Origin: Patescibacteria group bacterium
Lineage (GTDB): Bacteria; Patescibacteriota; Patescibacteriia; UBA1558; S5-K13
Direction: 5' to 3'
Assembly (NCBI GenBank): GCA_028692545.1
Contig: JAQUXC010000004.1
Span: forward strand, 630 to 64,629
DNA length: 64,000 nucleotides
Shown here: piece by piece, positions 1 through 64,000 of the stretch
How the letters are laid out: every line of letters starts with the position of its first letter
Position numbering within the stretch: the stretch's first letter is position 1
Notes under the pieces: generated by a model
What the model was told of the DNA's origin: nothing
The model's database searches: none
What the model saw: the letters and a program-made list of their open reading frames with translations, nothing else
Program-made: the position numbers and the translations under genes

Positions 1-1087
1 GTGTTGGTTTAATATTCTCACACAAGTCCTTGATACTTTTACTCATTCCTGTTCCATATACCAACCTATCATTATCATATTTAGAAATTCCTACAATTGG
101 AATATTTATATTTATTTTCCTGAATAATTTAGAAATGTAATCAACTTGTGGTTTTCCACCGTCTATCATTATCAAATCGGGTCTTTGCCATTCATTATGA
201 TTTAATCTTCTTGAAATTACTTCTTCAAGTGCTCTTTCATCATCCCCTGCTGGTGCAGTTTTTATTTTAAATAATCTGTATTCATTTTTGTTTGCCTCAC
301 CATTTTCAAAAACAACCATTGATCCATATGATTCATGACCTCCAAAATGTGAAATATCATAGCCCTCTATTCTATTTATTTTCTCATTTATATCATCTTC
401 GTTTGTAAGAAGTGATACATCTTGGATATGTTTTAAAAATTTTGCTTTCTCAGGAGATTCTTCCATTAATTTTTTTAATAATCGTTTTTTTTCTCCGGAC
501 AGAAACAAAATAATATTAGAAATATTCTTTTTGTAATCTTTTTTTGATATTTCTGAAATACAAGTTCCTGGACATAATCCAATTTGATAATCAAAACAAG
601 GTTTTCCATTATTTGGAACACATGTGCTATATGGAAATATTCGTCTTATAATTTTTAGTGCATTTTGAATAAGATAAAGTGATTGATAAGGGCCAAATAC
701 TGCAAATTTATTTACAGGAAATTTGTGCAATTCACGTTCTCTTATTAATTTAACTTTTGGAAAATCACTATTTTTATCAATTGCAATGTAGATAAAAGAT
801 CTATTGTCTTTGTCTTTTATATTATATTTTGGCCAATATTTTTTGATATTTTTTGCTTCTAATATAATTGCTTCAAGTAAATTATCTGTTTCAATATATT
901 TAATATCATATGCGAGTGATACCATTTCAGCAATTCTTATATCAATATTTTTTTGAAAGTATTGTGAAACTCTGTTTTTCAAACTTGTTGCACGACCAAC
1001 ATAAAGAATGTGTTTATTTTTATCTATAAAAAAATATACCCCGCTAGATTTAGGAAATTTTTTAATTTTATCTTTTAATTTTGTCAT
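1..1087 (-). CDS. uvrC: Excinuclease ABC subunit C, N-terminal about 360 aa; the C-terminus lies beyond the window start
   Basis: Reverse translation from the ATG at 1087 gives MTKLKDKIKKFPKSSGVYFFIDKNKHILYVGRATSLKNRVSQYF, which is the GIY-YIG motif region, then FGPY...CPGTC...VVFENG...PDLIMIDGG blocks typical of UvrC. The ORF is open to position 1 and is absent from the ORF track because it is truncated. Confidence 0.8.
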   Translation of the reverse strand, partial: MTKLKDKIKKFPKSSGVYFFIDKNKHILYVGRATSLKNRVSQYFQKNIDIRIAEMVSLAYDIKYIETDNLLEAIILEAKNIKKYWPKYNIKDKDNRSFIYIAIDKNSDFPKVKLIRERELHKFPVNKFAVFGPYQSLYLIQNALKIIRRIFPYSTCVPNNGKPCFDYQIGLCPGTCISEISKKDYKKNISNIILFLSGEKKRLLKKLMEESPEKAKFLKHIQDVSLLTNEDDINEKINRIEGYDISHFGGHESYGSMVVFENGEANKNEYRLFKIKTAPAGDDERALEEVISRRLNHNEWQRPDLIMIDGGKPQVDYISKLFRKININIPIVGISKYDNDRLVYGTGMSKSIKDLCENIKPT

Positions 1088-1120
1088 GAATTAATATTAT
1101 AATAAATAGCTAATTTTGAC

Positions 1121-1154
1121 TATATCCTGTGAGATGATATTATCTCACAGGATA
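1121..1154. repeat. 34-nt perfect inverted repeat atatcctgtgagat-gatatt-atctcacaggatat between uvrC and the RAYT gene
   Basis: Seen directly; 14-bp arms with a 6-nt spacer. It lies 34 nt upstream of the uvrC start and 58 nt upstream of the RAYT start. Confidence 0.6.
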
Positions 1155-1211
1155 TATTGACATATAAATTAGAAATAATAAGATATATACATAATCATTT
1201 GAAAAGCGATT

Positions 1212-1826
1212 ATGAACAAAAATAAAGCCTTATTATTCAAAAATAAATATAGAATTGAATCAATTCGATTAAAAAATTGGGATTATTCTGATCCTGGTTT
1301 TTATTTTATTACCATTTGTATAAAAGATAGAGAAAATATATTTGGTGAAATCATTGATGGAAAAATGGTTTTAAATATATATGGGTATATTGTGAAATAT
1401 TGTTGTCGTGATTTACCAAATCATTATAAAAATTGTATTGTGGATTCATATGTAATAATGCCGAATCATTTCCATGGGATAATACAAATCAAAGATGCGG
1501 TTCGCGTTGGGATGGTTCGCGACGCATTTGTAGAGACGATTCATGAATCGTCTCTACGCGAACCATCCCAACGGGTCCGACGTGAATCGTCCAAATGCAA
1601 ACACAACACAAAACAACGACGTAAAATGTTATTATCAAAAATAATTGGACGGTTCAAAATGCAATCATCCAAAAAAATCAATTTGGTAAATCACGCAATA
1701 TATTTTCGTTGGCAAAAATCATATTACGAATACATAATCAGAAATGAACAATCATTATATAGAATTCGACAATATATAAAAAACAATCCAATAAATTGGG
1801 ATTGCGACAGAAATAATAACAAATAA
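1212..1826 (+). CDS. IS200-like/RAYT-type Y1 (HuH) transposase (COG1943-like) with an in-frame palindromic insert
   Basis: HuH motif MPNHFHGII; C-terminal WQKSYYEYIIRNEQSLYRIRQYIKNNPINW matches the YYDHIIR...YI.NNP..W signature of REP-associated tyrosine transposases. Confidence 0.7.
   Translation: MNKNKALLFKNKYRIESIRLKNWDYSDPGFYFITICIKDRENIFGEIIDGKMVLNIYGYIVKYCCRDLPNHYKNCIVDSYVIMPNHFHGIIQIKDAVRVGMVRDAFVETIHESSLREPSQRVRRESSKCKHNTKQRRKMLLSKIIGRFKMQSSKKINLVNHAIYFRWQKSYYEYIIRNEQSLYRIRQYIKNNPINWDCDRNNNK
1503..1575. repeat. GC-rich compound palindrome inside the RAYT ORF
   Basis: Outer arms cgcgttgggatggttcgcg and cgcgaaccatcccaacggg (17/19 complementary) enclose a perfect 26-nt palindrome tagagacgattcatgaatcgtctcta. 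Translated in frame as VRVGMVRDAFVETIHESSLREPSQRV, about 30 aa extra between the HuH motif and the catalytic Tyr region. Confidence 0.7.
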
Positions 1827-1827
1827 T

Positions 1828-2019
1828 TTATTTATTTTTCTGTTTTTTAATTATTTTTACAACCCCAAAAATCACGAACAATAATCCCAATCCTTGTGCG
1901 CCGGGACTATCATCATATCCGCCATAAACAAATATAAAAATACCGAACAGTATTAATGGAATTAAATATAATAGTTTTTTGAGTTTCATATAATTTTTCT
2001 TTTTCTTATCTCTAAACAT
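1828..2019 (-). CDS. Small 2-TM membrane protein; the likely start is the internal MKLKKLL
   Basis: Hydrophobic LYLIPLILFGIFIFVY and GLGLLFVIFGVV segments; a truncated paralog sits at 3240-3353. Confidence 0.4.
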   Translation of the reverse strand: MFRDKKKKNYMKLKKLLYLIPLILFGIFIFVYGGYDDSPGAQGLGLLFVIFGVVKIIKKQKNK

Positions 2020-2058
2020 AAATTATTCCCGCCTCAATATAATTTATAATTGTTCCGA

Positions 2059-2086
2059 AATCCCGCTTCGCGGGATTATTTTTCAT
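2059..2086 (+). terminator. Hairpin aatcccgc-ttc-gcgggatt followed by atttttcat
   Basis: 8-bp GC-rich stem and T tract on the + strand. Which transcript it terminates is unclear. Confidence 0.4.
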
Positions 2087-2119
2087 ATAGGTTTGTTAAG
2101 AATTTATTTTACAACAACA

Positions 2120-3181
2120 TTATTTTATAATTTTATATCTTGTGCTTCTTCCCTGACCAATTCTTTCAACTAATCTAAGTGTTAATAATTTTCTAAGTGC
2201 TTGTTTGATAGTAACTAGTGGAATATAATTATTTAATTTTTCATTAATTTCTGAAACACTCAAAGTTTCTCCATTTTTTAATAATTCAAAAACTATCTCT
2301 TGTTTTCCTGACAAAAGTTTTTCTGGTTGTTGTAAGTTCATTAATTCTTTTGCTTTTTCTGCTTGTATGAATAATTTATCAAGAAAAAAACTTAACCATG
2401 GAGTAATATCCTCATTCTTTGTTTTATGGTTTTTTTGAGTAGCTCTAAGTGAAAGATAATAATCATCTTTATTATCTTCTATTATTTCATCAATAGAAAT
2501 ATATGGAACATATGCATAATTATTACGAAGTAAAAGTAAATTTGTAAGAGCTCTGCTTAAACGACCATTTCCATCAAGAAAAGGATGGATAGCTAAAAAT
2601 TCAAATATAAAATTTGCAATAATCAAAATTGGATGTAATTCTTTTTTATCAAATTGTTCATTTGTCCAAGAAATAATTGATTCCATTTCTGGTTTTACTA
2701 AATAAGGTTTTGTTGGATTAAATAAAACAATTTCTTCTCCTGTTTCATTTTTCATTATTACTGTATTTTCTGAACTTTTATATTTCCCTAAATGAGATTG
2801 ATCTTTCTTTGAAAATTGCAAAAGAATACTATGAAATTGAAGTATGTTATTTTCTGTTAATTTAAGTGTATTATAATTATCAAAAATTTTACCAAGCAAG
2901 TCAGCATAACCAGCGACCTCTTCTTCGTCACGATTTTTAGGTGGATTGAGTTTTAATCCGCGAAGCAATCTAGCCACTTCTTCATCTGTCATTTTTGATC
3001 CTTCAATACGAGTAGAAGCACCAGTGGAAGTTATAATAACAGAAGATTTCAGGCGACCTAAAATTTGTGGATTAAGTTTCAAACTTCCACGCCAAAGACC
3101 CTTAAATTCATCTATTTTAGTTATTTTACCTAGTATTTCTTGATTTAATTTAATTCTATCGTAAAATCTATCTTTTTCCAT
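2120..3181 (-). CDS. Fic family protein (class II, with N-terminal inhibitory motif) and C-terminal wHTH-like region
   Basis: Fic active-site motif HPFLDGNGRLSRAL; inhibitory (S/T)xxxE(G/N) motif as STRIEG near the N-terminus. Confidence 0.85.
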   Translation of the reverse strand: MEKDRFYDRIKLNQEILGKITKIDEFKGLWRGSLKLNPQILGRLKSSVIITSTGASTRIEGSKMTDEEVARLLRGLKLNPPKNRDEEEVAGYADLLGKIFDNYNTLKLTENNILQFHSILLQFSKKDQSHLGKYKSSENTVIMKNETGEEIVLFNPTKPYLVKPEMESIISWTNEQFDKKELHPILIIANFIFEFLAIHPFLDGNGRLSRALTNLLLLRNNYAYVPYISIDEIIEDNKDDYYLSLRATQKNHKTKNEDITPWLSFFLDKLFIQAEKAKELMNLQQPEKLLSGKQEIVFELLKNGETLSVSEINEKLNNYIPLVTIKQALRKLLTLRLVERIGQGRSTRYKIIK

Positions 3182-3239
3182 ATTTTTAATGTTTTAATCA
3201 TATATATTTAACTATATACGATTATATACGAAAGTATCT

Positions 3240-3353
3240 AAAAAGTCAAATCCCAGGGCTACGCCGAAGCCTTGGCGAAGGCGAGGCCATAAAAAAACAC
3301 AAAAATACCGAATAGTATTAATGGAATTAAATATAATAGTTTTTTAGTTTTCA
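3240..3353 (-). pseudogene. Truncated paralog of the 1828-2019 small membrane ORF, cut short by a GC-rich element
   Basis: Reverse strand reads MKTKKLLYLIPLILFGIFVFFYGLAFAKASA-stop. Nucleotides about 3286-3353 match 1921-1988 with about 3 differences. Confidence 0.45.
3252..3288. repeat. GC-rich mini-element cccagggctacgccgaagccttggcgaaggcgaggcc
   Basis: Isolated GC island in AT-rich DNA. It shares the motifs gctacg / cgaaggcga(g) with the islands at 4772-4803 and 22036-22070. Confidence 0.5.
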
Positions 3354-3365
3354 TGTGGGCTTATT

Positions 3366-3632
3366 TTAAATTTTAGCTTTATTTAATATATTATCAATTA
3401 TCCAATATTTGTAATTACCAATATTTAAATAATTATATATTTTTGAATCAAATAAGGATTCATAACCTTTTATTTTTAATTCATTTGATAAACTATCTAA
3501 AAATGTTGTCTTGCCTTCTCCCCATTTACCAGAAATGCCAAAAATAAATGATTCATTTTGGATATTATCATAATTTTTTTCTATAATATCTACAACATTT
3601 TTTATAAATTTTTCTCTACTTTTTATTTGCAT
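3366..3632 (-). pseudogene. 88-aa fragment resembling the N-terminus of a KAP-family P-loop NTPase
   Basis: GISGKWGEGKTTFL matches the KAP NTPase Walker A pattern GxxGxWGxGKT. At 88 aa it is far too short for an intact KAP NTPase. Confidence 0.4.
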
Positions 3633-3687
3633 ATATTTACTAATTCATATTTTATCTAATACTAATCTTTATAATATTCTAATTTAC

Positions 3688-6204
3688 CTATTTCTTCAAA
3701 TAACTCTTCAAATATTCCCCAGTCACACTTTTTTCATTTCTAACAATATCTTCAGGTGTTCCATAAGCAATTACACGACCACCATTTTCTCCACCATCAG
3801 GACCCAAGTCAATTATATAATCCATTGATTTTATAACATGCAAATTATGCTCAATAATCAGAATTGTGTTTCCACGTTCTACAAGTTTGTTTAACACGTG
3901 GAGCAACAATTCAATATCATGATAATGAAGTCCTGTTGTGGGCTCATCCAACAAATACAATGTGCGTTTTCCAAGTGTGTTTGTAAGCTCTTTTGCGAGT
4001 TTTATGCGCTGAGCTTCTCCACCTGAAAGAGTTGTTGCTGATTGTCCCAGCTTCAAATATCCAAGTCCAACTTCTATTAGAACTTTTAATTTATCAGTTA
4101 TAAAGTAATTTCCGTCAAAAAGTTTGTATGCCTCATCAATTGTGAGGTCTAGCACATCAGCAATACTATGATTTTTGTATTTTACTTGTAATGTTTCTCT
4201 GTTAAATCTTTTGCCATGACATACTTCACACTCCACAAGTACTGGTGGTAAAAAATGCATTTCAATAAGGTTAAATCCTGCTCCAGAACACGCTTCACAT
4301 CTTCCACCTGCTCGATTGAATGAAAAACGAGATAATGTATATGCTCTTTCACGTGATTCTGGAAGTTCTGCAAAAAATTCTCTAATTGGTGAAAATATTC
4401 CAGTATATGTTGCTGGATTTGATCGTGGAGTTCGACCAATTGGTGATTGATTTATAATTACTAATTTATCAACATATTCTAATCCTTTTATTTCTTTTAC
4501 ATTTTCTAAATTTGGTTTTGCGGGTCTACTCATAATCTTTGAAACATTTTTGTATAACACATCATATATAAGAGATGATTTTCCACTTCCTGAAACTCCA
4601 GTAATACTAACCATACGGCCAAGAGGAATTTCTACATTTACTCCTTTTAGATTATTTGCTTTTGCACCTATAATTTTTATAGCTCCTTTATTTTTCTCAC
4701 GTCGGTGTGCAGGAACTTCGATTTTTCTCTGTCCTCTTAAATATTGCAAAGTCAAAGATTTTTGGAATTTTGATCGCGACGTAGCCGAAGGCGAAGTCGG
4801 ATCAAGTAATTCTAAAGTATTTCCAATTGCCATGACTTCCCCTCCGTGAACTCCAGCAAGAGGTCCAAGATCTACTAAATAATCTGATTCAAGAATAGTT
4901 CTTTCGTCGTGCTCAACAATTATTACAGTATTATTTTTATCGCGTAATGCTTTTAGAGTTTCAATTAATCTGTCAGTGTCTCTTTCATGGAGTCCAATTG
5001 TTGGCTCATCTAAAACATATAGTGTTCGAGAAAGTTGAGATCCAATCTGTGATGATAATCTTATACGTTGTGCTTCTCCACCTGACAATGTTTCTGCTTC
5101 ACGACTAAGTGATAAATAATTCAATCCAACTTTTGATAAAAACTCATATCTATTTATAATTTGATTAATTACCAAATCAGCAATTGCCTTTTGTCGCTTT
5201 GTCATTTTGTCTTGGAAGTGTTTGAAAAATTCAATTGCCTTATCAATAGACAAATCACAAACTTCTGCAATATTCTTTTTGTTTATTTTTACTGACAATG
5301 CTTCATCACGTAATCTTCTACCATTACATTTGTCACATACTTTTCCTTTGAAACCAATTTTTCCCAAACCAGAACATTTTTCACATGCACCATGAGGAGA
5401 ATTAAATGAAAATAATCTTGGCTCTACTTCTGGAAATGAAAAACTATCATTTGGACAAGTCCAGTTTGACGATAATAAAAATTCTTCTTTGTTTATTTGA
5501 ACAACTACAAGACCTTTACTATATGCTAGTGAACTTTCTACTGCTTCAAATAATCTCGTTTCATCAGTTAGCATTACCTTATCAACTACCAAATCAATGC
5601 TGTGCTTTTTCTTTGGGTCTAATACAATTTTTTCTCGAAGTGAATGCATTTTTCCATCAACTCTAACTTCTCCATAGCCAAGTTTTAGATAATCATAAAG
5701 CATTTGATAATATTCACCTTTTCTGTCCATGACAATTGGTGAAAGTATTACTGCAAAGTCCTTATCACCTACTTTTTTAGAAATAATAATATCTATCATT
5801 TCCTCAAGAGATAATTTTTCTATTTTTGTTCCGCAAAGTGGACAAAATACTTCACCAACTCTCGCATAAAGAATTCTTAAGTAATCATAAATATCAGTAA
5901 GTGTTCCAACTGTAGACCTTGGATTATGTGATAGAGCTTTTTGGTCAATAGAAATTGATGGAGCAAGTCCAATTATTTCATCAACATCAGCGGGTTTTTT
6001 TTGTCCCAAAAATTGTCTCATGTATGGTGAAAGTGACTCAACATATTGACGCTGACCTTCAGCAAAAATTGTATCAAAAGCAAGAGACGATTTCCCACTT
6101 CCAGAAAGTCCTGTTATTACTGTTAATTTGTTGTGCGGAATTTCTAAATCTATGTTTTTTAGATTATGCATTCTCGCACCATGTATAATTATTTTTTCTT
6201 CCAT
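3688..6204 (-). CDS. uvrA: Excinuclease ABC subunit A
   Basis: Two ABC modules ([14 protein letters not shown] and [13 protein letters not shown]), LSGGEAQR signature repeats, and Zn-finger Cys clusters. Confidence 0.95.
4772..4803. repeat. GC-rich palindromic insert, in frame, in the uvrA inter-domain linker
   Basis: gatcgcgacgtagccgaaggcgaagtcggatc encodes [11 protein letters not shown] between ...GNTLELL and [11 protein letters not shown]. The E. coli linker is shorter here (recalled from memory). Confidence 0.5.
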
Positions 6205-6219
6205 ATACTAATTTTTTTA

Positions 6220-6294
6220 TGCCAATATACAAATGACATACCAATTATACAAATGACATTCGTATTATTGGTATAAATTTGTATATTAGTATTA
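6220..6294. repeat. Intergenic repeat element, copy A (uvrA upstream region)
   Basis: tgccaatatacaaatgacataccaattatacaaatgacattcgtattattggtataaatttgtatattagtattat. Near-identical cores occur at 17038-17180 and 39272-39475. Confidence 0.55.
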
Positions 6295-6297
6295 TAT

Positions 6298-8157
6298 TTA
6301 CTCGTTATTATTGGCAATATCCAAGAAATCTTCTATATCCTTTATTATAGTTTTTGGAACAATGTTATTCTTTTTATTATATTCAATTTGCTTTTTTCTA
6401 CGTCTTTCTACTTCTTTTATTGCCTTTTTCATTGAGTCAGTTGTTTTATCAGCATAAAGAATTATTTTTCCTTTTACATTTCGCGCTGCACGACCCATTG
6501 TTTGCATAAGCGATGTCTCACTTCTTAAAAATCCTTCACGATCAGCATCAAGTATTGCAACAAGAGTTACTTCTGGTAAATCCAATCCTTCACGAAGTAA
6601 ATTTACACCGATCAAAACATCAAATTTTCCAAGACGAAAGTTTTTTAGTATTTCATTTCTTTCAAAAGTTTTTACATCAGAGTGTACATAATTAGATCTA
6701 AATTTATGTTCAGTTAAATACGCATGCAAATCCTCAGCTTGTTTTTTTGTTAAAGTATTTACAATTACTCTCTCATGTATTTTTGCAAGTCTTTCAATCT
6801 CATCCATTATGTCATTTATTTGGCTTCTGTTGGTTTTTTTATCGAACACTGGTCTAATTTCCACTTCTGGGTCAATGAGGCCTGTAGGACGTATAATTTG
6901 CTCTACAATGGCCTTAGAATGCTCATATTCGAACTTTCCAGGAGTTGCAGTTGTAAAAATTACTTGCCCAATTCTTTTTTTAAATTCTTCAAATCTCAGT
7001 GGTCTATTATCAAGTGCAGATGGCAATCTCCAACCATATTTTACAAGCGCTTGTTTTCTACTTCTATCACCTTCATACATTCCACCAATTTGTGGAACTG
7101 CAATATGTGATTCATCTATAATTGTTAAAAAATCTGGTTTGCCATTTTTTACAGGAAAATATGCGAGTAATGAGTCGGGTGATTCTCCGGCTAATTTTCC
7201 TGACAAATGTCTTGAGTAATTTTCTATTCCATGACAATATCCAATTGATCTAATCATTTCCATATCATATTTAGTACGTCTCTCTAATCTTTCAGCTTCT
7301 AAATACAATTTATTTTTTTTAAAATAAGATAATCTTTCTTTCAATTCTGCTTTTATATTTTTCAAAGCAATTTTTATCTGAGGTGCGTTTGATATAAAAT
7401 GCTTCGGAGGAAAAATTAATATCTCTCTTAAATTTTCTAAAATATTTTGGGTAACATTATCTACAACATCAATACTTTCTATTTTTTGATCTTTTAATTC
7501 AATTCTATAAGTAATATCTTGGTCCATTGGTTTTAATTCAAACACATCACCTCTTATTCTAAATTGTCCACGAGTCAAAACTCCGCTCGTTCTTTCAAAT
7601 TGAATTCTTACAAATTGTGTTATTAAATCAGCTCTTACAATTTCTTGATCTTTTTCTAAATGAATTGATGATTCTTGATAATTTTCCGGAACTCCTAAAT
7701 TATAAATACATGAAACAGATGCAACAACTATTACATCTCGCCTTGTTGATAATGCAGTTGTAGCACCATGGCGAAGTTTATCAATCTCCTGATTTATCAT
7801 TGCTTCTTTATCAATATAGGTATCAGTAATTGGCAAATATGCTTCTGGTTGATAATAATCATAATAAGAAACAAAATAATGAACTGCGTTTTCAGGGAAA
7901 AAGTTTTTATATTCTCTGTATAATTGTGCTGCTAATGATTTGTTTGGTGCAATTACAAGAACGGGTTTATCAATACCAGAGATAATATTTGCGACTGTAA
8001 ATGTTTTACCAGATCCTGTGACACCCATAAGTGTTTCAAAATCAAAACCTTTCTCAAGTCCCTTTTTGAGTTTCATAATTGCCTCTGGTTGATCGCCAGC
8101 TGGCTTAAATGAAGATTTTAATTTAAATAGTTTTGCCATATTTATTTTCGGTAACAT
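6298..8157 (-). CDS. uvrB: Excinuclease ABC subunit B
   Basis: GVTGSGKTFT Walker A, YYDYYQPEAY block, helicase motifs, and a C-terminal UvrB/UvrC interaction region. Confidence 0.95.
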   Translation of the reverse strand: MLPKINMAKLFKLKSSFKPAGDQPEAIMKLKKGLEKGFDFETLMGVTGSGKTFTVANIISGIDKPVLVIAPNKSLAAQLYREYKNFFPENAVHYFVSYYDYYQPEAYLPITDTYIDKEAMINQEIDKLRHGATTALSTRRDVIVVASVSCIYNLGVPENYQESSIHLEKDQEIVRADLITQFVRIQFERTSGVLTRGQFRIRGDVFELKPMDQDITYRIELKDQKIESIDVVDNVTQNILENLREILIFPPKHFISNAPQIKIALKNIKAELKERLSYFKKNKLYLEAERLERRTKYDMEMIRSIGYCHGIENYSRHLSGKLAGESPDSLLAYFPVKNGKPDFLTIIDESHIAVPQIGGMYEGDRSRKQALVKYGWRLPSALDNRPLRFEEFKKRIGQVIFTTATPGKFEYEHSKAIVEQIIRPTGLIDPEVEIRPVFDKKTNRSQINDIMDEIERLAKIHERVIVNTLTKKQAEDLHAYLTEHKFRSNYVHSDVKTFERNEILKNFRLGKFDVLIGVNLLREGLDLPEVTLVAILDADREGFLRSETSLMQTMGRAARNVKGKIILYADKTTDSMKKAIKEVERRRKKQIEYNKKNNIVPKTIIKDIEDFLDIANNNE

Positions 8158-8218
8158 TATTACGATTCATAAAACTATACGTTTTATATTTTTTATTTTT
8201 TGTAGTTTTTTTCTATTC

Positions 8219-8240
8219 CACCCTTTTCTAGAAAAGGGTG
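8219..8240. promoter_or_regulatory. Perfect 22-nt palindrome cacccttttctagaaaagggtg in the divergent uvrB / 8625-gene intergenic region
   Basis: Exact dyad symmetry seen directly; operator-like. Confidence 0.4.
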
Positions 8241-8287
8241 TAGCCTAAAAGTCGCGAGCACATAAAAATTTTTAAATTTATCATTTC

Positions 8288-8345
8288 GTCAAGCTAAAAC
8301 TTCAAATGTTACCTATCGGTAACTTGAAGTTTTTTTACGCTTGAC
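8288..8345 (+). terminator. Nested long hairpin (gtcaagc...acttcaaatgttacc-tatc-ggtaacttgaagt + T7...gcttgac)
   Basis: 13-bp stem followed by a run of seven T on the + strand, inside a 470-bp intergenic region. Could be an intrinsic terminator for an unannotated short transcript or an attenuator. Confidence 0.4.
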
Positions 8346-8429
8346 TACACTCAAATTTTAATAAAATTTTCATAAGCTCGCAAATAAAATCAGATACAAT
8401 TTTAGATTAAATTGTGCAGTTTAGAAGTT

Positions 8430-8449
8430 AACGTAAGACGTCTTACGTT
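8430..8449. promoter_or_regulatory. Perfect 20-nt palindrome aacgtaagacgtcttacgtt
   Basis: Exact dyad, seen directly. Followed by direct repeats of caacgaaac. Confidence 0.35.
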
Positions 8450-8624
8450 TAACGAAACTACCATCGTAGACATATATCATACAACGAAACCAACCACCTA
8501 TTGATGTATAGGGGTTGTATGAATAATTTAATTAATGTGAATTATAACAAAAAAATGCGTTTTTGACAACGTTAATTTAATGTGTTAGATTATTTAATCA
8601 AAACTAAATTTTCGGGAGGAAATA

Positions 8625-9278
8625 ATGACAAACCAAATATTGGTACCAAATCTTTTAGAGACAATAAACTTTGCTGGGAAATTATTCAGAGAGCGCTTAT
8701 TTTTTAATGTTTTTTCGTATTGTGTGATTCTTATCTTTGTTATTATGAGTAATATTTTGAATATTTATAGTTGGGGATGGGGAATTATTCCATGGTTTTT
8801 TATAGCTTTTATTCTTGGCTGGATATTGAGTAGGGTTAAAAATAAAATATCCCGCAAAGGATATTTTACAAAAAAAATAACCAGATGGATTAAATATCAA
8901 AAATCATATCATAAAGAAAACTTTGTAATGGGAATGTATTTTTGCATACAACATGGATTCCCAGAAATAGAATCTTATGAAGATAAGTTTTTTATAAAAC
9001 ATTATCTAGTAAAGAATTATATTCATTTTATGGATTTGGAATTTATTTTGTCCAATATAAAACTGCTTCAGTATTTAGGAGGTCCAGCAAATTCAGAAAT
9101 TGAATTCAACAAAATCGTCGCTGATTATGTTTTTGAAAAAATTCAAGAACATGAAAAATACAGGGAAGAACAAAACAAAGAACATACCTTCGGAGTAGAG
9201 ATGATTAAAAAATATCATACTTGGTTCAGTGACATAGCACTTCCCAAAGAACAAAGGGAATTCTATAAAAAGATATAA
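8625..9278 (+). CDS. Hypothetical membrane protein (2 TM plus cytoplasmic domain)
   Basis: GGGAGG Shine-Dalgarno 8 nt upstream; hydrophobic N-terminal segments. Confidence 0.6.
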   Translation: MTNQILVPNLLETINFAGKLFRERLFFNVFSYCVILIFVIMSNILNIYSWGWGIIPWFFIAFILGWILSRVKNKISRKGYFTKKITRWIKYQKSYHKENFVMGMYFCIQHGFPEIESYEDKFFIKHYLVKNYIHFMDLEFILSNIKLLQYLGGPANSEIEFNKIVADYVFEKIQEHEKYREEQNKEHTFGVEMIKKYHTWFSDIALPKEQREFYKKI

Positions 9279-9296
9279 TACACTAATAATAAAAAA

Positions 9297-9326
9297 TAAA
9301 ACGTCAGGCGAGGTCTGGCGTTTTTT
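9297..9326 (+). terminator. Intrinsic terminator
   Basis: aaaacgtcaggc-gag-gtctggcgtttttt: 8-bp stem with two G-U pairs, then T6. Confidence 0.6.
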
Positions 9327-9434
9327 AATACAATAAGTGCGTATTATGAATATATTTTATAGTAGAAAATATAGATAAAACTAGTTTCATAAAAAATCGA
9401 TGGGTTAAACTTGATGATTTTTTTATAAATAATA

Positions 9435-9827
9435 TTATCTTTGTAATTTTTTCCTAATCTCTTCCAGGGCTTTTGTTGGTTTATACATAAGGTCAGAATT
9501 CATCATAAGATTAGTTGCCTCTTTTTGTAAATTATCTGGTAAGGAAGATAATTCTTTCAATGCTTCAATCTCCTCTAAAGCTCTTTTTGGGCTATATGCA
9601 GGATGTGGTTTTCTTAAATAATCCAAAGCAATTTCTTTATAATTATCTGTAAGATTATTGATTTCCTGCATAGCACGAACTTCTTCCATGGCTTGTTCTG
9701 GAGTGTGTTCCCAATCTGGATCTAAAAATTCATCAAAAATCTTTTTTAAATCATCTGAAAGTTCATCATATTGTTTTTTTATTTCTGGTGGAATATTATC
9801 TAGACTTAAATTTTCAAAATTATTCAT
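9435..9827 (-). CDS. Acidic helical-repeat protein with LP(E/D)(D/N)L motif; paralog of 10781-11605 and 11648-11902
   Basis: Repeats ALEEIEALKELSSLPDNLQKEA / ALEEIRKKL; N-terminus MNNFENLS is shared with its paralogs (MNFENP, MPNFEQ). Confidence 0.6.
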   Translation of the reverse strand: MNNFENLSLDNIPPEIKKQYDELSDDLKKIFDEFLDPDWEHTPEQAMEEVRAMQEINNLTDNYKEIALDYLRKPHPAYSPKRALEEIEALKELSSLPDNLQKEATNLMMNSDLMYKPTKALEEIRKKLQR

Positions 9828-9936
9828 CTTTTTTGTATTATTAATTATATGGTTAGTTTAACAAATTGTGTATACAAAATCAATTTGAAAATATTGACTT
9901 ATCATTATTTTTATTATATAATAATAAATTCTAAAA

Positions 9937-10650
9937 TTGAATATAGGAGTAAAAATGAATGTATTTTGTCGAGATTTCAGGACAGAAAAACTGCATAAGA
10001 GAAGAATGATTCATGGATTTGTAGGAATTCATGAGAAGGTAATATTGGAAGTGGGGTGTGGTAAGGGATACTGTACGGAGATTTTGTTAACAGAAGATAA
10101 TTTTTTGCTTGGAATAGATCCATGCGAAGAAGATATCAAAGAAATAATGACTCGTAATTTTCCAAGAAACGCTCAATTTAGAGCATGTGGCTTACAACAC
10201 ATGACTCATGGATATAGTTTTGATCTTATTGTATTCTACAAGAGCTTTCATGAATTACAAGGAATAAGCCTTGAAGAAGCTCTGATAAAATCAAAACATC
10301 TACTCAATCCAAACGGCAAAATTTTGATAATTGAGGAAAGTCTGAAGTCTCAATTATTTAAAATTCATAACTACGATCCATTCAAAGAAAGAGCAGAAAA
10401 CTTGGAAATTGAAAAAGTTTCAAGAGCTCAAAAATGTGTCATGAACACAAAATATGAGTTATGCGTCTTAAGAACTACGATTGAGTTTAAAAATGTGGAA
10501 GATTTCTGTATTAGAGAGCTTCACGAGACAAAACCTGATCAATTATTTAAAAGTATTGTAGTATTAGCAATAAAAGAAGCTACATCAGTTTATGCAGGTG
10601 AAAAACCATTTTGTTTGAAAGAGGTAATGAATATGTATCTAATTTCATAA
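9937..10650 (+). CDS. Class I SAM-dependent methyltransferase-like protein; paralog of 17247-17891
   Basis: Motif I ILEVGCGKGYCTEILL, then GIDP; the paralog has ILEVACGSGHLTRSLL ... GIDP. Confidence 0.7.
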   Translation: MNIGVKMNVFCRDFRTEKLHKRRMIHGFVGIHEKVILEVGCGKGYCTEILLTEDNFLLGIDPCEEDIKEIMTRNFPRNAQFRACGLQHMTHGYSFDLIVFYKSFHELQGISLEEALIKSKHLLNPNGKILIIEESLKSQLFKIHNYDPFKERAENLEIEKVSRAQKCVMNTKYELCVLRTTIEFKNVEDFCIRELHETKPDQLFKSIVVLAIKEATSVYAGEKPFCLKEVMNMYLIS

Positions 10651-10671
10651 TAAATGGACATTATTAAGTAT

Positions 10672-10704
10672 ATAGCAGACCGGAAACGGTCTGCTATTAT
10701 TTTT
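10672..10704 (+). terminator. Intrinsic terminator
   Basis: agcagaccg-gaaa-cggtctgct followed by tatttttat. Confidence 0.6.
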
Positions 10705-10780
10705 ATAAATTTAATATCAATTAATAAAACAAAAAACTGTGAATTAACACAGAATTTTGTTATTTAAAATAAGTTTTCCT

Positions 10781-11605
10781 TTAATTTTTTGTATTTTGCA
10801 ATAATGCAAGTTCTAAAGCTTCTTCTGGCTTATATTTTTCAGTATCATCTTTATAATAACCAACCACGTGTTCTGTGTTTAAATATTTTTCAGCAATAAC
10901 CCTGAGATTTTCTGGTAATTTATTAATTTTATCTCTTGCAATTGTAGATTTCAATGCAGAATTATAAGATTTGTATTGTTCTTTATATTCATTAGCAATA
11001 GATTTTAAATCTTCTGGTAATTTATCTATTTCACCAAAAGCAATGGCTTCTTTTAATTCAAATTCAAGAGATCTGTCTTTTGAATTTTGTAGATTAGTGT
11101 AGGCAAAATTTCTTAATTTTGGAGGAAGATCATTAATACCTTTTAATGTTTCAGCAATATGCTGAAGTTCAACTACGTGAGCATGAAAAAAATCTATTAT
11201 CTTTATTTTATGTCTTAAATCTTTGAATTCATCAGGTATTTTATCAGCCTCTTGGTCTGCTTTAAACTCAGTTAAAGCTAACAATGGATTTTGATCTATT
11301 GCTGAACTATTAATGGAATTTCTTAAATCTTCTGGTAAATTATCAATTTCCTGTTGAGCTCTAACTATTTCTAATATGGTTTTCATATCATAATCATCTC
11401 TATTAAAATGTTTTTCAGCAACGAGTTTTAAATCATCTGGTAATTTTTTAAGTTCATCTACTGTATCTTTGTCTATATTATTTTCACTATAAACCCTTAA
11501 TAAGGTTTCGTATCTTGATTCATCTTTTTTAGGTATTTCTACCTCATCTTCTTGTTTTCCATCATCATCTTCATTTGAATTTATTGTTGGGTTTTCAAAA
11601 TTCAT
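10781..11605 (-). CDS. Acidic helical-repeat protein (LPEDLK repeats), 274 aa
   Basis: At least 6 repeats such as EIDNLPEDLRNS, EIDKLPEDLKSIANEY, KINKLPENLRVIAEKYL. Confidence 0.6.
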   Translation of the reverse strand: MNFENPTINSNEDDDGKQEDEVEIPKKDESRYETLLRVYSENNIDKDTVDELKKLPDDLKLVAEKHFNRDDYDMKTILEIVRAQQEIDNLPEDLRNSINSSAIDQNPLLALTEFKADQEADKIPDEFKDLRHKIKIIDFFHAHVVELQHIAETLKGINDLPPKLRNFAYTNLQNSKDRSLEFELKEAIAFGEIDKLPEDLKSIANEYKEQYKSYNSALKSTIARDKINKLPENLRVIAEKYLNTEHVVGYYKDDTEKYKPEEALELALLQNTKN

Positions 11606-11647
11606 ATTTTTTGTTTATTCATATTTTTTAATTATTTAAAGTATATA

Positions 11648-11902
11648 TTATGATGCCTTTTTCATATTTTCTAAAGCTGCTTTTAAAGCATCAATAGGAG
11701 AAAGATCTTCGTATCTAGGTCCTATCATTTTTTCGGCAAAAAGTTTCGCATCTTCAGGAAGTTGCATAATTTTTTTATATGCTTCTACTTGTTCTGAGAG
11801 AGCATTTTCATTGTCAATTGAATAGAATAATTTAATTCTTTCTCTAATATCACTATCTTCTTCACTTGTATTTGGCGTTGGAATTTGTTCAAAATTTGGC
11901 AT
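11648..11902 (-). CDS. Short member of the same LPED repeat family
   Basis: MPNFEQ N-terminus; QLPEDAKLFAEKMI repeat. Confidence 0.5.
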   Translation of the reverse strand: MPNFEQIPTPNTSEEDSDIRERIKLFYSIDNENALSEQVEAYKKIMQLPEDAKLFAEKMIGPRYEDLSPIDALKAALENMKKAS

Positions 11903-11962
11903 ATTTTTTTACTTATTAATTATATATTTATAATAAAACAATAATTTTTTTTGTCAAACAAA

Positions 11963-12442
11963 TTATTTATTTTCTAAAATTGGCAAAGTAAACTTTTCTT
12001 TTAGATATTTTTTGTATAATTGTAAATTTTCATAAAAATCAAAAGCGATTAATTCTTTTTCTGGTAAACTATCCAGATCAAACCATCGTATTTCTAAATT
12101 TTCTCCATCAATTTCAGAAACTTTCTTATCAGCTTGAGCAATATATACAAAACTAAGATTCTGTCTATCCTCCGCTGGTCTATTAGGGTTATCAATTATT
12201 GTAAGAAGTTCTAAATTTTTTATTATCCAGCCAGTTTCTTCTTGTGTTTCTCTTTTAATAGTTTGTTTTAACGTTTCATCTCTTTCCATAAACCCTCCTG
12301 GTAATCCCCATTTTCCAATTTCTAAAACACTAACAGGCCCTCTTTTACCCATTAAAACTTTATTATCGCGCACAACAATTGCATTTACAGTTACATGGCG
12401 TAAACTTGTTTTATTTCCATCTTCAAATTCACAATTTATCAT
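11963..12442 (-). CDS. NUDIX hydrolase
   Basis: Nudix box GGFMERDETLKQTIKRETQEETGW. Confidence 0.8.
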   Translation of the reverse strand: MINCEFEDGNKTSLRHVTVNAIVVRDNKVLMGKRGPVSVLEIGKWGLPGGFMERDETLKQTIKRETQEETGWIIKNLELLTIIDNPNRPAEDRQNLSFVYIAQADKKVSEIDGENLEIRWFDLDSLPEKELIAFDFYENLQLYKKYLKEKFTLPILENK

Positions 12443-12444
12443 AA

Positions 12445-13038
12445 TTATTGTTGATTATTTTGATTATTAATTACTTGTTGAGGATTTAGTTTGTCTTGTT
12501 CCTTTTTATAAATAATTTCTAAAATTATAGATATCATAAAAATAAGCATCATTCCAAATAGCAAAATCATTGGATATAATATATATCCACCGTATATACA
12601 ATTAGAGCTTTCACTACAAAGTTTGATATTAATAAATGTAGTATATCCCCAATAAAGACATATTGCTAAATTTATATAAAATAAAACCCAAAATTTCTTT
12701 TTTAGATAAAGACCAAGAATAATTAAATATAAAAATATAACTATAAAATATCTTATTGTTATAGTTATTTCTATAAATATTTTAATATCTCTCATAAAAA
12801 AATTCATAAAAAGAAACACCATTAATAAAAATAGTGGGGATAATATTATTAATAGTGCTCTAAAAAATATGAAGAGCGAATTTTTATGTTTAATATTATA
12901 AAAAATTGCAAAAATTAATAAAAATGGAATTAAAAATAAATAAGATTGTAAATAATTAAGATTAAAATAAAATCGTAGCATAAAAAATATAAATATTATG
13001 GGAATTATCATTAACAATGTTTTAAATGTTTTACTCAT
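12445..13038 (-). CDS. Polytopic membrane protein, hypothetical
   Basis: Five or six hydrophobic segments; tightly packed between two Nudix genes (3-nt and 6-nt gaps). Confidence 0.55.
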   Translation of the reverse strand: MSKTFKTLLMIIPIIFIFFMLRFYFNLNYLQSYLFLIPFLLIFAIFYNIKHKNSLFIFFRALLIILSPLFLLMVFLFMNFFMRDIKIFIEITITIRYFIVIFLYLIILGLYLKKKFWVLFYINLAICLYWGYTTFINIKLCSESSNCIYGGYILYPMILLFGMMLIFMISIILEIIYKKEQDKLNPQQVINNQNNQQ

Positions 13039-13043
13039 ATTTT

Positions 13044-13430
13044 TTATTTACTACTAAAATATTCTATTATTCTTTCTTTGCAATCTATTGCAAAGTCCAA
13101 TTTATTTATTTCTTCCTCATCAAACCAACCAAAATCATCAAAATCTTCTTTGTTTGGAATTGGTTTCGATTTAAATTTTACTATAAATGTTTTAAAAAAT
13201 CTGTTGTTGAAATGATAAGTTTTGAAAAATTCCAATATTTCTATTTCACAATTCAATTCTTCTTTTATTTCTCTTTTAAGTGCTTGTTCTGGATTTTCGT
13301 TTTCTTCAATATGACCTCCAACAGTTTCCCATAATTCAGGAGAAAACTCTTTGTTTTTACTACGTTTTGCAATAAAAATCTTATTATCAATATTTCTTAT
13401 AATTATTGAACTTACTGATCCGTAATCCAT
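13044..13430 (-). CDS. NUDIX hydrolase
   Basis: Nudix box GGHIEENENPEQALKREIKEELNCEI. Confidence 0.75.
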   Translation of the reverse strand: MDYGSVSSIIIRNIDNKIFIAKRSKNKEFSPELWETVGGHIEENENPEQALKREIKEELNCEIEILEFFKTYHFNNRFFKTFIVKFKSKPIPNKEDFDDFGWFDEEEINKLDFAIDCKERIIEYFSSK

Positions 13431-13642
13431 ATTAATTTAAATTATATATTTTATATTCTATAACTTTCAACTTTATACTTAGAACTTTATAACTTCCCTT
13501 ATATTTTCTCACCTTATTATTAAAAAGTAAAACAAAAAAACTACTTGTAACAAATTAAATAGTTTTTTTATTATCTATTGACTTATTTTATATATATAAT
13601 ATAATGAATTTATCATTACGATGAATTAAGTTCTCTAAGGGG

Positions 13643-14194
13643 TTAGTCCCGACGAGAGCTTTTTTCTTTATATTCAAGTTTATTTCTCAAATCATTAATA
13701 AAATCTAAAATATTATTTTGAGGAGTACTCAATTTATCTAATAGACAAGAATAACTAAATTTATTTGGGATTAATACTTTTTTTAATTTATTTTTATTAA
13801 TTAAATATTCAACAAGACAATGAAAATCACCATCACCAGAAATAATTAAAGCTTTGTTGTAATTATTAAACTCTATTATTGCATGTAATACCAATTCAGC
13901 ATCAACATTTCCTTTAACAATTCCATTTTTTAATTCTAGAGTGGGCTTGAAAATACAAATATATCCAGATTCTTGTAGTTGTGTATATAGTATTTGATTA
14001 CCAGGTTTGTATCCTATAAATAAAAAGGCTTTTTGAATATTATATTTATCCTTTAAGTAAGTTCTAAAACGTCTATAGTCAAGTTTCCAACCCGAATATA
14101 TTTTTATATTATTTTTGTAAATATCATTTAATATCCCCAAATGAAGATTTTGACTATCTATAAATGCATAATTATTATTTTTCATAAAAATCAC
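13643..14194 (-). CDS. NYN-domain (LabA-like, PIN-fold) putative RNase
   Basis: AFIDSQNL ... ISGDGDFHCLVEYL ... VLIP pattern typical of NYN/LabA. The last codons SSRRD overlap a GC-rich patch. Confidence 0.65.
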   Translation of the reverse strand: MIFMKNNNYAFIDSQNLHLGILNDIYKNNIKIYSGWKLDYRRFRTYLKDKYNIQKAFLFIGYKPGNQILYTQLQESGYICIFKPTLELKNGIVKGNVDAELVLHAIIEFNNYNKALIISGDGDFHCLVEYLINKNKLKKVLIPNKFSYSCLLDKLSTPQNNILDFINDLRNKLEYKEKSSRRD

Positions 14195-14212
14195 TTTCTT
14201 TATATGTTTTTA

Positions 14213-14243
14213 TAAAATAAAAAAGTCGCTTCTGCGACCCTTT
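14213..14243 (-). terminator. Intrinsic terminator after ppdK
   Basis: On the minus strand: gtcgc-agaa-gcgac followed by ttttttatttt. Confidence 0.6.
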
Positions 14244-14284
14244 TATTATCTTACAACTTTTATTTTAAAATACAATATTTATAT

Positions 14285-16948
14285 TTATTTCTTCAATAAG
14301 TCTCTTACTGCTGCTTGAGCTGCTGCAAGACGAGCAATTGGCACTCTAAATGGTGAACAAGATACATAATTAAATCCATTTCTGTGACAGAATTCAACTG
14401 ATTTTGGCTCGCCACCGTGCTCTCCGCAAATTCCAATCTTCAAATCTTTGTTTGCGCTTCTACCTTTTTCTACTGCAATTTTTATTAGCTCGCCAATACC
14501 TTCTTGATCAAGTACTTCAAATGGATCATCTTCAAATATTCCTTGATTTACATATTCTTTCAAGAATTTTCCAGCATCGTCACGAGAAAGTCCTGCACCC
14601 ATTTGAGTCAAATCATTTGTACCAAATGAGAAAAATTCAGCACCAGCTTCAACAATCTTATCTGCTACTAATGCTGCACGAGGAACTTCTATCATTGTTC
14701 CAACTTTGTACTCAATTTCAATTCCAGCTTCTTTTAGCTTATTTTCAACAATATTTACAATCCTATCTTTCAAAATAGAAAATTCTTTTGTAGTTGCAAC
14801 AAGTGGAATCATAATTTCTGGCTTTACATCATGTTTAGCACCACATTTTGGACATTTTGTAGCAACTTCTATTGCTGCTTCTATAATAGCTCTTGTTTGC
14901 ATATCACAAATCTCAGGAAATGTTATTGCCAATCTACATCCACGATGACCAAGCATTGGATTGAATTCATGCAAATCATCAATTTTTGATTTTATAGTTG
15001 CGATATCAACATTCATCTCTCCAGCTAATTCTGCAATATCTTTTTCTTCTCTTGGTAAAAATTCATGAAGCGGTGGATCAAGTAATCTAATTGTAGTATC
15101 ATACTCATCCATTTCATGAAATAATCCAATAAAATCTTGTTTTTGATATGGTAATAATTTTGCAAGTGCTTTTTCTCTTGCCTCTAGATTATCTGACAAA
15201 ATCATTTCTCTTACAGCTTTTATTCTATCACCTTCAAAAAACATATGTTCTGTTCTGCAAAGTCCTATTCCTTTTGCTCCAAATTTTATAGCAATTGAAG
15301 CATCATGTGGAGTATCAGCATTTGCTCTTACATCTAATTTTCTAAATTCATCAGCCCAACTCATAAGGGTTCCAAAAGTTCCGGACAATTCTGGATCTTG
15401 AGTTCCTACTTTATTCAAGTAGACTTTTCCAACTGATCCATCTAGTGAAATAAAATCCCCTTCTTTCAAAATTATATTTTTGCTTTTTATTGTAAGTGTT
15501 TTTGCTTTTTCATCAATTGACAAGTCACTGCATCCTGCTACACAACATTTTCCCATACCACGAGCTACAACTGCAGCATGACTAGTCATTCCACCTCGAG
15601 CTGTAAGAATTCCTTTTGCGCTATGCATTCCATCAATATCTTCAGGCGAAGTTTCTGTTCTTACCAAAATTACATCTAATCCGCTATTTGTTTTTTCAAA
15701 TGCTTCTATTGCAGTAAATACAACTTCACCAACAGCAGCACCAGGAGATGCTGGCAAACCTTGAGCAATTTCTTCTGCATTTTGCAAAGCTATTGGGTCT
15801 AATTGTTTATGTAACAATTGATTTAATTGATTTGGATCAACTCGAAGTATTGCTTCTTCTTTTGTAATGAGTTTTTCTTCAACCAATTCAACAGCAATTC
15901 TTATTGCTGCTGCTCCAGTACGTTTTCCATTTCTAGCTTGCAAAATATATAATTTATTATTTTGAATGGTAAATTCCATATCCTGCATGTCTTTGTAATG
16001 TTTTTCAACTTTATCACAGGTATCAACAAGCTCTTTGTAAATTTCTGGATTTTGAGTTTCTAACTCTGAAACTGGCATTGGAGTTCTAATTCCTGCTACA
16101 ACATCTTCTCCTTGAGCATTCATTAAGTATTCACCATAAAATTTTGCTTCACCTGTGGAAGGATTTCTTGTAAAACACACTCCTGTACCACTATCTTCTC
16201 CAAGATTTCCAAATACCATACTTTGAATATTTACTGCAGTTCCAATCAATCCTCTTATACTATTTAGTTCACGATAACGAATAGCTCTATTATTATTCCA
16301 AGAACTAAATACTGCATTTATTGCCAAAAACAATTGTTCAATAGGATCTTGTGGAAATTCTATTCCTTTTATTCCTTTTATTTTTTCTTTGTATCTTTTT
16401 GTTATTTCTTGTAAATCTTCTGTTGTAAGGTCTGTATCATATTTAGCACCTTTTGTATCTTTTACATTTTCCAAAATATGTTCAAATTCAGAGTGTTCTA
16501 CTTCCATCACAACGTCTCCAAACATTTGTATAAGACGTCTATAAGAATCCCATGCGAATCTAGGATTGTTTGACTTGTTAGAAAGACCAATTACTGATTT
16601 ATCATTTAATCCTAAATTTAGAATTGTATCCATCATTCCAGGCATAGAAGAAGCAGCACCAGATCTCACAGAAACCAAAAGTGGATCAATATCATCACCC
16701 AATGTTTTTCCCATTTTTTTCTGAAGCTCATCTAAATACCTTAAAATTTCACTTCTTACTTCTTGAGTGATTGTTTTATTGCTTTTATAATACAAATCAC
16801 AAACTTCTGTTGTGATTGTAAATCCAGGAGGAACATTTATGCCGAGTGTTGACATTTCAGCTAGGTTTGCACCTTTTCCACCAAGAATTTCTTTCATGTC
16901 CTTATTTCCTTCTTCAAAAGAATAGATATATTTCTTTACATCTGTCAT
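14285..16948 (-). CDS. ppdK: Pyruvate, phosphate dikinase
   Basis: 887 aa; phospho-His motif GGMTSHAAVVARGMG, CRTEHMF, PEP-utilizing C-terminal domain. Confidence 0.95.
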   Translation of the reverse strand: MTDVKKYIYSFEEGNKDMKEILGGKGANLAEMSTLGINVPPGFTITTEVCDLYYKSNKTITQEVRSEILRYLDELQKKMGKTLGDDIDPLLVSVRSGAASSMPGMMDTILNLGLNDKSVIGLSNKSNNPRFAWDSYRRLIQMFGDVVMEVEHSEFEHILENVKDTKGAKYDTDLTTEDLQEITKRYKEKIKGIKGIEFPQDPIEQLFLAINAVFSSWNNNRAIRYRELNSIRGLIGTAVNIQSMVFGNLGEDSGTGVCFTRNPSTGEAKFYGEYLMNAQGEDVVAGIRTPMPVSELETQNPEIYKELVDTCDKVEKHYKDMQDMEFTIQNNKLYILQARNGKRTGAAAIRIAVELVEEKLITKEEAILRVDPNQLNQLLHKQLDPIALQNAEEIAQGLPASPGAAVGEVVFTAIEAFEKTNSGLDVILVRTETSPEDIDGMHSAKGILTARGGMTSHAAVVARGMGKCCVAGCSDLSIDEKAKTLTIKSKNIILKEGDFISLDGSVGKVYLNKVGTQDPELSGTFGTLMSWADEFRKLDVRANADTPHDASIAIKFGAKGIGLCRTEHMFFEGDRIKAVREMILSDNLEAREKALAKLLPYQKQDFIGLFHEMDEYDTTIRLLDPPLHEFLPREEKDIAELAGEMNVDIATIKSKIDDLHEFNPMLGHRGCRLAITFPEICDMQTRAIIEAAIEVATKCPKCGAKHDVKPEIMIPLVATTKEFSILKDRIVNIVENKLKEAGIEIEYKVGTMIEVPRAALVADKIVEAGAEFFSFGTNDLTQMGAGLSRDDAGKFLKEYVNQGIFEDDPFEVLDQEGIGELIKIAVEKGRSANKDLKIGICGEHGGEPKSVEFCHRNGFNYVSCSPFRVPIARLAAAQAAVRDLLKK

Positions 16949-17037
16949 AGATTTTATTTTTTTATGTTTTTAATTAAAAATAGTAGCTATATTCTCTCAT
17001 TTTTTAGAATTAAAATCAAGTATACAAATAAATACAA

Positions 17038-17180
17038 TGCCAATACCTGCCTGCCCGCCTGCCTGCCGGTAGGCAGGGCAGGCAGGTACAAATGATATAC
17101 CAATTATACAAATGACATTAGTATTATTGGTATAAATTAGTCCGCCTTGGCTTTGCCGTTAGGCGAGACGAGTATATTTA
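17038..17180. repeat. Intergenic repeat element, copy B, interrupted by two GC-rich palindromic inserts
   Basis: Core caaatgatataccaattatacaaatgacattagtattattggtataaattag matches copy A. The inserts are cctgcctgcccgcctgcctgccggtaggcagggcaggcagg (about 17046-17088) and tccgccttggctttgccgttaggcgagacgag (about 17142-17176). Confidence 0.5.
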
Positions 17181-17246
17181 TATATTCAATGTTGCTTTAA
17201 TGCTAATATTCTGTTATATTATTCTATTACAATCAAGGAGGATAAA

Positions 17247-17891
17247 ATGATTGATTTCATCGTTTCTAAAAGACAAATGATAATTCAGTCATTTGTCAGT
17301 CTTCGAAAAAAGAAAATTTTAGAAGTAGCATGTGGAAGTGGACATCTAACAAGATCACTTCTCACTGGTGATAATTTTGTACTTGGAATTGATCCAAATA
17401 CAAAATCTATTGAAATAGCCAAAAAAGTTGCTCCAAAAGCAGCATTTATGACTAAGAGTTTTGAGGATTTCAGTCCAGGAGAAAGGCAATTTGATCTTGT
17501 GATATTTTCAATAGGTCTTCATGAAATGGAAAATCAAGAAGAACTAATTATGAAAGCAAAAAAAATAGTTACTCAGAGCAATGGAAATGTTTTAATTATT
17601 GAAAGAGATATTACAACCCAGTTTTTTAATGTCATAAATAAAATAAATCCTTCTATAATAGAGGATGAATTTAAAAAAGTATCTAAAACATCTGAAATTT
17701 TGAATTCTTTGTCTCCTATCAATATAGGTATTCTTCCGAATATTATGCACTTTCAAAATGCAATAGATTTTTGGAAGATATGTCTCAATGGAGACAAAAA
17801 AGTGACCATTATTTCTATAGTCGAAGCTTTGAATGTAAAACTCAATCAAGGTTTTTACATAGAAGATAATATGATAATGTATTTATTATAA
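17247..17891 (+). CDS. Class I SAM-dependent methyltransferase-like protein (paralog of 9937-10650)
   Basis: AAGGAGGA Shine-Dalgarno; ILEVACGSGHLT motif I. Confidence 0.7.
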   Translation: MIDFIVSKRQMIIQSFVSLRKKKILEVACGSGHLTRSLLTGDNFVLGIDPNTKSIEIAKKVAPKAAFMTKSFEDFSPGERQFDLVIFSIGLHEMENQEELIMKAKKIVTQSNGNVLIIERDITTQFFNVINKINPSIIEDEFKKVSKTSEILNSLSPINIGILPNIMHFQNAIDFWKICLNGDKKVTIISIVEALNVKLNQGFYIEDNMIMYLL

Positions 17892-17926
17892 AAGCAGGTT
17901 GGGAATTCTAACCTGCTTTTGAATTT
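17888..17926. terminator. Bidirectional intrinsic terminator between the convergent methyltransferase and P-type ATPase genes
   Basis: aaaagcaggtt-gggaattct-aacctgctttt: 11-bp stem flanked by A and T runs. Confidence 0.65.
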
Positions 17927-17932
17927 TTATAA

Positions 17933-20449
17933 TTAAATATTATTGTTCATTTTTTTATAAAACATAAGTTTGACTGTTTCTGAACATATAAAATATATAA
18001 ACACTATCGCCAGTATAATAATCATGTGAGAAGTAGCTGGTTTTACAAAATGGAATGTATTTTGTCCAAAACTTGTATATGGAATCATAATTGTCAAAAT
18101 TATTGCTAATATTGTAAGAACACTCAAAGATGTAGATGGTTTTGAAGCTTTTATAAATAATGCTTTACTACGGACAGAAAATATTAGGATAAGTTCCGTA
18201 AGAATACTTCCAATGAACCAATTTGTTTGCAAAACTTCTGGAGATATACGATAAAACAAACCAAAAAATATAAAATCAAAAATAGTACTTACAATTCCCA
18301 AAACTATTGAAAAAAGAACTATTTCTTTTACTTCATATTTTTTAGGAAGCATTAATTCTTTTTTGTCTGCTGTATCTGTGTAAATAGATATCATAGGAGT
18401 GTCTGATAGTAAATTTATCAAAAGAATCTGTACTGGCAACATTGGTAAAAAATCTACAAGAAGAGATGTACTTGCAACTGCAAAAAAATTACCAAAATTA
18501 GATGCAAGTGTTGCTTTTATATATTTTGTAATATTTGCAAAAACAGTTCTACCTTCTTTTATTCCATCAAGTATTACTGTAAGATTTTTTTGTAATAATA
18601 TTATATCAGTCGATTCTCTTGCTATGTCAGATGCACTATTTACCACAATAGAAACTCCAGCAATCTTCAAAGCTGGTGCATCATTTATACCTTCACCCAA
18701 AAATCCTATCATTTTATCTTCTCGCAAAAGTTCTATTATCTTATATTTTTGTTCTGGTGAAACTCTTGCGAAAACAGAATATTCTTCAAGCGCGTCTAAT
18801 TTTCTGTCTCTTGTCATATTTTCCCAAGTAGAACCAAGTATTACTTTTTCTGGAGAATCTATTAGTCCTATTTGATGAGCTACTGCTCCAGCCACTTCAA
18901 TACTATCCCCTGTAATTATTTTTATTTTTACACCCAAACTGTTGGCTTTTTTTACAATTTCATAAGAACTATCTTTTATAGGATCTACAAATGATATTAC
19001 ACCCAAAAATTCAAAATCTTTTTCTTTTATCAAATCTATATTTTCTATTGATTTATTTTTTATTATTTTTCTTGCAATAGCTAGTGTACGATGTCCCTGT
19101 ATACCCTCCATAGAAATCCATTTTTCAATATTTAATCTTTCATCTTTTGATATTATACTTTTATCTAAAATTTCCTCTATTGCACCACGAGTTATAATTT
19201 CTATTTTAGAAGCACTTTTTACAAGAACTATATTTCTTTTTGTATTTGGATTAAATGGCTCTTCTTCTAATATTTTACTATTTTCTATAATCTTTTTTTG
19301 ATCTTTTTTTATTGCTTTCCATAATGCTATATCAAATGGTTCTAGTTTGCATTTTTCATCACATTCTCCAGCTAAATTAGCACAAATAAGTATTTCATCT
19401 CTAAAATCAGAATAAATATTTGCAACCTTTAATTCATTTTTTGTAAGTGTTCCTGTTTTATCAGAGCACAGTATTTCTATTCCGCCCAAATCCTGAATAG
19501 CTGACAATCTTTTTACTATGACATCATGTTTTGCAAGACTTCTTGCTCCTTTTGAAAGAGAAAATGTAGTAACAAGTGGAAGTGCTTCTGGTATTACACT
19601 TACAGTAAGTGCAATTGCAAAAATAATAAGTTCTATATAATCCAATTTACCTTTTTTTATAATTATATTTGCCAACAGAATTACAACAAGAGTTATAGCA
19701 ACTAATTTCAAAATAAAATTCGAAAAATGTGATATACCTTTTTCAAAATCACTAACTCTTTTTGTTTCAGTTGAAAGTTTTGCAATATTTCCAAAAACAG
19801 TTTCTTTTCCAACAGCTAAAACTACAGCAATCATCTTACCACTCAATACATCTGTTCCAGAAAATGCCAAATTATTTGCTTCATAATATGATTTTGCTTG
19901 TTCTTTTAATACTCCATCTATTTTTTTTACTGAGACTGACTCCCCAGTAAGTACAGATTCATTTATAGTTAAATTATTTTGTTCCAAAATACGCACATCA
20001 GCAGGTACTTTGTCTCCTGTTTTCAAAATTATAATATCCCCTATTACCAAATTTTTTGATGGAATTGAAATTATATTCTCATCTCTTAAAACTTTTGTTT
20101 TTGGCATTGTGTACTTATTCAAAAGTTGAACAGTTTTTTCAGATCTATACTCTTGATAAAAACCCAAAAAAGTATTCACAGCTAAAAAAATAAATATCAT
20201 TAATGTATCTAATCTTTGCCCAAGAATTATAGTTATTATTATTGCTGCAATTAACAAATAAACAAAAGCTGACTTAAATTGACGGATAAAAATTTTAAAT
20301 CCATTGAGCTTCAATGAATCTATTTCATTGTATCCATTTTTTAAAAGTTTTAAATTGACATCTTTTTCTGTAAGACCTTTTTTGATAGATGTTTTTAATT
20401 CATCTAAAATATCTTTTTTTTCTTTTATAGAATATTCAAATATGTTCAT
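17933..20449 (-). CDS. Cation-transporting P-type ATPase (P2/P3-type, Ca2+/Mg2+-like)
   Basis: CSDKTGTLT phosphorylation motif, TGDSIEVAGA, GEGINDAPALK, about 10 TM segments. Confidence 0.9.
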   Translation of the reverse strand: MNIFEYSIKEKKDILDELKTSIKKGLTEKDVNLKLLKNGYNEIDSLKLNGFKIFIRQFKSAFVYLLIAAIIITIILGQRLDTLMIFIFLAVNTFLGFYQEYRSEKTVQLLNKYTMPKTKVLRDENIISIPSKNLVIGDIIILKTGDKVPADVRILEQNNLTINESVLTGESVSVKKIDGVLKEQAKSYYEANNLAFSGTDVLSGKMIAVVLAVGKETVFGNIAKLSTETKRVSDFEKGISHFSNFILKLVAITLVVILLANIIIKKGKLDYIELIIFAIALTVSVIPEALPLVTTFSLSKGARSLAKHDVIVKRLSAIQDLGGIEILCSDKTGTLTKNELKVANIYSDFRDEILICANLAGECDEKCKLEPFDIALWKAIKKDQKKIIENSKILEEEPFNPNTKRNIVLVKSASKIEIITRGAIEEILDKSIISKDERLNIEKWISMEGIQGHRTLAIARKIIKNKSIENIDLIKEKDFEFLGVISFVDPIKDSSYEIVKKANSLGVKIKIITGDSIEVAGAVAHQIGLIDSPEKVILGSTWENMTRDRKLDALEEYSVFARVSPEQKYKIIELLREDKMIGFLGEGINDAPALKIAGVSIVVNSASDIARESTDIILLQKNLTVILDGIKEGRTVFANITKYIKATLASNFGNFFAVASTSLLVDFLPMLPVQILLINLLSDTPMISIYTDTADKKELMLPKKYEVKEIVLFSIVLGIVSTIFDFIFFGLFYRISPEVLQTNWFIGSILTELILIFSVRSKALFIKASKPSTSLSVLTILAIILTIMIPYTSFGQNTFHFVKPATSHMIIILAIVFIYFICSETVKLMFYKKMNNNI

Positions 20450-20632
20450 AAAAAAGTATCATAACAAGTTAAAATACAAATTAATTATATCATAAATAAA
20501 TTTACTTAAATGACAATGGTTCAAAAAAATAGGTCATGGAACCTATTTTAATGAAAATTTAGCAAAATATTTTTATATAATATATTATTTTTGAATTCTC
20601 TGTTTTTGTATTCTTTACTAAAGTACACTCCA

Positions 20633-20696
20633 AGATAATATGGTGATGTATTTATTATAAAAGCAGGTTGGGAATTCTAACCTGCTTTTAAATTTT
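20633..20696. repeat. Direct repeat of 17864-17926 (last ~9 codons of the methyltransferase plus terminator hairpin)
   Basis: agataatatgGtGatgtatttattataaaagcaggttgggaattctaacctgctttt differs from 17864-17920 at only 2 positions. The hairpin also works as the terminator for gene 20708-21556. Confidence 0.6.
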
Positions 20697-20707
20697 ATAA
20701 AAACAAA

Positions 20708-21556
20708 TTAAGTTAATAATTTTTTTAAAAATTCATCATCAAATGTTATATGGATACTTTTTTCTTCTAGATTATCAGGGCGCTTTTCGCGAACAATTTT
20801 TAATGAAATTCCTTCTATATCTGTTGGGAGTTTAACAGTATAATTCAAAGGATCTATTTTGTCCTTAGATAAATTCTCATAAATATTTGGAATATCAATA
20901 AATTCCTGATCATCTTCTAATGCCCCCATAGATTTACAAAATTCCGTTGATCCATTTTTTGAAAAACTATAATTAATAGCTTCCATTCCATTATCTTCAA
21001 TTATTTTTTTATTTTCTTCTATTTGAGAATAATTTTTAAACCAGCCACCGGCTTGAGTACCAGATGTACCATAAACCCAACCTCCATCTTGATCAATTTG
21101 ATGCGTAACTGGAATGCCTTTAGCAAATTTTACAAAATGTCTCTCATATTGATTATTAAAATTTTGTAAAAAAATCTCTACTGATAATCTTTTATTAGTA
21201 CGGTCTTCATACTCTTCCTTGTATTTTTTAAAAGCTTCGATATAGCGCTCTATTCTTCTTTGTATTTTTGAAACTATTTCATAATCTTGCTCTAATCCCA
21301 TTTCTTTCATATTTTGGACAATTTCATTTAAACGATTAATTAATCTTTCAACTGGATTTTTTTCTTTTTCAATATCATATTCTTGCATTGTTTTTTCTGC
21401 TTGCTTTTCAGCAATTTTGATCAAAGATTCCTCTTCTTCATGGGTAATATCTATACCTTTAGATAAATCCCTTATATTATTTTCTTTATTAGCACCAATC
21501 ATAGCCTTTTCCTCTGAATCAATATAAGAATCTGGTTGAAATGATTCATTTTCCAT
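20708..21556 (-). CDS. Hypothetical protein
   Basis: ORF only; coiled-coil-like N-terminal half. Confidence 0.5.
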   Translation of the reverse strand: MENESFQPDSYIDSEEKAMIGANKENNIRDLSKGIDITHEEEESLIKIAEKQAEKTMQEYDIEKEKNPVERLINRLNEIVQNMKEMGLEQDYEIVSKIQRRIERYIEAFKKYKEEYEDRTNKRLSVEIFLQNFNNQYERHFVKFAKGIPVTHQIDQDGGWVYGTSGTQAGGWFKNYSQIEENKKIIEDNGMEAINYSFSKNGSTEFCKSMGALEDDQEFIDIPNIYENLSKDKIDPLNYTVKLPTDIEGISLKIVREKRPDNLEEKSIHITFDDEFLKKLLT

Positions 21557-21757
21557 ATTTTTCTTGTCCCGTTGAATAACGGGAATTATTAGTTGATTAA
21601 ATATAAAAACCTATATATATTTTCTCACATTATAGATAAAAGATCAAAACAATATCTTAATAAAAAATACTTTAATGCTTTAATCAATCCTGGTAAGTTG
21701 ATTACTCGAAACATATACTAGTTTAGCTCCGGGGGCATAACTTTCACCCCACCAATT

Positions 21758-21831
21758 GGCTGTCGGGGCAGGACTCGAACCTACAACATCTACGTTAACA
21801 GCGTAGCGTTCTACCATTGAACTACCCGACA
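21758..21831 (-). tRNA. tRNA-Asn (anticodon GTT), CCA encoded
   Basis: Reverse complement TGTCGGGTAGTTCAATGGTAGAAC...CTACG-CTGTTAA-CGTAG...GGTTCGAGTCCTGCCCCGACAGCCA folds as a cloverleaf with a 7-bp acceptor stem. The 21680-21886 ORF overlapping it is spurious. Confidence 0.85.
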
Positions 21832-22017
21832 ATAAAATAAAAATCAGCTTTGCGAGCTGATATTGTAAAACAAAAATAGCTCGCAACTTATCCGAGATTG
21901 TTATTATTATTTAGTTTTGCTATTTTTATTATCATATAAATATAATAACACAAAAATAAATAAATGCAATACACATATTTACTATTATATATTTATATAT
22001 TATAATTATTTTTATCC

Positions 22018-22079
22018 TTCGGGGATCGTCTAATGCTCGCCCGCATCGCTACGCGAAGCGTTGCGAGCGGGGTAGGACA
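22018..22079 (+). pseudogene. Truncated duplicate of the tRNA-Gln 5' part (acceptor/D-arm, about 26 nt) split by a 35-nt GC-rich palindromic insert
   Basis: ttcggggatcgtctaatg[ctcgcccgcatcgctacgcgaagcgttgcgagcgg]ggtaggaca matches 22343-22368 of the intact tRNA on both sides of the insert. Confidence 0.55.
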
Positions 22080-22084
22080 AAATT

Positions 22085-22333
22085 ATGTATTATACATATG
22101 TTTTAAAAAGTAAAAAAGATGATAAACTATATATTGGTTATACTAAAGATTTAGATAATAGATTCAAAGAGCATAATAATGGATTAGTTTTTTCAACTAG
22201 GAATAGAAAGCCATTTGAAATAATATATTTTGAAGCATGTTTAGTTAAAAAAGATGCTATAAAAAGAGAAAAGCAATTAAAAACTGGTTTTGGAAGAACT
22301 TACTTAAATAGAAGGTTGAGTAATTTAAAATAA
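22085..22333 (+). CDS. GIY-YIG domain nuclease (about 82 aa, stand-alone)
   Basis: YTYVLKS...DKLYIGYTKDLDNRFKEHNNG...FEIIYFE...REKQLK. Confidence 0.8.
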   Translation: MYYTYVLKSKKDDKLYIGYTKDLDNRFKEHNNGLVFSTRNRKPFEIIYFEACLVKKDAIKREKQLKTGFGRTYLNRRLSNLK

Positions 22334-22342
22334 AATACCATT

Positions 22343-22416
22343 CGGGGATCGTCTAATGGTAGGACAGCGGGTTCTGGTCCCGTCAATCTGGGTTCGATTC
22401 CTAGTCCCCGAGCCAT
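22343..22416 (+). tRNA. tRNA-Gln (anticodon CTG)
   Basis: TCGGGGATCGTCTAATGGTAGGACAGCGGGTTCTGGTCCCGTCAATCTGGGTTCGATTCCTAGTCCCCGAGCCA. Anticodon stem GCGGG/CCCGT, loop TTCTGGT, T-loop GTTCGATTC. Confidence 0.85.
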
Positions 22417-22494
22417 CGAGAAAGCATTGATATAATCAGTGTTTTTTTGTTTATGATGGTATTAATAAAGAAATCTTTTTTGTTTAATTTAAAA

Positions 22495-24291
22495 TTAGAT
22501 ATTTCTTTTTCTACTATGTCTAACTCTTTCAATTTCAGTTAGATGTTTTTTTCTAAGTCTTATATTTTTTGGAGTAATTTCTAAATATTCATCAGAATTC
22601 ATAATACTCATTCCACTTTCAAGAGTAATTTCTATTGGGGTTACAAGTTTTATTGCATCATCAGCATTTGAAGATCTCATGTTTGTAAGTGCTTTTCCTT
22701 TTATTGGGTTTACTACCATATCCATTCCTTTTGCAGTATTTCCTACAATCATTCCTTCATATACTTCTATATTTGCTTTTATATAAAGTGCTCCCCTTTC
22801 TTGTAAATTGAAAAGTGAAAAACCAAGTGCTTTTCCTGTTGCCATAGAAACCATTGAACCAAGTTTTGTTTTTTCTATTTTTCCAGCATATTTTTTGAAT
22901 CCTATTACACGAGAATACAATATTCCTTCACCTCTTGTATCAACAATAAATTCATTTTTATACCCCAAAAGTCCACGAGTTGGAATTTCAAAAACTATTC
23001 TTGTATGTCCGTGCTCTGGTTTCATTTCTGTCATTACACCACAACGCATTGAAAGTTTTTGAATTATAGTTCCAGACATTTCTTGTGGAACATTTATAGT
23101 TACCTCTTCAAATGGTTCTAATTTTATTCCATCTTGCTCTTTTATAATTACATGTGGTTGAGAAATTTGGAGTTCATATCCTTCTCTTCTTAAATTTTCC
23201 AATAAAATTGCAATATGCATCTCACCTCTACCATAAACTTTGTAAAATTCTTTTGAGGTAAAATCAATTTTGAGTCCTACATTTACTTCCAATTCTTTTT
23301 CTAATCTTTCTTTTAATTGTCTGCTTGTTACAAATTTTCCATCACGACCGGCAAATGGAGAATTATTTACAAGAAAATTCAAACATATTGTTGGTTCATC
23401 TATATTTATATTTGGAAGTGCTTCTTGATTTTCATTTTCATAAATTGTTTCTCCAATATATATATCAGGAAGTCCTGCTATCATTACAATATCACCAGAG
23501 ACAGCAGTTTCCACTTCTTTTCTATTCAAACCCTCAAAAGTAAACAATTTTCCAATTTTCCCTTTTCTAACATTTCCATGGACATCTTTTATAAAAACAT
23601 TTTGTCCTTGACTTATTGTTCCTTCATAAACTCTAGTAACCGCAAGTCTTCCCAAAAAATTATCATAAGCCAAATTAAATGGTTGAACCAAAAGTGGCAT
23701 ATTATCTAATTCTTCGCTCGATGCAACAGGAACTTTTTCCAAAATTATATCAAGAAGTGGTGCAAAATCTTTTGCATCATCATGCATTTTGTGTTTTGCA
23801 ACTCCATCACGTGCAATTGCATATATTGTGGTAAAATCTAATTGTTCATCGCTTGCCCCAAGGTCTAGAAATAATTCAAAAATCATTTCCTTTACTTCGT
23901 CAGGATTTGCAGCTGGTTTATCAATTTTATTTATTACAACAATTGGTTTGAGTCCCAAATTCAAAGATTTTTTCAAAACAAATTTTGTCTGAGGCATTGG
24001 CCCTTCTTGCGCATCAACAACCAAAACTACAGAGTCAATAGATCGCAAAACTCGCTCAACTTCAGATCCAAAGTCAACGTGTCCAGGAGTGTCTACAATA
24101 TTTATCTTTGTATCTTTGTAATAGATAGAAGTATTTTTTGAGTAAATTGTAATTCCTCTTTCTTTTTCTAAGTCATTGCTGTCCATACTTACATCACTAT
24201 TACTCATTCCAGTCTGACGCATCAGCATGTCTGTAATAGTTGTTTTTCCATGGTCAACATGAGCAATAATTGCTATATTTCTTATTTCCAT
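22495..24291 (-). CDS. typA: Translational GTPase TypA/BipA
   Basis: [25 protein letters not shown]-motifs; 598 aa. Confidence 0.95.
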
Positions 24292-24500
24292 ATATTAGTA
24301 AAATATATAATATTAAAAGTGCTTTAAAGAATATAATAATTTTTTTGTATTGTCAATGTTAATAGATGATAATTTATATTATGCAAATACCCACTCCGGG
24401 GGGTGACGTAATCCCAGAGTGGTATTTTTAAAAGTCTTATTTTTTAAATTCATATCTTGATTATTTCCTAAATAATGCTACCATAAATATATTCAAAAAT

Positions 24501-24563
24501 ATGACATTAAACAAATTTCAGAATACAAATAAATCTTGGTGGACTACCTATAATATTGGGTAG
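24501..24563 (+). CDS. Putative trp leader peptide MTLNKFQNTNKSWWTTYNIG (20 aa) with tandem Trp codons
   Basis: ATG at 24501, TGG TGG at 24537-24542, TAG at 24561-24563. The stop codon sits inside segment 2 of the alternative hairpins. No strong Shine-Dalgarno. Confidence 0.5.
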   Translation: MTLNKFQNTNKSWWTTYNIG

Positions 24564-24581
24564 AGATATTTTGTTTTAAAA

Positions 24582-24618
24582 TTTTTAGAAAACTACTCAA
24601 TATTGTTTCAATTGGGTA
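24582..24618 (+). terminator. Attenuator terminator upstream of trpB
   Basis: aaactactcaat-attgtttca-attgggtagttt (12-bp stem with one G-U) followed by T7. The upstream segment attgggtag (24555-24563) is identical to the 3' arm, so it can pair with the 5' arm as an antiterminator. Confidence 0.6.
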
Positions 24619-24732
24619 GTTTTTTTATTTATCAAAAATTATTATGCATTACTATTTTTATAACAAATCAACTCAACCTTGGCGATAAATATGTCTAGTG
24701 TTATTTATTAATTATTTAAACTTAAAAATTAT

Positions 24733-25953
24733 ATGAAAAATTCATTAAAAATGTCCCCTGATCGATTTGGCTACTTTGGAAAATATGGCGGACAAATTAT
24801 TCCTGACATTTTAAAACCAATATTTGATAATATTGCAGTAGCTTACAGAAATGCTCAGCATGATTCTAATTTTCAAAAAGAATATCAAAACCTACTAAAA
24901 AACTATGTAGGGCGACCATCACCACTATATTATGCTAAAAATCTATCAGAAAAATTTGGTGGTGCAAAAATATATCTAAAACGTGAAGATTTAAATCACA
25001 CAGGAGCACACAAAATAAATCACACTCTTGGTGAAGCATTACTTGCTAAAAAAATGGGAAAGACAACATTATTAGCAGAAACAGGAGCTGGTCAACATGG
25101 TGTAGCACTGGCTACAGCAGCAGCGCTTGTTGGAATAAAATGTGAAATTCATATGGGTGAAATAGATGTTTTAAAACAACATCCAAATGTTATTCGCATG
25201 CAATTATTAGGTGCAAAAGTTGTCACAGTAAAATCTGGTGGAAGGTGTCTAAAAGATGCAGTTGATAGTGCTTTTGATGCTTTTGTAAAAGATTCAAAGA
25301 ATATTTTCTTTGGCATTGGCTCAATTGTAGGCCCACATCCATTTCCTATGATAGTCAGAAATTTTCAATCAATAATTGGAAAAGAAACAAAGGGTCAAAT
25401 TTTAGAACAAGAAAAGAGATTGCCAGATTATCTAATAGCCTGTGTTGGAGGTGGTTCAAATGCAATTGGATTGTTTCACGAATTTTTAGATGATACAAAT
25501 GTAAAAATGATAGGAGTTGAACCTAGTGGACGAAGTTTCAAACCAGGAGATAATGCAGCCACACTAACATTAGGAAGACCAGGAAATATTCATGGTATGT
25601 TTACTTATTTACTACAAGATGATAACGGAGAACCATTGCCAGTCCATTCCATTGCTTCAGGATTAGATTATCCAGGGGTTGGACCAATTCACTCTGACTT
25701 GAAAGATAAAGGAAGAGTAATCTATAAAACTATAAATGACATAGAAGCACTTGATGCATTTCAAATTTTAACTAAATCTGAAGGTATAATTCCTGCATTA
25801 GAAAGTTCTCATGCACTAGCACATGCTATAAAAATAGCCCCTAGATTAAATAAAAATGAAATTATTATTGTCAATTTGTCTGGTAGGGGCGATAAAGATA
25901 TTGATTATGTGGCAGATAGATTAGAACTTTCAAAGAATAATTCACAATATTAA
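24733..25953 (+). CDS. trpB: Tryptophan synthase beta chain
   Basis: PLP-lysine region [40 protein letters not shown]. No trpA or other trp genes in the window. Confidence 0.9.
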
Positions 25954-26102
25954 ATTTCCTATATCCCCTACTCCTCCACTACCCCTTGCAATTATTAATT
26001 ATTTGTGTTATCATATTTGAATTAAAGATTGTTCTATAGATTTTCCAAGAAATAATATAAATTTCGAAGCTCTATACAGCAATTCGGAATTTATTAATTA
26101 TT

Positions 26103-27512
26103 TTGCATCAAAATATGATTTTTGGTGCATTTGGAAAACATTTTATGCAAAAAAACACATCAGGGAGAGCGTTTTCTCCGTCATTTACTTCTACAAGTAA
26201 AAAAAGGAAAATGAACTACAAATCATTTAATTCAAATGGTTTTTCTAAACGTGAGGAAAGCCCTAAAAAATCAAGCGAAAGTACTCCAAAACCATTTAGT
26301 TCTGGTAATTCTTTTGCAAATAGAAATACTCAACACTCCTCTTTTGGCGGACAAAGAAGAACTTTTGGAAACCGTGCAAAAGGCAAAAGACGTGGAGAAA
26401 ATATTGACATTATGAAATTTGTTCAAAAATCTGTTGTATCTTCTGAAATAAAAATAGTGGAAATAAAACATTCCTTTTCTGATTTCAAATTTTGTAAAGA
26501 CATAGAAAATAATTTGAAAAGAAAAAATTATATTACTCCAACCCCTATTCAAGATCAAACAATAGAACTTATTATAAATGGATCTGATATTGTAGGACTT
26601 GCAAATACTGGTACAGGAAAAACTGGGGCATTTTTGCTTCCACTTATAGACAAAGTTTTTCAAAACAGAAATGAAAAAGTTTTGATAATTGCTCCTACAA
26701 GAGAATTAGCTGTTCAGATTGAAAATGAATTTAGAGAATTTTCAAATGGTATGAGAATATTTTCTGCAATTTGTGTTGGTGGAGCTCCGCTATACAAACA
26801 AATTGAAAGTTTGAAAAGAAATCCAAACTTCGTAATTGGAACCCCAGGAAGAATAAAAGATCTTAGCAAAAGAAATTTGATAAAATTTGAAACATTTACA
26901 AATGTTGTCCTTGACGAAGTCGACCGTATGCTTGATATGGGTTTTGTAGATGAAATAAAAGAAATATTAAATACTTTACCAGAAAAAAGACAATCTTTAT
27001 TTTTCTCAGCTACAATTCCTACAAAAATAAAAGAGCTTATAAACACTTTTATGAAAAATCCTATAACCATTGAAACTACAACTGGCGAAACAGCCTCAAA
27101 TGTTGAGCAAGACATTGTAAGATCTAGTCGCGATAAAGGTTTGAAATTTGAAAAACTTCAAGAAATATTAAAACAAGATGAATTTGTAAAAGTTTTGATA
27201 TTTATTGAAACAAAAATAGAAGTTGAAAGATTGACTCAAAATTTGATTTCAAAAGGATTTCGTGCTGATTCAATTCATGGAGATAAAAGACAAGGTCAAA
27301 GACAACGTGCTCTTACGCAATTCAAAAATAGTTATGTTGATGTTTTGGTTGCAACTGATGTTGCAGCTCGTGGTCTTGATATAAAAGATATTTCTCACGT
27401 TATAAATTACACAATTCCACAAACCTACAATGATTATATTCATAGAATTGGAAGAACTGGCCGTGGCACAAGTAAAGGCAAAGCTCTTACATTTGTAGAA
27501 TCTGTAATGTAA
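26103..27512 (+). CDS. DEAD-box ATP-dependent RNA helicase; true start probably the internal Met near 26208, preceded by AAGGA
   Basis: Q motif TPTPIQ, motif I ANTGTGKT, Ia PTRELA, II as VLDEVD, III SAT, VI HRIGRTGR. Confidence 0.9.
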   Translation: MHQNMIFGAFGKHFMQKNTSGRAFSPSFTSTSKKRKMNYKSFNSNGFSKREESPKKSSESTPKPFSSGNSFANRNTQHSSFGGQRRTFGNRAKGKRRGENIDIMKFVQKSVVSSEIKIVEIKHSFSDFKFCKDIENNLKRKNYITPTPIQDQTIELIINGSDIVGLANTGTGKTGAFLLPLIDKVFQNRNEKVLIIAPTRELAVQIENEFREFSNGMRIFSAICVGGAPLYKQIESLKRNPNFVIGTPGRIKDLSKRNLIKFETFTNVVLDEVDRMLDMGFVDEIKEILNTLPEKRQSLFFSATIPTKIKELINTFMKNPITIETTTGETASNVEQDIVRSSRDKGLKFEKLQEILKQDEFVKVLIFIETKIEVERLTQNLISKGFRADSIHGDKRQGQRQRALTQFKNSYVDVLVATDVAARGLDIKDISHVINYTIPQTYNDYIHRIGRTGRGTSKGKALTFVESVM

Positions 27513-27534
27513 ACTAAGAAATTTATAGATTTAT

Positions 27535-27566
27535 AAAAGCTCTGACTAAAATCAGGGCTTTTATAT
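27535..27566 (+). terminator. Intrinsic terminator after the helicase
   Basis: aaagctctga-ctaaaa-tcagggcttt followed by ttttatatat. Confidence 0.55.
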
Positions 27567-27579
27567 ATATGATAATATT

Positions 27580-29403
27580 TTATATATTAATTTGTTCCTT
27601 ATATTTATTTTCCAAATCTGACCAATCAATAAATTTATCAAAAAATTTATTTATTTCAGATTCATTCATATGTCTTAATTTATTTGCATTTGAAATAAAT
27701 GGAAACAAATATATTTTATAATCATCAAGGTTTTTTAAATCTATTGAAATTCCAACTGATAATCCCTCTTGAGTGTCGTATGAAAAATATTGATCAAATA
27801 TAAAATTTCCAAGTGAATAAAATATTGGTTTATTTTTGTATATTTCCATGCCCTGTACTACATGTGGATGATGACCAATTATCATATCTGCACCATTGTC
27901 AATAAAAGAATGTGCAATCTGTTGTTGCAACGCACTATTTATATGAGTATATTCTGTACCCCAATGTACATTTACTATTACAATATCAGAATTACTTTTT
28001 AGATTTTTTATTTCCTCAATTGCTTTTGCACTATCAAATGTTCCATACACCATACTAAAACCAGCTGTTCCTATTTTGCAATTTCCTATATTTATAATTT
28101 TTGAACAATTTGTAGCTTCTTTGTCAGGACAACCAGAATAATTGAAATTCAACTTATCTAAATTTTTGTAAGTTTCTTCGAGTCCAATTCTACCTTGATC
28201 TGTAATGTGATTATTTGAAATATTAAAAAAATTGAAATTATAATCATGCAATTTGTTTACCAAATTTGGATCAAATGCAAAATCATATGCAACTGTAGGA
28301 CTATAATGATTTCCGTTATCAGTAACAGCGCCTTCCAAATTCAAAGATACAAAATCCAATCCTTTAAAAAATCTATTTTCTTCACCACCAGAAAAATCTT
28401 TTAATATATAATCTAAATCAGAATTTTTTATTTTTGTTTTTACATTTCTATCAAGCATCACATCTCCAAAAAACAAAAAGTTTAAAACATTGTTATTTAA
28501 TTTTTCACCACGCATAAAATAAAAAATATTATGACTTGTAGTCTCTACATATTTTTTTCCTATCAAAGTTCCTGAATCTGTAGAAAATAATAATTCTGAT
28601 TTTTGTAATTTGTTTAATTCCAAATATTTCAAAAGCAAATATGCTGATGGTGGTGAATCTATTTCCATTTGATAAATTCTATCAAAATCAAAGCTACTTA
28701 TTATAGAATTGCTTCTAGTATCGTGAAAATTGGCTGTATTTGAGCTCTGGTAATGCGAAAAGTCAATACTGGATATAAACAGCACTTCATCTATGTTTAC
28801 GCTATTTGTGATAGTTGTGGCTAGTTGCGTTAGTTCTTCTTCAGTTGTACCTAATTTTACTATTATTGGGACTATTTTTGTATTTGGAAAAGAATATTTT
28901 ATGAATGATACAAGTCCTGAAATAGAATGTTCACTATCAAATGGACTCTCACTTATTTCCAAATTCAATTTTTTTATTAGTTTTGAGTCTGGTTCTATAT
29001 TTCCATAAGGAGTAATCCACATAGCATTCGAAGCTATAATATTATTTTTTCCATTATCAAAATGATTCGGTCCAACAAGAATAATAGTTTTGTAATTTTC
29101 ATTTTTTATTCCTTCAAAAAAACTTGCAATTTTATCTTTTACTATTAAGTGATGTGGAATAATTCCACCATAAACCTTAGTTTCAGGATTTTTTGTTTGA
29201 TCTTTTGCATTGTTATAAGCTTCATCAAAAAAATCCTTATTCATAAAATACGAATAATGTTTTTCCAAATCAAAATTATCTATATTTTTAAAAGTTTTAG
29301 TCAAATCAATACTACTTACATTTTTAGATAATATAAATATTAACCCTGTTTGTACAACAAACAGGGTTAATAATATAAAAATAATTTTTTTTATTTTTGA
29401 CAT
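27580..29403 (-). CDS. Membrane-anchored fusion protein: MEMO1/AmmeMemoRadiSam-B-like N-terminal domain plus CapA/PgsA-type metallophosphoesterase C-terminal domain
   Basis: N-terminal TM; GGIIPHHLIV...LVGPNHF...EHSISGLVSF (Memo-like); GHHPHVVQG...YSLGNFIFDQ (CapA family). Confidence 0.65.
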   Translation of the reverse strand: MSKIKKIIFILLTLFVVQTGLIFILSKNVSSIDLTKTFKNIDNFDLEKHYSYFMNKDFFDEAYNNAKDQTKNPETKVYGGIIPHHLIVKDKIASFFEGIKNENYKTIILVGPNHFDNGKNNIIASNAMWITPYGNIEPDSKLIKKLNLEISESPFDSEHSISGLVSFIKYSFPNTKIVPIIVKLGTTEEELTQLATTITNSVNIDEVLFISSIDFSHYQSSNTANFHDTRSNSIISSFDFDRIYQMEIDSPPSAYLLLKYLELNKLQKSELLFSTDSGTLIGKKYVETTSHNIFYFMRGEKLNNNVLNFLFFGDVMLDRNVKTKIKNSDLDYILKDFSGGEENRFFKGLDFVSLNLEGAVTDNGNHYSPTVAYDFAFDPNLVNKLHDYNFNFFNISNNHITDQGRIGLEETYKNLDKLNFNYSGCPDKEATNCSKIINIGNCKIGTAGFSMVYGTFDSAKAIEEIKNLKSNSDIVIVNVHWGTEYTHINSALQQQIAHSFIDNGADMIIGHHPHVVQGMEIYKNKPIFYSLGNFIFDQYFSYDTQEGLSVGISIDLKNLDDYKIYLFPFISNANKLRHMNESEINKFFDKFIDWSDLENKYKEQINI

Positions 29404-29408
29404 AATTA

Positions 29409-31214
29409 TTATTTATGCAAAGCTCCGCCCCACTCTACAACAGTAAATCCTCTTCTTACAGTATTTTTTATAGTTTGAGGTGCAATATTTACATAATTAT
29501 CTAATCCTTCAAAATCCATAAACACTCTTATTATTGTATCTGGTTTTGGTTCTATACTAAGTGGAGCCAATTTATCAAACTGTTCTTGTGGAACAAATGT
29601 TATAAAATAATAATTTTTTTCTTCCATTTTTGGAAGCCAAAATTCTATAAATTCATTATATTCTTTTTCTATAAGACCAAATTGTGATAATTTATCTTTT
29701 AAGAATTGTTCTACATTTGCTTTTGCTACTACAAATCCAGTTTTTGGTCTTTCATAATTCATACCATGACCTTCCCAAAACAAATATGGATAAACCGTTT
29801 TGTCACTATAATTATACAATTCACTATCTTTTGTTGCTCTCACATACCAACCATTATTATAATCTGGTTCTGTTATAGTAAATCCTCCGGTTGGAGCTAC
29901 TTTTACTGATACATTTGTAGTTTTTGTAGGATACAAATATATAACTGGTTTTCCACATTCTACTGCTGGTAAATATTTTGCATCACGAAATTCTATGAAT
30001 TTTCCAAATGGATCTTTCCAAAATATAAGTGGTCTATTGCTCAAAAATTCTTCAAAAGATATTTTCTCATTCTGTGTCTGAGTTTGTGAATTATAGCCAG
30101 GATAATACTGGTCATACATTACTTTTAATATATCCTTAAAATTAGAATCTCTTAACCCATAAATAGAATCACCCGTTGAAGTTTTTCCTATTTCTTTAAT
30201 ATCATTATCACTTATATAATTTACATAATTATAACATCCACTTGCACCGCAACCAGTCATAGCTTTAAAAATATATTCATTTGTATTTTTTGAACTATTA
30301 GTCCATGTAATGTCCAATTTATAAGGGATAGCATGTGCTGGTTGACTGTCACCCTTTTGACCTAAAAATTTTAAGTCAAATGAATATTCTCTTACAGTTC
30401 CGTCATTAGCACGTGCTATAAAACAATTACTGGTTTTATCTTTGTAAATATAATCCTTATCATTATATTTGAAAAGTTTTTCTGGATTATCATAACTCGT
30501 CATTAATTTAAATGGTTCACTATCTGTTTTTTTCAAAACAAAACTTGAATCAGGAATATTTATAGTTTCCAAAACTCCAAAATTGGCAATACTAATATTA
30601 TTATTTACAATAAAAAATTTCTGATAAAATTCATCTAATTGATCAGAATTCTTACCAATAACTATTAAATCATCATTATCTTTTATAACTCTAAGCATTT
30701 GCACTCTTATAGGTCCCTCTGGCTGAAATGTAACAATATACAAATCATTTCCAGTATAACTACCTTCTATAATTTTACCAACCTTGAGTACACTAAAACT
30801 ACTTATAAGATTACTTATATTTTCGTCTGTATTTTTGAAAAATTCATCATCTTTTAAAAAATCCTGCATTTTTTGGTAATTAAATATATCCCATCCAGTT
30901 TTTGAGGCAGGCCATTCACTCCATTCAATTAAAATTTCTCCATCTTTCAATGCAACCTCTTCTGTTGTAGTAGTTGAGTTATCAATATTATTAAGATTTT
31001 CTTCTTGGATTATATTTTCTACTTTCTTTATACTCTCATCAATTCTCTTTTCTTTTACATTTTTGAAAATATAATAAAAAGCACCTGCATTACCAATAAA
31101 TAAAAGAGATACAACAATAATAAGTATATACTTCGTAAAATTATTATTTGGTTTCATTTCTCGATCAGGATCGAGAGATGTATTTTGTTCTAAATTATTT
31201 TCTTCTTCGTACAT
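29409..31214 (-). CDS. Hypothetical membrane-anchored protein (601 aa)
   Basis: Single N-terminal TM (YILIIVVSLLFIGNAGAFYYIF); large extracytoplasmic domain. Confidence 0.55.
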   Translation of the reverse strand: MYEEENNLEQNTSLDPDREMKPNNNFTKYILIIVVSLLFIGNAGAFYYIFKNVKEKRIDESIKKVENIIQEENLNNIDNSTTTTEEVALKDGEILIEWSEWPASKTGWDIFNYQKMQDFLKDDEFFKNTDENISNLISSFSVLKVGKIIEGSYTGNDLYIVTFQPEGPIRVQMLRVIKDNDDLIVIGKNSDQLDEFYQKFFIVNNNISIANFGVLETINIPDSSFVLKKTDSEPFKLMTSYDNPEKLFKYNDKDYIYKDKTSNCFIARANDGTVREYSFDLKFLGQKGDSQPAHAIPYKLDITWTNSSKNTNEYIFKAMTGCGASGCYNYVNYISDNDIKEIGKTSTGDSIYGLRDSNFKDILKVMYDQYYPGYNSQTQTQNEKISFEEFLSNRPLIFWKDPFGKFIEFRDAKYLPAVECGKPVIYLYPTKTTNVSVKVAPTGGFTITEPDYNNGWYVRATKDSELYNYSDKTVYPYLFWEGHGMNYERPKTGFVVAKANVEQFLKDKLSQFGLIEKEYNEFIEFWLPKMEEKNYYFITFVPQEQFDKLAPLSIEPKPDTIIRVFMDFEGLDNYVNIAPQTIKNTVRRGFTVVEWGGALHK

Positions 31215-31346
31215 ATTTTTCTTGTTCAGTCTTTATGACTGGATTATTTAATTAAAATTAGTATGTGAATTGAACAGTAGAAAGTATTTTATCAATTATT
31301 AATTTTGATGATTCATCAAAGGTACTCATTAAAATTATTACATATT

Positions 31347-32711
31347 TTATTTAATCCTAATCGTAGGTTGAACAAACTCTTGAATTAAATCACAACCATG
31401 TGGACGTCCAGAACCATCATCGAATCCACTACCACAACTGGACATAAATAAAAGATATTTTCCTGAAAATAATAATGGATATTTTTCTTCACCCGCCGAG
31501 CAAACACCAAAATCTTTTTGAAAATCATCCATATTTTCATAATCAAATTTGTTTTGTATTACTCTAACAACCCAAACACCAGGTTCTTGAGTTATACCAT
31601 TATATTCAAATATGTACTCTATGCCTAAATCTTCATTAGAATATCTAGATAAAACATTTTGAAAATATTCCTTAGTTTTATCTGTATCACACCTATTGGA
31701 ATATAATTCATCGGCAGTAAATTTTTCCAAGACTTTAAATTCTTGTTTGGAAACTTTATCAAAAAGCTCATTATTATTTGTATATGTAAATGGTTCCAAT
31801 TTTATATAAAAAGTTTCAATAATATCATCTATCATTTTTTTGAATTCTTGATCAGTTTTTGTATTTCCTGATGCATTTGCCCTGACCTCATAATAACCAT
31901 CTTCAACCTGATATCTTGCAATTATACGCATTGTATGTTTTTGATTTTTCATAGAAATCCATCCAGAAAAACTACCATTTTCATATAACTGAGCATTAGA
32001 TTCATTTTTTATTTCATTAAAAATCATTTCCGAATATTTTCCTTGTACTTCACTATAACTATAGGTATTAGCTAAATTTTGTGGCACAAATCCAAAATTA
32101 ATATTAATTCCATCATCTAACGCATATTGTCTAGAATATACCTTGCCACACTGACCTACAAGAACGTTTCCTCCATAATCTTTATTTTCAGATAAGGTCC
32201 ATCCACCTGGACAAACAAATGAAAATTTATCTGAATTTTTATATATATTTTCCCCCATTTCAATCTTATTAAGATTTTCATTTGTTACTCCTAAAGATAA
32301 TTTTCTAAATAAATCCATCAAATTTACCCAAGTTACCTCATGTCTTTTATAATCAGAAGGAGATACATACCAAATTCTTCCCTTGTCTTGTACTTGAAGT
32401 AAAAATTTTCCACTTAATCTTTTTGCTAAATTATGAATAGGTGTTTTTGAATTTGGTAATGGCATACTTTCTAAATCAGCATTATTAATTCCTAGCGAAA
32501 ATCTTTGAAATAATGATAATGCATTTTCAAAAGTTACTTCATATCTTTTTCCATCTGTTTGATTTACGTACCAAATTCTTCCCTTGTCTTCAACAGCTAA
32601 AAGTAATTTCCCTTTTAGTTTGTTTGTTAATGCTTGATCATAATTTGTCGCAGAAACAAAAGTTATACCGAGTAAAATTACTACCAAACTTACAAAAAAT
32701 ATTTTTTTCAT
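31347..32711 (-). CDS. Secreted hypothetical protein with two about 60-aa tandem repeats
   Basis: Signal peptide; repeats GKLLLAVEDKGRIWYVNQTDGKRYEVT...LFQRFSLGI and GKFLLQVQDKGRIWYVSPSDYKRHEVT...LFRKLSLGV. Confidence 0.55.
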   Translation of the reverse strand: MKKIFFVSLVVILLGITFVSATNYDQALTNKLKGKLLLAVEDKGRIWYVNQTDGKRYEVTFENALSLFQRFSLGINNADLESMPLPNSKTPIHNLAKRLSGKFLLQVQDKGRIWYVSPSDYKRHEVTWVNLMDLFRKLSLGVTNENLNKIEMGENIYKNSDKFSFVCPGGWTLSENKDYGGNVLVGQCGKVYSRQYALDDGININFGFVPQNLANTYSYSEVQGKYSEMIFNEIKNESNAQLYENGSFSGWISMKNQKHTMRIIARYQVEDGYYEVRANASGNTKTDQEFKKMIDDIIETFYIKLEPFTYTNNNELFDKVSKQEFKVLEKFTADELYSNRCDTDKTKEYFQNVLSRYSNEDLGIEYIFEYNGITQEPGVWVVRVIQNKFDYENMDDFQKDFGVCSAGEEKYPLLFSGKYLLFMSSCGSGFDDGSGRPHGCDLIQEFVQPTIRIK

Positions 32712-32765
32712 AACATTATACTTATCCCAAAAGATAAGATTAATTATTTGTTAATTACTTATTTA

Positions 32766-34367
32766 TTATACAAGCTCCCCTCCAAAATTATCAAGTAAAT
32801 TATTTAAATTATTATTATCTTCCATGCTTGTATCTGTATAAATATCTTTTATTATTTTTTTGCGATTTTCTTCATAATCCTTATCTATATCTCCATCTAT
32901 AAAAACTTTTGTACCAACTATACCAGAAAGTGTATCCTCTATCACTTGTTTGAAGCTCATTATTCTATCCAAATGAAATTTGAACTGAAATCCTATAGTT
33001 AATTTATTATTTTCCAAACATATAGGATGTCCTGACTTTACAAAAGCTGATAGAGAATGATTACAATCTTTTAAATTTATAAGTAATTGTGGCCAAGCTT
33101 TTGTTATATCTTCTATATTTATATTTTTATTGTTTTTTGTTTCTTTGAAGACAATATCATTTTCATCATTTGATTCCTTTATACTTGATTCTATAAAAGA
33201 TTGTTTTTTTGTGATAGGTTTTATAACTTCTTCTTTTTTAAAACTTATAACTTTTGATTCATAATCTGCATTATCAAAAAATTTATTTTTTATAGATACT
33301 ATTGCCATTTCAAGTGGGAGTTGTTTAAATCTGTCATTATTTAATTCATTAAAAACAGAAAAAAATTCTTTTAATATTCCATACCAAATTTTGAGATCTA
33401 ATTTTTGAGATTGTTCTATAATTTTTTCTTCTATATTTTTATCTACATCCCACAAATATTTTTCTGATACTCCAGACATTTTTACAAGTATTACTTTTCT
33501 AATATAATTTATAAGTTCTTCTGTAAAATAATTCAAATTTACTCCATCTGAGACAAGTGAATCTAAAACCTTTATTGCAAAATCGAATTTTTGAGAAATT
33601 ATATCATCGACAAGATGGGTAATAGATTCAAAATCTGATTTTGGCAATATCAAACTAGCAGTGTCAGAATTTACTTCATTGTTTTCTGAAAGAGATAAAA
33701 TTTGCCCAAGTATTGAAAGTGCATCTCTTGCATAACCACCACTTCTCCTTGCTATTTTTTCTATTATATCATTATCTACTTTTATATTTTCTTTTACACA
33801 AACATCTTTTAAGTGAGTTTTTAATTTTTCAATAGGTATTACTTTGAAATCAAATTTTTGACATCTTGATATTATAGTTAGTGGTAGTTTATGAAATTCT
33901 GTTGTAGCTAGAATAAAAATAACATGTTTTGGAGGTTCTTCTAATGTTTTTAGTAGTGCATTAAAAGCTTCTACTGTAAGCATATGTACCTCATCTATTA
34001 TAAATATTTTATATTTATTTTTTGAGGGAGAATATCTCACCATTTCACGAAGCTCTCTTATTTCATTTATACCTCTATTTGAAGCAGCATCTATTTCTAT
34101 CAAATCCAAATTATTACCATTTATGACTGATATACAATTTTCACATTCATTACATGGTTCAAAATCTTTTCTATTTGTGCAATTTACAGATTTGGCTAAA
34201 ATTCTTGCTATTGTTGTTTTTCCTATTCCTCTTGGTCCAGAGAATAAATAAGCATGAGATATTTTGTCATTTAGAATTTCATTTTCTAAAGTTATTTTTA
34301 TATGTTCCTGACCTATTACCTCAGAGAATGTATTTGGTCTATATTTTCTATATAAAGTTTTTGACAT
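32766..34367 (-). CDS. dnaX: DNA polymerase III subunit gamma/tau
   Basis: YRPNTFSEVIGQEH...YLFSGPRGIGKTT, Zn-module Cys cluster, DEVH box. Confidence 0.9.
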   Translation of the reverse strand: MSKTLYRKYRPNTFSEVIGQEHIKITLENEILNDKISHAYLFSGPRGIGKTTIARILAKSVNCTNRKDFEPCNECENCISVINGNNLDLIEIDAASNRGINEIRELREMVRYSPSKNKYKIFIIDEVHMLTVEAFNALLKTLEEPPKHVIFILATTEFHKLPLTIISRCQKFDFKVIPIEKLKTHLKDVCVKENIKVDNDIIEKIARRSGGYARDALSILGQILSLSENNEVNSDTASLILPKSDFESITHLVDDIISQKFDFAIKVLDSLVSDGVNLNYFTEELINYIRKVILVKMSGVSEKYLWDVDKNIEEKIIEQSQKLDLKIWYGILKEFFSVFNELNNDRFKQLPLEMAIVSIKNKFFDNADYESKVISFKKEEVIKPITKKQSFIESSIKESNDENDIVFKETKNNKNINIEDITKAWPQLLINLKDCNHSLSAFVKSGHPICLENNKLTIGFQFKFHLDRIMSFKQVIEDTLSGIVGTKVFIDGDIDKDYEENRKKIIKDIYTDTSMEDNNNLNNLLDNFGGELV

Positions 34368-34431
34368 TTATTTGAAATTTAATTAAAAACCACCAGCAAA
34401 GCTGATGGATGATGATAATTTTTATTTGATA

Positions 34432-35094
34432 TTATATTAAATCTACATTATCAAATATTTTATCTTCTGAATCATCTTCTACTTCATCAACTTTTTCAAA
34501 ATCCGAATTATCAATTGAATAATTTATAGAATTAATTTGATTTTGATTATTTGCATTTATAATATTTTCAACAGCAGCCCATATTGATTCTCCGTCTTTT
34601 GGAACAAGTATTATAACATCATCACCATTATTACCATGAAAATAAGTGACACTTGCCTTTATAACGTTATATTCTCTATCACTTCCTGTTATTACTTTAT
34701 AATCACCAGTTATTAAATCTTGAACCAATCTACCTTTTACTCTTTTTCTATCTATTGGACCTATTTGTTTATAAACAAAACTTCCATCTTCTTTTATTAC
34801 TAATTTTAATATATCTCCTTCTACCAATTTTGATTTTGAACAATAGTTTGCTGGAATGGAATATTTTTTACCATCTGGTCCAATCATTTGCTGTCCATCA
34901 AAAACACCTTCTATAACCTTACTCGTACCTTCCATTGTTTCAGATCCAAAAGTTTTTGCTTTTTCACTAAAATTATTGAAATCAACATCATCATTTATAT
35001 CCACTCCTATTTCATTAAAAAGTGATTTTGCTTTATTAATTTCTAACTCTATTTTAGCTATTATATTTCTCAATTCTTCAAATTTGTTAAACAT
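34432..35094 (-). CDS. Hypothetical protein with acidic C-terminus
   Basis: ORF only; weak terminator-like hairpin downstream (ccatcagc-ttt-gctggtgg followed by T5). Confidence 0.5.
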   Translation of the reverse strand: MFNKFEELRNIIAKIELEINKAKSLFNEIGVDINDDVDFNNFSEKAKTFGSETMEGTSKVIEGVFDGQQMIGPDGKKYSIPANYCSKSKLVEGDILKLVIKEDGSFVYKQIGPIDRKRVKGRLVQDLITGDYKVITGSDREYNVIKASVTYFHGNNGDDVIILVPKDGESIWAAVENIINANNQNQINSINYSIDNSDFEKVDEVEDDSEDKIFDNVDLI

Positions 35095-35178
35095 TTTTAT
35101 TTTTATTTAATGATTTTTATTTTATTTTATTTTAATAGAATAATTATACAATAGTTTATTAAAAAAAGAAATGAATAT

Positions 35179-37698
35179 TTAAGCAACATCCATGTCACTT
35201 GAAATAGATCCACCTATTGTCATTATTCTATTTTTAATTTCATTTTCTATAATTACTCTATCTCTTCCATATTTTAATCTTGATAATTCTTTTATTTCTT
35301 TAACAAATTGTTCTTTTGGTTCATCTCTTTTTATAGTCATCATAGAAAATGCAGGTGGATTATAATTATCTATCAAAAGCTTTATATATGCATTATAAGC
35401 TGGAACATTTACAAGGTCATATTCACTAAAAATAGGAGCAAATTGTTTTGCCACAATTTCTGCATCTTTCACACCTATTCTAAAACTCACAAATGTTCCT
35501 ACGTTTCCAAAAACAGCATCTTTTATTCTCTCATCGCCCTTTTCTATAAGTTGCGTTATGTACTGATGAGCTATAACAAGATTTAATTTATATTTCCTAG
35601 CTTCAGACAATATTACAGCAATACTATCTGTAATAAAATTCTGGAACTCATCTATATATAAATAAAAATTATGACGATTTTCTTCAGAAGTATCAACTCT
35701 CGAAAGTGCTGACATTAAAATTTTTCCAACAAAAACCATACCTATCAAACTACTATTAAGTTCGCCAATTTTACCTTTTGAAAGATTTATTAGTAAAATC
35801 TTTTTTTCATCTATTATTTTTCTAAAATTAAATGAACTTTTTTGTTGAGAAATAATAGGACGCATAACATCGTTTGTAATAAATGGTGTAAGTTTACTAG
35901 TAATATATGGTACCATATTTGCAAGTGCTGCTTCTCCGCCTGCTTTTTGTGCTTGTTTTTCCCAAAAATCTCTTACTAAATAATCTTTACATTTTGATAA
36001 TTTGTATTTTCTAAAATCCTCATCAGCAAGTACTCTAGGAATTTCCAAAAGTGTAGAACCTGATTCAGGATCCTCCATTACAAGAAGCATTGCATTTCTC
36101 ATATATTGTTCAAACATTGGTCCACCAGTAGCCTTTAGATCATATAATTTATCAAAAATCTTTATCATTTCATTTATAACAAAAGTTTTCTGATCTTGCG
36201 TGTCAAATTCAAGCATGTTTACCCCAAGTGGTCTCTCTGTGTCAGATGGATCAAAAAGAATTACATCTTCTATTCTTTCTTTTGGTATATATTTCAAAAT
36301 TTCTTCTATCAAATCTCCGTGAGGATCTATAACACAAATACCCTCACCATTTTTTATATCTTGAATAGCCATATTAACTTGATAATAAGATTTTCCCGTA
36401 CCAGACTTTCCAATTATATACATATGCCTACTTCTATCATCTTCTTTTATTTTTATAATAGTTTCTTTATCTCTATATATATTTCTTCCAAGTGAAATAC
36501 CTACGCTTGGAATATTATTAGGAGCTCCTGATTTTTTTGCTTCAAGCCAAGATATGTTTGGAGTAGATGTTGATGACAAAGGAAGGTGATATATACTAGC
36601 TAATTCTTCTGTATTTAATATGATTCTCTGTGAATCATTAAATTTTCTGTATATAAAATCAGATATTAATGTATTTTGATTTACTTTTGATGCAAAAAAA
36701 GAATTTCCATATTCATACATATTGTATTGACTGAAAGAATTTGAAATATTATCTAAATATATTTTTGCCGTACCTTCAGTTTTTGCACTTACTATTATTC
36801 TAATATTTAAATCCAATCCAGCTTTTGAATTTTTTTCCTCAATACCTTTCAATGTTTCTTGTTCCATTTGAGATAATTTTGGTGTCTGATTTGGATCTTT
36901 CATCGCATTTTTTGATGATTCCGACTTGAATACATCAAGCAACAAATTTATAAATTGAAAAAATAAATTCATAGTAATTCCTCTTCCAAGTAATCTTCTT
37001 GCGGAAAGCAAATCTCCTGTCTTTGAAACTTTTCTAGTAAATCTACTACTTTTTTTGTGCCATCTTTTATATGAACTTCTTGCTATAATTTGAATAGCTG
37101 CTGAATCACCTATTTCTAATTTTGTAAGAGAGTTTGTTATAGAGTCAAATGGATCGAGCTCTATTTTTTTATAAGTCTTTATAGGAAATATGTAATGATT
37201 CTTTAGTCTTATAGAAGAACCAAGTACAACTCCATCTGGATTAAAAATATTATAATCTTCGACTGGTTCTATCTCTACATCAGGATAAACAGACTGTATT
37301 CTTTCTTTAAAAAAATTTATAGAATTCTCTGGTAATCCAATATAAAAATATATAAGTCCATCTAGAAGCACAACCTCCAATGAAAAATGATCAGTTCTTT
37401 TACCAATAATGGAATTTATACCTCTCTGAGCCTTCATTCCACCTAGGGTACTATACAAATTTTCTATTACCGAAATTCTTTCTTGTGTTTTTTGTTGAAA
37501 ATTTTGTATATTTTCTTTTTTTCCATCATCTGAACAAAACTTAGGAACTCTTAATTTCAATAATTTTAATTTAAATGCATTATCTATTTGAGATTTATTT
37601 ATTTTTTTTATAATAAAAAATATTATAGTAAAAAATAATACCAAAAAGATTAAAAAAATATATATAGAAATTGTGATATCACCTATTTGTAAATACAT
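35179..37698 (-). CDS. Membrane-anchored P-loop ATPase, VirD4/TraG-like (DUF87-like core plus TraG-D_C-like C-terminus)
   Basis: N-terminal TM; Walker A IIGKSGTGKSYY followed by VIDPHGDL; Walker B YLYIDEFQNF; SEARKYKLNLVIAHQYITQL block. Confidence 0.6.
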   Translation of the reverse strand: MYLQIGDITISIYIFLIFLVLFFTIIFFIIKKINKSQIDNAFKLKLLKLRVPKFCSDDGKKENIQNFQQKTQERISVIENLYSTLGGMKAQRGINSIIGKRTDHFSLEVVLLDGLIYFYIGLPENSINFFKERIQSVYPDVEIEPVEDYNIFNPDGVVLGSSIRLKNHYIFPIKTYKKIELDPFDSITNSLTKLEIGDSAAIQIIARSSYKRWHKKSSRFTRKVSKTGDLLSARRLLGRGITMNLFFQFINLLLDVFKSESSKNAMKDPNQTPKLSQMEQETLKGIEEKNSKAGLDLNIRIIVSAKTEGTAKIYLDNISNSFSQYNMYEYGNSFFASKVNQNTLISDFIYRKFNDSQRIILNTEELASIYHLPLSSTSTPNISWLEAKKSGAPNNIPSVGISLGRNIYRDKETIIKIKEDDRSRHMYIIGKSGTGKSYYQVNMAIQDIKNGEGICVIDPHGDLIEEILKYIPKERIEDVILFDPSDTERPLGVNMLEFDTQDQKTFVINEMIKIFDKLYDLKATGGPMFEQYMRNAMLLVMEDPESGSTLLEIPRVLADEDFRKYKLSKCKDYLVRDFWEKQAQKAGGEAALANMVPYITSKLTPFITNDVMRPIISQQKSSFNFRKIIDEKKILLINLSKGKIGELNSSLIGMVFVGKILMSALSRVDTSEENRHNFYLYIDEFQNFITDSIAVILSEARKYKLNLVIAHQYITQLIEKGDERIKDAVFGNVGTFVSFRIGVKDAEIVAKQFAPIFSEYDLVNVPAYNAYIKLLIDNYNPPAFSMMTIKRDEPKEQFVKEIKELSRLKYGRDRVIIENEIKNRIMTIGGSISSDMDVA

Positions 37699-38211
37699 TT
37701 ATTTTTTGTTTTCCTTGCATACTGGCAAGTTGTTTAATTCTAATATTTTATCTGTTTTTATTTTTGCAGTCTGTTTCACAAAAAATTTATTTACTTTTGG
37801 AACAACATTTAGCCAATCAATAATTAATCCTATAATTTTTTTTACTTTTACCTTAACATCTTTCAAAAGTATAGATATTTTATTAGCAGTTTCTTCTCCC
37901 TTTTCTTTGAATTCCAATTTTTTATCTTCTGGCATATTCATATAAAACTCAGACAAACCTTCTTCTAATATATTTTCTATTTTCTTTGATAGAACCTCAT
38001 CATAAACTTTTATATCTTGTACTAGAACGGTTGTAGATAAATCATCTGATACATTCTTGCTAACATTTGGTTTTTCTTTATTTTCTTCTCTTGTTTTTTC
38101 TTGTTCTTTTTCGATTATATTGTCTATATTAGAATCATGTTCCAATATTTTTCCAAGATCTATATTTATTTTTTCTTGAGAACCAATCTCTATTTTTTCT
38201 TTTTCTACCAT
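37699..38211 (-). CDS. Lys/Glu-rich hypothetical protein, translationally coupled upstream of the ATPase
   Basis: Its stop abuts the start of 35179-37698; low-complexity charged sequence. Confidence 0.45.
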   Translation of the reverse strand: MVEKEKIEIGSQEKINIDLGKILEHDSNIDNIIEKEQEKTREENKEKPNVSKNVSDDLSTTVLVQDIKVYDEVLSKKIENILEEGLSEFYMNMPEDKKLEFKEKGEETANKISILLKDVKVKVKKIIGLIIDWLNVVPKVNKFFVKQTAKIKTDKILELNNLPVCKENKK

Positions 38212-38342
38212 ACTAATAAATTAATAAATAATTAAATATATTATAACACATTTTACAATCATTAACATACAATGATATAATATATCCAATAATAAATAAT
38301 ATTTTGCTAGAAGCTGAAAACTAATGGCTAAAAACTAATAAT

Positions 38343-39266
38343 ATGAGTCTTATAAATAAAATAAAAACAAAAAAATTTGATTGGATAAATATAGCAAAAC
38401 CAAATGCTGGTTCTATAGAATATTTAAGACAAAATTTTAAATTTCACCCATTAGAATTAGAAGACTGTATAAATCCATCACCAAGAGCTAAATTAGATGA
38501 TTTTGATGATCATTTGTTCATAATAATGAATTTCCCTATATTTGATAGAAAAACTAGAAAAATATCACTTTCTGAATTAGATATATTTATAGGAAAAGAT
38601 TATCTCATCACAATAAATGATGGGCAATTAGAACCAATTAAAAAAATATTTGATAATTGCCAAATAAATCAAATTGAGAGGACAAAATATTTAAATGATG
38701 ATACAACATTTCTTTTATATCAAATAATAGATAATTTACAACAATATTGTCTCCCAATACTAAGTCATATAGATCAAGATTTAGACAATGTAGAAAATCG
38801 AATATTTAACAATGAAGAAAAGGAAATGGTAAGAGAAATACTTATCATAAAGAGAAATATAGTAAATTTTAGAAAAAGTGTTCAGTCACATAAAAACGTT
38901 ATAAAAAAACTTGGAAAAATGAGTTATAAAGATTTTGTAAAAGATGATTTAGATATATATTTTGCAAATGTCTTAGAACAATCAAAAGAAATATGGGAAA
39001 CAATAGAAAATGAAAAAGAAATAGTAGATGCACTACACGGAACAAATGAATCACTTATCTCTTTTAAATTAAACACTATAATGAAAGCCCTTACAATAAT
39101 TTCTGTACTTGTATTTCCTGCAACACTTATTTCTTCAATGTTTGGAATGAACTTTATAATCCCATTTCAAGCATCACAATACGGTTTTTTAGGCGCAATA
39201 ACTGTAATAACAATTTGTATGATAATATTATTTCTTTATTTCAAAAAAAAGGACTGGCTAGACTAA
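38343..39266 (+). CDS. corA: Magnesium transporter CorA
   Basis: C-terminal two TM segments with the MFGMNF (GMN) motif. Confidence 0.9.
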   Translation: MSLINKIKTKKFDWINIAKPNAGSIEYLRQNFKFHPLELEDCINPSPRAKLDDFDDHLFIIMNFPIFDRKTRKISLSELDIFIGKDYLITINDGQLEPIKKIFDNCQINQIERTKYLNDDTTFLLYQIIDNLQQYCLPILSHIDQDLDNVENRIFNNEEKEMVREILIIKRNIVNFRKSVQSHKNVIKKLGKMSYKDFVKDDLDIYFANVLEQSKEIWETIENEKEIVDALHGTNESLISFKLNTIMKALTIISVLVFPATLISSMFGMNFIIPFQASQYGFLGAITVITICMIILFLYFKKKDWLD

Positions 39267-39271
39267 TAAAT

Positions 39272-39475
39272 ATGCCAATATACGAATGACACTAATTATA
39301 CGAATTTCATTTGTATTATTTACATAAAATTAGTATATTAGTATTAAATTAGTATAATTAGTAAAATTAGTTTGCCTTCATTTCCACCTTCATTAAAACT
39401 TCAGTGGACTAGAAAGTTTCAGCGAGACAAGTATATTAGTATTATTAGTAAATTAGTATATTAGTATGTTTTTAT
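39272..39475. repeat. Intergenic repeat element, copy C (degenerate), with (a)ttagta microsatellite-like repeats and an about 60-nt insert
   Basis: tgccaatatacgaatgacactaattatacgaatttcatt... parallels copies A and B. Multiple attagtat repeats. The insert ends in gcgagacaag, similar to the copy-B insert ending ggcgagacgag. Confidence 0.45.
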
Positions 39476-40887
39476 ACAATACACTCACAAGAGAAAAACA
39501 AGAATTTAAATCTATTAAAAAGGGTTTTGTTGGGCTATATACATGCGGTCCGACTGTTTACAATTATGCTCATATTGGAAATTTGAGAACATATATTTTT
39601 GAAGATATTTTAAAAAGAGTTTTAAAATACAACGAATATAAAGTAAAACATGTAATGAATATTACTGATGTTGGACATTTGACTGGTGATCGTGATATGG
39701 GTGAAGACAAACTTGAAAAAGAAGCAAAACTTGAAAACAAATCAGCTTGGGATATAGCAAAATTTTATACAGAAGAATTTAAAAAGAATTTAAAAGATTT
39801 AAATATAATAGAACCAAATATTTGGTGCAAAGCTACAGATCATATAAAAGAACAAATAAAATTGGTAGAAACTTTAGAAAAAAAAGGATTTACATACAAA
39901 ACAAGTGATGGAATTTATTTTGATACTTCAAAATTTCCTGCTTATAATAAATTGTCACATCAAAAATTAGAAAATCTACAAGAAGGGGCAAGAGTTGAAA
40001 AAAATACTGAGAAAAAAAATCCAACTGACTTTGCTTTATGGAAATTTTCGCCTTATGATGAAAAAAGGCAAATGGAGTGGAATTCTCCTTGGGGAATTGG
40101 ATTTCCTGGTTGGCATATAGAGTGTTCTGCAATGAGTATGAAATATTTGAAAAATAATTTGGACATTCATTGTGGTGGTGTAGATCATATAAATATTCAT
40201 CACAGTAATGAAATTGCACAATCAGAAGCTGCAACAAGAAAACCATTTTTCAATTTTTGGATTCATGGAGAATTTTTAAACATTGCATCTGGTGACAAAA
40301 TGGCAAAAAGTGAAGGAAACTTCTTGAGAATACAATCTTTGATTGATAAAAATATAAATCCATTAGCTTTTCGATTAATGTGCCTAACAACTCATTACAG
40401 AAAATCTTTAACATATAGCAATATAGCATTACAACATTTTAATGATGTTTTTATTACAATTAAAAATAATTACTTACAACTATTAAATGAGGTTAATAAA
40501 CCAGTATCTAAGATTTTGAAAGATGAAAAAAAATTAGTTGAATTTATCAAGAATAGAGAAATGATAAATTTTGAAAATGCAATAAATAATGATATGAACA
40601 TGGCTATTGCTTTTAGTGAATTTTATGATGTAATTAGAAATCATAATAATCCTGAAAAAAGTTTATATTTAGCATTAAAAATGGACGAAATTATTGGTCT
40701 AAATTTAAAAGATATTAAAGCTAAAAGACAAATTATTCCTGAAGATATTAAATTATTAGCAGAACAAAGATCAAAAGTAAGAACTGAAAAAAACTGGAGT
40801 GAATCGGATAGGTTAAGAAATGAAATAAATAAATTTGGATATGAAATCGAAGATACTGGTGATGGATATAATTTGAAGAAAAAATAA
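39466..40887 (+). CDS. cysS: Cysteinyl-tRNA synthetase
   Basis: HIGH as HIGNLRT, KMSKS as KMAKSEGN, and Zn-binding Cys/His. Confidence 0.95.
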
Positions 40888-40892
40888 ATTTT

Positions 40893-42005
40893 ATGACCAT
40901 AGAAAAACCAAACGAAATAAATCAAGAATTAAATGAGTCAAATAAAGAATTATTTAACTCTTTATCATATAAATATGAAAAACACAGGCCTATTGAAGAT
41001 AGTATAGTAAGACTTGATCAAGAAGAAGAAATTTATGAAGATCTTGAAAACAACAAATCTATTCTTATAAGAGGAAATTGGCGAGCCGGAAAAACAAGCA
41101 TGCTCAAATCTCTTGAAAATCATAAATTTGGTAAAGAAAATTCTATATTTATTGACGTTGCAGTGTTATCCTCATATTCTCTTGAGGAATTCAAAAAAAT
41201 ATTTGGAAAATATCAAATAATAGATTTTATATCACAAAAAACAAATCAAGACGAAAATAAAGTAGAAGAACAAATAAAAAATAGTGGAAAAACACCTATT
41301 GAATACTTAATTCAATATTTAGAACAAAATAGTGAAGAGAATATTTTTTTAGAAATAGATGAAGTAATTTCTCTTGCCCAAAAAAATCCAGAAGCATTAA
41401 AATATTTAGCTAGCTTAAAAAATGTCAGCCAAATTAAACTCGCTATAGTATTACATAGATTTCATTCTTTTGAAGAAGATTTTAAAAAAATATTTGATGG
41501 TTTCGAAACTCATTTTGTAAAACCACTTTCTTTTGATGAAGCAAAAAAACTTGTTTTAGCTCCACTAAAAGATACTCCTATTACTTTTTCAAATGATGCA
41601 ATAAAAAAAATTCTTGAATTCAGTGGTGGAAGACCATATGAAATAAATAATTTGTGTCACGCAATAATGAGTGATAATTCAGAGAGTAGTAATCAAAAAT
41701 TAAATTATGAAAAAAGTGATATAGAAAAAGCAATAAATAATTATCATGATTTATATAGTGATATTAGTAATGTAGTATACAACTATGAAGCAATATATTT
41801 AAAATCATTGAGTCAAGAAGAAAGAGATATCATTGATCTTTTAATTACAAAAAAACAAATTCCTATATCAGATATTGATAAGAAAATTATTCAACCACTT
41901 ATTGATACAACTTTTGTCAGATTAAACGAAAAGGATAGTGTTTATGAAATAAATGGTTCTTTTTTCCAAATATGTTTAGAGAAAAATTTGATAAGGAAAA
42001 AATAG
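40893..42005 (+). CDS. Predicted AAA-superfamily ATPase, hypothetical
   Basis: P-loop ILIRGNWRAGKTSML; hhhhDE Walker B-like FLEIDEV. Confidence 0.5.
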   Translation: MTIEKPNEINQELNESNKELFNSLSYKYEKHRPIEDSIVRLDQEEEIYEDLENNKSILIRGNWRAGKTSMLKSLENHKFGKENSIFIDVAVLSSYSLEEFKKIFGKYQIIDFISQKTNQDENKVEEQIKNSGKTPIEYLIQYLEQNSEENIFLEIDEVISLAQKNPEALKYLASLKNVSQIKLAIVLHRFHSFEEDFKKIFDGFETHFVKPLSFDEAKKLVLAPLKDTPITFSNDAIKKILEFSGGRPYEINNLCHAIMSDNSESSNQKLNYEKSDIEKAINNYHDLYSDISNVVYNYEAIYLKSLSQEERDIIDLLITKKQIPISDIDKKIIQPLIDTTFVRLNEKDSVYEINGSFFQICLEKNLIRKK

Positions 42006-42019
42006 TTACTTGTTTATCA

Positions 42020-42085
42020 GCTTACGGCTTCGAAACCAGTTTCGTAAAACGTAATACTTTACGAGCATCGTAGCCGTCCAACATT
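42020..42085. repeat. Structured GC-enriched intergenic element
   Basis: cttacggcttcgaaaccagtttcgtaaaacgtaatactttacgagcatcgtagccgtcc; contains ggcttcg / cgtagcc motifs (reverse complements of gccgaagcc / ggctacg seen at 3257) and a cgtaaa...tttacg hairpin. Confidence 0.4.
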
Positions 42086-42098
42086 ACCGAAACAATAA

Positions 42099-43115
42099 AT
42101 GCCTAAAATAATAAAAAATTATAAAACAAAGAATTTCTGGCTTTCACTTAGAAAGCCAATTTTAGCTTTGGCACCTATGGCAGGAATTACTGACAGCGCA
42201 TATTGTACAATTTGTCGCAAAAACGGAGCTGATGTAGTTTATACTGAAATGATTTCTGCGGATGGCTTAAATTACAATTCCAAAAAAACTGGTAATATGT
42301 TAAAAATTCTAAAAGGTGAAAAACCTGTTGTGGTACAACTTTTTGGAAAAGATCCTGAGAAATTTGTACGTGCAACTCAAATTGTTACAAAATTAGGATT
42401 TTCTGGAATTGATATAAATTTTGGTTGTCCAGCAAAAAAAGTAGCGGGCCATGGTGGTGGTGCAACTTTGATGCGAGATTTAAATTTGTGTTACAAAATT
42501 ATAAAATCAGTTTGTGATAATACAGATCTACCAGTTTCTATAAAAGTAAGAAAATCAATAACTGCAAATAGTTGTAAGATTAAAAAATTAAAAGTTGAAA
42601 GCAATAAAGAAATTATTACATCACTCGATTTGATAAAAAAAATAAAAAACTTGAGAATTTCCACAATAATGATCCACTCACGAACTTATGAGCAGGGATT
42701 TAGTGGTGAAATTGATTATAATTACATCAAAAATGTCAGAAAACACTTCAAAGGTATAATTCTAGCAAATGGTAATATAAACACTCCAGAGATGGCAAAA
42801 AAGACCTTAGAATTGACAGGGGCTGATGGTATTGGAATTGCTCGTGGAGTATATGGAAAACCATGGATTTTTAAGCAATGTAAAGATTATTTGGAAACTA
42901 ATAAATACAAAGAAAAAACTTGGGCTCAGATAAAAAAAATAGCACTTACTCATGCTAAATTAAATTTTGAAATTAAAAGTGATTATGGAATAGTAGAAAT
43001 GCGCAAACATTTACTCTTTTATACAAAAAATCAAAAGTTTGCAAAAGAAATGAGAAGAGAACTGGTAAATGTAAAAACAATATCAGAAATAAAAAAAGTA
43101 TTTGATAAATACTAA
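42099..43115 (+). CDS. tRNA-dihydrouridine synthase (DusB-like)
   Basis: LALAPMAGITDSAYCTICRKNGADVVYTEMISA, DINFGCPAKKV, HSRT. Confidence 0.85.
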   Translation: MPKIIKNYKTKNFWLSLRKPILALAPMAGITDSAYCTICRKNGADVVYTEMISADGLNYNSKKTGNMLKILKGEKPVVVQLFGKDPEKFVRATQIVTKLGFSGIDINFGCPAKKVAGHGGGATLMRDLNLCYKIIKSVCDNTDLPVSIKVRKSITANSCKIKKLKVESNKEIITSLDLIKKIKNLRISTIMIHSRTYEQGFSGEIDYNYIKNVRKHFKGIILANGNINTPEMAKKTLELTGADGIGIARGVYGKPWIFKQCKDYLETNKYKEKTWAQIKKIALTHAKLNFEIKSDYGIVEMRKHLLFYTKNQKFAKEMRRELVNVKTISEIKKVFDKY

Positions 43116-43123
43116 TTTTACTA

Positions 43124-43198
43124 TGGTACCGTCACGGAGAATCGAACTCCGATTACCAGGATGAGAACCTGGCGTCCTAGCCGTTAGACGATGACGGC
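43124..43198 (-). tRNA. tRNA-Glu (anticodon CTC)
   Basis: Reverse complement GCCGTCATCGTCTAACGGCTAGGACGCCAGG-TTCTCAT-CCTGGTAATCGGAGTTCGATTCTCCGTGACGGTACCA. Confidence 0.8.
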
Positions 43199-43262
43199 AA
43201 AATCACACATTATTAAATCTATAAAAACTCTGACTACTAAAAGCTAATTAGACTAAGCTTAA

Positions 43263-43733
43263 TTAATAAACTTCTATTTTCACATCCCCTATTCCAGCTT
43301 TATCAATTCCAATAGCTTTTGCTCCAGCATATGATAAATCTAGTTCTGCACTATATTTCTTAATCTTTTCTCCAGAACTATTTTCTACAGATTTATATGA
43401 AAATGGTCCACGATCTTTTACAACAACATAAACATATTTACCATTTGCCATATTTGTAACTTTTAATTTTGTACCAAATTTATATCTTCTATGAGCAGCA
43501 GTATTTTCATTGTACATATCAAACTTTTCTCCATTTGCCATTTTTTTACCATGAAATGCTTTTCCATACCACATAGCTTTTCCAGTATAAACTTTTTTTG
43601 GCTTTTGATTTTCTGGAATTCCTAATGTATTTATGGTAGATTTTGTATCCTCTATCTTTGCAAGCAAATAACTCGGAAACAAAATAAAAAAACTAAACAA
43701 AAAACATATTAAATATTTATATTTTTTTTTCAT
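43263..43733 (-). CDS. RlpA-like double-psi beta-barrel lipoprotein/secreted protein
   Basis: Signal peptide; AMWYGKAFHGKKMANGEKFDM...TAAHRRYKFGTKLKVTN...VVVKDRGPF. Confidence 0.75.
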   Translation of the reverse strand: MKKKYKYLICFLFSFFILFPSYLLAKIEDTKSTINTLGIPENQKPKKVYTGKAMWYGKAFHGKKMANGEKFDMYNENTAAHRRYKFGTKLKVTNMANGKYVYVVVKDRGPFSYKSVENSSGEKIKKYSAELDLSYAGAKAIGIDKAGIGDVKIEVY

Positions 43734-43781
43734 ACAATTTTTTTAGAAAATAATAAAATCTATTTTATTATATATCAAAAG

Positions 43782-45158
43782 TTAATATAAGTCATCCCCT
43801 GTTGTATATTTCCAATCTTTACTTGAAACTGTTATAACTTTATTCCAATCAAGTCCTCTTCTTATAAAAGCTTCTTCTGTAAAAAATGGTCTTTTTTTAC
43901 TATTATCTAACATATAAATTGCATTTTCACCTTCATATCTTATAAGAGTTCCCGTTGGATGTTTACTTTTTTTTGTAAGACTTTTCATTTCTCTATAATT
44001 GTTCAAAACAGAATCATCAACTACTTTTATCCATTCCCATTTAAAACCTAATTTATTAAATGCCTCTTCATCTTCTATCCAAGATTTTTTTGTTCCATCT
44101 ATAAAATATACTTTATTATTTGATCCTTTAGCTAAATCCCCAGAAGATAATTGATTTCCGAGTGCTTTTGTTTTGAAACTCATTATACCACTTGTATAAC
44201 TCTTATTTCCAAAACTATTATATAACTTTATTTTGTAATAATATATCGTATTTGGTTCTAATTCTTTTAAGGTAATATAGTGCTCTAATTCATAAAAAGT
44301 ACTTACATCTACTTTTTTATTTACTTTTTTTGGATCAGTACCATAATAAATAAGACTCTTCGAAGCTAATGTACTACCCCATGAAATATTTGCCTCTGTC
44401 TGAGAAACTTCATCACTATTAAAACTACCTGGTTTTACATTTTTCACATTCAAATCTCCTTCTTGGGAAGTTGTTCTAAAATTCATTACTACAGAAGATT
44501 CATTTTTATCCCTATCTATTGCAGATATTTTTATATAATATTTTAAGGATGGTTTAAGTTTTGTAATAAATTTTACATGTTCTGTGTCGTAAGAACCATA
44601 AGTCACGCTATTTAACATTAATTCTTGATTTTCATCATAATAAATATTGGCTTTTGTTTCTTCATCTGTTGTCCATTTTATTAAAACAGCATCATTTGTT
44701 GCTTGTATTATTTTATAATCAATAAATCTAGGTGGATTTTCATCTATCATATCATCTGTTGAAAAAGTACGTATTGTAGATTCATATTCATTATCAGCAT
44801 TGTCTATTGCTACTATTTTATAATAATAAGATTCATCACCAGAAAGACCTGTTAAAGTACTATTGTGAAACATTGTATATACGCCATATCCCATACTTTT
44901 ATCCATATTTTCAGGATCTGTACCATAATATACAGTACCTTTTACGGTAATATTTGTATTCCATTCTAAATTGACAGAACCATTTTTTAAATTTGAAATT
45001 TCAAATTTGTTAAATATATCAGATGCTTGAATTGTTTTTGTATTAATAACACATAAAAACATTAAAAATAACAATAAAAAAAATATTTTTTTCATAATAA
45101 TAATTAATTTATTAAATATATTATTAAAATAACATATTATATTAATAATGTCAATCAA
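43782..45158 (-). CDS. Secreted protein with three FN3-like repeats
   Basis: Repeats such as VNLEWNT...GTVYYGTDPENMDKS...YYYKI occur three times; signal peptide. Confidence 0.55.
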   Translation of the reverse strand: MIDIINIICYFNNIFNKLIIIMKKIFFLLLFLMFLCVINTKTIQASDIFNKFEISNLKNGSVNLEWNTNITVKGTVYYGTDPENMDKSMGYGVYTMFHNSTLTGLSGDESYYYKIVAIDNADNEYESTIRTFSTDDMIDENPPRFIDYKIIQATNDAVLIKWTTDEETKANIYYDENQELMLNSVTYGSYDTEHVKFITKLKPSLKYYIKISAIDRDKNESSVVMNFRTTSQEGDLNVKNVKPGSFNSDEVSQTEANISWGSTLASKSLIYYGTDPKKVNKKVDVSTFYELEHYITLKELEPNTIYYYKIKLYNSFGNKSYTSGIMSFKTKALGNQLSSGDLAKGSNNKVYFIDGTKKSWIEDEEAFNKLGFKWEWIKVVDDSVLNNYREMKSLTKKSKHPTGTLIRYEGENAIYMLDNSKKRPFFTEEAFIRRGLDWNKVITVSSKDWKYTTGDDLY

Positions 45159-45280
45159 TAATATTTATCTCTTTTATAATAACACAATACAAAAAAATTA
45201 AAAAATAAACAAATTACCAGTCAATGATTGTTTTTATGGTTTAAATTTGATAGAATTTTCATATAAATTAATACATATAA

Positions 45281-46657
45281 ATGTTTACAAATATAAACAA
45301 AATTCGTTTCAAAAAAATAATATTACTAATTGGGGATATGTTTTTTTTATATTTTTCTCTTTTTTTAACATTATTATTAAGATTTAAAAATAATTATACA
45401 TATGAATTATTAAAAGAACATATATATAATTTTAGTATTCTGTATATTTTTTGGATAATAATGATATTCAGCTTTAGACTCTATGAAGCAAATAAACCTA
45501 TTACAAAAACAACTACTCTTGCCATAAATATATTAAACTTTTCAATAATCAATTTCTTTATAAGTGTATTGTATTTTTATATAAAACCAAATGTAGTTAT
45601 AACACCAAAAACCGTACTTATAATAAATATATTTGTTTTTGCTGCAATATTCTATATTTGGAGAATACTTATAAACAAAATTATTTACAAAGGTTCAAAA
45701 TCCAAAAATTGCTTATTGATAACAAATAATACCGAATTAATAAAAGATGTGGCAAAAAATCTAGAATTAGAACTTAATGTAAAAACTTATGTAAACCCAA
45801 GTGATGAAATAAACAATTCTGAAATAGAAAAAATACAATTAAATAATATAAATTATTATATCAAACAGAATAATATACAGACTATAATCATTGATGATGC
45901 ATTACTTGAATCAAAAAGAACTGCAGATCAATTATTTGAATGTATTAAATTGCGCCTTGAAATAATAAAGGCAAGTGACTTCTATGAAAAATTTTTGGGA
46001 AAGGTGTCAATATCTAATATCAATCAACTTTGGTTTATAAGTAATCTAAATGAAAATGCTAAATATTTTTCTGATTTTATAAAAAATGTACTAGACAAAA
46101 TATTAAGTATAATATTTATAATAATTTCGATTCTACTATCTCCATTTATAATTTTACTTATAAAAATAGATTCTCGCGGTCCTGTACTCTTTAGACAAAT
46201 TAGAACTGGAAAAAACAACAAAAAATTCATGGCTATGAAATTTAGAACTATGAATATTGATGCTGAAAAAGATGGTCCTCAATGGTCAAAAAATAATGAC
46301 CCGAGAGTTACAAAAATAGGAAATTTTTTGAGAATTTCAAGGCTAGATGAAATTCCTCAGTTTATAAATATATTAAAAGGCGAAATGTCTCTTATTGGGC
46401 CAAGACCAGAGCGACCCGAATTTGTAAAAGAATTAAGAGAAAAAATAGATTTTTATGATCAAAGATTACTTGTAAAACCAGGACTCACTGGCTGGGCTCA
46501 AATAAATTATCCATATGGAAGTTCAGTAGAAGATGCTTATGAAAAATTGCAATATGATTTATATTATGTAAAAAATAGAAGTTTGATATTGGACTTATCC
46601 ATAATACTAAAAACAATACACACTATTACAAAAAAATTAATTGGAAAGGAATTGTGA
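45281..46657 (+). CDS. Initiating polyprenyl-phosphate sugar phosphotransferase (WbaP/bacterial sugar transferase family)
   Basis: C-terminal domain SRGPVLFRQIRTGKNNKKF...LDEIPQFINILKGEMSLIGPRPERPEF. Confidence 0.85.
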   Translation: MFTNINKIRFKKIILLIGDMFFLYFSLFLTLLLRFKNNYTYELLKEHIYNFSILYIFWIIMIFSFRLYEANKPITKTTTLAINILNFSIINFFISVLYFYIKPNVVITPKTVLIINIFVFAAIFYIWRILINKIIYKGSKSKNCLLITNNTELIKDVAKNLELELNVKTYVNPSDEINNSEIEKIQLNNINYYIKQNNIQTIIIDDALLESKRTADQLFECIKLRLEIIKASDFYEKFLGKVSISNINQLWFISNLNENAKYFSDFIKNVLDKILSIIFIIISILLSPFIILLIKIDSRGPVLFRQIRTGKNNKKFMAMKFRTMNIDAEKDGPQWSKNNDPRVTKIGNFLRISRLDEIPQFINILKGEMSLIGPRPERPEFVKELREKIDFYDQRLLVKPGLTGWAQINYPYGSSVEDAYEKLQYDLYYVKNRSLILDLSIILKTIHTITKKLIGKEL

Positions 46658-47615
46658 TATGAATATACTTGTGACTGGAGGCGCTGGGTTTATTGGTTTT
46701 CATCTTTGCAAAAAATTATTAGAAAATAATGAAAATATAATAATAATTGATAATTTCAATGATTATTATGATATTAAACTAAAAAGAGATAGAATATTTG
46801 AATTAAAAAAATTTGGAAATTTTAAGATTTATGAAATAGATATATCTGAGTTTAATAATTTAAAAAATGTATTTTCTGAAAATAAAATAGATAAAATTTG
46901 TCATTTGGCAGCTCAAGCAGGAGTGAGATATTCAATAGAAAATCCATTTGTATATGAACATACAAATAATCTAGGAACATTAAATTTACTTGAACTCTGT
47001 AAAAAATTTAATATAAAAAATTTTATTTATGCATCATCATCCTCTGTTTATGGTGGAAATGATTCTGAAATATTCTCCGAAATAGATAATGTTGATAAGC
47101 CAATATCACTATATGCTGCTACAAAAAAAACAAATGAGCTATATGCTTATACATATCATCATTTATATAATATAAATTGCACTGGTCTTAGATTTTTTAC
47201 TGCATATGGCCCATGGGGACGTCCAGATATGGCATATTTCAAATTTACAAAAAATATTTTAGAAAAAAAAGAAATAGAAATATACAACAATGGAGAAATG
47301 ATGAGAGATTTTACTTATATTGATGATATAGTATTGGGAATAATAAATGCTTTAGAAAAATGTTATCCTTATGAAATATTTAATTTAGGAAACAATAATC
47401 CTATAAAATTATTAAATTTTGTTGAAATAATAGAAAAATGTTTAGATAAAAAATCTATACAAAAAATGATGCCACTTCAAGATGGAGATGTTATAAAAAC
47501 ATGCGCAAATATAGACAAAGCAAAAAAAATGTTAGATTTTAATCCAAAAATAGATATGAATACAGGAATAAAAAATTTTATTAACTGGTATATCAAATAT
47601 TACAATGTTAAATAA
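46641..47615 (+). CDS. NAD-dependent epimerase (UDP-glucuronate 4-epimerase-like)
   Basis: GGAGFIG, YAATKKTNE (YxxxK), RFFTAYGPWGRPDMA. Confidence 0.8.
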   Translation: MERNCDMNILVTGGAGFIGFHLCKKLLENNENIIIIDNFNDYYDIKLKRDRIFELKKFGNFKIYEIDISEFNNLKNVFSENKIDKICHLAAQAGVRYSIENPFVYEHTNNLGTLNLLELCKKFNIKNFIYASSSSVYGGNDSEIFSEIDNVDKPISLYAATKKTNELYAYTYHHLYNINCTGLRFFTAYGPWGRPDMAYFKFTKNILEKKEIEIYNNGEMMRDFTYIDDIVLGIINALEKCYPYEIFNLGNNNPIKLLNFVEIIEKCLDKKSIQKMMPLQDGDVIKTCANIDKAKKMLDFNPKIDMNTGIKNFINWYIKYYNVK

Positions 47616-48867
47616 TTCACAAAATTTTATTTACAAAATTCTAAAAAAATCTGAAAAATTTTTTCAAACAGATATGATATATGTTGCAAAGAATGGATTT
47701 TGGCTTACATTGGGCCAAATTATATCTTCAATATCTTCATTTTTATTAGCAATAGCTTTTGCAAACTTATTACCAAAAGAAATTTATGGAACTTATAAAT
47801 ATATTTTATCTATATTAGGAATATTATCTATTTTTACATTATCTGGTATAAATACATCTTTGACTCGTTCAGTGGCTAGAGGTTTTGATGGTTCTCTAAA
47901 ACTTGCCTTAAGGGAAAAAATAAAATGGGGTTCAATTGGAAGTATAATATCTCTTGGAATATCAATTTATTATTATTTGAATGGAAATTTTGTTTTAACA
48001 ATTTGTTTTATTATTACAACTATATTTTTACCATTTATGGATTCTTTCAATATTCATATTGCAATTCTAAATGGCAAAAAAGATTTTAAATTAGCTACAA
48101 AATACAATATTATAACTCAAGTAATTTCATCAATTTTGATGATTTTAATATTAATAATTTCAAAAAATATATTTTTATTGTTATTAATTTATTTTATATC
48201 TTATACAAGTTTAAGGCTTATATTTTTAAAATTAACTATAAAAAAAGAAAATCTCAATTTCAAAATAGAGTCTGACACAATTTCTTATGGAAAACATTTG
48301 AGCTTAATGAATGTAATAGTTTTGATATCAAATCAAATTGACAAAATAGTAGTCTGGCAATTTATTGGTTCAGCAGAACTCGCAATATACTCAATAGCAA
48401 TTGCTATGCCAGAACAAATAAAAGGATTTTTGGGAAATATAAATACATTGGCATTTCCAAAATTTGCCGAAAAATCAAAAGAGGAAATAAGAAAAAATAT
48501 TTACAAAAAAATAGGAAAACTTTTTATTATTGTAATTTTAATTATTGCAACATATTGGCTTCTATCTCCTATAATTTTCAAAATTCTTTTCCCTAAATAT
48601 TTGGATAGTCTTTTTTATAGTCAATTGTTTTCACTTGGACTTATAAATATTCCAATCGCTTTTATTGGATTACCAATTCTTCAATCTCATAGACTTACAA
48701 AAGAATTGTATAAAATAAATATTTTCAATTCTATAATACAAATTGTATTAATATTATTTGCAACTTATTTCTATGGGTTAATAGGACTTATAATAGCAAG
48801 AATAATCACCAGAGTTATTATTGGCATTGTTTACCTACTAAAATTAAGAAGTCTTAAATATTTTTAA
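47605..48867 (+). CDS. Wzx-type oligosaccharide flippase (polysaccharide biosynthesis protein family)
   Basis: About 12 TM helices; position in the glycan cluster. Confidence 0.65.
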
Positions 48868-49348
48868 TTATCTCCGCTGGAACACCAGCAACAACTACAT
48901 TTGATGGAATATCTTTTGTTACAACAGATCCAGTACCAACAACAGAATTTGTTCCAATTGTAACTCCTGGATTTATTATTACACCAGATCCAATCCATAC
49001 CCCATGTTCAATATTTATTGGCTTAGCAATATGAATTCTATCACCCATTTTCTTTTTATAATCTAATCCACCAGAATTTATAATCACATAAGGCGAAATA
49101 TGAACATAATCACCAATTATAATTTTTTCTCTTGCATTCAAAAACCCACTTTCATTTATAGTAGAATTATTACCAAAATTTATATTTTCTGAATTAATCA
49201 CATTTATAGAGCCAAATATATTACTATTTTTTCCAAAATTAGAAAATAAATTACTATAATAAAAATTTCTTGTTTTCAATAAAATACATTCTCTTTTTAT
49301 AAAAATAAATTTTATAATAGTTTTTATAATACCATTTTTATTCATCAT
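48854..49348 (-). CDS. Hexapeptide-repeat sugar O-acetyltransferase
   Basis: Left-handed beta-helix repeats [25 protein letters not shown]. Confidence 0.8.
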
Positions 49349-49354
49349 AAATAT

Positions 49355-50164
49355 TTATTGTATTAAAATTATATAGCGTTGTTCTTTTCTAATTTCCCTT
49401 AAACTTATATTTCTACTTTTATCAAATAATGCCATAAAATCATTAATAGATTTGCCTGTTAAATCCGCATGAAATTCTCCTATTATTTCACATATAGAAT
49501 TTATTGATTTTATATTTTGAAAAATTTCAAATTCCGCACCCTCAACATCAAATTTTAAAATATCCACAAAATCTATATTATTTTTAAACATATAATCATC
49601 TATAGAAAAGGAATTAACTTCTATAAAATTTTGATTTTTTAATCTCTGTATCATACTAGAAGACATACTACTATTTGGATATGGATAAAATTTTATTTTT
49701 CCAGTTGATTTAGTGATAGCCATATTTTCACAAATCACATCTTTAAATTGTGATGTATTTAATTTTAAAAAATCGAATACTTTTTTGTCTGGCTCAAAAC
49801 AATAAATTATTGCTTGAGGAAATTTTAATTTAAAATAAATAACAGATAAACCAACATTTGAACCAATATCAAATATAATATTTGCTACATTTTTTGAATC
49901 AAATTTATATTCTTTATTTATAAAAATTTCATCAAAAATAGCAAAATCACAGTTACTCATAGGATAAAAATTAAAATATTTTATATCATATCCATCCACA
50001 AACTTTAAACATAACTTAACTCTAATTTGTGGTAATAAAGAGATCTTTTTTTTCAAAGAAAAGAACGAAATCACAAAAAGTATTTTTATAAATTCAACCC
50101 TATTAGCACTTATATTATGTGCAAATTTTATTTTTTCAATTATCCTATTTGATATTTTATTCAT
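49355..50164 (-). CDS. FkbM-family methyltransferase
   Basis: FDIGSNVGLSVIYF...CFEP pattern. Confidence 0.7.
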   Translation of the reverse strand: MNKISNRIIEKIKFAHNISANRVEFIKILFVISFFSLKKKISLLPQIRVKLCLKFVDGYDIKYFNFYPMSNCDFAIFDEIFINKEYKFDSKNVANIIFDIGSNVGLSVIYFKLKFPQAIIYCFEPDKKVFDFLKLNTSQFKDVICENMAITKSTGKIKFYPYPNSSMSSSMIQRLKNQNFIEVNSFSIDDYMFKNNIDFVDILKFDVEGAEFEIFQNIKSINSICEIIGEFHADLTGKSINDFMALFDKSRNISLREIRKEQRYIILIQ

Positions 50165-51278
50165 TTTTTTTATTAATAAAGTTTATAATATTCTTTACTC
50201 TTAAATTCCAAGTATTTATATAAACATTTTTTTTTGCCTCCAAAGATATTTTTTCTGCAAAACCCACATTATCTATTATCTTTTTAATACTATCAACTAA
50301 AGAATTAATATTATTAGCTGAAAAAAGTATAGAATTATTATCATTTAATATTTCTTTTATAGAGGGCAAATCTGATGCAACAGTAGGTGTTCCACTCGCC
50401 ATATATTCAAATAATTTTAATGGCGATGTGTAGAATTCAGATGTTTTATTACCTTTTTTGTTTGGTAAAACCAATATATCTGCTGCTTTTAAAAATAATG
50501 GGATATATTTATGCTCTTTTTTTTCTAAAAATAAAATGTTTGAATAATTTTTGTATTTATTTTTCATTTCAACAATTTCATTATTATTTCCACCAATTAA
50601 TATAAATAAATAATTATTATCAAAATATTTAGAAGATTCTATAAATAAATCTACTCCTTTCCAATCATAAAGATAAAAGCTTCCAGTATATAAAATAATT
50701 TTCTTGTCTTTTGGTAGTTTTAATATTTTTCTAATTTCATTCTTATCTTTACTTATATCAAAATCTTTTAAATCCACAGCATCTGCAGAAACAATAATTC
50801 GATTTTCTAAAATACCACGATTTATCAAATCAATTTTCAAATAACTTGTTAAAACAATTAATTTTTTTGCCTTTTTCAATAAATACAAAATTACATTATT
50901 TATATTTTTTGGCAATTCATGTAATTCCAAAATATAATTTTTATAAAATAAACCCAAGAACTTATCTCTTGTATACAAAATATCATAATTAATAAAAAAC
51001 AAATATATTTTTGAAAATAATAAAAAACTTAATGTTTGAATCCAAAAACCCATTATACCAAATTGAGAAAAATCTAAACATGGAATTTTTATAATATCAA
51101 ATTTATTTTTTATATCATAATATTGAAATACATCTTGTTTTATTTCATTAAATCTTCTCGGAATTATTAATTTTAATTCAATATTATTTTCGATAAATGC
51201 CTCACACATTTTGCATATTTGATATCCATGAGCTTTTTCTGTAGGAATTCTAGAATTTGTTATATAAATTAATTTCAT
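50157..51278 (-). CDS. Glycosyltransferase family 4
   Basis: E-x7-E region ...SPLKLFEYMASGTPTVASD. Confidence 0.75.
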   Translation of the reverse strand: MKLIYITNSRIPTEKAHGYQICKMCEAFIENNIELKLIIPRRFNEIKQDVFQYYDIKNKFDIIKIPCLDFSQFGIMGFWIQTLSFLLFSKIYLFFINYDILYTRDKFLGLFYKNYILELHELPKNINNVILYLLKKAKKLIVLTSYLKIDLINRGILENRIIVSADAVDLKDFDISKDKNEIRKILKLPKDKKIILYTGSFYLYDWKGVDLFIESSKYFDNNYLFILIGGNNNEIVEMKNKYKNYSNILFLEKKEHKYIPLFLKAADILVLPNKKGNKTSEFYTSPLKLFEYMASGTPTVASDLPSIKEILNDNNSILFSANNINSLVDSIKKIIDNVGFAEKISLEAKKNVYINTWNLRVKNIINFINKKNE

Positions 51279-51294
51279 ATTTTATAAATTTTTA

Positions 51295-53142
51295 TTATTT
51301 AAAATTTTGTTTATACCAAATCTGAAAAGTAATCAATGACCAAATTGTATTTAATGCATATTCTTTATAATTTATATGATTATCTAATATTTTTTTTATT
51401 TCATAAAAATCAAAAAATTGTTTTGTATCTGGATTATAATTTGGCGACAATATTTCATAAGCTATTTCTTTCAAATCAGTTCTGAGCCATTTAGATGTTG
51501 GCGAAAACCATCCAGTTTTTTGTTTATTATATATATAATCTGGTAAATAATCTTTTATTGCCTCTTTAAAAATTTTTTTACCTTGATGTTTATTTCCTAA
51601 TTTATAAGATATTGGAATAGAAAATGCAAAATCTACTAATTCTTTATCCAGAATTGGCACTCTTTCTTCAAGTGCAAAAGCCATAGACATTTTATCTGAT
51701 CTAGAAAGAGATTCATCTGTAAGCCATGTACAAAAATCTACTTTCATTAAATAATTAGCATAATTTTTAAATAGTAAATCAAAATAATTATTATTAATTA
51801 TTTCCTTACTTTTATTTAGATTATTAACATCATGTTTTAAAAATCTTTTTATAATATTTTCTTTTTGTGCACTGAACTGCCAAAACAAATCAATACCACT
51901 TTGAGAATTAAGTTTATAATATTCACTTTCCTTACCAAATATTTTTGCTACATTATATGTAAATTTATTGTCTCTGATTAATTTTGGTATATTTTGCCAT
52001 TTATCAACTAAATTATAATAATAATATCTATCATAACCTCCAAATATTTCATCTCCTCCATCTCCACCCAAAACTACATCAACATATTTTTTAGCTTCTT
52101 TTGACAATAAATATGTTGCTACTTGTATATGATTAGAAACTAAGTCATCCATATGATACACTACTTTTTCTAAATTTTCTGTCACATCTTGCGCAGTTAT
52201 CAAAAGTTCATGATGCTCTGTATTATAAAATTCACTATTTTTTCTGGCCAAAATACTATCCATATTAAATTTTTCTTCTTGAGTATCAACGTCAAATTTT
52301 ACTGTAAAAGTTTTTATTTTGTTTTTAACAATTTTAGACATTGATCCTAAAATAGCTGTTGAATCTATTCCGCCGCTCAAAAAAATTCCAAGCGGTCTAT
52401 CAGAAATTAATTGTCCTTCTACTGCTTTATCAAATTTTTTTCTAATAATATTTTTTGCTTCTTCATAAGAACATTCATTTTGCTCAGTTGGTAAATTATG
52501 ATACTTTTTTATCTCTATTTTATTTTCTTTAAAAATTAAAAAATGCCCTGGTTGTAATTTTTTAATATATTCAAAAATTGTTATAGGTCCAGCAATATAC
52601 AAAAATCTAAAATATAAATTTAGCGCATCAATACTTATTTGTTTATCAATATCATGCTCCAAAATTCCTTTTATCTCTGAAGAAAATATAAATTTATTAT
52701 CTTTAAAATAATAAAACAATGGCTTTACACCAAAATTATCTCGAGCAATAAATAATTTTTTATTTTTTTTATCCCAAATAGCAAAAACAAAAATACCATT
52801 GAATTTTTCTAAACATTTTTCTCCATAGGCTATATAAGAATTCAAAATTACTTCTGTGTCAGTATCTGAATGAAAATGAAATCCATTATTCTCTAAATCT
52901 TTTTTTATTTCTTTAAAATTATAAAGTTCTCCGTTGTATGTAATTATATAATTTTTATCATCACTTTCCATTGGTTGATGACCACGCTGTGATAAATCTA
53001 TTATAGAAAGTCTATTATGACCCAAAGATATTTCATTATCAACAAAAATACCAGTATCATCTGGACCTCGATATTCTATTTTCTTGTTCATTTTCTCTAT
53101 TAAATTTTGATCAGAGAAATTAAATCCATTTATTCCACACAT
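51295..53142 (-). CDS. asnB: Asparagine synthase (glutamine-hydrolysing) homolog, likely a sugar amidotransferase in this context
   Basis: MCGINGF N-terminal nucleophile Cys; SGGIDSTAI PP-loop. Confidence 0.85.
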   Translation of the reverse strand: MCGINGFNFSDQNLIEKMNKKIEYRGPDDTGIFVDNEISLGHNRLSIIDLSQRGHQPMESDDKNYIITYNGELYNFKEIKKDLENNGFHFHSDTDTEVILNSYIAYGEKCLEKFNGIFVFAIWDKKNKKLFIARDNFGVKPLFYYFKDNKFIFSSEIKGILEHDIDKQISIDALNLYFRFLYIAGPITIFEYIKKLQPGHFLIFKENKIEIKKYHNLPTEQNECSYEEAKNIIRKKFDKAVEGQLISDRPLGIFLSGGIDSTAILGSMSKIVKNKIKTFTVKFDVDTQEEKFNMDSILARKNSEFYNTEHHELLITAQDVTENLEKVVYHMDDLVSNHIQVATYLLSKEAKKYVDVVLGGDGGDEIFGGYDRYYYYNLVDKWQNIPKLIRDNKFTYNVAKIFGKESEYYKLNSQSGIDLFWQFSAQKENIIKRFLKHDVNNLNKSKEIINNNYFDLLFKNYANYLMKVDFCTWLTDESLSRSDKMSMAFALEERVPILDKELVDFAFSIPISYKLGNKHQGKKIFKEAIKDYLPDYIYNKQKTGWFSPTSKWLRTDLKEIAYEILSPNYNPDTKQFFDFYEIKKILDNHINYKEYALNTIWSLITFQIWYKQNFK

Positions 53143-53145
53143 AAA

Positions 53146-53754
53146 TTATCTCTTTTCCAAAATAAAAAAATGATGATACGGATTTTCAAAAGAAACAAAA
53201 TCCTTTTTTATATCAAAATAATTATCAATGATTTTTTTTATTTTATTTAATTTAAAACCCTTTTTACCTATTTCCCAATAATGTTCTCCGTTAAAAATAT
53301 GTTTTTTTGCCAAAAATGGTAATTTAAAATGAACTTTTATTTCATGAAAATATGGCAAAATAATTTTAAAACCAAAATTTCTTCCCCAATGTGGAACACT
53401 TATAATACAATATTTTTTACTAACTCTATGAAGAGATTTTAAACATTGTTCTAATTTTTCAAAAGGTAAATGTTCCAAAACTTCAAATGCACAAACAATA
53501 TCAAACAAATTATCATCCAAATTTATATTATCAACACTGGAAACATAATCTGGGTTTAAATCTGGATTTATATCCAAAGTTTTGAAGGAAATATTTTTGA
53601 AATTATTATCAAAATAATTTTTCAAAAAACTATTACCAATTCCAATTTCCAAAATATTATTTTGTTTTAGTTTTAATATTTCATCTATTTGATGAAAATA
53701 ACTATTCCATCTAGATATATTATCATATATTCCAAATTTATATTTATTATTCAT
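53146..53754 (-). CDS. Class I SAM-dependent methyltransferase
   Basis: ILEIGIGNSFL motif I. Confidence 0.6.
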   Translation of the reverse strand: MNNKYKFGIYDNISRWNSYFHQIDEILKLKQNNILEIGIGNSFLKNYFDNNFKNISFKTLDINPDLNPDYVSSVDNINLDDNLFDIVCAFEVLEHLPFEKLEQCLKSLHRVSKKYCIISVPHWGRNFGFKIILPYFHEIKVHFKLPFLAKKHIFNGEHYWEIGKKGFKLNKIKKIIDNYFDIKKDFVSFENPYHHFFILEKR

Positions 53755-54800
53755 AAATTAATTTTATTAGAAATATTAGTTATCAACTGACTTAAATTAT
53801 AATCTTTTTGTATCAAATCTAATAATCTTTTTGTATCTTCTAAGTTACTATTTCTATAAATATTATAAATTTTCGTAGATAATTCTTTTGTATCTAAATT
53901 ATCTAAAATAAAAACATCTCCATATTCACCAAATACATCTTTAAATGCTTTATTAAAAACTATACAAGGAACACCACAAACAAAAGATTCCAAAACAGTT
54001 TTATCCATTCCACCAGTTGGTGATAAATTTATACTCAAATCATGGTTATTGTAAATATCAGACATTTTATCAATAGGAATATTTCCAAGAAAACTAATAT
54101 AATTATTTAATTTATAATCATTGATTTTCTTTTTTATATTATTTAAATATCCTCTATCTGATTCATAAACTACATCTCCAACTATAGTCAATGATAAATT
54201 ATTAATTAAAGAATCTTTTTTTAATATATTAAATACTTCAATTAAAATATCTAAATTTTTTATAGGAGATATTCTTCCAACATAAAGTAATTTGTATAAA
54301 TTCTTGTCTTTTTCTATATTAATTTTTCTAAATATATTTAAATCTACTCCATGTCCCAAAAAAATAATTTTTTTTGATTTTATGAGGCACGATTCTTTGG
54401 AACTAGTAAATATATTTTTTACAAAAATATTTACGATTCTTAAATAAATATTTTTTGATTTATGTACATACCACAAATATATTTTTTTGTTTAAAAATTT
54501 CCAAAATATTCCACCCAAAATCACATATTCTGAATTCATATGTACAAAGACATTGTCGTATTCTTTTCTATATTTCCAAATATATTTATAAAATCTAAAA
54601 ATATATTTTAATCTACTTTCTCCATTCTCTTTTCCTAAAGATAAAACTTCTACATTTTTTGGAAAATCATATTCCCCTTGAAATAAACAAATTACTACAA
54701 CTTTTTCACAATGTTTTGTAAATTCAATAATCCAGTTATGAAAAAAGCCCAATACTCCATCATTTTTATCTACCTTTTGTGTACAAATTAATAATTTCAT
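53751..54800 (-). CDS. Glycosyltransferase family 4
   Basis: GGMDKTVLESFVCGVPCIV. Confidence 0.75.
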   Translation of the reverse strand: MKLLICTQKVDKNDGVLGFFHNWIIEFTKHCEKVVVICLFQGEYDFPKNVEVLSLGKENGESRLKYIFRFYKYIWKYRKEYDNVFVHMNSEYVILGGIFWKFLNKKIYLWYVHKSKNIYLRIVNIFVKNIFTSSKESCLIKSKKIIFLGHGVDLNIFRKINIEKDKNLYKLLYVGRISPIKNLDILIEVFNILKKDSLINNLSLTIVGDVVYESDRGYLNNIKKKINDYKLNNYISFLGNIPIDKMSDIYNNHDLSINLSPTGGMDKTVLESFVCGVPCIVFNKAFKDVFGEYGDVFILDNLDTKELSTKIYNIYRNSNLEDTKRLLDLIQKDYNLSQLITNISNKINL

Positions 54801-54896
54801 TCCGTTAGATATTTTATTTTAAATTATTTTATTTAATTAGTTATAAATATTTCCTTTAAATATATATTTGCAATTATTCTATATATCTAATGTAAT

Positions 54897-55988
54897 TCAC
54901 AAAACTGCCTTTTCCCAAGATTTTTTATACAAATTAAATGTTTCTTCTTTCGTTAATAATTTAGAAATAGATTTTTTTACATTTTCTGATAATTTTGTTC
55001 TCAAATCATTGTTTTCTATTAAATCAATCATTTTATACTCCAATGCTTTTTGATCTCCAATAGGAATTACAATTCCATTTTCATTGTTTGTAATAAATTC
55101 TCCAGCACATCCAACATCAGTCATAATAATTGGCAATCCATAATTTGCAGCTTCAATAATTACTATTCCCCATCCTTCATAATTTGATGTAAGTAAAAAC
55201 ACATCTGCTTTCTTGTAAAAATCATCTAAATTATTTCTCCAACCAAAAAATTCAACCTTTTTATCAAGATTTAAATTATTAACCTGAGATATTAATTTTG
55301 TTTCTAACAAACCACCACCAATTATCCACAGTTTTAAATCCTTGACTTTTTTTTGACTATTGTTCTCAAAAAAATTTACTACATTTTTAAATGCTTTTAT
55401 TTGCATTTGTATATTTTTTACTTTTACCAATCTGGAAATTGTAATAAATATAAATTCACTATTATCATTTAGACATGTGTCTATTTTTTTTAAATCAGAA
55501 TAAATAGGTACAATAGTTATTTTATTTTCTAAAACTCCAAAATCTCTTATAAGTTGATTTTTCAATCTATCACTTACAACTCTTATAGAATTTGCATTTT
55601 TCAAAACATATTTTGCTAATAATTTCCTAATTCCATAAAATTTTTCAAATCCATGAACCTGTATCTCTGTACCAATTCTAAACATTTTTGATAGCAAATA
55701 AGCAACAAAACCCAAAAAATATTGATCTTGAACGCTTATAACATCAAATTTTTCATTTTTAAAAATTTTTATAGAAGAAAAAAATAATTTTATAATTTGA
55801 AAAAATTTATTTTTACCACCAAAGCTAAATATATTCAAATGTTCTGACACATTTAAATTAATCGTTTTATTATTCGGTACAACTACTGTATACTTTTCTA
55901 CAAGCTGGGAATATTCAACAACTCTTCCAAATAATTTAGACTCTTTATCAAAAATATTTTTGTCATTTCCAATTACAAAAATCTTCAT
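54897..55988 (-). CDS. Glycosyltransferase family 4
   Basis: SNYEGWGIVIIEAANYGLPIIMTDVG. Confidence 0.8.
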   Translation of the reverse strand: MKIFVIGNDKNIFDKESKLFGRVVEYSQLVEKYTVVVPNNKTINLNVSEHLNIFSFGGKNKFFQIIKLFFSSIKIFKNEKFDVISVQDQYFLGFVAYLLSKMFRIGTEIQVHGFEKFYGIRKLLAKYVLKNANSIRVVSDRLKNQLIRDFGVLENKITIVPIYSDLKKIDTCLNDNSEFIFITISRLVKVKNIQMQIKAFKNVVNFFENNSQKKVKDLKLWIIGGGLLETKLISQVNNLNLDKKVEFFGWRNNLDDFYKKADVFLLTSNYEGWGIVIIEAANYGLPIIMTDVGCAGEFITNNENGIVIPIGDQKALEYKMIDLIENNDLRTKLSENVKKSISKLLTKEETFNLYKKSWEKAVL

Positions 55989-57106
55989 AATATTTCTTCA
56001 AATAATTTAATTGTATCTCGTAGCATATCTTCTTTTTTATAATTATAATTTATATTCTTTACTTTCTTTAAGTATTCCAAATAAAAATCCTCATTCATTA
56101 TATTTTCCAATGCTTTTTTTATTTCTTCATTATATAGTGGATCAAACTCCAAAACTTTTCCTCTTAGCCAATCAAATCCATGCTCTTTTGTAATGACAAA
56201 TGGAGTTTGCAAAAATAAACATTCTATTGCTGTATTTGGACTAATATCTGTATAACTAGGCAAAACAACAGCGCGACATTTTTTCAAAATACCCATTAAT
56301 TCATTTCTATTTTTACTATTTTCAATAAATATTTTTTTATTATCTGATTTTTCTTTTAATTTATCAAACATAGGTCCATCACCAATTAATCTCAAAACAA
56401 AATTATCTTGTTTAATTGACAAAAAAATATCAATCAATCTTTCTAAATTGTTTTTATTTATCATTCTTCCTGGACAAATTATTTCATTGTTTTTTATATC
56501 ATCTGCCAAATCACCTATATTTGAATCAAAAAAAACTGGATTATTTATTACAGAAATTCTATCACTTTTCAAATTATAATATTTTTCAAAGATTTGTTTT
56601 TGAAAATTTGTTGTAAATACCAATCTATCAGCACTTTTCAAAACAAATTTTATTATAAAAAAACGAAACAAATCTTTTTTATAAAGCCCTAATTCATAAT
56701 AATTTTTCAAAGTTTCTGCTGTGTAAGATATATTCAAATATCTTTCCCAAATAAAATCTCCACCTATTCTTATCATTATTTTTTTTCCAAACAATTTAGA
56801 AACAATAAGCGATGGAATTCCAGCGCTAAAATAATCAAATGCATAAACAACATCATAATTATTTATATTTTTACAAAGTGCTATAAAATATTTTATATAA
56901 TTTAATAATTTATTTGTTCTTTTTATTCTTATTAATTTATACTTTAAATCTTTGTCCGATTCGCTAATATTTATATTTGAATAAGTCAAAATACAAACAT
57001 CATACCATTGATCTTTTAGTATTTTTGCTAATTCTTTTGAATATGTAGCCGGACCTCCAATATCTGGCGGATAAATTCCTGTAGCTATTAATATTTTTTT
57101 ATTCAT
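55985..57106 (-). CDS. Glycosyltransferase (GT1/GT4-like)
   Basis: PSYTDISPNTAIECLFLQTPFVI; 4-nt overlap with its neighbours. Confidence 0.65.
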   Translation of the reverse strand: MNKKILIATGIYPPDIGGPATYSKELAKILKDQWYDVCILTYSNINISESDKDLKYKLIRIKRTNKLLNYIKYFIALCKNINNYDVVYAFDYFSAGIPSLIVSKLFGKKIMIRIGGDFIWERYLNISYTAETLKNYYELGLYKKDLFRFFIIKFVLKSADRLVFTTNFQKQIFEKYYNLKSDRISVINNPVFFDSNIGDLADDIKNNEIICPGRMINKNNLERLIDIFLSIKQDNFVLRLIGDGPMFDKLKEKSDNKKIFIENSKNRNELMGILKKCRAVVLPSYTDISPNTAIECLFLQTPFVITKEHGFDWLRGKVLEFDPLYNEEIKKALENIMNEDFYLEYLKKVKNINYNYKKEDMLRDTIKLFEEIL

Positions 57107-58209
57107 TAAAATTTGTATAAATTACTTATTTGTTCTACGATTTTTCCCCAATCATACTTCAAAACACTTTTCTTTGCATTTTCAATAAATTTATTCCTTA
57201 ATTCTTCACTATTTAACAATTTTATTATTGAATTTGTGATTTGTTCACTATTTTTTGATTCTATCAGTAAACCATTTTCATTGTTTACTATGATATCTGG
57301 AATTCCTCCGACTTTTGTACCAATTACAGAAACATTACAAGCCTGAGCTTCTATAAAAACAATTCCAAGTCCCTCTGCCAAAGATGGGCATACAAAAACT
57401 TCTGACTTTGAAATTTCAATAAGTGTTTTTTCGTGAGAAAGATTTCCTTTCAGTTCAATACTACTTTCTAAATTTAAATCTTTTATTAATTTTTCTATTT
57501 CATACCTCTTATTACCCTCTCCTACCAAAACCAATTTTGCATCTGGAATTTGTACAATCAATTCTTTCCAAGCCTTCACAAGATAATCAATTCCTTTTTC
57601 CCAAGATAATCTTGCAACACATAGTACTCTATTTTTTACTTTATCTATATTTTGAGGAATTTTTGAAAAATCCACTCCATTTGGTATTACATAAATATCT
57701 TTTTCATCTACTCCTAGCTTGATAGCCCTATTTGCAAGAAAATAACTTATTGCTGTAATAATATCTGGGCTTTTATGAATACTTTTCCAAAATAATTTTA
57801 TAAAAAATTTTCTTTGTTTTCTATTATCATCCAAATCCCCGCTTTGTAAAGTTAGTATTCTTTTTGCCTTACTATAAAAATATTTTGTAAATATCAATGC
57901 TACTCCAGCATAACTCTCCATAATAGCATGAACGATATTTGGTTTTATTTTCAAAATTACAAAATTTGATAATATTGGATACAAAATTTTATCTATCACT
58001 TTATTTCCAATTCCTACTCTTATAATCTTGAAATTTTCTCTTTGTTCAATTTTTTCTAATTTTTTATTAAATCTTCCAGTAATAATTGTAATATCATAAA
58101 AATCACCTAATTTTTCAGAAATCTCTTTAACCATCTGTTCTGCACCAGACATAAATGGCTCATAAAAAGCAGATAGAATTACTATTTTTATATTATTTTT
58201 TGTTTGCAT
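57106..58209 (-). CDS. Glycosyltransferase family 4
   Basis: CPSLAEGLGIVFIEAQACNVSVIGTKVGG. Confidence 0.8.
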   Translation of the reverse strand: MQTKNNIKIVILSAFYEPFMSGAEQMVKEISEKLGDFYDITIITGRFNKKLEKIEQRENFKIIRVGIGNKVIDKILYPILSNFVILKIKPNIVHAIMESYAGVALIFTKYFYSKAKRILTLQSGDLDDNRKQRKFFIKLFWKSIHKSPDIITAISYFLANRAIKLGVDEKDIYVIPNGVDFSKIPQNIDKVKNRVLCVARLSWEKGIDYLVKAWKELIVQIPDAKLVLVGEGNKRYEIEKLIKDLNLESSIELKGNLSHEKTLIEISKSEVFVCPSLAEGLGIVFIEAQACNVSVIGTKVGGIPDIIVNNENGLLIESKNSEQITNSIIKLLNSEELRNKFIENAKKSVLKYDWGKIVEQISNLYKF

Positions 58210-59206
58210 AATATTCGTAGGTCTTTTTCAAATTTTCATCCAAATTATCTTCTATTTTTTCCCCCAACAAACTTTGCATCTTTGAAACATCTGGGCTTCT
58301 ATATTTTATTTCATAACCACGCTCGCCTATAAAAACTGGTTTTAAATCCTTATTGCTTATTTTAATAATTCTTTGTGCTAAATCAAGTATTGTAGTTTGT
58401 CTTCCAAGTCCAATATTTATTGTTTCACCATTTGTAGAATCTGACAAAAGTGCTTTTATGGCAGATCTGACATTATCTTTTACATAGATGAAATCTCTTG
58501 TTTGATATCCATCTCCATAAATCGTTAGAGATTCACCCTTTAAAACCTGTTTTATGAATACTCCAACTACAAAACCATAAGCAGATGATTCCTGTCTTTC
58601 TCCAAATACATTAAAAAATCGCAAAGAACAAGTTTTTACTCCATAATTATCATTGTAAACTTTCATAATTTTTTCACCCATCAATTTCACAAGTGCATAT
58701 AAACTCGTACTGTGTGTTTGATAAGAAAGTTCCTTGTTATTATCTTCTCTAAGAGGTAATTCATTCAAAGTTCCATATGCCTCAGATGATGATGAAAAAA
58801 CAACCTTTTTTATAGAAAATTCTTTTGAAAGTGATAATATATTTTTTATTCCAACTATATCATCCAAAACCAAAAGTGGTTGCTCCATTACTCTCTTTAC
58901 GCCAAGCACTGCTGCATAATGAAAAATATAATCAAAATGATATTGCTCGAAAACAGATTTTAGTAAACTTAGATCATTTACATCTCCTTTTACAAATTCA
59001 AAATTAGAATTTTTACTTGCTAATTCCAAATTTTCCATTTTTCCCGTTGAGAGATTATCCAAAGCTACGACATTTGCATTTAAATTCAACAATTCATCAC
59101 ATAAATGAGATCCTATAAATCCAGCTCCTCCTGTTACCAAAATGTTTTTATTTGTTAATTTATCCATATTTTTAGGTTGAATTATAATAATATAATACAA
59201 TAACAA
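58193..59206 (-). CDS. NAD-dependent sugar-nucleotide 4-epimerase (WbpP/Gne-like)
   Basis: GGAGFIGSH, SSSSEAYG, YALVK, RFFNVFGERQ. Confidence 0.8.
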   Translation of the reverse strand: MLLYYIIIIQPKNMDKLTNKNILVTGGAGFIGSHLCDELLNLNANVVALDNLSTGKMENLELASKNSNFEFVKGDVNDLSLLKSVFEQYHFDYIFHYAAVLGVKRVMEQPLLVLDDIVGIKNILSLSKEFSIKKVVFSSSSEAYGTLNELPLREDNNKELSYQTHSTSLYALVKLMGEKIMKVYNDNYGVKTCSLRFFNVFGERQESSAYGFVVGVFIKQVLKGESLTIYGDGYQTRDFIYVKDNVRSAIKALLSDSTNGETINIGLGRQTTILDLAQRIIKISNKDLKPVFIGERGYEIKYRSPDVSKMQSLLGEKIEDNLDENLKKTYEYYANKK

Positions 59207-59239
59207 TACAATAAATGAGTCATAAAATCAATCTTACCT

Positions 59240-59268
59240 CACCCCCGGGGTTGCCAACCCCGGGGGTG
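59240..59268. repeat. Perfect GC-rich palindrome cacccccgggg-ttgccaa-ccccgggggtg
   Basis: 29-nt dyad in the divergent promoter region. It has the same cac...ttgccaa...gtg frame as the REP at 63193-63221. Confidence 0.6.
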
Positions 59269-59285
59269 GGAGTTAAAATTAAACT

Positions 59286-60431
59286 ATGAATAAAAACAAA
59301 ACAAAACTTTGCCACATAATAACACAAACACACTTTGGCGGTGCTCAAAAATATCTATGTGACATAATAAACAATCTTGATGATAATTTTGAGATAACTA
59401 TTGCCTTTGGTGAAGGAAAAAAAGAAGAATTAAAAAAATATATAACAAACAAAAATGTAAAAATTGTCAAATTAAAACATCTAATAAGAAATATAAACAT
59501 TTTTAAAGATAAGCTAGCATTTTTGGAATTATTTATATTTTTCAAAAAATATAAATTTGATATTATTCATCTTCATTCTTCAAAAGCTGGTTTCATAGCT
59601 TCAATAACTGGAAAACTAACTGGAGTGAAAAAAATAATTTATACAGCTCACGGTTGGGTTTTCAAAGAAAATCTAAATCCCACAAAAAAACAATTCTATA
59701 TATTATTGGAAAAATTTTCTTCAAAATTCAAAGACAAAATAATTTGTGTGTCGCAAAATGATTATAATTTAGCACTTGAAAAAAATATTGTCTCAAAAAA
59801 CAAACTTACAATGATTTACAATGGAATAAAGTCTAAAAATTATTTAAATAATGAAGATGCACGAGAATTTTTATTTCAAAAAATAAACACGCTAGACACA
59901 AAACAAAAAATAATAGGAACCATATCCAACTTATATTCAAACAAAGGTATAAATTATTTAATCGAATCAGCAATATTATTAAATGAAAAATATAATAATT
60001 TATTATTTATAATTATAGGATCCGGCCCAGAAAAAGAAAATCTTCAAAAACTAATAAAGAAAAATAATTTAAAAAACTTCTTTTTGATAGGTAATATAAA
60101 CAATGCTTATAAATATCTAAAAGCTTTTGATATATTTGCCCTCACATCAATCAAGGAAGGTCTTCCTTATACACTTTTAGAGGCTCTAGAAGCCAAAATT
60201 TCAATAGTTTGCAGTAATCTTGAATCATTGACTGAAATTATAGAAAATAATCAAAATGGGCTAATATATGACGTAAAAAATATAAATGATTTAACAGATA
60301 AAATACAAACACTTTTAGACAATAATGATGTTGCAGAAAAATTAAAAAATAATGATAGGTTAATATTATCAAAATTTGATTTTCAAAATTTTATAGAGAA
60401 TATAAAAAATATCTATCTAAACAAATTATAA
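59286..60431 (+). CDS. Glycosyltransferase family 4
   Basis: LTSIKEGLPYTLLEALEAKISIVCSN. Confidence 0.8.
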   Translation: MNKNKTKLCHIITQTHFGGAQKYLCDIINNLDDNFEITIAFGEGKKEELKKYITNKNVKIVKLKHLIRNINIFKDKLAFLELFIFFKKYKFDIIHLHSSKAGFIASITGKLTGVKKIIYTAHGWVFKENLNPTKKQFYILLEKFSSKFKDKIICVSQNDYNLALEKNIVSKNKLTMIYNGIKSKNYLNNEDAREFLFQKINTLDTKQKIIGTISNLYSNKGINYLIESAILLNEKYNNLLFIIIGSGPEKENLQKLIKKNNLKNFFLIGNINNAYKYLKAFDIFALTSIKEGLPYTLLEALEAKISIVCSNLESLTEIIENNQNGLIYDVKNINDLTDKIQTLLDNNDVAEKLKNNDRLILSKFDFQNFIENIKNIYLNKL

Positions 60432-60803
60432 ATTATTTGCTACTAATTTTGTTTTTATTTTAGCTCTATTTGGTAAAGATTTGAGTTCATCTATATGTAA
60501 ATATTTTAATTTATCAATATCTGAACTAATTCCCATACCAAAATCCCAATCAATTAAATCTTGTTTACTTATTTTCTTTTTAAGCTCTATATTGACCTCA
60601 TCAAATCTTTCATTCATTTCACATCTTAATTCATTTATACTTTGACTTGTATTTATAGCTATTTCTTCTCCTAATTCTTTTATTTTCCTAAATATATTTT
60701 TGTTACTATTCACAAACTCACTCTTTGTAACAAGATTCTTATTATTCTCAATAAGTTCATCTTTGATAATCTGTTTAATTTGTTTTAAATCGCTTTTCAA
60801 CAT
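60426..60803 (-). CDS. Hypothetical coiled-coil protein
   Basis: ORF only. Confidence 0.4.
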   Translation of the reverse strand: MLKSDLKQIKQIIKDELIENNKNLVTKSEFVNSNKNIFRKIKELGEEIAINTSQSINELRCEMNERFDEVNIELKKKISKQDLIDWDFGMGISSDIDKLKYLHIDELKSLPNRAKIKTKLVANNL

Positions 60804-60900
60804 AATTTAAATTTAATAATTTTGTCTCTATATTTTATAACTATAAAACAAATTGGTCAAAGACAATTATTAACACAATAAAGGCCGTCTATAATTGATA

Positions 60901-63126
60901 TTACTTAATATTTGTAGTTGTAGAAGTATTGTTGTATAAATATGAAGCTTTATTAAAATTTTCTTCTGCTTTATCATTCATTCCCTTTTCTTGATATAAT
61001 TTTCCAAGTTCTGAATAATATTTTGGGTTATTTTCATATTTTATAATATTTTCATACAAAAATATTCTCTGATCTGAATATCCATCTTCACCATATAACG
61101 CTATTGCCTTTTTTAAATCACCTAATAAAAATCTATGATTATGTTTTATAGCATTATCTATATTATCCAAGATTATTTTTTTATCAACGCTCATATATGA
61201 ATAAACTTCTCCAATCAACCAATAAGTTGTACCATATTTATCATTATATTTAAGAGCTGTTTGTAAGTCTTCTAATGCTTCATCCATTTTCCCTAGATTG
61301 AGATTTGCCCTAGATCTTAAGAAATAATTATGCAATTTCTGAGGAGATAATTCTATTGAATAATCTATTATTTTTTTTGATTCCTCTAAATTATTTTTAA
61401 ATTCATCACTATCTTGAGAAAACATACTAGCCTTACCCATATAAAGTCTAGCTAAATTAAGTTGCGTATAAGCATCTTTTGAATCCTCCTTTAGATATTC
61501 CTTATTTTTATCTATCAAAAAAATATATATATTATTAAAAATCTCCGCTTTTTCTTGACTATTTATTTTTGACATTGAGCTGGTTAGTATGTCAGTTGTC
61601 ATAGATACAGAATCTTTATTTAAATATCCAGGATAATTAAATAACTCTTCTATATTAGTATATATATCTGTAAAATCTGTACTTTGATGAAAACTTCTTT
61701 GTACAATATAATCTTGCTTTGCAATATTTAAATGATTCATATTCATACCAAGTACAAAATAAAAAACTATTATTCCAGCAAAAGAAATTATTATCCAGTT
61801 TGAATTACTTATTTTTTCCCACAACAATTTTTTATCAAAAACTTCATTATAGCTACTTTCAATATATGCAATTATAAAGAAAAACATTGTTGTAACTGCT
61901 AATGTATCAAATACAAACAAATTTTGTATAAAATAAGCTACTACTATAACTGCAAGAAATATAGAAAATATTTTTTCATCTTCATCTTGTTGAGTTTTAT
62001 GAATTTTAAAAAGATAATAAAAAAGAATAACAAATATTGATAAATAAGAAAGAATACCAAATATTCCAGTAGCTACCAAAGTTTCTACAACCATATTATG
62101 AGCCCTATCAAACCATACTTCAGTAGGGGCTATATTGTAATAATCAGCCTGAAAATATTTATCAAAAGCATAACCATAATTTTCCATTCCATAACCAAAA
62201 ATAGGTCTTTCTTTGAATGCTTGCCATCCTCCATTCCATGATATAAGTCTAGTTCTAACGGTACCTTCAGCAAAAGAAATATTAACAATTCTTTTTGTAA
62301 TTACATTATTTTTTACCCAATCAGCATCTTTGTTTGCAAAAGCTAATCCAAAAAATGTAATAATAGATAGCAAAAATACAATAAGTGAAATCTTTAAAAC
62401 TTTTGAACTACCTCTAAAAATAAAATATATTCCCAAAATCAATATAGCAGCCATTAAACCAACTTGAGCACCTCTAGTTTGAGTCAAAAACATAGCAGGA
62501 AGTTGTATAAATATATGAGTAGCAAAAATCAATTTAAAGTACCATTCTTTTTTTGTGACTAATAAATATAAAGACAACAAAACTCCCAAAATAAGAAGTC
62601 CTGCTGTATATGAAACATTACCCAAAACACTCTGAATCATTTGACCACCAGTTTGAAATACAAAGGACACATTCCATCTTTGTAAATATCCATAAAAAGC
62701 AATATAAGAGCAAAATATAAGTGAAACATTCAAAAATACAAACCACTCTTTTTTTGTTTTTAAAAAATTACTAAGCACTATAAAAAATAAAACCAAATGA
62801 AGCCATGTATTTATACCCCACATTCTTTCAAGGTCTCCAACAAATGATAGCTTTGGATTTAGTCCAAATATAGCTGTAATAATAGTTATAAATGTAAAAA
62901 TAATAATTGATAAAAGTAAAATGGATTTTTTTGGTCTATATTTTGGATAATATAAAGCTAATACAAGATAAAAAAATGACAATAACTCAACTAATATTCT
63001 AAATGGTATTGCTTTTGATGTAATATATGGAAATATCCATTCCCTAAATATCAAAGTACAACTTATAAAAACACCTACAATAAGTATGTTTATCACAATT
63101 CTTAAGTTCTTTTCTAAATTATTCAT
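60901..63126 (-). CDS. O-antigen ligase/polymerase-like (Wzy_C) polytopic membrane protein with C-terminal TPR repeats
   Basis: More than 10 TM segments, a TQTRGAQVG loop region, and TPR-like YYSELGKLYQEKGMNDKAEENF at the C-terminus. Confidence 0.65.
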   Translation of the reverse strand: MNNLEKNLRIVINILIVGVFISCTLIFREWIFPYITSKAIPFRILVELLSFFYLVLALYYPKYRPKKSILLLSIIIFTFITIITAIFGLNPKLSFVGDLERMWGINTWLHLVLFFIVLSNFLKTKKEWFVFLNVSLIFCSYIAFYGYLQRWNVSFVFQTGGQMIQSVLGNVSYTAGLLILGVLLSLYLLVTKKEWYFKLIFATHIFIQLPAMFLTQTRGAQVGLMAAILILGIYFIFRGSSKVLKISLIVFLLSIITFFGLAFANKDADWVKNNVITKRIVNISFAEGTVRTRLISWNGGWQAFKERPIFGYGMENYGYAFDKYFQADYYNIAPTEVWFDRAHNMVVETLVATGIFGILSYLSIFVILFYYLFKIHKTQQDEDEKIFSIFLAVIVVAYFIQNLFVFDTLAVTTMFFFIIAYIESSYNEVFDKKLLWEKISNSNWIIISFAGIIVFYFVLGMNMNHLNIAKQDYIVQRSFHQSTDFTDIYTNIEELFNYPGYLNKDSVSMTTDILTSSMSKINSQEKAEIFNNIYIFLIDKNKEYLKEDSKDAYTQLNLARLYMGKASMFSQDSDEFKNNLEESKKIIDYSIELSPQKLHNYFLRSRANLNLGKMDEALEDLQTALKYNDKYGTTYWLIGEVYSYMSVDKKIILDNIDNAIKHNHRFLLGDLKKAIALYGEDGYSDQRIFLYENIIKYENNPKYYSELGKLYQEKGMNDKAEENFNKASYLYNNTSTTTNIK

Positions 63127-63192
63127 TTATTTTTCTATAATTATTAACTTATAAATATTCTATAATATATAATCTAAATAGGCAATTCTCTC

Positions 63193-63221
63193 CACGTCCG
63201 ACGTTGCCAACGTCGGACGTG
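63193..63221. repeat. REP-like palindrome cacgtccgacgttg-c-caacgtcggacgtg (5' flank of the RAYT gene)
   Basis: 14-bp perfect arms; seen directly. Confidence 0.7.
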
Positions 63222-63317
63222 TGGTATATAGTATTGACTTTGATATATTCTGAAGTAAAATATAAACATGGGTCGCAAAAGCGATCTTTTTGTTTTAATA
63301 AATAAAGAAAAGCGATT

Positions 63318-63926
63318 ATGATAAGGAATATATTATCAAACAATATTTATCATGTTTATAATAGAGGAACTGAAAAAAGAAGAATTTTTTATAATCAAAG
63401 GGATTATAATTATTTTTTGAGTAGAATGTTTTTTTATAAAGATCAGTTTAAAGTAAAAATTTTATCTTATGCAATATTACCAAACCATTTTCATTTTTTA
63501 CTAGAAGAACCAACGTCGGACGTTGTTAACGTCCGACGTTGCAGTTACAAACCAAATACTAATCAATATCATGGATCAAAAATATCAAAGTTTATATCTA
63601 TTTTATTAAATTCTTATACAAAATATTTCAATAATAGACGAGAGCATTCTGGGAGAATTTTTCAAGGACCATTTAAATCTAAACTTATAAGTAGTGATAC
63701 TTATTTGCAAACAGTTTTTGTTTATGTAAATTTAAATCCAATAAAGCATGGGGTTGTAAATAATATAAATGACTGGCTTTATACTTCCCATCATTATTTT
63801 TCAGATAAATTTAATTCTGGAATAGTAGATAGTAATGATTTTATAGATAAAACTATCTATAAATCTATTATCAAAAATTATAAAGATAAAATAGAAAATA
63901 ATGACGTAGATTTGGAATTTGATTAG
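63318..63926 (+). CDS. IS200-like/RAYT-family Y1 transposase flanked by REP-like palindromes
   Basis: HuH motif LPNHFHFLL; GRIFQGPFKSKLISSDTYL...YVNLNPIKHG...W block typical of COG1943. Confidence 0.7.
   Translation: MIRNILSNNIYHVYNRGTEKRRIFYNQRDYNYFLSRMFFYKDQFKVKILSYAILPNHFHFLLEEPTSDVVNVRRCSYKPNTNQYHGSKISKFISILLNSYTKYFNNRREHSGRIFQGPFKSKLISSDTYLQTVFVYVNLNPIKHGVVNNINDWLYTSHHYFSDKFNSGIVDSNDFIDKTIYKSIIKNYKDKIENNDVDLEFD
63511..63541. repeat. REP-like palindrome inside the RAYT ORF (caacgtcggacgtt-gtt-aacgtccgacgttg)
   Basis: Same arms as the flanking copies; translated in frame as PTSDVVNVRRCS immediately after the HuH motif. Confidence 0.7.
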
Positions 63927-63928
63927 TC

Positions 63929-63962
63929 ACCAACGTCCGACGTTGGCAACGTCGGACGTGGA
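63929..63962. repeat. REP-like palindrome 3' of the RAYT gene (acgtccgacgttg-g-caacgtcggacgt)
   Basis: Begins 3 nt after the RAYT stop codon. Confidence 0.65.
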
Positions 63963-64000
63963 AATCCCCCAAAAAAACAAAATCTCCCACCCCGCAAAGC

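Follow-up and report, generated by a model that had tools for sequence, protein, structure and literature searches.

A probable GTAG-tagged REP hairpin in frame within the variable loop of a subclass 2.4-like RAYT gene from an AT-rich Patescibacteria genome

The window (the whole stretch of DNA that was analysed, 64 kb in length) contains two RAYT genes, termed RAYT1 and RAYT2. RAYT1 adjoins uvrC and is present as a single copy within the 64-kb window. Its features, together with the methods by which they were delineated, are as follows:

1212-1826, + strand: tnpAREP/RAYT gene RAYT1, encoding a subclass 2.4-like HUH/Y1 protein of 204 residues (ORF, Pfam, NCBIfam and predicted fold)
1467-1475, + strand: HUH motif H86-F87-H88, inside MPNHFHG at 1458-1478 (translation)
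1491-1631, + strand: variable linker between beta3 and alpha3, residues 94-140 (alignment A1 and AlphaFold2)
1632-1688, + strand: helix alpha3/alphaC, LSKIIGRFKMQSSKKINLV (helix 141-159 in the AlphaFold2 model)
1710-1715, + strand: WQ motif, W167 and Q168, part of the GTAG-contact region (alignment and translation)
1773-1790, + strand: Y motif YIKNNP with Y188 as the putative catalytic tyrosine (alignment and translation; fits YIxNNP of subclass 2.4)

The sole Pfam match in RAYT1 covers residues 137-192 and is to Y1_Tnp (PF01797), with a score of 27.5 bits that passes the gathering threshold of 23. Comparison with the NCBIfam equivalog NF047646 (REP_Tyr_transpos) yielded 60.1 bits in two stretches (E = 2e-16), the insert dividing the match and so holding the score under the cut-off of 80; RAYT1 (a REP-associated tyrosine transposase being what NF047646 describes) is a relative, though one that the model does not name. 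A protein identical to RAYT1 is recorded on three contigs, where it is annotated as a Patescibacteria transposase. The AlphaFold2 model (pTM 0.70) has a confident core, with 107 residues at a pLDDT of at least 90, and was used as a query for Foldseek, in which 4ER8 was retrieved with E = 7e-6 and 4ER8, 2XM3 and 2VJV all scored at approximately 1e-5, IS608 and ISDra2 being matched. The alignment profile of RAYT1 homologues also matches 4ER8 (E = 1e-4), and the fold of RAYT1 as predicted is that of a Y1-HUH core. NHFH of RAYT1 (1464-1475) fits the NH[IFV]H signature of subclass 2.4, and P84, H86 and H88 are invariant in a 40-sequence alignment of RAYT1 homologues (A1). In the same alignment, variability of both length and sequence is restricted to residues 94-140, and residues 98-136 are predicted to be disordered in the AlphaFold2 model (pLDDT below 50). 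The distance from H88 to Y188 is 100 residues.

The published traits of TnpAREP subclass 2.4 are the signatures NH[IFV]H, WQ and YIxNNP, a length of approximately 194 residues, a variable insertion between beta3 and alphaC with a median HuH-Y distance of 88 residues, and the carriage by these genes of their own REP in frame (Quentin, Siguier, Chandler and Fichant, 2018, BMC Genomics 19:475); the subclass is equivalent to RAYT Group 4 (Bertels et al., 2017, GBE 9:2110). RAYT1, with NHFH, WQ, YIKNNP and its 204 residues, agrees with the published entry for this subclass and is described as subclass 2.4-like, a putative assignment based on motif signatures and architecture. Within its linker, the following elements were identified, all of them palindromic features or parts thereof to which no strand is assigned:

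1503-1575: compound hairpin of 73 nt, comprising an outer stem, a 5' bulge and an inner REP (inverted-repeat search, RNA and DNA folds)
1505-1521: left outer arm CGTTGGGATGGTTCGCG, complementary at 17 of 17 positions to 1557-1573
1522-1529: asymmetric bulge ACGCATTT of 8 nt, unpaired in the RNA and DNA folds (sequence)
1530-1557: inner perfect palindrome GTAGAGACGATTCATGAATCGTCTCTAC, 28 nt (14+14), of the 'double foot' GTAG...CTAC REP form (inverted-repeat search)
1557-1573: right outer arm CGCGAACCATCCCAACG (inverted-repeat search)

A preliminary description of this DNA had reported a RAYT/IS200-like gene at 1212-1826 with an in-frame, GC-rich compound hairpin of 73 nt after the HuH motif. 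The ORF and the hairpin were both confirmed, the latter lying straight after the HUH strand; its GC content is 55%, the remainder of the gene having 26%. The palindrome sizes given at that time were in part incorrect: the outer arms pair at 18 of 19 positions (or, perfectly, at 17 of 17) rather than at 17 of 19, and the inner palindrome measures 28 nt rather than 26. The segment is among the three most GC-rich 80-nt intervals of the 64 kb, others at that level including tRNA genes. Folding of the hairpin as mRNA, as had been proposed, yielded -55.9 kcal/mol (z = -7.0) and folding as DNA -37.2 kcal/mol (z = -7.65), with none of 200 shuffles as good in either case. That the palindrome arose by chance in an AT-rich genome, or through faulty assembly, is next to impossible. 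All that speaks for such an origin is that AT-rich inverted repeats of low complexity are common in the region, whereas zero chance matches to the 28-mer are expected, the shuffles do not fold as well, the identical protein occurs on three contigs, and the hairpin structure is kept in independently assembled related genomes (L081 and L085), which refutes it. The outer stem is also kept in the L081 orthologue, where one A-T pair has become G-C by compensatory change and one position is mismatched.

The palindrome at 1530-1557 fits the definition of the GTAG-tagged REP superfamily, namely a palindrome of 20-40 bp with the tetranucleotide GTAG at one end, the members of which are repeated, dispersed and mostly extragenic in their host genome (Di Nocera et al., 2013, BMC Genomics 14:522). 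Being symmetric, the 28-nt element presents a GTAG foot on both DNA strands; it lies in frame and encodes VETIHESSL. The REPs of subclass 2.4 are 28-nt 'long' or 'double foot' elements with GT[AG]G at the 5' end and C[TC]AC at the 3' end, often intragenic and in frame, and those of Table S1 of the same study share the architecture of the RAYT1 28-mer (for example GTAGAGACGCACGGCCGTGCGTCTCTAC), the exact RAYT1 variant being absent from that table (Quentin et al., 2018). It is considered probable that the hairpin is a GTAG-tagged 'double foot' REP, contained in a longer imperfect palindrome and positioned in frame in the disordered beta3-alpha3 loop of a subclass 2.4 tnpAREP gene. GTAG-type REPs are single-stranded DNA hairpins that are bound and cut by RAYT/TnpAREP enzymes, and the element is predicted to represent the DNA substrate class of the encoded enzyme. 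Two origins are conceivable for the outer arms: the REP may have been inserted into the loop of a hairpin that already existed, or the palindrome may have grown outward through fold-back or template switching. The earlier suggestion of insertion into a structural hotspot with the reading frame preserved is in agreement with the position of the hairpin in the disordered beta3-alpha3 loop and fits the published description of subclass 2.4; the RAYT1 hairpin is thus a new example of an arrangement known since 2018 and not a new phenomenon. What had been missed is that the insert is a GTAG-footed REP and that almost all members of the protein subfamily have a REP of this kind at the same site.

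This arrangement was surveyed in 79 genes homologous to RAYT1 from more than 15 phyla, in which hairpins were sought in the linker and in the N- and C-terminal coding parts. A linker stem of at least 8 bp was found in 77% of the homologues, compared with 9% for the N-terminal and 6% for the C-terminal parts, and the best linker hairpin had a mean score of 10.9, compared with 5.9 for each of the other two parts. The segment is therefore not ordinary, non-palindromic protein-coding sequence throughout the homologues, and a GTAG...CTAC foot is present in most of the linkers. Eighteen of the 79 lack a stem of at least 8 bp, and insert-free alleles, the existence of which had been raised previously, are represented by five of the 79, with minimal linkers of insert-free length (16-21 residues as measured here). 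The codon phase of the GTAG foot was 0 in 32 homologues, 1 in 10 and 2 in none. Among 21 distinct 28-nt variants, 99% of positions are paired and 11 of 14 pairs have changed on both sides; the hairpin finder takes Watson-Crick pairs alone and the zero count of one-sided changes is therefore biased. Owing to the same restriction, the use of G-U pairs as a test of RNA versus DNA was abandoned. Repeat expansions were also observed in the linker loop of five homologues (L013, L029, L043, L073 and L076), and L004 appears, from its peptide STEIHKD, to contain a decayed REP copy.

Translations of the linker hairpins differ in frame between homologues. GTAGAGACGTTGCATGCAACGTCTCTAC is translated to VETLHATSL in both L008 and L021 but to RDVACNVST in L050, and a one-mismatch variant of it is read as DVACNVST in L017; similarly, GTAGGGGCACGGCATGCCGTGCCCCTAC is read as VGARHAVPL in L006 and L009 and as RGTACRAPT in L080. 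The reading of one DNA in two frames indicates that it is the DNA that is conserved and not the peptide. This effectively refutes a functional protein insertion domain of 30-45 extra residues in which the palindromic DNA is incidental, an explanation that is regarded as highly improbable. The peptide V-E/G-T/A-I-H-E-S/L-S/P-L does recur in many homologues, as such a domain would predict, but the variants ET..SS and GA..LP are those expected from compensatory stem changes (the peptides having been back-translated, and stem covariation measured on DNA variants), the segment is predicted to be disordered and contains no Pfam domain, and selection on the peptide would not, given codon degeneracy, produce perfect 28-nt palindromes.

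A second suggestion of the preliminary description, a regulatory mRNA hairpin, was not supported. In this explanation, which is judged improbable, a mid-ORF stem would slow translation or create an RNase site, limiting a potentially harmful nuclease; it would be consistent with the high stability of the RNA fold, with the location of the hairpin between the catalytic halves HUH and Tyr, and with reports that REPs elsewhere influence mRNA stability and translation. Against it, only tRNAs matched Rfam 15 at the gathering thresholds, no family being found for the hairpin, and at E <= 1 the hairpin gave just miRNA-precursor hits of 20-24 bits (cut-offs 90-180), which are spurious. The presence of GTAG on both strands is a symmetry without purpose for an RNA, the few single mismatches (L100 and L017) are C-A or A-C on the sense strand and not G-U, and the position within the linker, copy number and orientation of the hairpin differ among homologues. 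Furthermore, the 28-mer is mostly extragenic in other genomes, being found outside RAYT genes in at least 27 contigs: the exact sequence is present in 31 metagenome contigs, where it is dispersed. Only three copies lie within a RAYT gene, and the retrieved stretches of 27 of the 31 contigs contain no RAYT. Variable outer extensions are common around the extragenic copies (at least 4 bp in 13 of 32, up to 17 bp).

For an in-frame REP in the beta3-alpha3 loop, entry and renewal in RAYT1 would occur through single-stranded DNA cleavage and a strand-transfer or copying activity, of the kind that seeds REPs around tnpAREP genes, and gene conversion or template switching between the palindrome arms may also keep the element current. 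It would persist at this loop alone because no other loop of the small protein would tolerate 10-80 extra residues, and in codon phases 0 and 1 alone because in phase 2 the TAG of GTAG would be read as a stop. The ribosome would read through the hairpin, giving a floppy surface loop, and any function of the REP would be exerted as DNA, the element serving as a resident cognate site for the enzyme rather than as an mRNA switch. In the published account, the intragenic REP is a neutral insertion in a permissive loop (Quentin et al., 2018).

RAYT1 resembles subclass 2.4 in its signatures, the insertion between beta3 and alphaC, the double-foot in-frame REP, the single-copy gene and the conserved neighbours (uvrC in three related genomes). 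It differs from the surveyed members in its host, an AT-rich Patescibacteria genome (26.7% GC) of a group unnamed in those surveys, and from subclass 2.4 REPs in that its REP is nested in a further 17-bp stem with a bulge. With E. coli TnpAREP and its REP (PDB ID: 4ER8 (Messing et al., 2012, Corneloup et al., 2021); subclass 2.2/Group 2), it shares the Y1-HUH fold and the GTAG guide tetranucleotide at the hairpin foot. The GTAG contacts W94, Q95, E100 and R104 of the E. coli protein correspond to W167, Q168, E173 and R177 of RAYT1, conservation of W94, Q95 and R104 having been described previously (Quentin et al., 2018), and a further contact, H101, is Tyr in RAYT1 (in YYEYIIR) and His in homologues, a difference that weighs against the explanation considered probable here. 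In E. coli TnpAREP, alpha3 follows the HUH strand and is a conserved DNA-binding helix that contacts the REP (Corneloup et al., 2021); the predicted helix 141-159 of RAYT1 occupies the matching position and can be taken as its positional counterpart, E. coli alpha3, the alphaC of Quentin et al. (2018) and the RAYT1 helix being equated by position in the fold and not by residue alignment. The C-terminal tail of E. coli TnpAREP is missing from RAYT1. Unlike the RAYT1 element, E. coli REPs are found on the flanks of the gene and as hundreds of dispersed copies, but never inside the gene itself, and are bulged, imperfect and single-footed.

Two further systems are comparable in part. Rickettsia palindromic elements and intragenic GTAG/CGTC REPs, in the secondary account of them (Ogata et al., 2000, as cited in Di Nocera et al., 2013), likewise consist of a short in-frame palindrome that adds 10-30 residues, presumably in a tolerated surface loop; the host genes named in that account (uvrA, dnaE, polA and others) have, however, no relation to the enzyme of the repeat, and the sites vary from gene to gene, whereas RAYT1 itself encodes the cognate enzyme and its hairpin occupies a site common to the whole subclass. 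RAYT1 also shares with the TnpA proteins of IS200/IS605 (IS608 and ISDra2) the fold and the catalytic HUH and Tyr, and would share with them the recognition of an imperfect single-stranded DNA hairpin with a 5' guide tetranucleotide. The subterminal LE and RE hairpins of IS200/IS605 mark the termini of an element that is mobile and multi-copy, and are situated beyond its ORF, whereas RAYT1 is single-copy in the window and its neighbours are kept in related genomes, three of the related RAYT genes L081-L085 adjoining uvrC as RAYT1 does.

Flanking REPs within 1 kb are reported for most subclass 2.4 genes (Quentin et al., 2018). RAYT1, in contrast, has no canonical REP in its flanks within approximately 1 kb, the presence of one being a trait of the majority of the subclass and not an absolute one, and no flanking or dispersed copies in its 64 kb. 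No convincing copy of the 28-mer or of the outer arm was found elsewhere in the 64-kb window in searches with up to three mismatches (0 to 0.01 chance matches expected), and other GT[AG]G-footed hairpins with a stem of at least 8 bp were likewise absent from it, three chance-level hits of 7 bp lying far from RAYT1. No further GTAG REP was found in the 7-10 kb around four related RAYT genes (L081-L085), so that no local source for re-insertion is visible in the window or in these flanks, which counts against the explanation considered probable here. At 25 of 61 homologue loci the internal REP is also present in the flanks, the remaining 36 being without a flanking copy.

The second RAYT gene provides a parallel case, with the following features:

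63318-63926, + strand: RAYT2, subclass 2.1-like (NHFH, FQ, YVNLNP) (ORF, Pfam and NCBIfam)
63511-63541, no strand assigned: internal palindrome CAACGTCGGACGTTgttAACGTCCGACGTTG, in frame, directly after the HUH strand
63193-63222, no strand assigned: upstream copy of the CAACGTCGGACGTTgttAACGTCCGACGTTG-type palindrome, inverted pair
63931-63960, no strand assigned: downstream copy of the CAACGTCGGACGTTgttAACGTCCGACGTTG-type palindrome, just past the stop codon

In RAYT2, LPNHFHFLLEEP is followed directly by CAACGTCGGACGTTgttAACGTCCGACGTTG, bearing out the earlier observation that both RAYT genes contain an in-frame palindromic insert immediately after the HUH strand. In the RAYT2 family, which is unrelated to that of RAYT1, the internal copy matches its own lineage-specific flanking palindromes at 8 of 8 loci. 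The palindromes of the 5' flank, internal site and 3' flank in the Patescibacteria 2.1-like clade, which comprises 921 proteins, appear to match one another, to be lineage-specific and to evolve in concert, which would represent the same solution in two RAYT classes. Designation of the RAYT2 palindrome as a 'CGTC-tagged' REP was unsupported, as CGTC is lacking from the cores at homologous loci, which are of the type CCTCGAAGG, CCTCGCAGG or CCCCGGGGG.

Conservation of the RAYT1 28-mer was assessed in three homologues, in which its identity is 28/28, 26/28 (both changes being compensatory) and 27/28, compared with 81/75%, 66/69% and 57/54%, respectively, for third codon positions. The REP is far better conserved than the neighbouring codons; a pure passenger should decay, and maintenance by selection or by arm-to-arm correction would therefore be required, which counts against the explanation considered probable above. 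P0004, which has a GLQP-type REP, and RAYT1 are 91% identical in the N-terminal and 92% in the C-terminal part but only 12% in residues 94-152, a confined drop which indicates that the REP and alpha3 were swapped together. With the N- and C-terminal parts controlled for, hairpin type is correlated with alpha3 type with a partial rho of 0.235 (0 of 500 permutations as high), compared with 0.08 for the N-terminal and 0.05 for the C-terminal part. The swapped tract in the orthologues has two breakpoints, at the start of the linker and after alpha3, and so resembles a conversion tract between conserved flanks; a REP-mediated single crossover as the source of the mosaic orthologues was rejected on account of the two breakpoints.

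These results bear on a further explanation, considered unlikely but deserving of more weight than the other alternatives, in which selection, and not mere tolerance, maintains the internal REP as a working cis site of the gene, the enzyme's resident substrate, and in which the REP forms with alpha3 a linked 'substrate plus reader' specificity cassette, exchanged as a unit between RAYT lineages. Its possible roles would be autoregulation, via self-binding or self-cleavage of the single-stranded DNA hairpin, or that of a master copy holding enzyme and REP together through vertical and horizontal transfer. The near-identity of the REP despite diverged third codon positions, its status as the sole GTAG REP in the window and in the fetched flanks of L081-L085, the joint swap in P0004, the correlation of hairpin and alpha3 type, the contact between alpha3 and REP in E. 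coli and the internal/flanking concordance in the RAYT2 family all argue for it. However, some homologues have minimal linkers or no clear hairpin, a stem of at least 8 bp being absent from 18 of 79, and the hairpin is therefore dispensable; the association between hairpin and alpha3 could be a product of physical linkage by itself; template-switch correction, or gene conversion involving further copies, can keep a palindrome perfect in the absence of selection; and recent re-insertion accounts for the sequence identity in the REP-rich genomes sampled.

The probable in-frame REP of RAYT1 extends the known subclass 2.4 arrangement to an AT-rich Patescibacteria genome, in which the GC-rich element stands out and is apparently the sole copy nearby. 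In the RAYT/REP papers cited here, no earlier description was found of a sole REP copy in 64 kb, of a REP conserved above the surrounding codons, or of a REP and helix cassette swap. The conservation of the REP, the exchange of REP and helix as a cassette and the three-site palindrome of RAYT2 together suggest that neutral insertion into a permissive loop may be an incomplete explanation. RAYT function and the dissemination of REPs are still poorly understood. Were the REP maintained for a function, the gene may hold the sole copy of its own substrate in streamlined genomes, which would imply self-targeting, for example in autoregulation or gene-templated homogenisation of REPs, and such a system, with the only substrate housed in the enzyme's own gene, would offer a clean model in which to test RAYT function.

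One separate element lies upstream of RAYT1:

1121-1156, no strand assigned: AT-rich palindrome of 36 nt without a GTAG foot, immediately 5' of a -35-like TTGACA (inverted-repeat search)

Copies of this palindrome elsewhere had been envisaged in the preliminary description, but no convincing copy was found in the 64-kb window with up to three mismatches. L081 has the palindrome, with a compensatory change, and in L084 it is precisely missing. Its interpretation as a flanking REP or TIR of RAYT1 was rejected because it has no GTAG foot and no downstream partner and constitutes a separate indel, absent in L084. A sigma-70 scan identified TTGACA-16 nt-TAAGAT just downstream of it, the number of hits being no greater than in shuffles of the AT-rich region. 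Inverted repeats of low complexity and high AT content are generally abundant around RAYT1.

An inverted-repeat search of RAYT1 (the tnpAREP/RAYT gene under study, ORF 1212-1826, plus strand, encoding a 204-aa protein containing MPNHFHGIIQI) identified a compound hairpin with the following parts.

1505-1521 and 1557-1573, within the plus-strand ORF: outer arms, 17 nt each, 100% complementary.
1530-1557, between the outer arms: inner perfect palindrome of 14+14 nt, GTAGAGACGATTCATGAATCGTCTCTAC.
5' of the inner palindrome: 8-nt bulge, ACGCATTT.

With one extra pair counted, the whole hairpin spans 1503-1575, confirming the 73-nt GC-rich insertion of the preliminary description; the inner palindrome is indeed perfect but measures 28 nt rather than 26, and the outer arms are complementary at 17/17 positions rather than 17/19. 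The GC content is 55% in the hairpin vs 26% in the remaining gene, that of the window being 26.7%, and folding yielded -37.2 kcal/mol (z = -7.65) for the DNA and -55.9 kcal/mol (z = -7.0) for the RNA. The hairpin could conceivably act as a regulatory structure in the mRNA, but nothing specific supports this. A chance origin was excluded on the basis of these statistics and of conservation in independent assemblies. Further copies of the 28-mer or of the outer arm were absent from the 64-kb window, where about 0 are expected by chance.

For comparison, homologous loci were fetched from more than 15 phyla; these 80 were the best tblastn matches of 410 and not a random sample. The DNA of the 78/80 loci passing a motif filter was analysed together with the window gene, using a hairpin detector that accepted only Watson-Crick pairing, tolerated no more than a single mismatch and allowed a loop length of 10 nt or less. 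All length variation in a 40-homologue alignment falls between the HUH strand and the helix alpha3, in a linker where the peptide V-E/G-T/A-I-H-E-S/L-S/P-L recurs. The best hairpin averaged a score of 10.9 in the linker, whereas the N-terminal and C-terminal coding parts of these genes each averaged 5.9. Stems of 8 bp or more occurred in 77% of linkers, in 9% of the N-terminal parts and in 6% of the C-terminal parts; the in-frame palindromic insert described earlier is therefore real but not peculiar to RAYT1, being a trait of its protein family. A 5' GTAG foot is present in most linker hairpins, and many fit the 28-29-nt palindromic pattern GTAG[AG]G[AG]C...G[TC]C[TC]CTAC. Twenty-one distinct 28-nt variants are 99% base-paired, with both-side changes at 11/14 pairs, as scored by the Watson-Crick-only detector. 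Depending on the homologue, one palindrome is read as VETLHATSL or RDVACNVST and another as VGARHAVPL or RGTACRAPT. Since the same DNA is read in different frames, it is the nucleotide palindrome that is conserved and not the peptide, and a functional peptide domain was excluded on the same grounds. By codon phase, the GTAG foot sits in phase 0 (32 genes) or phase 1 (10 genes); no gene has it in phase 2, as this would give a TAG stop.

The RAYT1 protein exceeds the threshold for Pfam Y1_Tnp and matches NCBIfam REP_Tyr_transpos under cut-off (E = 2e-16) in two stretches flanking the insert; 4056 proteins in the database reach E <=1e-5, and an identical one is recorded as a 'transposase' of Patescibacteria. 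The AlphaFold2 model (40 homologues) has a confident core, with alpha3 as a long helix (residues 141-159) and residues 98-136 lacking confident structure, and Foldseek matched it to REP-bound E. coli TnpAREP (4ER8) and to the IS608 and ISDra2 transposases. Among the subclasses into which TnpA-Y1 proteins have been split, subclass 2.4 (Bertels Group 4) has a mean length of 194 aa, the motifs NH[IFV]H (HuH), WQ and YIxNNP (Y motif), a beta3-alphaC insertion variable in length and sequence (alphaC being alpha3 by fold position), and 'long' or 'double foot' REPs, the small palindromes predicted as RAYT targets, with 5' GT[AG]G and 3' C[TC]AC (Quentin, Siguier, Chandler & Fichant 2018). Their Table S1 includes 28-nt double-foot REPs such as GTAGAGACGCACGGCCGTGCGTCTCTAC. 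With NHFH, WQ, YIKNNP, 204 aa and the same 28-nt double-foot architecture, RAYT1 appears to be a further member of this published subclass, although its exact REP variant, with the apical sequence GATTCATGAATC, is absent from that table. The arrangement of a REP in frame within its own enzyme gene is already published for this subclass (Quentin 2018), and in-frame intragenic REPs and RPEs had been reported before that in unrelated genes (Di Nocera 2013).

Conservation of the RAYT1 REP and identity at third codon positions, at three homologous loci
L081: REP 28/28; third positions 81% in the N-terminal part, 75% in alpha3 plus the C-terminal part.
L085: REP 26/28; third positions 66% and 69%, respectively.
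L100: REP 27/28; third positions 57% and 54%, respectively.

The REP is conserved far better than the adjacent codons. Relative to L085 it shows one compensatory C-G to T-A pair change, and in the outer stem L081 differs by a compensatory A-T to G-C change plus a single mismatch. A metagenome scan for exact matches only recovered the 28-mer on 31 contigs, with three copies within RAYT genes and 27 contigs on which the fetched stretch contains no RAYT; across these metagenomes it is a genuine dispersed REP. GTAG REPs other than the internal copy were not found in the 64-kb window or, at four related RAYT genes of Patescibacteria (L081-L085), in the surrounding 7-10 kb. A perfect outer extension of at least 4 bp, with a maximum of 17 bp, is present at 13/32 metagenome copies (arms of up to 17 bp occur, for example, at L113, L114 and L107), and the outer arms of extragenic exact copies (L086-L116) are often perfectly complementary while differing in sequence at each site. 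As many copies are nested in variable outer stems, the compound structure in RAYT1 is typical of this REP. The site-specific arms suggest either outward growth of the palindrome through fold-back priming or template switching, or insertion of the REP into the middle of palindromes already there. On one metagenome contig (L086 3355-4039, Ga0307992_1001873) five double-foot or GTAG-footed REPs of four types, with apical sequences including GGTTTTAAACC, GATTCATGAATC (twice) and GCAAAATTTTGC, lie within 700 nt and adjoin a RAYT C-terminus fragment; a full RAYT 6 kb from this cluster carries an internal REP of yet another type.

The homologous protein P0004 shares 91% identity with RAYT1 over residues 1-93 and 92% over 153-204, but only 12% over 94-152, where its gene has two GTAG REPs of another type (VEMGFKPISDAGYKP), inverted relative to each other, and its alpha3 reads YSLFEMIRGFKTFSS instead of MLLSKIIGRFKMQSS; judged by this pattern, it is a mosaic orthologue of RAYT1 with REP and alpha3 exchanged as one cassette. 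In a set of 67 genes, the types of hairpin and alpha3 are correlated when the rest of the protein is controlled for (partial rho 0.235, 0/500 permutations as high), the corresponding values being 0.08 for the N-terminal part and 0.05 for the C-terminal part. Such an association could arise from physical linkage alone, and a 'substrate plus reader' cassette would be expected to look the same; in E. coli TnpAREP, alpha3 is the conserved DNA-binding helix in contact with both stem and bulge of the REP (Corneloup 2021).

The second RAYT gene of the window, RAYT2 (63318-63926, plus strand), has the motifs NHFH, FQ and YVNLNP and is therefore subclass 2.1-like, a subclass for which no typical REP is given (Quentin 2018). 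Its palindrome (arm CAACGTCGGACGTT) occurs at three sites.

63193-63222: inverted pair, about 110 nt upstream.
63511-63541: internal copy, in frame, straight after LLEEP and adjoining the HUH strand; the preliminary description likewise places an in-frame palindromic insert at the homologous site of both RAYT genes.
63931-63960: downstream copy, directly past the stop codon.

This layout recurs at seven more Patescibacteria loci (L117, L119, L121, L122, L124, L125, L126), each with its own lineage-specific palindrome (cores include CCAACCTCGAAGGTTGG, CGACCTCGCAGGTCG, CACCCCGGGGGTG, CGACCCTCAGGGTCG, TAACCCCTGGGGTTA, CAAYCTCGCAGGTTG and ACCCGCCGGGTG), indicating that internal and flanking copies evolve in concert; no description of such concerted evolution was found in the cited RAYT/REP literature. 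A distant insert-free homologue (P0180; L127) has hairpins in its flanks only. A conserved leader, GAAAAGCGATT, lies directly 5' of the ATG in both RAYT families (1196-1211 and 63302-63317), and the leader and upstream-hairpin observation extends to the upstream regions of L082, L085, L117, L119, L121 and L125. Some 45 nt before the start, genes of the RAYT2 family additionally show a small GC hairpin with a T-run behind it (GGTCGC...GCGAC TTTTT), which resembles the hairpin that blocks read-through into IS200 tnpA from upstream.

The subclass 2.4 loop has been proposed to be peripheral, with insertions thought to affect activity little (Quentin 2018). In the best-supported mechanism, the RAYT1 hairpin would be the predicted cognate REP of its own enzyme, placed and kept current in the sole tolerant loop and translated as a disordered segment. 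The site may in part reflect a survivorship filter of permissive loop, stop-free phase and a length that is a multiple of three. The REP conservation, the concerted evolution and the swap of the cassette speak against a purely neutral passenger as the full explanation. Candidate means of maintaining a cognate REP in the loop are selection, gene conversion with other copies and template-switch self-correction of palindromes, the last being established for quasipalindromes.

Two repair genes lie near RAYT1.

1-1088, minus strand: uvrC, adjoining RAYT1.
3688-6204, minus strand: uvrA, a few kb away.

A RAYT gene also adjoins uvrC in three related genomes (L081, L082, L084), indicating vertical inheritance; in L082, uvrC lies on the opposite side and the pair is convergent. 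Intragenic REPs are in excess in uvr and other repair genes (Di Nocera 2013), and the adjacency may be coincidental. Upstream of RAYT1, a 36-nt AT-rich palindrome, TATATCCTGTGAGATGATATTATCTCACAGGATATA (1121-1156), lies directly 5' of a -35-like TTGACA. It is kept at the orthologous L081 locus with a compensatory change (CCTGTGAG/CTCACAGG to CCCGTGAG/CTCACGGG) and precisely absent from L084, which marks it as a small palindromic insertion in its own right; its identification as a GTAG REP was rejected.

Elsewhere in the window, 22016-22334 contains a partial tRNA-Gln 5' duplicate (TTCGGGGATCGTCTAATG...GGTAGGAC) split by a GC-rich hairpin, followed by a small GIY-YIG-like ORF (22086-22334; YIGYT...FKEHN) with the intact tRNA-Gln just downstream (22342-22415), and may represent a small GIY-YIG mobile element that had the tRNA gene as its target. 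An isolated intergenic palindrome, TACCTGCCTGCCCGCCTGCCTGCCGGTAGGCAGGGCAGGCAGGTA (17037-17092), ranks among the window's most GC-rich spots and is unrelated in sequence to the palindromes of RAYT1 or RAYT2.

Follow-up and report, generated by a model that had tools for sequence, protein, structure and literature searches.

The GC-rich palindromes scattered through a 64,000-nt stretch of a Patescibacteria genome (the window) are probably REP-type single-stranded DNA hairpin repeats residing alongside two genes for REP-associated tyrosine transposases (RAYTs; RAYT#1 and RAYT#2), with copy number as seen in one contig. The palindromes are real, yet they do not make up one family. REP/RPE-like palindromes had been predicted to lie in frame within some genes, and the cases in uvrA and RAYT#1 are confirmed.

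The G+C content of the window is 26.7%. GC-rich segments with dyad symmetry were located at all of the predicted positions; the GC richness claimed for them is found in most islands (57–60% G+C) and not at 42020–42085, where a count from the sequence gives only ∼47%. Dyad symmetry was assessed by DNA folding of each segment against 200 shuffles. Folding is strong at 1495–1585 (z −9.4), 17035–17095 (z −5.9), 59232–59276 (z −5.1) and in the three RAYT#2 REP copies (z −5.6 to −7.5), and moderate in uvrA (4765–4810, z −3.4) and at 17135–17180 (z −3.4), 22030–22075 (z −3.2) and 42015–42090 (z −2.4). For the element at 3252–3288, folding of 3245–3295 gave no significant excess over the 200 shuffles (z −1.0). 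The window contains nine hairpins with stems of ≥10 bp and ≥55% G+C; shuffling that preserves the local composition of each 40-nt block yields 0.25 on average and never more than 2. The remaining GC islands are ordinary conserved coding motifs.

The short motifs that the elements were said to share are present: GCTACG occurs eight times in the window versus 2.0 expected (four of the eight within listed elements), and GTTGSCAAC occurs three times versus 0.19 expected, each time at a hairpin apex. Pairwise alignment of the elements against shuffles, allowing for 91 comparisons, supports just three relationships: the three REP copies are mutually related (z 10–22), the half-REP in RAYT#1 is related to the RAYT#2 REPs (z 4.6, local alignment against shuffles), and the small-ORF element is related to the palindrome of a tRNA fragment (z 4.5). 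Similarity in the remaining pairs is at chance level, and the elements do not cluster into a single family; those in uvrA, the small ORF, the tRNA fragment and at 42024 have little in common beyond CGTAGC and GAAG loops.

The RAYT#2 locus is arranged as a REPtron, with a REP doublet, a 5' half carrying the HUH motif, an in-frame REP doublet, a 3' half carrying the catalytic tyrosine and a REP doublet in this order. The features of this region are:
63193–63221: upstream REP doublet, CACGTCCGACGTTGCCAACGTCGGACGTG, 97 nt ahead of the RAYT#2 start codon (fold z −7.5)
63318–63926, plus strand: RAYT#2, a Y1 HUH gene of 202 aa (Pfam Y1_Tnp)
63511–63541, plus strand: internal in-frame REP doublet, CAACGTCGGACGTTGTTAACGTCCGACGTTG, residues 65–75 (PTSDVVNVRRC; fold z −7.1)
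63931–63961: downstream REP doublet, 5 nt past the RAYT#2 stop codon (fold z −5.6)
63986–64000: left arm of a further hairpin, CTCCCACCCCGCAAAGCGGGATGGGAG, extending beyond the window end (L161, 10669–10695)

The RAYT#2 protein has NHFH at residue 56, FQ at 115–116 (IFQG from 114), YVNLNP at 136 and W.YTSHH at 155; H57, H59 and Y136 are invariant in homolog alignment A1, and homologs have YINLNP or YIHLNP, the latter in the more distant ones. It scores 64 bits against the NCBIfam family REP_Tyr_transpos (under the 80-bit cutoff). Its top PDB sequence match is 4er8, and 4er8 (TnpA_REP) is also the top structural match of its AF2 model (pLDDT 85). The in-frame palindrome of this gene was absent from the original prediction. 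It sits just after the HUH motif, in the loop joining the HUH strand to the next helix; residues 70–77 are coil with pLDDT <50 in the model, and the insert region is hypervariable among close homologs and missing from distant ones.

Flanking REPs on both sides of the gene, plus a matching internal REP, are found in 11 out of 11 RAYT#2-clade loci examined (W, L001–L005, L165, L169, L173, L175 and L176), the rule being that 11-mers containing GC, matching exactly, or longer matches are common to the insert region and the flanks. The REP sequence itself varies by genome across the clade and is completely diverged between genomes. The spacing from HUH to FQ is 41–54 aa in this clade and the standard 32–33 aa in 115 out of 161 other loci examined (mostly distant RAYT homologs), and no 11-mers common to the post-HUH region and the flanks were found in the other loci examined except L017, L135, L056, L111 and L120. 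Most RAYT#2-like distant loci have repeats common to the upstream and downstream flanks, as expected of TIR-flanked genes. In L051, a deletion begins exactly at the internal-REP site. It is conceivable, if rather unlikely, that the internal REP is a conserved third REPtron site evolving in concert with the flanks and not a tolerated accident: the internal copy matches the flanks in all 11 loci despite their completely diverged REPs, and it is precisely here that the L051 deletion starts.

REPs are defined by being numerous and dispersed in the genome. In the single 64.7-kb contig examined, nearly all of which is the window, the RAYT#2 REP is found at its own gene only, plus a relative at 59238 and the half-copy in RAYT#1; distant REP copies occur in L165 and L175. 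The units of the RAYT#2 REP have CAAC/GTTG feet, without GTAG, and lack the conserved GT[AG]G foot. The hairpin arm at 63986 and the foot of the 59238 hairpin have CTCCCACCCC in common.

The other RAYT gene contains a palindrome of its own:
1212–1826, plus strand: RAYT#1, a Y1 HUH (TnpA_REP-like) gene of 204 aa (Pfam Y1_Tnp match)
1503–1575, plus strand: nested in-frame palindrome, residues 98–122 (fold −35.9 kcal/mol, z −9.4)
1570–1590, plus strand: half-copy like the RAYT#2 REP, AACGGGTCCGACGTGAATCG versus CAACGTCGGACGTGGAAATC (local alignment z 4.6)

RAYT#1 has NHFH at residue 85, WQ at 167 and YIKNNP at 188, and scores 60 bits against REP_Tyr_transpos, again under the 80-bit NCBIfam cutoff. 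The outer arms of its palindrome (1503–1521 and 1557–1575) pair over 19 bp with one mismatch; the inner 'double-foot' palindrome, GTAGAGACGATTCATGAATCGTCTCTAC at 1530–1557, encodes VETIHESSL and, with its GTAG…CTAC ends, is the sole element having the REP-type GT[AG]G 5' foot. The post-HUH region of RAYT#1 homologs is hypervariable and built of REP-encoded VGAIHELPL/VETIHELSL repeats. The 62 nt read before RAYT#1 and the 74 nt read after it showed no palindrome, and the nearest one outside the gene (2050–2078) is part of a small-ORF cassette.

Four further hairpins are intergenic, most of them between divergent genes:
17044–17088: 20-bp hairpin with CCTGCC repeats, between divergent PPDK and methyltransferase genes (fold z −5.9; singleton)
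17142–17172: second hairpin in the same PPDK/methyltransferase spacer (fold z −3.4; singleton)
42024–42077: imperfect hairpin with moderate G+C, in the spacer separating dus from an AAA_14 ATPase gene (z −2.4; singleton)
59238–59270: 15-bp hairpin in a 79-nt spacer between divergent epimerase and glycosyltransferase genes (fold z −5.1)

From composition and symmetry we infer that these four belong to the REP class; specific sequence evidence is found for 59238 alone, which has the scaffold CAC…GTTGCCAAC…GTG in common with the upstream RAYT#2 REP. The CGTAGC of the 42024 element is a GCTACG match on the minus strand (42069–42074). The 17044 hairpin is not at the orthologous site in L163 and has no Rfam match above threshold, and no terminator-like sites (GC hairpin plus T-run) were found at 16900–17300 or 59150–59350.

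Two elements were found in a truncated small ORF and in a tRNA fragment:
3252–3288, minus strand: GC-rich small-ORF element at the 3' end of small-ORF paralog 2 (3259–3354), with weak dyad symmetry (z −1.0)
22018–22079, plus strand: displaced tRNA-Gln 5' duplicate, the first 26 nt (22018–22035 and 22072–22079; fold z −3.2)
22085–22333, plus strand: GIY-YIG nuclease gene, 82 aa (Pfam GIY-YIG, E 7.8e-18)

Insertion without breaking the host gene or RNA, as originally proposed, was borne out in uvrA and RAYT#1 and not in these two. The small-ORF element truncates paralog 2 via a TAG stop, and its L164 version reads through in frame. A 98% identical copy is found inside the same small-ORF plus Fic cassette in L162, where the element is syntenic and not polymorphic; this element and the 2050–2078 hairpin travel with their own gene as a cassette. 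RPE-like in-frame insertion is seen in uvrA, RAYT#1 and RAYT#2, and not in the small ORF. The tRNA-Gln fragment is split by a 36-nt palindrome (22036–22071) containing a GCGAAGC mini-hairpin, and the GIY-YIG gene lies between the fragment and an intact tRNA-Gln (22342–22415). Empty-site comparison shows the GIY-YIG/palindrome cassette to be missing in L163 and L164. We rejected the fragment as a functional RNA with a D-loop element: it is a non-functional, 26-nt displaced duplicate from insertion of the GIY-YIG cassette.

Several of these observations could be read differently, namely as unrelated, locally evolved functional hairpins (mRNA stabilisers, attenuators, operators, or replication or transcription signals) that are not mobile, their GC richness reflecting merely what a stable stem requires when the genome is AT-rich. 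Within the window, most elements occur as singletons without clustering, several lie in promoter-bearing divergent spacers, the small-ORF element and the 2050–2078 hairpin move with their gene, and the recurring GAA(G) and TTCG loops could be convergent. We consider this explanation unlikely, however: the three RAYT#2 REPs, whose arrangement recurs in all 11 clade loci, count as repeats however the term is defined, the uvrA insert described below has been gained or lost between 96%-identical orthologs, T-tract terminators and Rfam families are lacking, and the same contig encodes two dedicated hairpin-processing enzymes.

The palindrome in uvrA lies in a linker of the protein:
4771–4803, minus strand: in-frame 30-nt insertion in uvrA, residues 469–478; an imperfect palindrome, GATC-bracketed and containing CGTAGC (fold z −3.4)

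This segment is missing from structurally solved UvrA proteins (Bst, Tma), and from P0121–P0125 and P0128–P0130; it is present in P0126, and P0127 has a diverged version. The closest orthologs, at 96%, 91% and 90% identity, are without it. Just three of about 11 close relatives carry the insert, two of the carriers being more distant than the insert-free closest relatives; among orthologs at ≥86% identity, eight out of 11 are without the segment, and in outgroups the short linker is a different one. Judged from the ortholog sequences, the segment is shown to be a derived 10-codon in-frame insertion, polymorphic among close relatives, and the suggested comparison with relatives revealed presence/absence polymorphism down to 96%-identical orthologs.

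It is quite unlikely that this insert, having been inserted once, is now a segregating allele that spread by short-tract gene conversion between co-occurring Patescibacteria and not by RAYT transposition. The uvrA genes of W and L163 have the 30-nt insert in common (29/30 identical) as well as the loss of 12-nt SKNx codons, even though elsewhere W resembles L162 far more closely (nucleotide identity 90% for W–L162 versus 83% for W–L163); the stretch in which W is nearer to L163 is confined to about −45 to +90 nt around the insert, and L164 has a diverged insert at the identical codon boundary. But the tract is short: 29/30 versus the 83% background gives a p of about 0.03 (an estimate), and the similarity of the flanks is non-significant. 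Gene conversion also leaves the origin of the palindrome unexplained, and it is compatible with a REP origin, not exclusive of it.

An origin of the in-gene GC segments as ancestral coding sequence, in the form of low-complexity linkers palindromic by chance, is hardly credible and already contradicted: the frames remain open, loops whose sequence drifts freely house the segments, and the other GC islands are ordinary coding motifs, but the uvrA segment is missing from the closest orthologs (eight out of 11, with a different linker in the outgroup), the RAYT#2 segment is wholly missing in distant homologs and has the same DNA as the non-coding REPs on either side, and the RAYT#1 region is hypervariable and repeat-built across homologs.

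How REP-type repeats and RAYTs might act here can be proposed from the biochemistry of E. coli TnpA_REP and IS608. On single-stranded DNA, the folded hairpins would be bound by the RAYTs. Cleavage would take place next to a short conserved foot, apparently CAAC/GTTG in the RAYT#2 family and GTAG in that of RAYT#1, and the RAYTs would copy or move the hairpins. Copies within genes would survive only if they are a multiple of three in length, free of stops and in a surface loop or linker, a filter that would account for the in-frame cases. To our knowledge, none of the RAYTs in these clades has been shown to transpose.

Like the REP/REPIN-RAYT systems of Proteobacteria (E. coli, Pseudomonas; 4er8), RAYT#2 is a single-copy gene of the Y1 HUH type with palindromic repeats on either side; as in REPINs, its repeats are inverted doublets giving a long hairpin, and its model best matches 4er8. 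It differs in its host, an AT-rich Patescibacteria MAG, in a REP without GTAG and in having a third, intragenic copy. REPs in frame inside tnpA_REP genes of TnpA_Y1 subclass 2.4 have been published (Quentin 2018, PMC6006769), and in-gene REPs were called unique to this subclass (PMC6006769). The motifs and length of RAYT#1 appear to fit subclass 2.4 (Bertels RAYT group 4; Table 1 of PMC6006769): both have NH[IFV]H, WQ and YIxNNP, about 194–204 aa, and a variable insertion between the HUH strand (beta3) and helix C with a GTAG…CTAC 'double-foot' palindrome, but RAYT#1 is without flanking REPs in the contig. The RAYT#2 REP occupies the same structural loop; RAYT#2, however, has FQ instead of WQ and YVNLNP instead of YIxNNP. 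By its motifs only, RAYT#2 seems to resemble subclass 2.1/TIRYT (Quentin 2018; Di Nocera 2013), having NHFH, FQ, Y[IV]xLNP and a W.Y(S/T)S tail, and it agrees with the subclass motifs NH[YF]H/FQ/Y[IV]HLNP and serine tail, with N replacing H in YVNLNP. Subclass 2.1 is described as without REPs, with a C-terminal HTH-like domain and a median length of 238 aa; the RAYT#2 clade, in contrast, has REP hairpins on both sides and inside and a length of about 200 aa, and Pfam detects Y1_Tnp alone, with no HTH domain, in RAYT#2 (202 aa).

For repair genes too, uvrA and uvrB among them, REPs lying in frame have been published (Di Nocera 2013, PMC3733652), so the RPE-like in-frame behavior that was predicted and is seen here is not new in bacteria (PMC3733652, PMC6006769). 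The published intragenic REPs/RPEs share with our case in-frame palindromes in uvrA/uvrB and a loop of about 10–30 aa; our uvrA insert, however, is from another phylum, consists of one imperfect hairpin of 30 nt without a second copy in the contig, and is far shorter than RPE-1, a longer palindromic insertion (PMC3733652). CGTC-tagged REPs (including RPE-4 and RPE-6) have an unpaired terminal CGTC, an 8–9 bp stem opening with A-T pairs, a loop of 4–5 nt and a CCA tail (PMC3733652), an architecture that the uvrA insert lacks. The window REP was also rejected as a CGTC-tagged REP, its CGTC being inside a 13–14 bp stem with a loop of 3 nt. Published REPs prefer convergent or co-directional spacers (PMC3733652), unlike the intergenic hairpins of the window, which are mostly flanked by divergent genes.

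The literature searched has no description of REP/RAYT systems in Patescibacteria, in agreement with the prediction that no equivalent is on record for CPR/Patescibacteria. REP/RAYT in Patescibacteria is apparently new, as are internal REPs in a subclass 2.1-like clade, reported to be REP-less; in-frame REPs, known from other bacteria, are extended here to a new lineage and a second RAYT clade. If the internal REP is indeed a conserved third site of the REPtron, it could serve as a recombination/cleavage site or a regulatory hairpin, and it might let the gene delete its own catalytic half or be a protected REP master copy.

The gene for the second REP-associated tyrosine transposase of the window (RAYT#2, a Y1 HUH transposase) is accompanied by three inverted doublets of the palindrome CAACGTC[C/G]GACGTTG, one of them inside the gene and in frame.

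Three-hairpin REPtron (RAYT gene with flanking REPs) at RAYT#2
63193-63221: upstream REP doublet, 97 nt 5' of RAYT#2
63318-63926 (+): RAYT#2
63511-63541: internal in-frame REP doublet, RAYT#2 residues 65-75, directly after HFHFLL
63931-63961: downstream REP doublet, 5 nt past the RAYT#2 stop codon

Read from the sequence, the internal and flanking copies differ in the loop and by one compensatory C-G to G-C flip. The RAYT#2 protein is identical to PHZ07_02555 ('Patescibacteria group bacterium'; JAQVMJ010000004.1, GCA_028703695.1, 64,707 nt), a contig that the window covers almost completely. An alignment of 35 homologs shows that the segment after the HUH motif is hypervariable in close Patescibacteria homologs, in which the peptides are translations of palindromes (e.g. 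PTLRVGHPEGG), and absent from distant homologs. In the AlphaFold2 model (pLDDT 85; best PDB match E. coli TnpA_REP, 4er8), residues 64-87 form a coil that links the HUH strand to the helix after it, with pLDDT <50 at residues 70-77. The contig ends ~150 nt after this REPtron. Beyond the downstream REP there is a further GC-rich hairpin, CTCCCACCCCGCAAAGCGGGATGGGAG (window 63986-64000, crossing the window end; 10669-10695 of the fetched locus L161), which has a 10-mer in common with the foot of the hairpin at 59238.

We compared the window with ten further independent loci of the RAYT#2 clade (L001-L005, L165, L169, L173, L175 and L176; 11 loci in total). In all ten, the post-HUH hairpin has a further copy close to the gene, on its upstream side, its downstream side or both, and the repeat sequence is wholly different between genomes (e.g. 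CCTCGCAGGTCG, CCCTCAGGGTCG, CAACCCGTCGGGTTG, AACCCCGCGGGTT and GCCAACCTCGAAGGTTGGC). A metagenome scan for close relatives of RAYT#2 returned only distant homologs (<=40% identity), which were used as no-insert controls. The spacing from HUH to FQ is 41-54 aa in the clade and 32-33 aa in 115 of 161 other loci, mostly distant RAYT homologs; 11-mers common to the post-HUH region and the flanks are found in only five of these 161 loci, and in most of them the two flanks share repeats. In most of the distant 2.1-like loci (L006-L160), the 350-nt stretches on either side of the gene have from several to >100 GC-containing 11-mers in common, a pattern consistent with terminal inverted repeats (TIRYT-type) as the rule in the subclass.

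Three of the fetched loci show further features. In L056 (Moheibacter lacus, Bacteroidota), a RAYT at ~4147 has a long post-HUH insert with 11-mers common to the insert and both flanks, so in-gene REPs also occur in this Bacteroidota lineage. In L051 (3824-4365), a degenerate RAYT#2-type gene has a deletion that begins exactly at the post-HUH insert site and reaches the DW.YTSH motif; the deletion takes out the catalytic Tyr and keeps the flanking REPs (AACCTCGAAGGTT), a hint that rearrangements may take place at the internal REP. In L173 (10434-12642, a Patescibacteria-like contig), bAvd and a reverse transcriptase, resembling a diversity-generating retroelement, lie 4 kb downstream of the RAYT.

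In its motifs (NHFH, FQ, YVNLNP and W.YTSHH), RAYT#2 agrees with the second set given for subclass 2.1 and differs from subclass 2.4. Subclass 2.1 is described in PMC6006769 without REPs, and with TIRs in some cases; judged by its 2.1-like motifs, the Patescibacteria clade would therefore be another lineage whose genes contain REPs, in the same structural loop.

The other transposase gene, RAYT#1 (1212-1826, +; 204 aa; motifs NHFH, WQ and YIKNNP), fits TnpA_Y1 subclass 2.4 as set out in the motif table of Quentin et al. (Table 1, PMC6006769). Its palindrome was expected to be in frame and is: a nested palindrome codes for residues 98-122, and its inner part (GTAGAGACGATTCATGAATCGTCTCTAC), of the 'double-foot' GTAG…CTAC kind, encodes VETIHESSL. 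RAYT#1 homologs have REP-encoded, often tandem, peptides after HUH (VGAIHELPL, VETIHELSL, VETGLKPVST). In-gene REPs of subclass 2.4 have been published (PMC6006769), so this part of the finding is already known. No flanking REPs were seen at RAYT#1 in the window; a half-copy resembling the RAYT#2 REP sits directly after its palindrome (z 4.6).

In the window, which has 26.7% G+C, all GC-rich palindromic segments of the original prediction are present at their positions, and strong GC-rich hairpins are in excess: nine vs 0.25 expected with local composition preserved. Against 200 shuffles, fold z is -5 to -9 for the RAYT#1 palindrome, the hairpins at 17044 and 59238 and the three REPs, -2.4 to -3.4 for the uvrA element, 17142, the tRNA-fragment palindrome and 42024, and -1.0 for the small-ORF element.

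The shared motifs that had been proposed are borne out only in part. GCTACG (eight copies vs 2.0 expected, four of them within the elements) and GTTGSCAAC (three vs 0.19, solely at three hairpin apices) are enriched, but only three relationships exceed chance in 91 pairwise comparisons: among the REPs themselves, between them and the RAYT#1 tail, and between the tRNA-fragment palindrome and the small-ORF element. Pairwise alignment against shuffles thus rules out a single family of all elements. Copies of the elements were sought in 1.1 Mb of fetched loci, where only orthologous copies or chance-level matches were found. Other GC islands (e.g. 4828-4869, 14397-14436, 15726-15756 and 42441-42475) fall within conserved coding regions and were discounted as normal Gly/Ala/Pro-rich coding sequence. 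Terminators and known RNA families were rejected (no terminator-like sites, no Rfam match above noise), as was membership of the CGTC-tagged REPs, whose architecture is unlike.

Most intergenic hairpins lie between divergent genes. Those at 17044, 17142, 42024 and 59238 neither carry a terminator signature nor match an Rfam family, and are absent from orthologous and other positions in the relatives fetched. Only 59238 has specific family evidence: CAC…GTTGCCAAC…GTG is common to it and the upstream REP of RAYT#2, and CTCCCACCCC is common to its foot and the further hairpin just past the downstream REP.

Genes near the elements (Pfam and tRNA tools)
two Y1_Tnp genes (1212-1826, 63318-63926)
Fic, uvrA, uvrB, PPDK, methyltransferase
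tRNA-Asn, 82-aa GIY-YIG gene, tRNA-Gln
dus, epimerase, glycosyltransferases, Wzy/TPR protein

The element in uvrA (3688-6204, -) was also predicted to be in frame, and the extra residues relative to solved UvrA structures fall exactly where the palindrome lies. Among 120 UvrA homologs, the closest ones, which are insert-free, read D-SKN(I/K)KF (P0121 and P0122, 96%; P0123, 91%; P0124, 90%; P0125, P0128, P0129 and P0130); the window and P0126 (88%) have a common 13-residue sequence, and P0127 (89%) reads D-SKSN-PTSHKASSGP-KF. The possibility that the segment is ancestral coding sequence fails, as the closest orthologs lack it. At the DNA level, uvrA of the related locus L164 has a clean 30-nt insertion; the inserts of the window and of L163, another relative, are 29/30 identical, and both genes lack 12 nt coding for SKNx. 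The window uvrA is 90% identical to that of the insert-free relative L162 and only 83% to that of L163, and is nearer L163 only within ~100 nt around the insert, a recombination-tract signal that is suggestive only. These alignments point to a recent gain by short-tract recombination or site-specific re-insertion; by either route the segment is, as judged from them, derived and polymorphic rather than ancestral. Di Nocera et al. (PMC3733652) had earlier described REPs inside uvrA, uvrB and further repair genes of several phyla.

The window UvrA also lacks ~120 residues corresponding to the insertion domain (302-421 of B. stearothermophilus UvrA), an absence common to Patescibacteria homologs of ~835 aa, and keeps the UvrB-binding domain. 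The region downstream of uvrA varies between genomes and resembles a defence island: the window (1200-3700) has Fic and a KAP-like fragment, L162 (8500-14135) has DUF3800, an RM system and GmrSD, and L163 (12560-19400) has NYN, MazG, an SLFN-like helicase, AbiEii and Fic.

Two elements had been thought to leave their hosts unbroken, and neither case holds here. The first is in a small membrane-protein gene, whose paralogs at 1828-1989 (full length, 53 aa) and 3259-3354 are identical in DNA as far as …TTTATGGC and part ways where the GC element starts. Both the window and L162, which carries the small-ORF and Fic cassette as well (98% identity over 56 nt), have a TAG stop contributed by the element, so the small ORF is truncated in this genome; the L164 version stays open in frame (GCGAAGCC replaces GCGTAGCC). 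The full-length ORF (two TM segments), with an upstream perfect hairpin AATCCCGCTTCGCGGGATT (window 1828-2078), is 95% identical in L163 (16681-16905) in another gene neighbourhood, after AbiEii, and behaves as a portable cassette.

The second was the D-loop of a tRNA fragment, taken as a structural RNA carrying an insert. At 22018-22079 there is a second copy of the first 26 nt of tRNA-Gln, split between AATG and GTAGGACA by a 36-nt palindrome; next come the GIY-YIG gene and the intact tRNA-Gln. L164 is an empty site, in which AT-rich upstream sequence joins the tRNA directly, and the cassette is missing from L163 too. The fragment arose as a by-product when the GIY-YIG cassette inserted; it is not an insert-tolerant structural RNA. 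The cassette (palindrome, GIY-YIG gene and spacer) comprises 324 nt in the 5' part of tRNA-Gln (window 22018-22415; empty in L164 at 4335-4545), and L163 (1-215) has a 13-nt remnant of the tRNA 5' copy ~95 nt upstream of tRNA-Gln.

The best-supported reading, drawn from a single contig, is that this Patescibacteria genome probably has one or two REP-RAYT systems; REPs are defined by dispersal and copy number, and identical proteins led only to this same contig (L161) or a re-assembly of it (L178). By analogy with E. coli TnpA_REP and IS608, the enzymes would bind folded ssDNA hairpins and cleave beside a short foot, and the in-frame survivors would be those that selection kept because their length is a multiple of three and they lie in surface loops. 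In-gene REPs and in-frame palindromes as such are already known (PMC6006769, PMC3733652). What looks new, at the level of sequence comparison, is that a 2.1-like clade has a REPtron of three hairpins, the internal copy matching the flanking copies across 11 loci. The original prediction knew of no equivalent for CPR-like genomes, and the literature searched likewise gave no paper that connects CPR/Patescibacteria with REPs or RAYTs.

REP/RAYT systems, known mostly from work on Proteobacteria, are regarded as long-lived replicators within genomes that are inherited vertically. Their reach would extend to the ultra-small, AT-rich genomes of Patescibacteria, where GC-rich hairpins are conspicuous and may break assemblies (e.g. 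the contig end just past the REPtron). A second, unrelated RAYT clade with its own in-frame REP, in the same loop as in subclass 2.4, points to a recurrent and possibly mechanistic link between the RAYT gene and its substrate. For annotators, palindrome-encoded peptide inserts are to be expected in UvrA, RAYTs and similar cases among CPR proteins, as are pseudo-tRNA fragments beside GIY-YIG cassettes.

Follow-up and report, generated by a model that had tools for sequence, protein, structure and literature searches.

There are thousands of single-domain GIY-YIG proteins, and to our knowledge characterization extends only to the Ssn enzymes of the Neisseria type. These nucleases are single-domain proteins of about 94 amino acids whose genes are flanked by hairpin repeats of 20 to 50 nucleotides (nt), and they cut single-stranded DNA beside the hairpin (PMC11893778). 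The Ssn/NTS/SRM system, which corresponds to cd10448, was described by Chenal et al. in 2025, with Rickettsia among the SRM-rich genera; the words tRNA and Patescibacteria each occur zero times in that paper (PMC11893778). Homing genes offer a second point of comparison. T4 SegB is a GIY-YIG enzyme within a tRNA cluster (PMC2330249), and in fungal mitochondria a duplicated terminal segment keeps the target gene whole and a pseudo-fragment is left (PMC6279837).

Here we describe a GIY-YIG gene and a hairpin at a tRNA-Gln gene of a member of the Patescibacteria, for which the Ssn nuclease and its hairpin repeat appear, by analogy, to be the closest described system. The whole stretch of DNA that was analyzed, 64 kb in length, is called the window, and the features of the locus are as follows.

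21978 to 22006, plus strand: sigma-70-like promoter from a consensus scan (TTTACT, 17 nt, TATAAT; 10 of 12 consensus matches)
22019 to 22035, plus strand: displaced tRNA-Gln nt 1 to 17 (acceptor 5' strand, D-stem 5' strand, part of the D-loop)
22036 to 22071, no strand assigned: 36-nt GC-rich hairpin, inserted between nt 17 and 18 of the displaced tRNA-Gln copy
22072 to 22079, plus strand: displaced tRNA-Gln nt 18 to 25 (remainder of the D-loop, D-stem 3' strand)
22085 to 22333, plus strand: gene for the 82-amino-acid single-domain GIY-YIG protein, stop codon included (Pfam PF01541 match)
22342 to 22415, plus strand: intact tRNA-Gln(CTG), beginning 8 nt past the stop of the open reading frame (ORF) (ARAGORN, Rfam)
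22417 to 22459, plus strand: terminator-like stem-loop with a T-run from a terminator scan, a candidate end of the transcription unit

The intact tRNA-Gln scores 55.8 bits against the Rfam tRNA family, and its nt 1 to 17, TCGGGGATCGTCTAATG, occur exactly twice in the window, at 22019 to 22035 and 22342 to 22358. Chance alone would produce about 0.02 matches to this 17-mer when as many as 3 mismatches are tolerated, and two or more copies were present in 0 of 100 shuffles. Beyond the hairpin the displaced copy continues with tRNA-Gln nt 18 to 25, GTAGGACA, at 22072 to 22079, identical to 22359 to 22366. Together the two pieces thus make a repeat of 25 nt (26 with the T that both copies have at position -1), with a start-to-start distance of 323 nt. 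The initial annotation had recognized this duplication of the tRNA 5' end, allowing that it might be a chance similarity, as well as the palindrome that splits it and the 82-residue GIY-YIG ORF in between. All three stand and the chance match does not; the repeat length of 26 nt, the spacing of 325 nt and the palindrome length of 35 nt are corrected here to 25, 323 and 36 nt. It had also placed tRNA-Asn immediately upstream as part of the picture; that gene, tRNA-Asn(GTT) at 21757 to 21831 on the minus strand (ARAGORN, Rfam), is a divergent neighbor 187 nt from the structure and no part of it.

The 306 bp between the two tRNA-Gln copies hold the hairpin, tRNA nt 18 to 25, short spacers and the GIY-YIG ORF, and nothing else, and the hairpin junctions are precise, with no tRNA base missing or doubled. 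The tRNA-Gln gene stays functional through the second copy of its terminal segment. The promoter lies 12 nt 5' of the displaced fragment and is presumably the native tRNA-Gln promoter, which may now drive the fragment, the ORF and the tRNA as a single transcript. The ATG follows the hairpin after 13 nt, and an AGGA at 22075 to 22078, within the displaced D-arm and 6 nt 5' of the ATG, is suitably placed to serve as a ribosome-binding site. The insert is not a tRNA intron, group I or other, since a complete, uninterrupted tRNA-Gln follows, and Rfam detected no intron or other family from 21500 to 22700 at E values up to 10.

The ORF product matches the Pfam GIY-YIG family (PF01541) over residues 1 to 71 with an E value of 7.8e-18 and 65 bits, well above the cutoff of 22.6. 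The AlphaFold2 model (pLDDT 94.5) runs strand, strand, helix, strand, helix, helix, in keeping with the GIY-YIG superfamily fold, in which helices pack on a sheet of three strands, with its conserved Tyr, Tyr, Arg, His and Glu. These residues, Y5, Y16, R26, H30 and E62, are invariant across 34 relatives, and from family knowledge we take them to be catalytic. The initial annotation had suggested modeling the protein against Slx1-like families; in Foldseek the best matches of the model were the UPF0213 protein BH0048 and the Slx1 nuclease domain (rmsd 1.5 A), and the I-TevI catalytic domain was also matched. The best sequence match among solved structures was likewise to UPF0213 proteins (1zg2 profile, E value of 7.6e-9), so that UPF0213 (YhbQ, BH0048, EF2693) and the Slx1 domain lead in both sequence and fold. 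Slx1 differs in having an additional zinc-finger domain and a partner, Slx4, and UPF0213 in having no described hairpin or tRNA context. The relatives of the 82-residue protein are 78 to 84 residues long, and the family comprises 4,522 cluster representatives at E values of 1e-10 or below. Among 2.9 million viral contigs only 1 relative was found, which led us to reject phage as the vector.

The initial annotation had read the locus as a small selfish element that entered a tRNA gene and regenerated its 5' end, and the layout does recur at many tRNAs with the host's own sequence, beside other GIY-YIG copies. Among 80 homologous loci encoding relatives of the ORF, mostly from Patescibacteria, 57 have a co-oriented tRNA (50 loci) or tmRNA (7 loci) directly 3' of the ORF. 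Counting the copy in the window, 44 of the 50 tRNA-adjacent copies have a tRNA that either begins no more than 20 nt past the stop codon or overlaps the end of the ORF; 13 tRNA identities are targeted. A strict automated test for nt 1 to X of the tRNA, a GC-rich palindrome of 35 to 73 nt, and the tRNA from nt X+1 onward, all upstream of the ORF, identified a hairpin-split 5' fragment of the locus's own tRNA in at least 35 of the 50, and more were apparent by eye. The position X clusters at 9 to 10, 12 to 13 and 17 to 19, and it differs between closely related elements at one tRNA type. A duplication of the leader upstream of tRNA +1 is mostly absent or uninformative, both leaders being AT-rich and ending in TAT or CAT. 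The layout also occurs in other forms. One locus (L105) is a mirror version at a 3' end, with tRNA-Val, the ORF and then a hairpin-split 3' fragment, and two involve protein genes, L040 at the 5' end of an epimerase gene and L205 with glyS, the ORF and then the old, hairpin-split glyS 3' end. In full-text searches of the literature, no account emerged of GIY-YIG genes accompanied by tRNA fragments that a hairpin splits. The combination of nuclease, hairpin and duplicated gene end looks like an apparently undescribed route by which a minimal selfish element occupies essential genes.

The hairpin, CTCGCCCGCATCGCTACGCGAAGCGTTGCGAGCGGG, is 72% GC against a window mean of about 27%, occurs once in the 64-kb window, and folds as single-stranded DNA at -14.6 kcal/mol (z = -3.8). 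Close variants of it adjoin homologous ORFs in 53 of the 80 loci, and 55 of 91 ORF copies in relatives have a hairpin nearby, at most 60 nt upstream or 130 nt downstream. The stems carry compensatory substitutions (10 double-sided cells, a number equalled by 0 of 500 shuffles). The class of hairpin tracks the clade of the ORF: a subfamily at 40 to 46% identity has a different, double hairpin, and another is flanked by CCCGTTAGAGAC inverted repeats. At L019 the ORF is situated within the arms of a hairpin, and an insertion sequence-like order of hairpin, gene and hairpin was seen there and at L031, L039 and L045. Some hairpins are nested within the loops of others. The hairpin is not an incidental interruption but a structured and conserved companion of the nuclease, and we propose, by analogy with Ssn, that 22036 to 22071 may be the recognition hairpin of the enzyme. 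The hairpin also occurs alone, as an element of its own: metagenome contigs contain at least 120 exact matches to its pattern, in either orientation, and a GIY-YIG gene is near only 8 of the 81 copies read; since most solo copies lie far from such genes, the proposed link between nuclease and hairpin is based on association and on the Ssn analogy. Other identities were considered for the hairpin. It has no match in Rfam 15 at E values up to 10, it is not a terminator, having no T-run 3' of it, and the idea of an RNA element in the 5' untranslated region that is tied to one strand is weakened by hairpins that face either way with respect to the ORF (18 R versus 10 F).

The traits shared with Ssn are a single-domain GIY-YIG protein of about 80 to 95 residues without a DNA-binding domain, a gene beside a 20- to 50-nt hairpin-forming inverted repeat, and a hairpin scattered as many solo copies whose type covaries with the protein. 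The differences are the Patescibacteria host, the single hairpin inside a duplicated tRNA, tmRNA or protein gene end, and the position of the nuclease gene, which fills the gap from the fragment to the regenerated gene within the tRNA transcription unit. Integrative elements, such as tyrosine-integrase islands and prophages, share the use of tRNA and tmRNA genes as insertion sites and the regeneration of the gene, a partial tRNA copy forming a direct repeat (25 nt here). Those elements, with which the initial annotation had compared the scar, span kilobases, carry an integrase gene and as a rule duplicate the 3' end. The insert here measures 323 bp and has no integrase, and across loci it is mostly 5' ends that are involved; neither a tyrosine nor a serine recombinase is present in the insert, and an integrase-type island was rejected. 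In REP/RAYT and IS200/IS605 systems, too, small GC-rich extragenic palindromes flank the gene of a nuclease dedicated to them, and insertion is precise, leaving the target site unduplicated where the hairpin sits. The enzyme of those systems, an HUH/Y1 transposase, works through covalent intermediates; a GIY-YIG hydrolase cannot itself rejoin strands. Rickettsia palindromic elements and the GC clusters of yeast mitochondria are also short palindromes that invade coding or RNA genes of AT-rich genomes; we know of no nuclease partner or compensating gene-end duplication in the classical accounts of either.

The fragments at these loci are fresh. Across them, 422 of 438 bases (about 96%) equal those of the adjacent host tRNA, and 29 of the 35 fragments show no mismatch. 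Every intact tRNA copy pairs with the 3' acceptor strand that belongs to it, and the defects are in the fragments. No chimeric tRNA with an imported 5' half was seen, the intact copies in the tRNA loci examined all matching their own 3' strand, and import of 5' halves at tRNA loci was rejected on this ground. Homology as the driving force does not, taken alone, account for how a new tRNA species is first colonized, because a 5' half of foreign origin would not pair properly in the acceptor stem of the host.

Occupancy also varies between close relatives. A strain whose TypA is 97% identical and whose flanks are near-identical (L081) has neither ORF nor hairpin at this site, where it carries the remnant TTCGGGGATCGT and about 95 nt of filler that is no simple deletion derivative of the element in the window. 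This looks like a presence/absence polymorphism, with a fragment and filler retained in the relative. The empty site that the initial annotation had suggested seeking in related genomes was not found in clean form among the TypA relatives, P0121 being a remnant allele; in P0122, with 82% TypA identity, synteny is gone.

On balance we consider it probable that the locus is one copy of a widespread selfish module of two parts, an Ssn-like, hairpin-directed nuclease and its hairpin. The first part would be the single-domain GIY-YIG nuclease of about 80 residues, related to Slx1, UPF0213 and Ssn, and the second the GC-rich hairpin of about 36 nt, which the nuclease would recognize as single-stranded DNA. 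The module would settle at the end of a conserved, strongly transcribed gene, a safe and well-expressed site, here the tRNA-Gln 5' end. The outer copy of tRNA nt 1 to 25, with the hairpin, would be dead and the inner copy would supply the complete tRNA, with the ORF exactly between them. The ORF would be transcribed from the tRNA promoter and probably translated from the AGGA of the old D-arm, and RNase P would release the tRNA from the joint transcript. As for spread, from the action of the nuclease on the hairpin to the recombination pathway and the chemistry of insertion, we infer that a nick at the hairpin could make the flanking tRNA-derived sequence recombinogenic, and that homologous tRNA loci in related genomes may then receive a copy of the whole unit, giving homing-like rounds of invasion, decay and re-invasion. 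The variation of X among close elements argues against simple whole-unit copying.

In a different account of targeting, the protein itself would hold no information on the target; instead, the flanks of the hairpin would define the target, and the fragment would act as a re-writable homology guide. The strand with the hairpin would pair with a homologous, hairpin-free strand, contributed by incoming DNA, by a sister copy or via the transcript, and the hairpin would be extruded as a branch at X; the Slx1-like nuclease would cut at the branch, and repair would copy hairpin and ORF into the naive allele. Such a guide would account for fragments that are about 96% host-identical even though the ORFs of the closest pairs are saturated (dS above 1), for the use of tRNAs, tmRNA and protein genes alike by a single protein family, and for a hairpin that is near-identical when read on either strand. 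We hold this account to be doubtful, with some chance of being right. Homology- or structure-directed targeting, if true, would make this an unusually small programmable nuclease system.

A classical free-standing homing endonuclease, the other comparison made in the initial annotation, would cut the double-stranded tRNA D-arm, and double-strand-break repair would copy in the ORF with a replacement 5' end; the hairpin would be an unrelated palindromic mini-element lodged in the sole neutral DNA nearby, the dead fragment. Much of the layout is familiar from the T4 Seg proteins and fungal mitochondrial genes, namely an ORF-only cassette with tight boundaries at a conserved gene, apparent presence or absence among close relatives, and a duplicated terminal segment with a pseudo-fragment as in the fungal genes. 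ORF lineages are also target-specific, with tmRNA, Val(GAC), Ile(TAT) and His clades; the hairpin is mobile independently of the nuclease; and the intact glyS end of L205 differs from the displaced one at 5 synonymous and 6 nonsynonymous codons, as if it had been imported. The protein itself does not fit, however: its 82 residues are the catalytic domain only, with no C-terminal or other DNA-binding domain, and its structure is nearer to Slx1/UPF0213 (TM score of 0.69) than to I-TevI (0.50). One near-identical protein family at 13 tRNA types, tmRNA and protein genes is ill-suited to protein-encoded specificity, the hairpin covaries in class with the ORF clade and is found in nearly every dead fragment, and the intact downstream tRNA would stay open to self-cleavage. 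We therefore regard classical homing as rather improbable.

The nuclease and hairpin could instead be a domesticated host system that, for instance, restricts or steers the recombination of incoming single-stranded DNA, as SsnA does in Neisseria, where it modulates natural transformation (PMC11893778). The tRNA-adjacent site would then provide strong constitutive expression only, and the duplications would be old scars. The ORF is indeed under strong purifying selection (dN/dS of 0.16 against the nearest relative and 0.03 to 0.16 across pairs, with dS saturated), which would also fit a host-useful function; ORFs are intact in thousands of relatives, and the family is nearly absent from viral contigs (1 locus). 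Old vertical insertions, however, would have let dead fragments of 9 to 25 nt decay, and these are 96% host-identical. The ORF-less 97% relative, tandem identical copies at L001, nearest ORF relatives under different phylum labels, and decayed remnants and piles of old fragments at L020, L064 and L081 likewise speak against a host system, which we consider quite improbable. That no element exists at all, the repeat being a chance similarity, a product of replication slippage or an assembly artifact in AT-rich genomes rich in short repeats, has practically no prospect of being correct, given the 17-mer expectation, an identical 82-residue protein in 3 independent contigs, and recurrence across dozens of independent assemblies.

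The locus and the pattern of its family provide a concrete, testable anatomy of a nuclease and hairpin pair in genomes: the ends of essential conserved genes, a compensating terminal duplication, and a hairpin in the dead copy. The annotation of Patescibacteria is affected as well, since gene callers run ORFs through the tRNA fragment and the hairpin, pseudo-fragments of tRNAs are common, and hairpins lie in frame within coding genes. Among the 81 solitary hairpin copies, 46 are inside long open frames, the 36 nt of the hairpin amounting to 12 codons.

The tRNA-Gln locus of the window is, as we consider established, one copy of a recurrent mobile or selfish module consisting of a nuclease gene and a hairpin, in which the tRNA is kept functional by duplication of its end. 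The small selfish element with a regenerated 5' end proposed in the initial annotation is upheld in that form. The parts of the locus are as follows.

21757-21831, strand opposite to tRNA-Gln: tRNA-Asn(GTT), by ARAGORN and Rfam
3' end at 22006: sigma-70-like promoter, 12 nt before the fragment
22019-22035: displaced tRNA-Gln nucleotides 1 to 17, exact repeat
22036-22071: GC-rich palindromic insert of 36 nt, precisely between tRNA nucleotides 17 and 18
22072-22079: displaced tRNA-Gln nucleotides 18 to 25, where the tRNA sequence picks up again after the insert
22085-22333: 82-aa GIY-YIG open reading frame (ORF), its ATG preceded by AAATT directly after displaced nucleotides 18 to 25
22342-22415, plus strand: intact tRNA-Gln(CTG), by ARAGORN and Rfam
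downstream of the intact tRNA-Gln: terminator-like hairpin

The 5'-end duplication and its interruption by a palindrome were thus correctly described at the outset, but the palindrome measures 36 nt rather than 35, the spacing is 323 nt rather than 325, and the tRNA-Asn, noted as immediately upstream, is a divergent gene that is not colinear with it. The repeat is beyond chance, since the tRNA-Gln 17-mer, with up to three mismatches allowed, has two matches in the whole 64-kb window against 0.02 expected. GC content is 72% in the insert against about 27% in the window as a whole. The insert is present there as a single copy, and as single-stranded DNA it has a folding energy of -14.6 kcal/mol (z = -3.8). 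An AGGA from the old D-arm lies 6 nt 5' of the ORF start, and only 8 nt separate the stop codon from the intact tRNA-Gln. Given the promoter-like site 5' of the fragment and the terminator-like hairpin 3' of the tRNA, the fragment, hairpin, ORF and tRNA seem to form a single transcription unit.

The ORF between the partial and the intact tRNA-Gln is a GIY-YIG protein (Pfam GIY-YIG, E = 7.8e-18), as first proposed, and no NCBIfam model matched it at or above its own cutoff. The suggested comparison with Slx1-like families gave matches by two methods. A profile of 34 relatives searched against solved structures placed the UPF0213 proteins BH0048 (E = 7.6e-9) and EF2693 at the top and Slx1 next, and with an AlphaFold2 model (pLDDT, 94.5) the best Foldseek matches were BH0048 and the Slx1 nuclease domain (TM 0.69, rmsd 1.5 A), with I-TevI below these (TM 0.50). 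The 82-aa protein is the catalytic domain alone, and Y5, Y16, R26, H30, and E62 are invariant among relatives. An identical protein is recorded in a Patescibacteria MAG, relatives with 63 to 74% identity are spread over many candidate phyla, and an exhaustive profile search returned 4522 cluster representatives at E <= 1e-10. Many predicted relatives (database proteins P0060, P0099, P0110, and many of P0241-P0390) carry N-terminal extensions of 20 to 50 residues, which are a systematic annotation artifact of the database models, arising because gene callers translate the GC-rich hairpin and the tRNA fragment.

The same arrangement recurred among 80 fetched genomic loci encoding relatives of the ORF. 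A co-oriented tRNA lay 3' of the ORF in 50 of these and a tmRNA in 7; in 44 of the 50 tRNA-adjacent copies, the window included, the tRNA began within 20 nt of the ORF stop or overlapped the ORF end. The targets were tRNA-Gln, the commonest, and those for Lys, Val, Ile, His, Met, Thr, Leu, Asn, Glu, Arg, and Ala. We scored a split fragment upstream of the ORF as 6 nt of tRNA, a palindromic insert of 25 to 124 nt with at least 55% GC, and the next 6 nt of tRNA, allowing at most one mismatch. Thirty-five of the 50 copies were positive, so the proposed search for other GIY-YIG genes beside tRNA fragments did find them, and further cases were plain on inspection by eye. The fragment derived from the same host's adjacent tRNA in every positive case, with 422 of 438 bases matching and 29 of the 35 fragments perfect; where the two copies differed, the defect was in the fragment and the intact copy paired with its own 3' acceptor strand. 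The last tRNA nucleotide before the hairpin clustered at positions 9 to 10 (13 loci), 12 to 13 (6 loci), and 17 to 19 (8 loci), corresponding to the edges and loop of the D-arm, and differed among close relatives. The order fragment, hairpin, ORF, tRNA is a trait of the family.

The inserts share the arms CCYGCCYGC...GCRGGCRGG, and many are nearly identical 36-mers, with CCCGCCTGCAACGCTATGCGTAGCATTGCGGGCAGG found in six loci. Both orientations occur, because the hairpin in both loci L001 and L002 reads exactly as CCCGCCTGCAACGCTATGCGTAGCATTGCGGGCAGG on the opposite strand; upstream of ORFs, 18 were oriented one way and 10 the other, and orientation also varied among tmRNA loci of like context. 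The two strands are nearly alike (CCYGCCYGC A AYGC TAY GCRT AGCRTT GCRGGCRGG). Compensatory substitutions favor pairing in a 9-bp outer stem and an inner one (10 double-sided cells, reached in 0 of 500 shuffles) and also back an alternative pairing register. Some hairpins are nested within the loops of others. Hairpin class tracks ORF clade: the window's clade has the type GCTACGC...AGCGTTGC, a Lys/Thr/Val clade has GCCTGAG...GATGGC, a subfamily with 40 to 46% identity (L009 and L041) has a different double hairpin at tRNA-Gln position 22, the subfamily in L031, L039, and L045 has CCCGTTAGAGAC / GTCTCTAACGGG inverted repeats at its bounds, and in L019 the ORF is enclosed by hairpin arms. Judged from these sequences, the hairpin is a conserved partner of the nuclease and not an accident. 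At L039 (1480-2300), an in-frame fusion joins the ORF to the beginning of pilin-like (GFTLIE) genes, and this one locus has two copies.

In all forms, whether at a tRNA, a tmRNA, a mirror-image site or a protein gene, the hairpin sits in the dead copy, and the ORF, where present, separates the dead copy from the intact gene and runs in the same direction as the latter. At tmRNA loci (L004, L008, L021, L028, L034, L037, and L051), the order is smpB, ORF, GGGG, hairpin, tmRNA, with the hairpin adjoining tmRNA position +1; no duplication is needed, since the hairpin's terminal GGG stands in for the displaced 5' end. L021 has an additional hairpin within the tmRNA. The mirror form in L105 consists of an intact tRNA-Val, the ORF, and then a hairpin-split T-arm fragment, and L020 and L029 have tRNA 3' fragments with the hairpin in the anticodon loop or T-loop. 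A run of decayed tRNA-Gln 3' fragments also follows the intact tRNA-Gln in L020 (1100-1400), with a different palindrome in each (anticodon loop, T-loop, acceptor stem). Among protein genes, L040 has the N-terminal codons of an NAD-epimerase gene duplicated, and the window ORF's closest relatives (72 to 74% identity), in L205-L210, lie 3' of glyS, the old, hairpin-split glyS 3' end following the ORF. The old and new ends in L205 differ by 5 synonymous and 6 nonsynonymous codons, and the synonymous changes hint that the functional end arrived with the element. The hairpin in L069 (150-360, minus strand) interrupts a tRNA-Leu(CAG) at about position 22 and encloses a second, complete tRNA-Leu(CAG) in its loop; the palindrome thus carries the replacement gene inside itself.

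The ORF is under strong purifying selection (dN/dS, 0.03 to 0.16), with dS above 1 even for the closest pairs at one tRNA type; nevertheless, the dead fragments still match the host tRNA at about 96% of positions. Gene conversion could keep fragments this fresh, but they are mostly too short for efficient recombination, making repeated re-insertion the more likely source. L001 carries two identical units in tandem, and L064 and L020 carry decayed units. The nearest ORF neighbors often bear different candidate-phylum labels, some of them clearly unreliable, and the family is almost absent from viral contigs. An empty site was sought in related genomes, and L081, a related-strain allele with nearly identical flanks, the same tRNA-Asn, tRNA-Gln, typA order and a 97% identical TypA, has neither hairpin nor ORF. 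In the interval (5450-5560) that corresponds to window positions 22019-22341, L081 retains a 12-nt tRNA-Gln fragment, TTCGGGGATCGT, and AT-rich filler of about 95 nt ahead of the intact tRNA-Gln. Within the filler are GGACAAGATT (cf. GGACAAAATT in the window) and a small TCCAT...ATGGA palindrome, and it is not a simple deletion derivative of the window element. We read the pair as a presence/absence polymorphism without a clean empty site.

The closest described system, compared by description, is the Ssn family, defined by sequence clade cd10448, whose proteins are single-domain GIY-YIG enzymes of about 94 aa that cleave single-stranded DNA beside a hairpin; hairpin repeats of 20 to 50 nt lie on either side of their genes, a "hairpin-gene-hairpin" layout noted as insertion-sequence-like (PMC11893778). 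Neither tRNA nor Patescibacteria comes up in that paper, and in open-access full-text literature we found no description of a GIY-YIG gene with a hairpin-split tRNA fragment. The likeness first drawn to homing endonucleases and integrative elements holds in part: integrative elements likewise regenerate tRNA genes, but the window insert has no integrase and its protein no DNA-binding domain. It is rather unlikely that targeting is done by the hairpin-split fragment itself, through homology and branched structure. We favor, with moderate confidence, a selfish nuclease-and-hairpin module working by hairpin nicking. Like Ssn enzymes, the nuclease would recognize its hairpin in single-stranded DNA, and nicking there could leave the flanks derived from the tRNA prone to recombination. 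A copy ordered fragment, hairpin, fragment, ORF, whether circular or linear, might then integrate at the homologous gene by a single crossover or ends-in event; a crossover left of the hairpin would give the 5' type and one to its right the 3' type, the remaining outcomes presumably being lethal. The tRNA promoter would drive expression.

Hairpins also occur alone. A scan of metagenome contigs with a degenerate 36-nt pattern yielded at least 120 exact matches, and among the matches listed we read 81 copies (contigs L085-L164). Only 8 of these had a GIY-YIG gene within 900 nt, and 11 had a tRNA within 600 nt. Forty-six fell within frames that stay open for 120 codons or more, 36 nt being 12 codons, and in L095, L099, and L156, for example, lysine-rich proteins hold in-frame hairpins, which is reminiscent of Rickettsia palindromic elements. 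Short tandem repeats adjoin many solo hairpins (for example, in L098, L110, L124, L158, and L163). L157 has, with no ORF, a fragment, hairpin, fragment, 40 nt, and an intact tRNA-Lys; L089 is arranged similarly with a spacer of only 6 nt.

The window holds other GC-rich palindromes. One, CCTGCCTGCCCGCCTGCCTGCCGGTAGGCAGGGCAGGCAGG (17037-17091), is intergenic between divergent genes; its type also occurs in L067, 40 nt 3' of a GIY-YIG ORF, and at L023 627-655 and may be another hairpin class of the nuclease/hairpin system. Two perfect palindromes, CACCCCCGGGGTTGCCAACCCCGGGGGTG (59232-59276) and CACGTCCGACGTTGCCAACGTCGGACGTG (63190-63224), share the central loop GTTGCCAAC, and both lie in AT-rich intergenic DNA.
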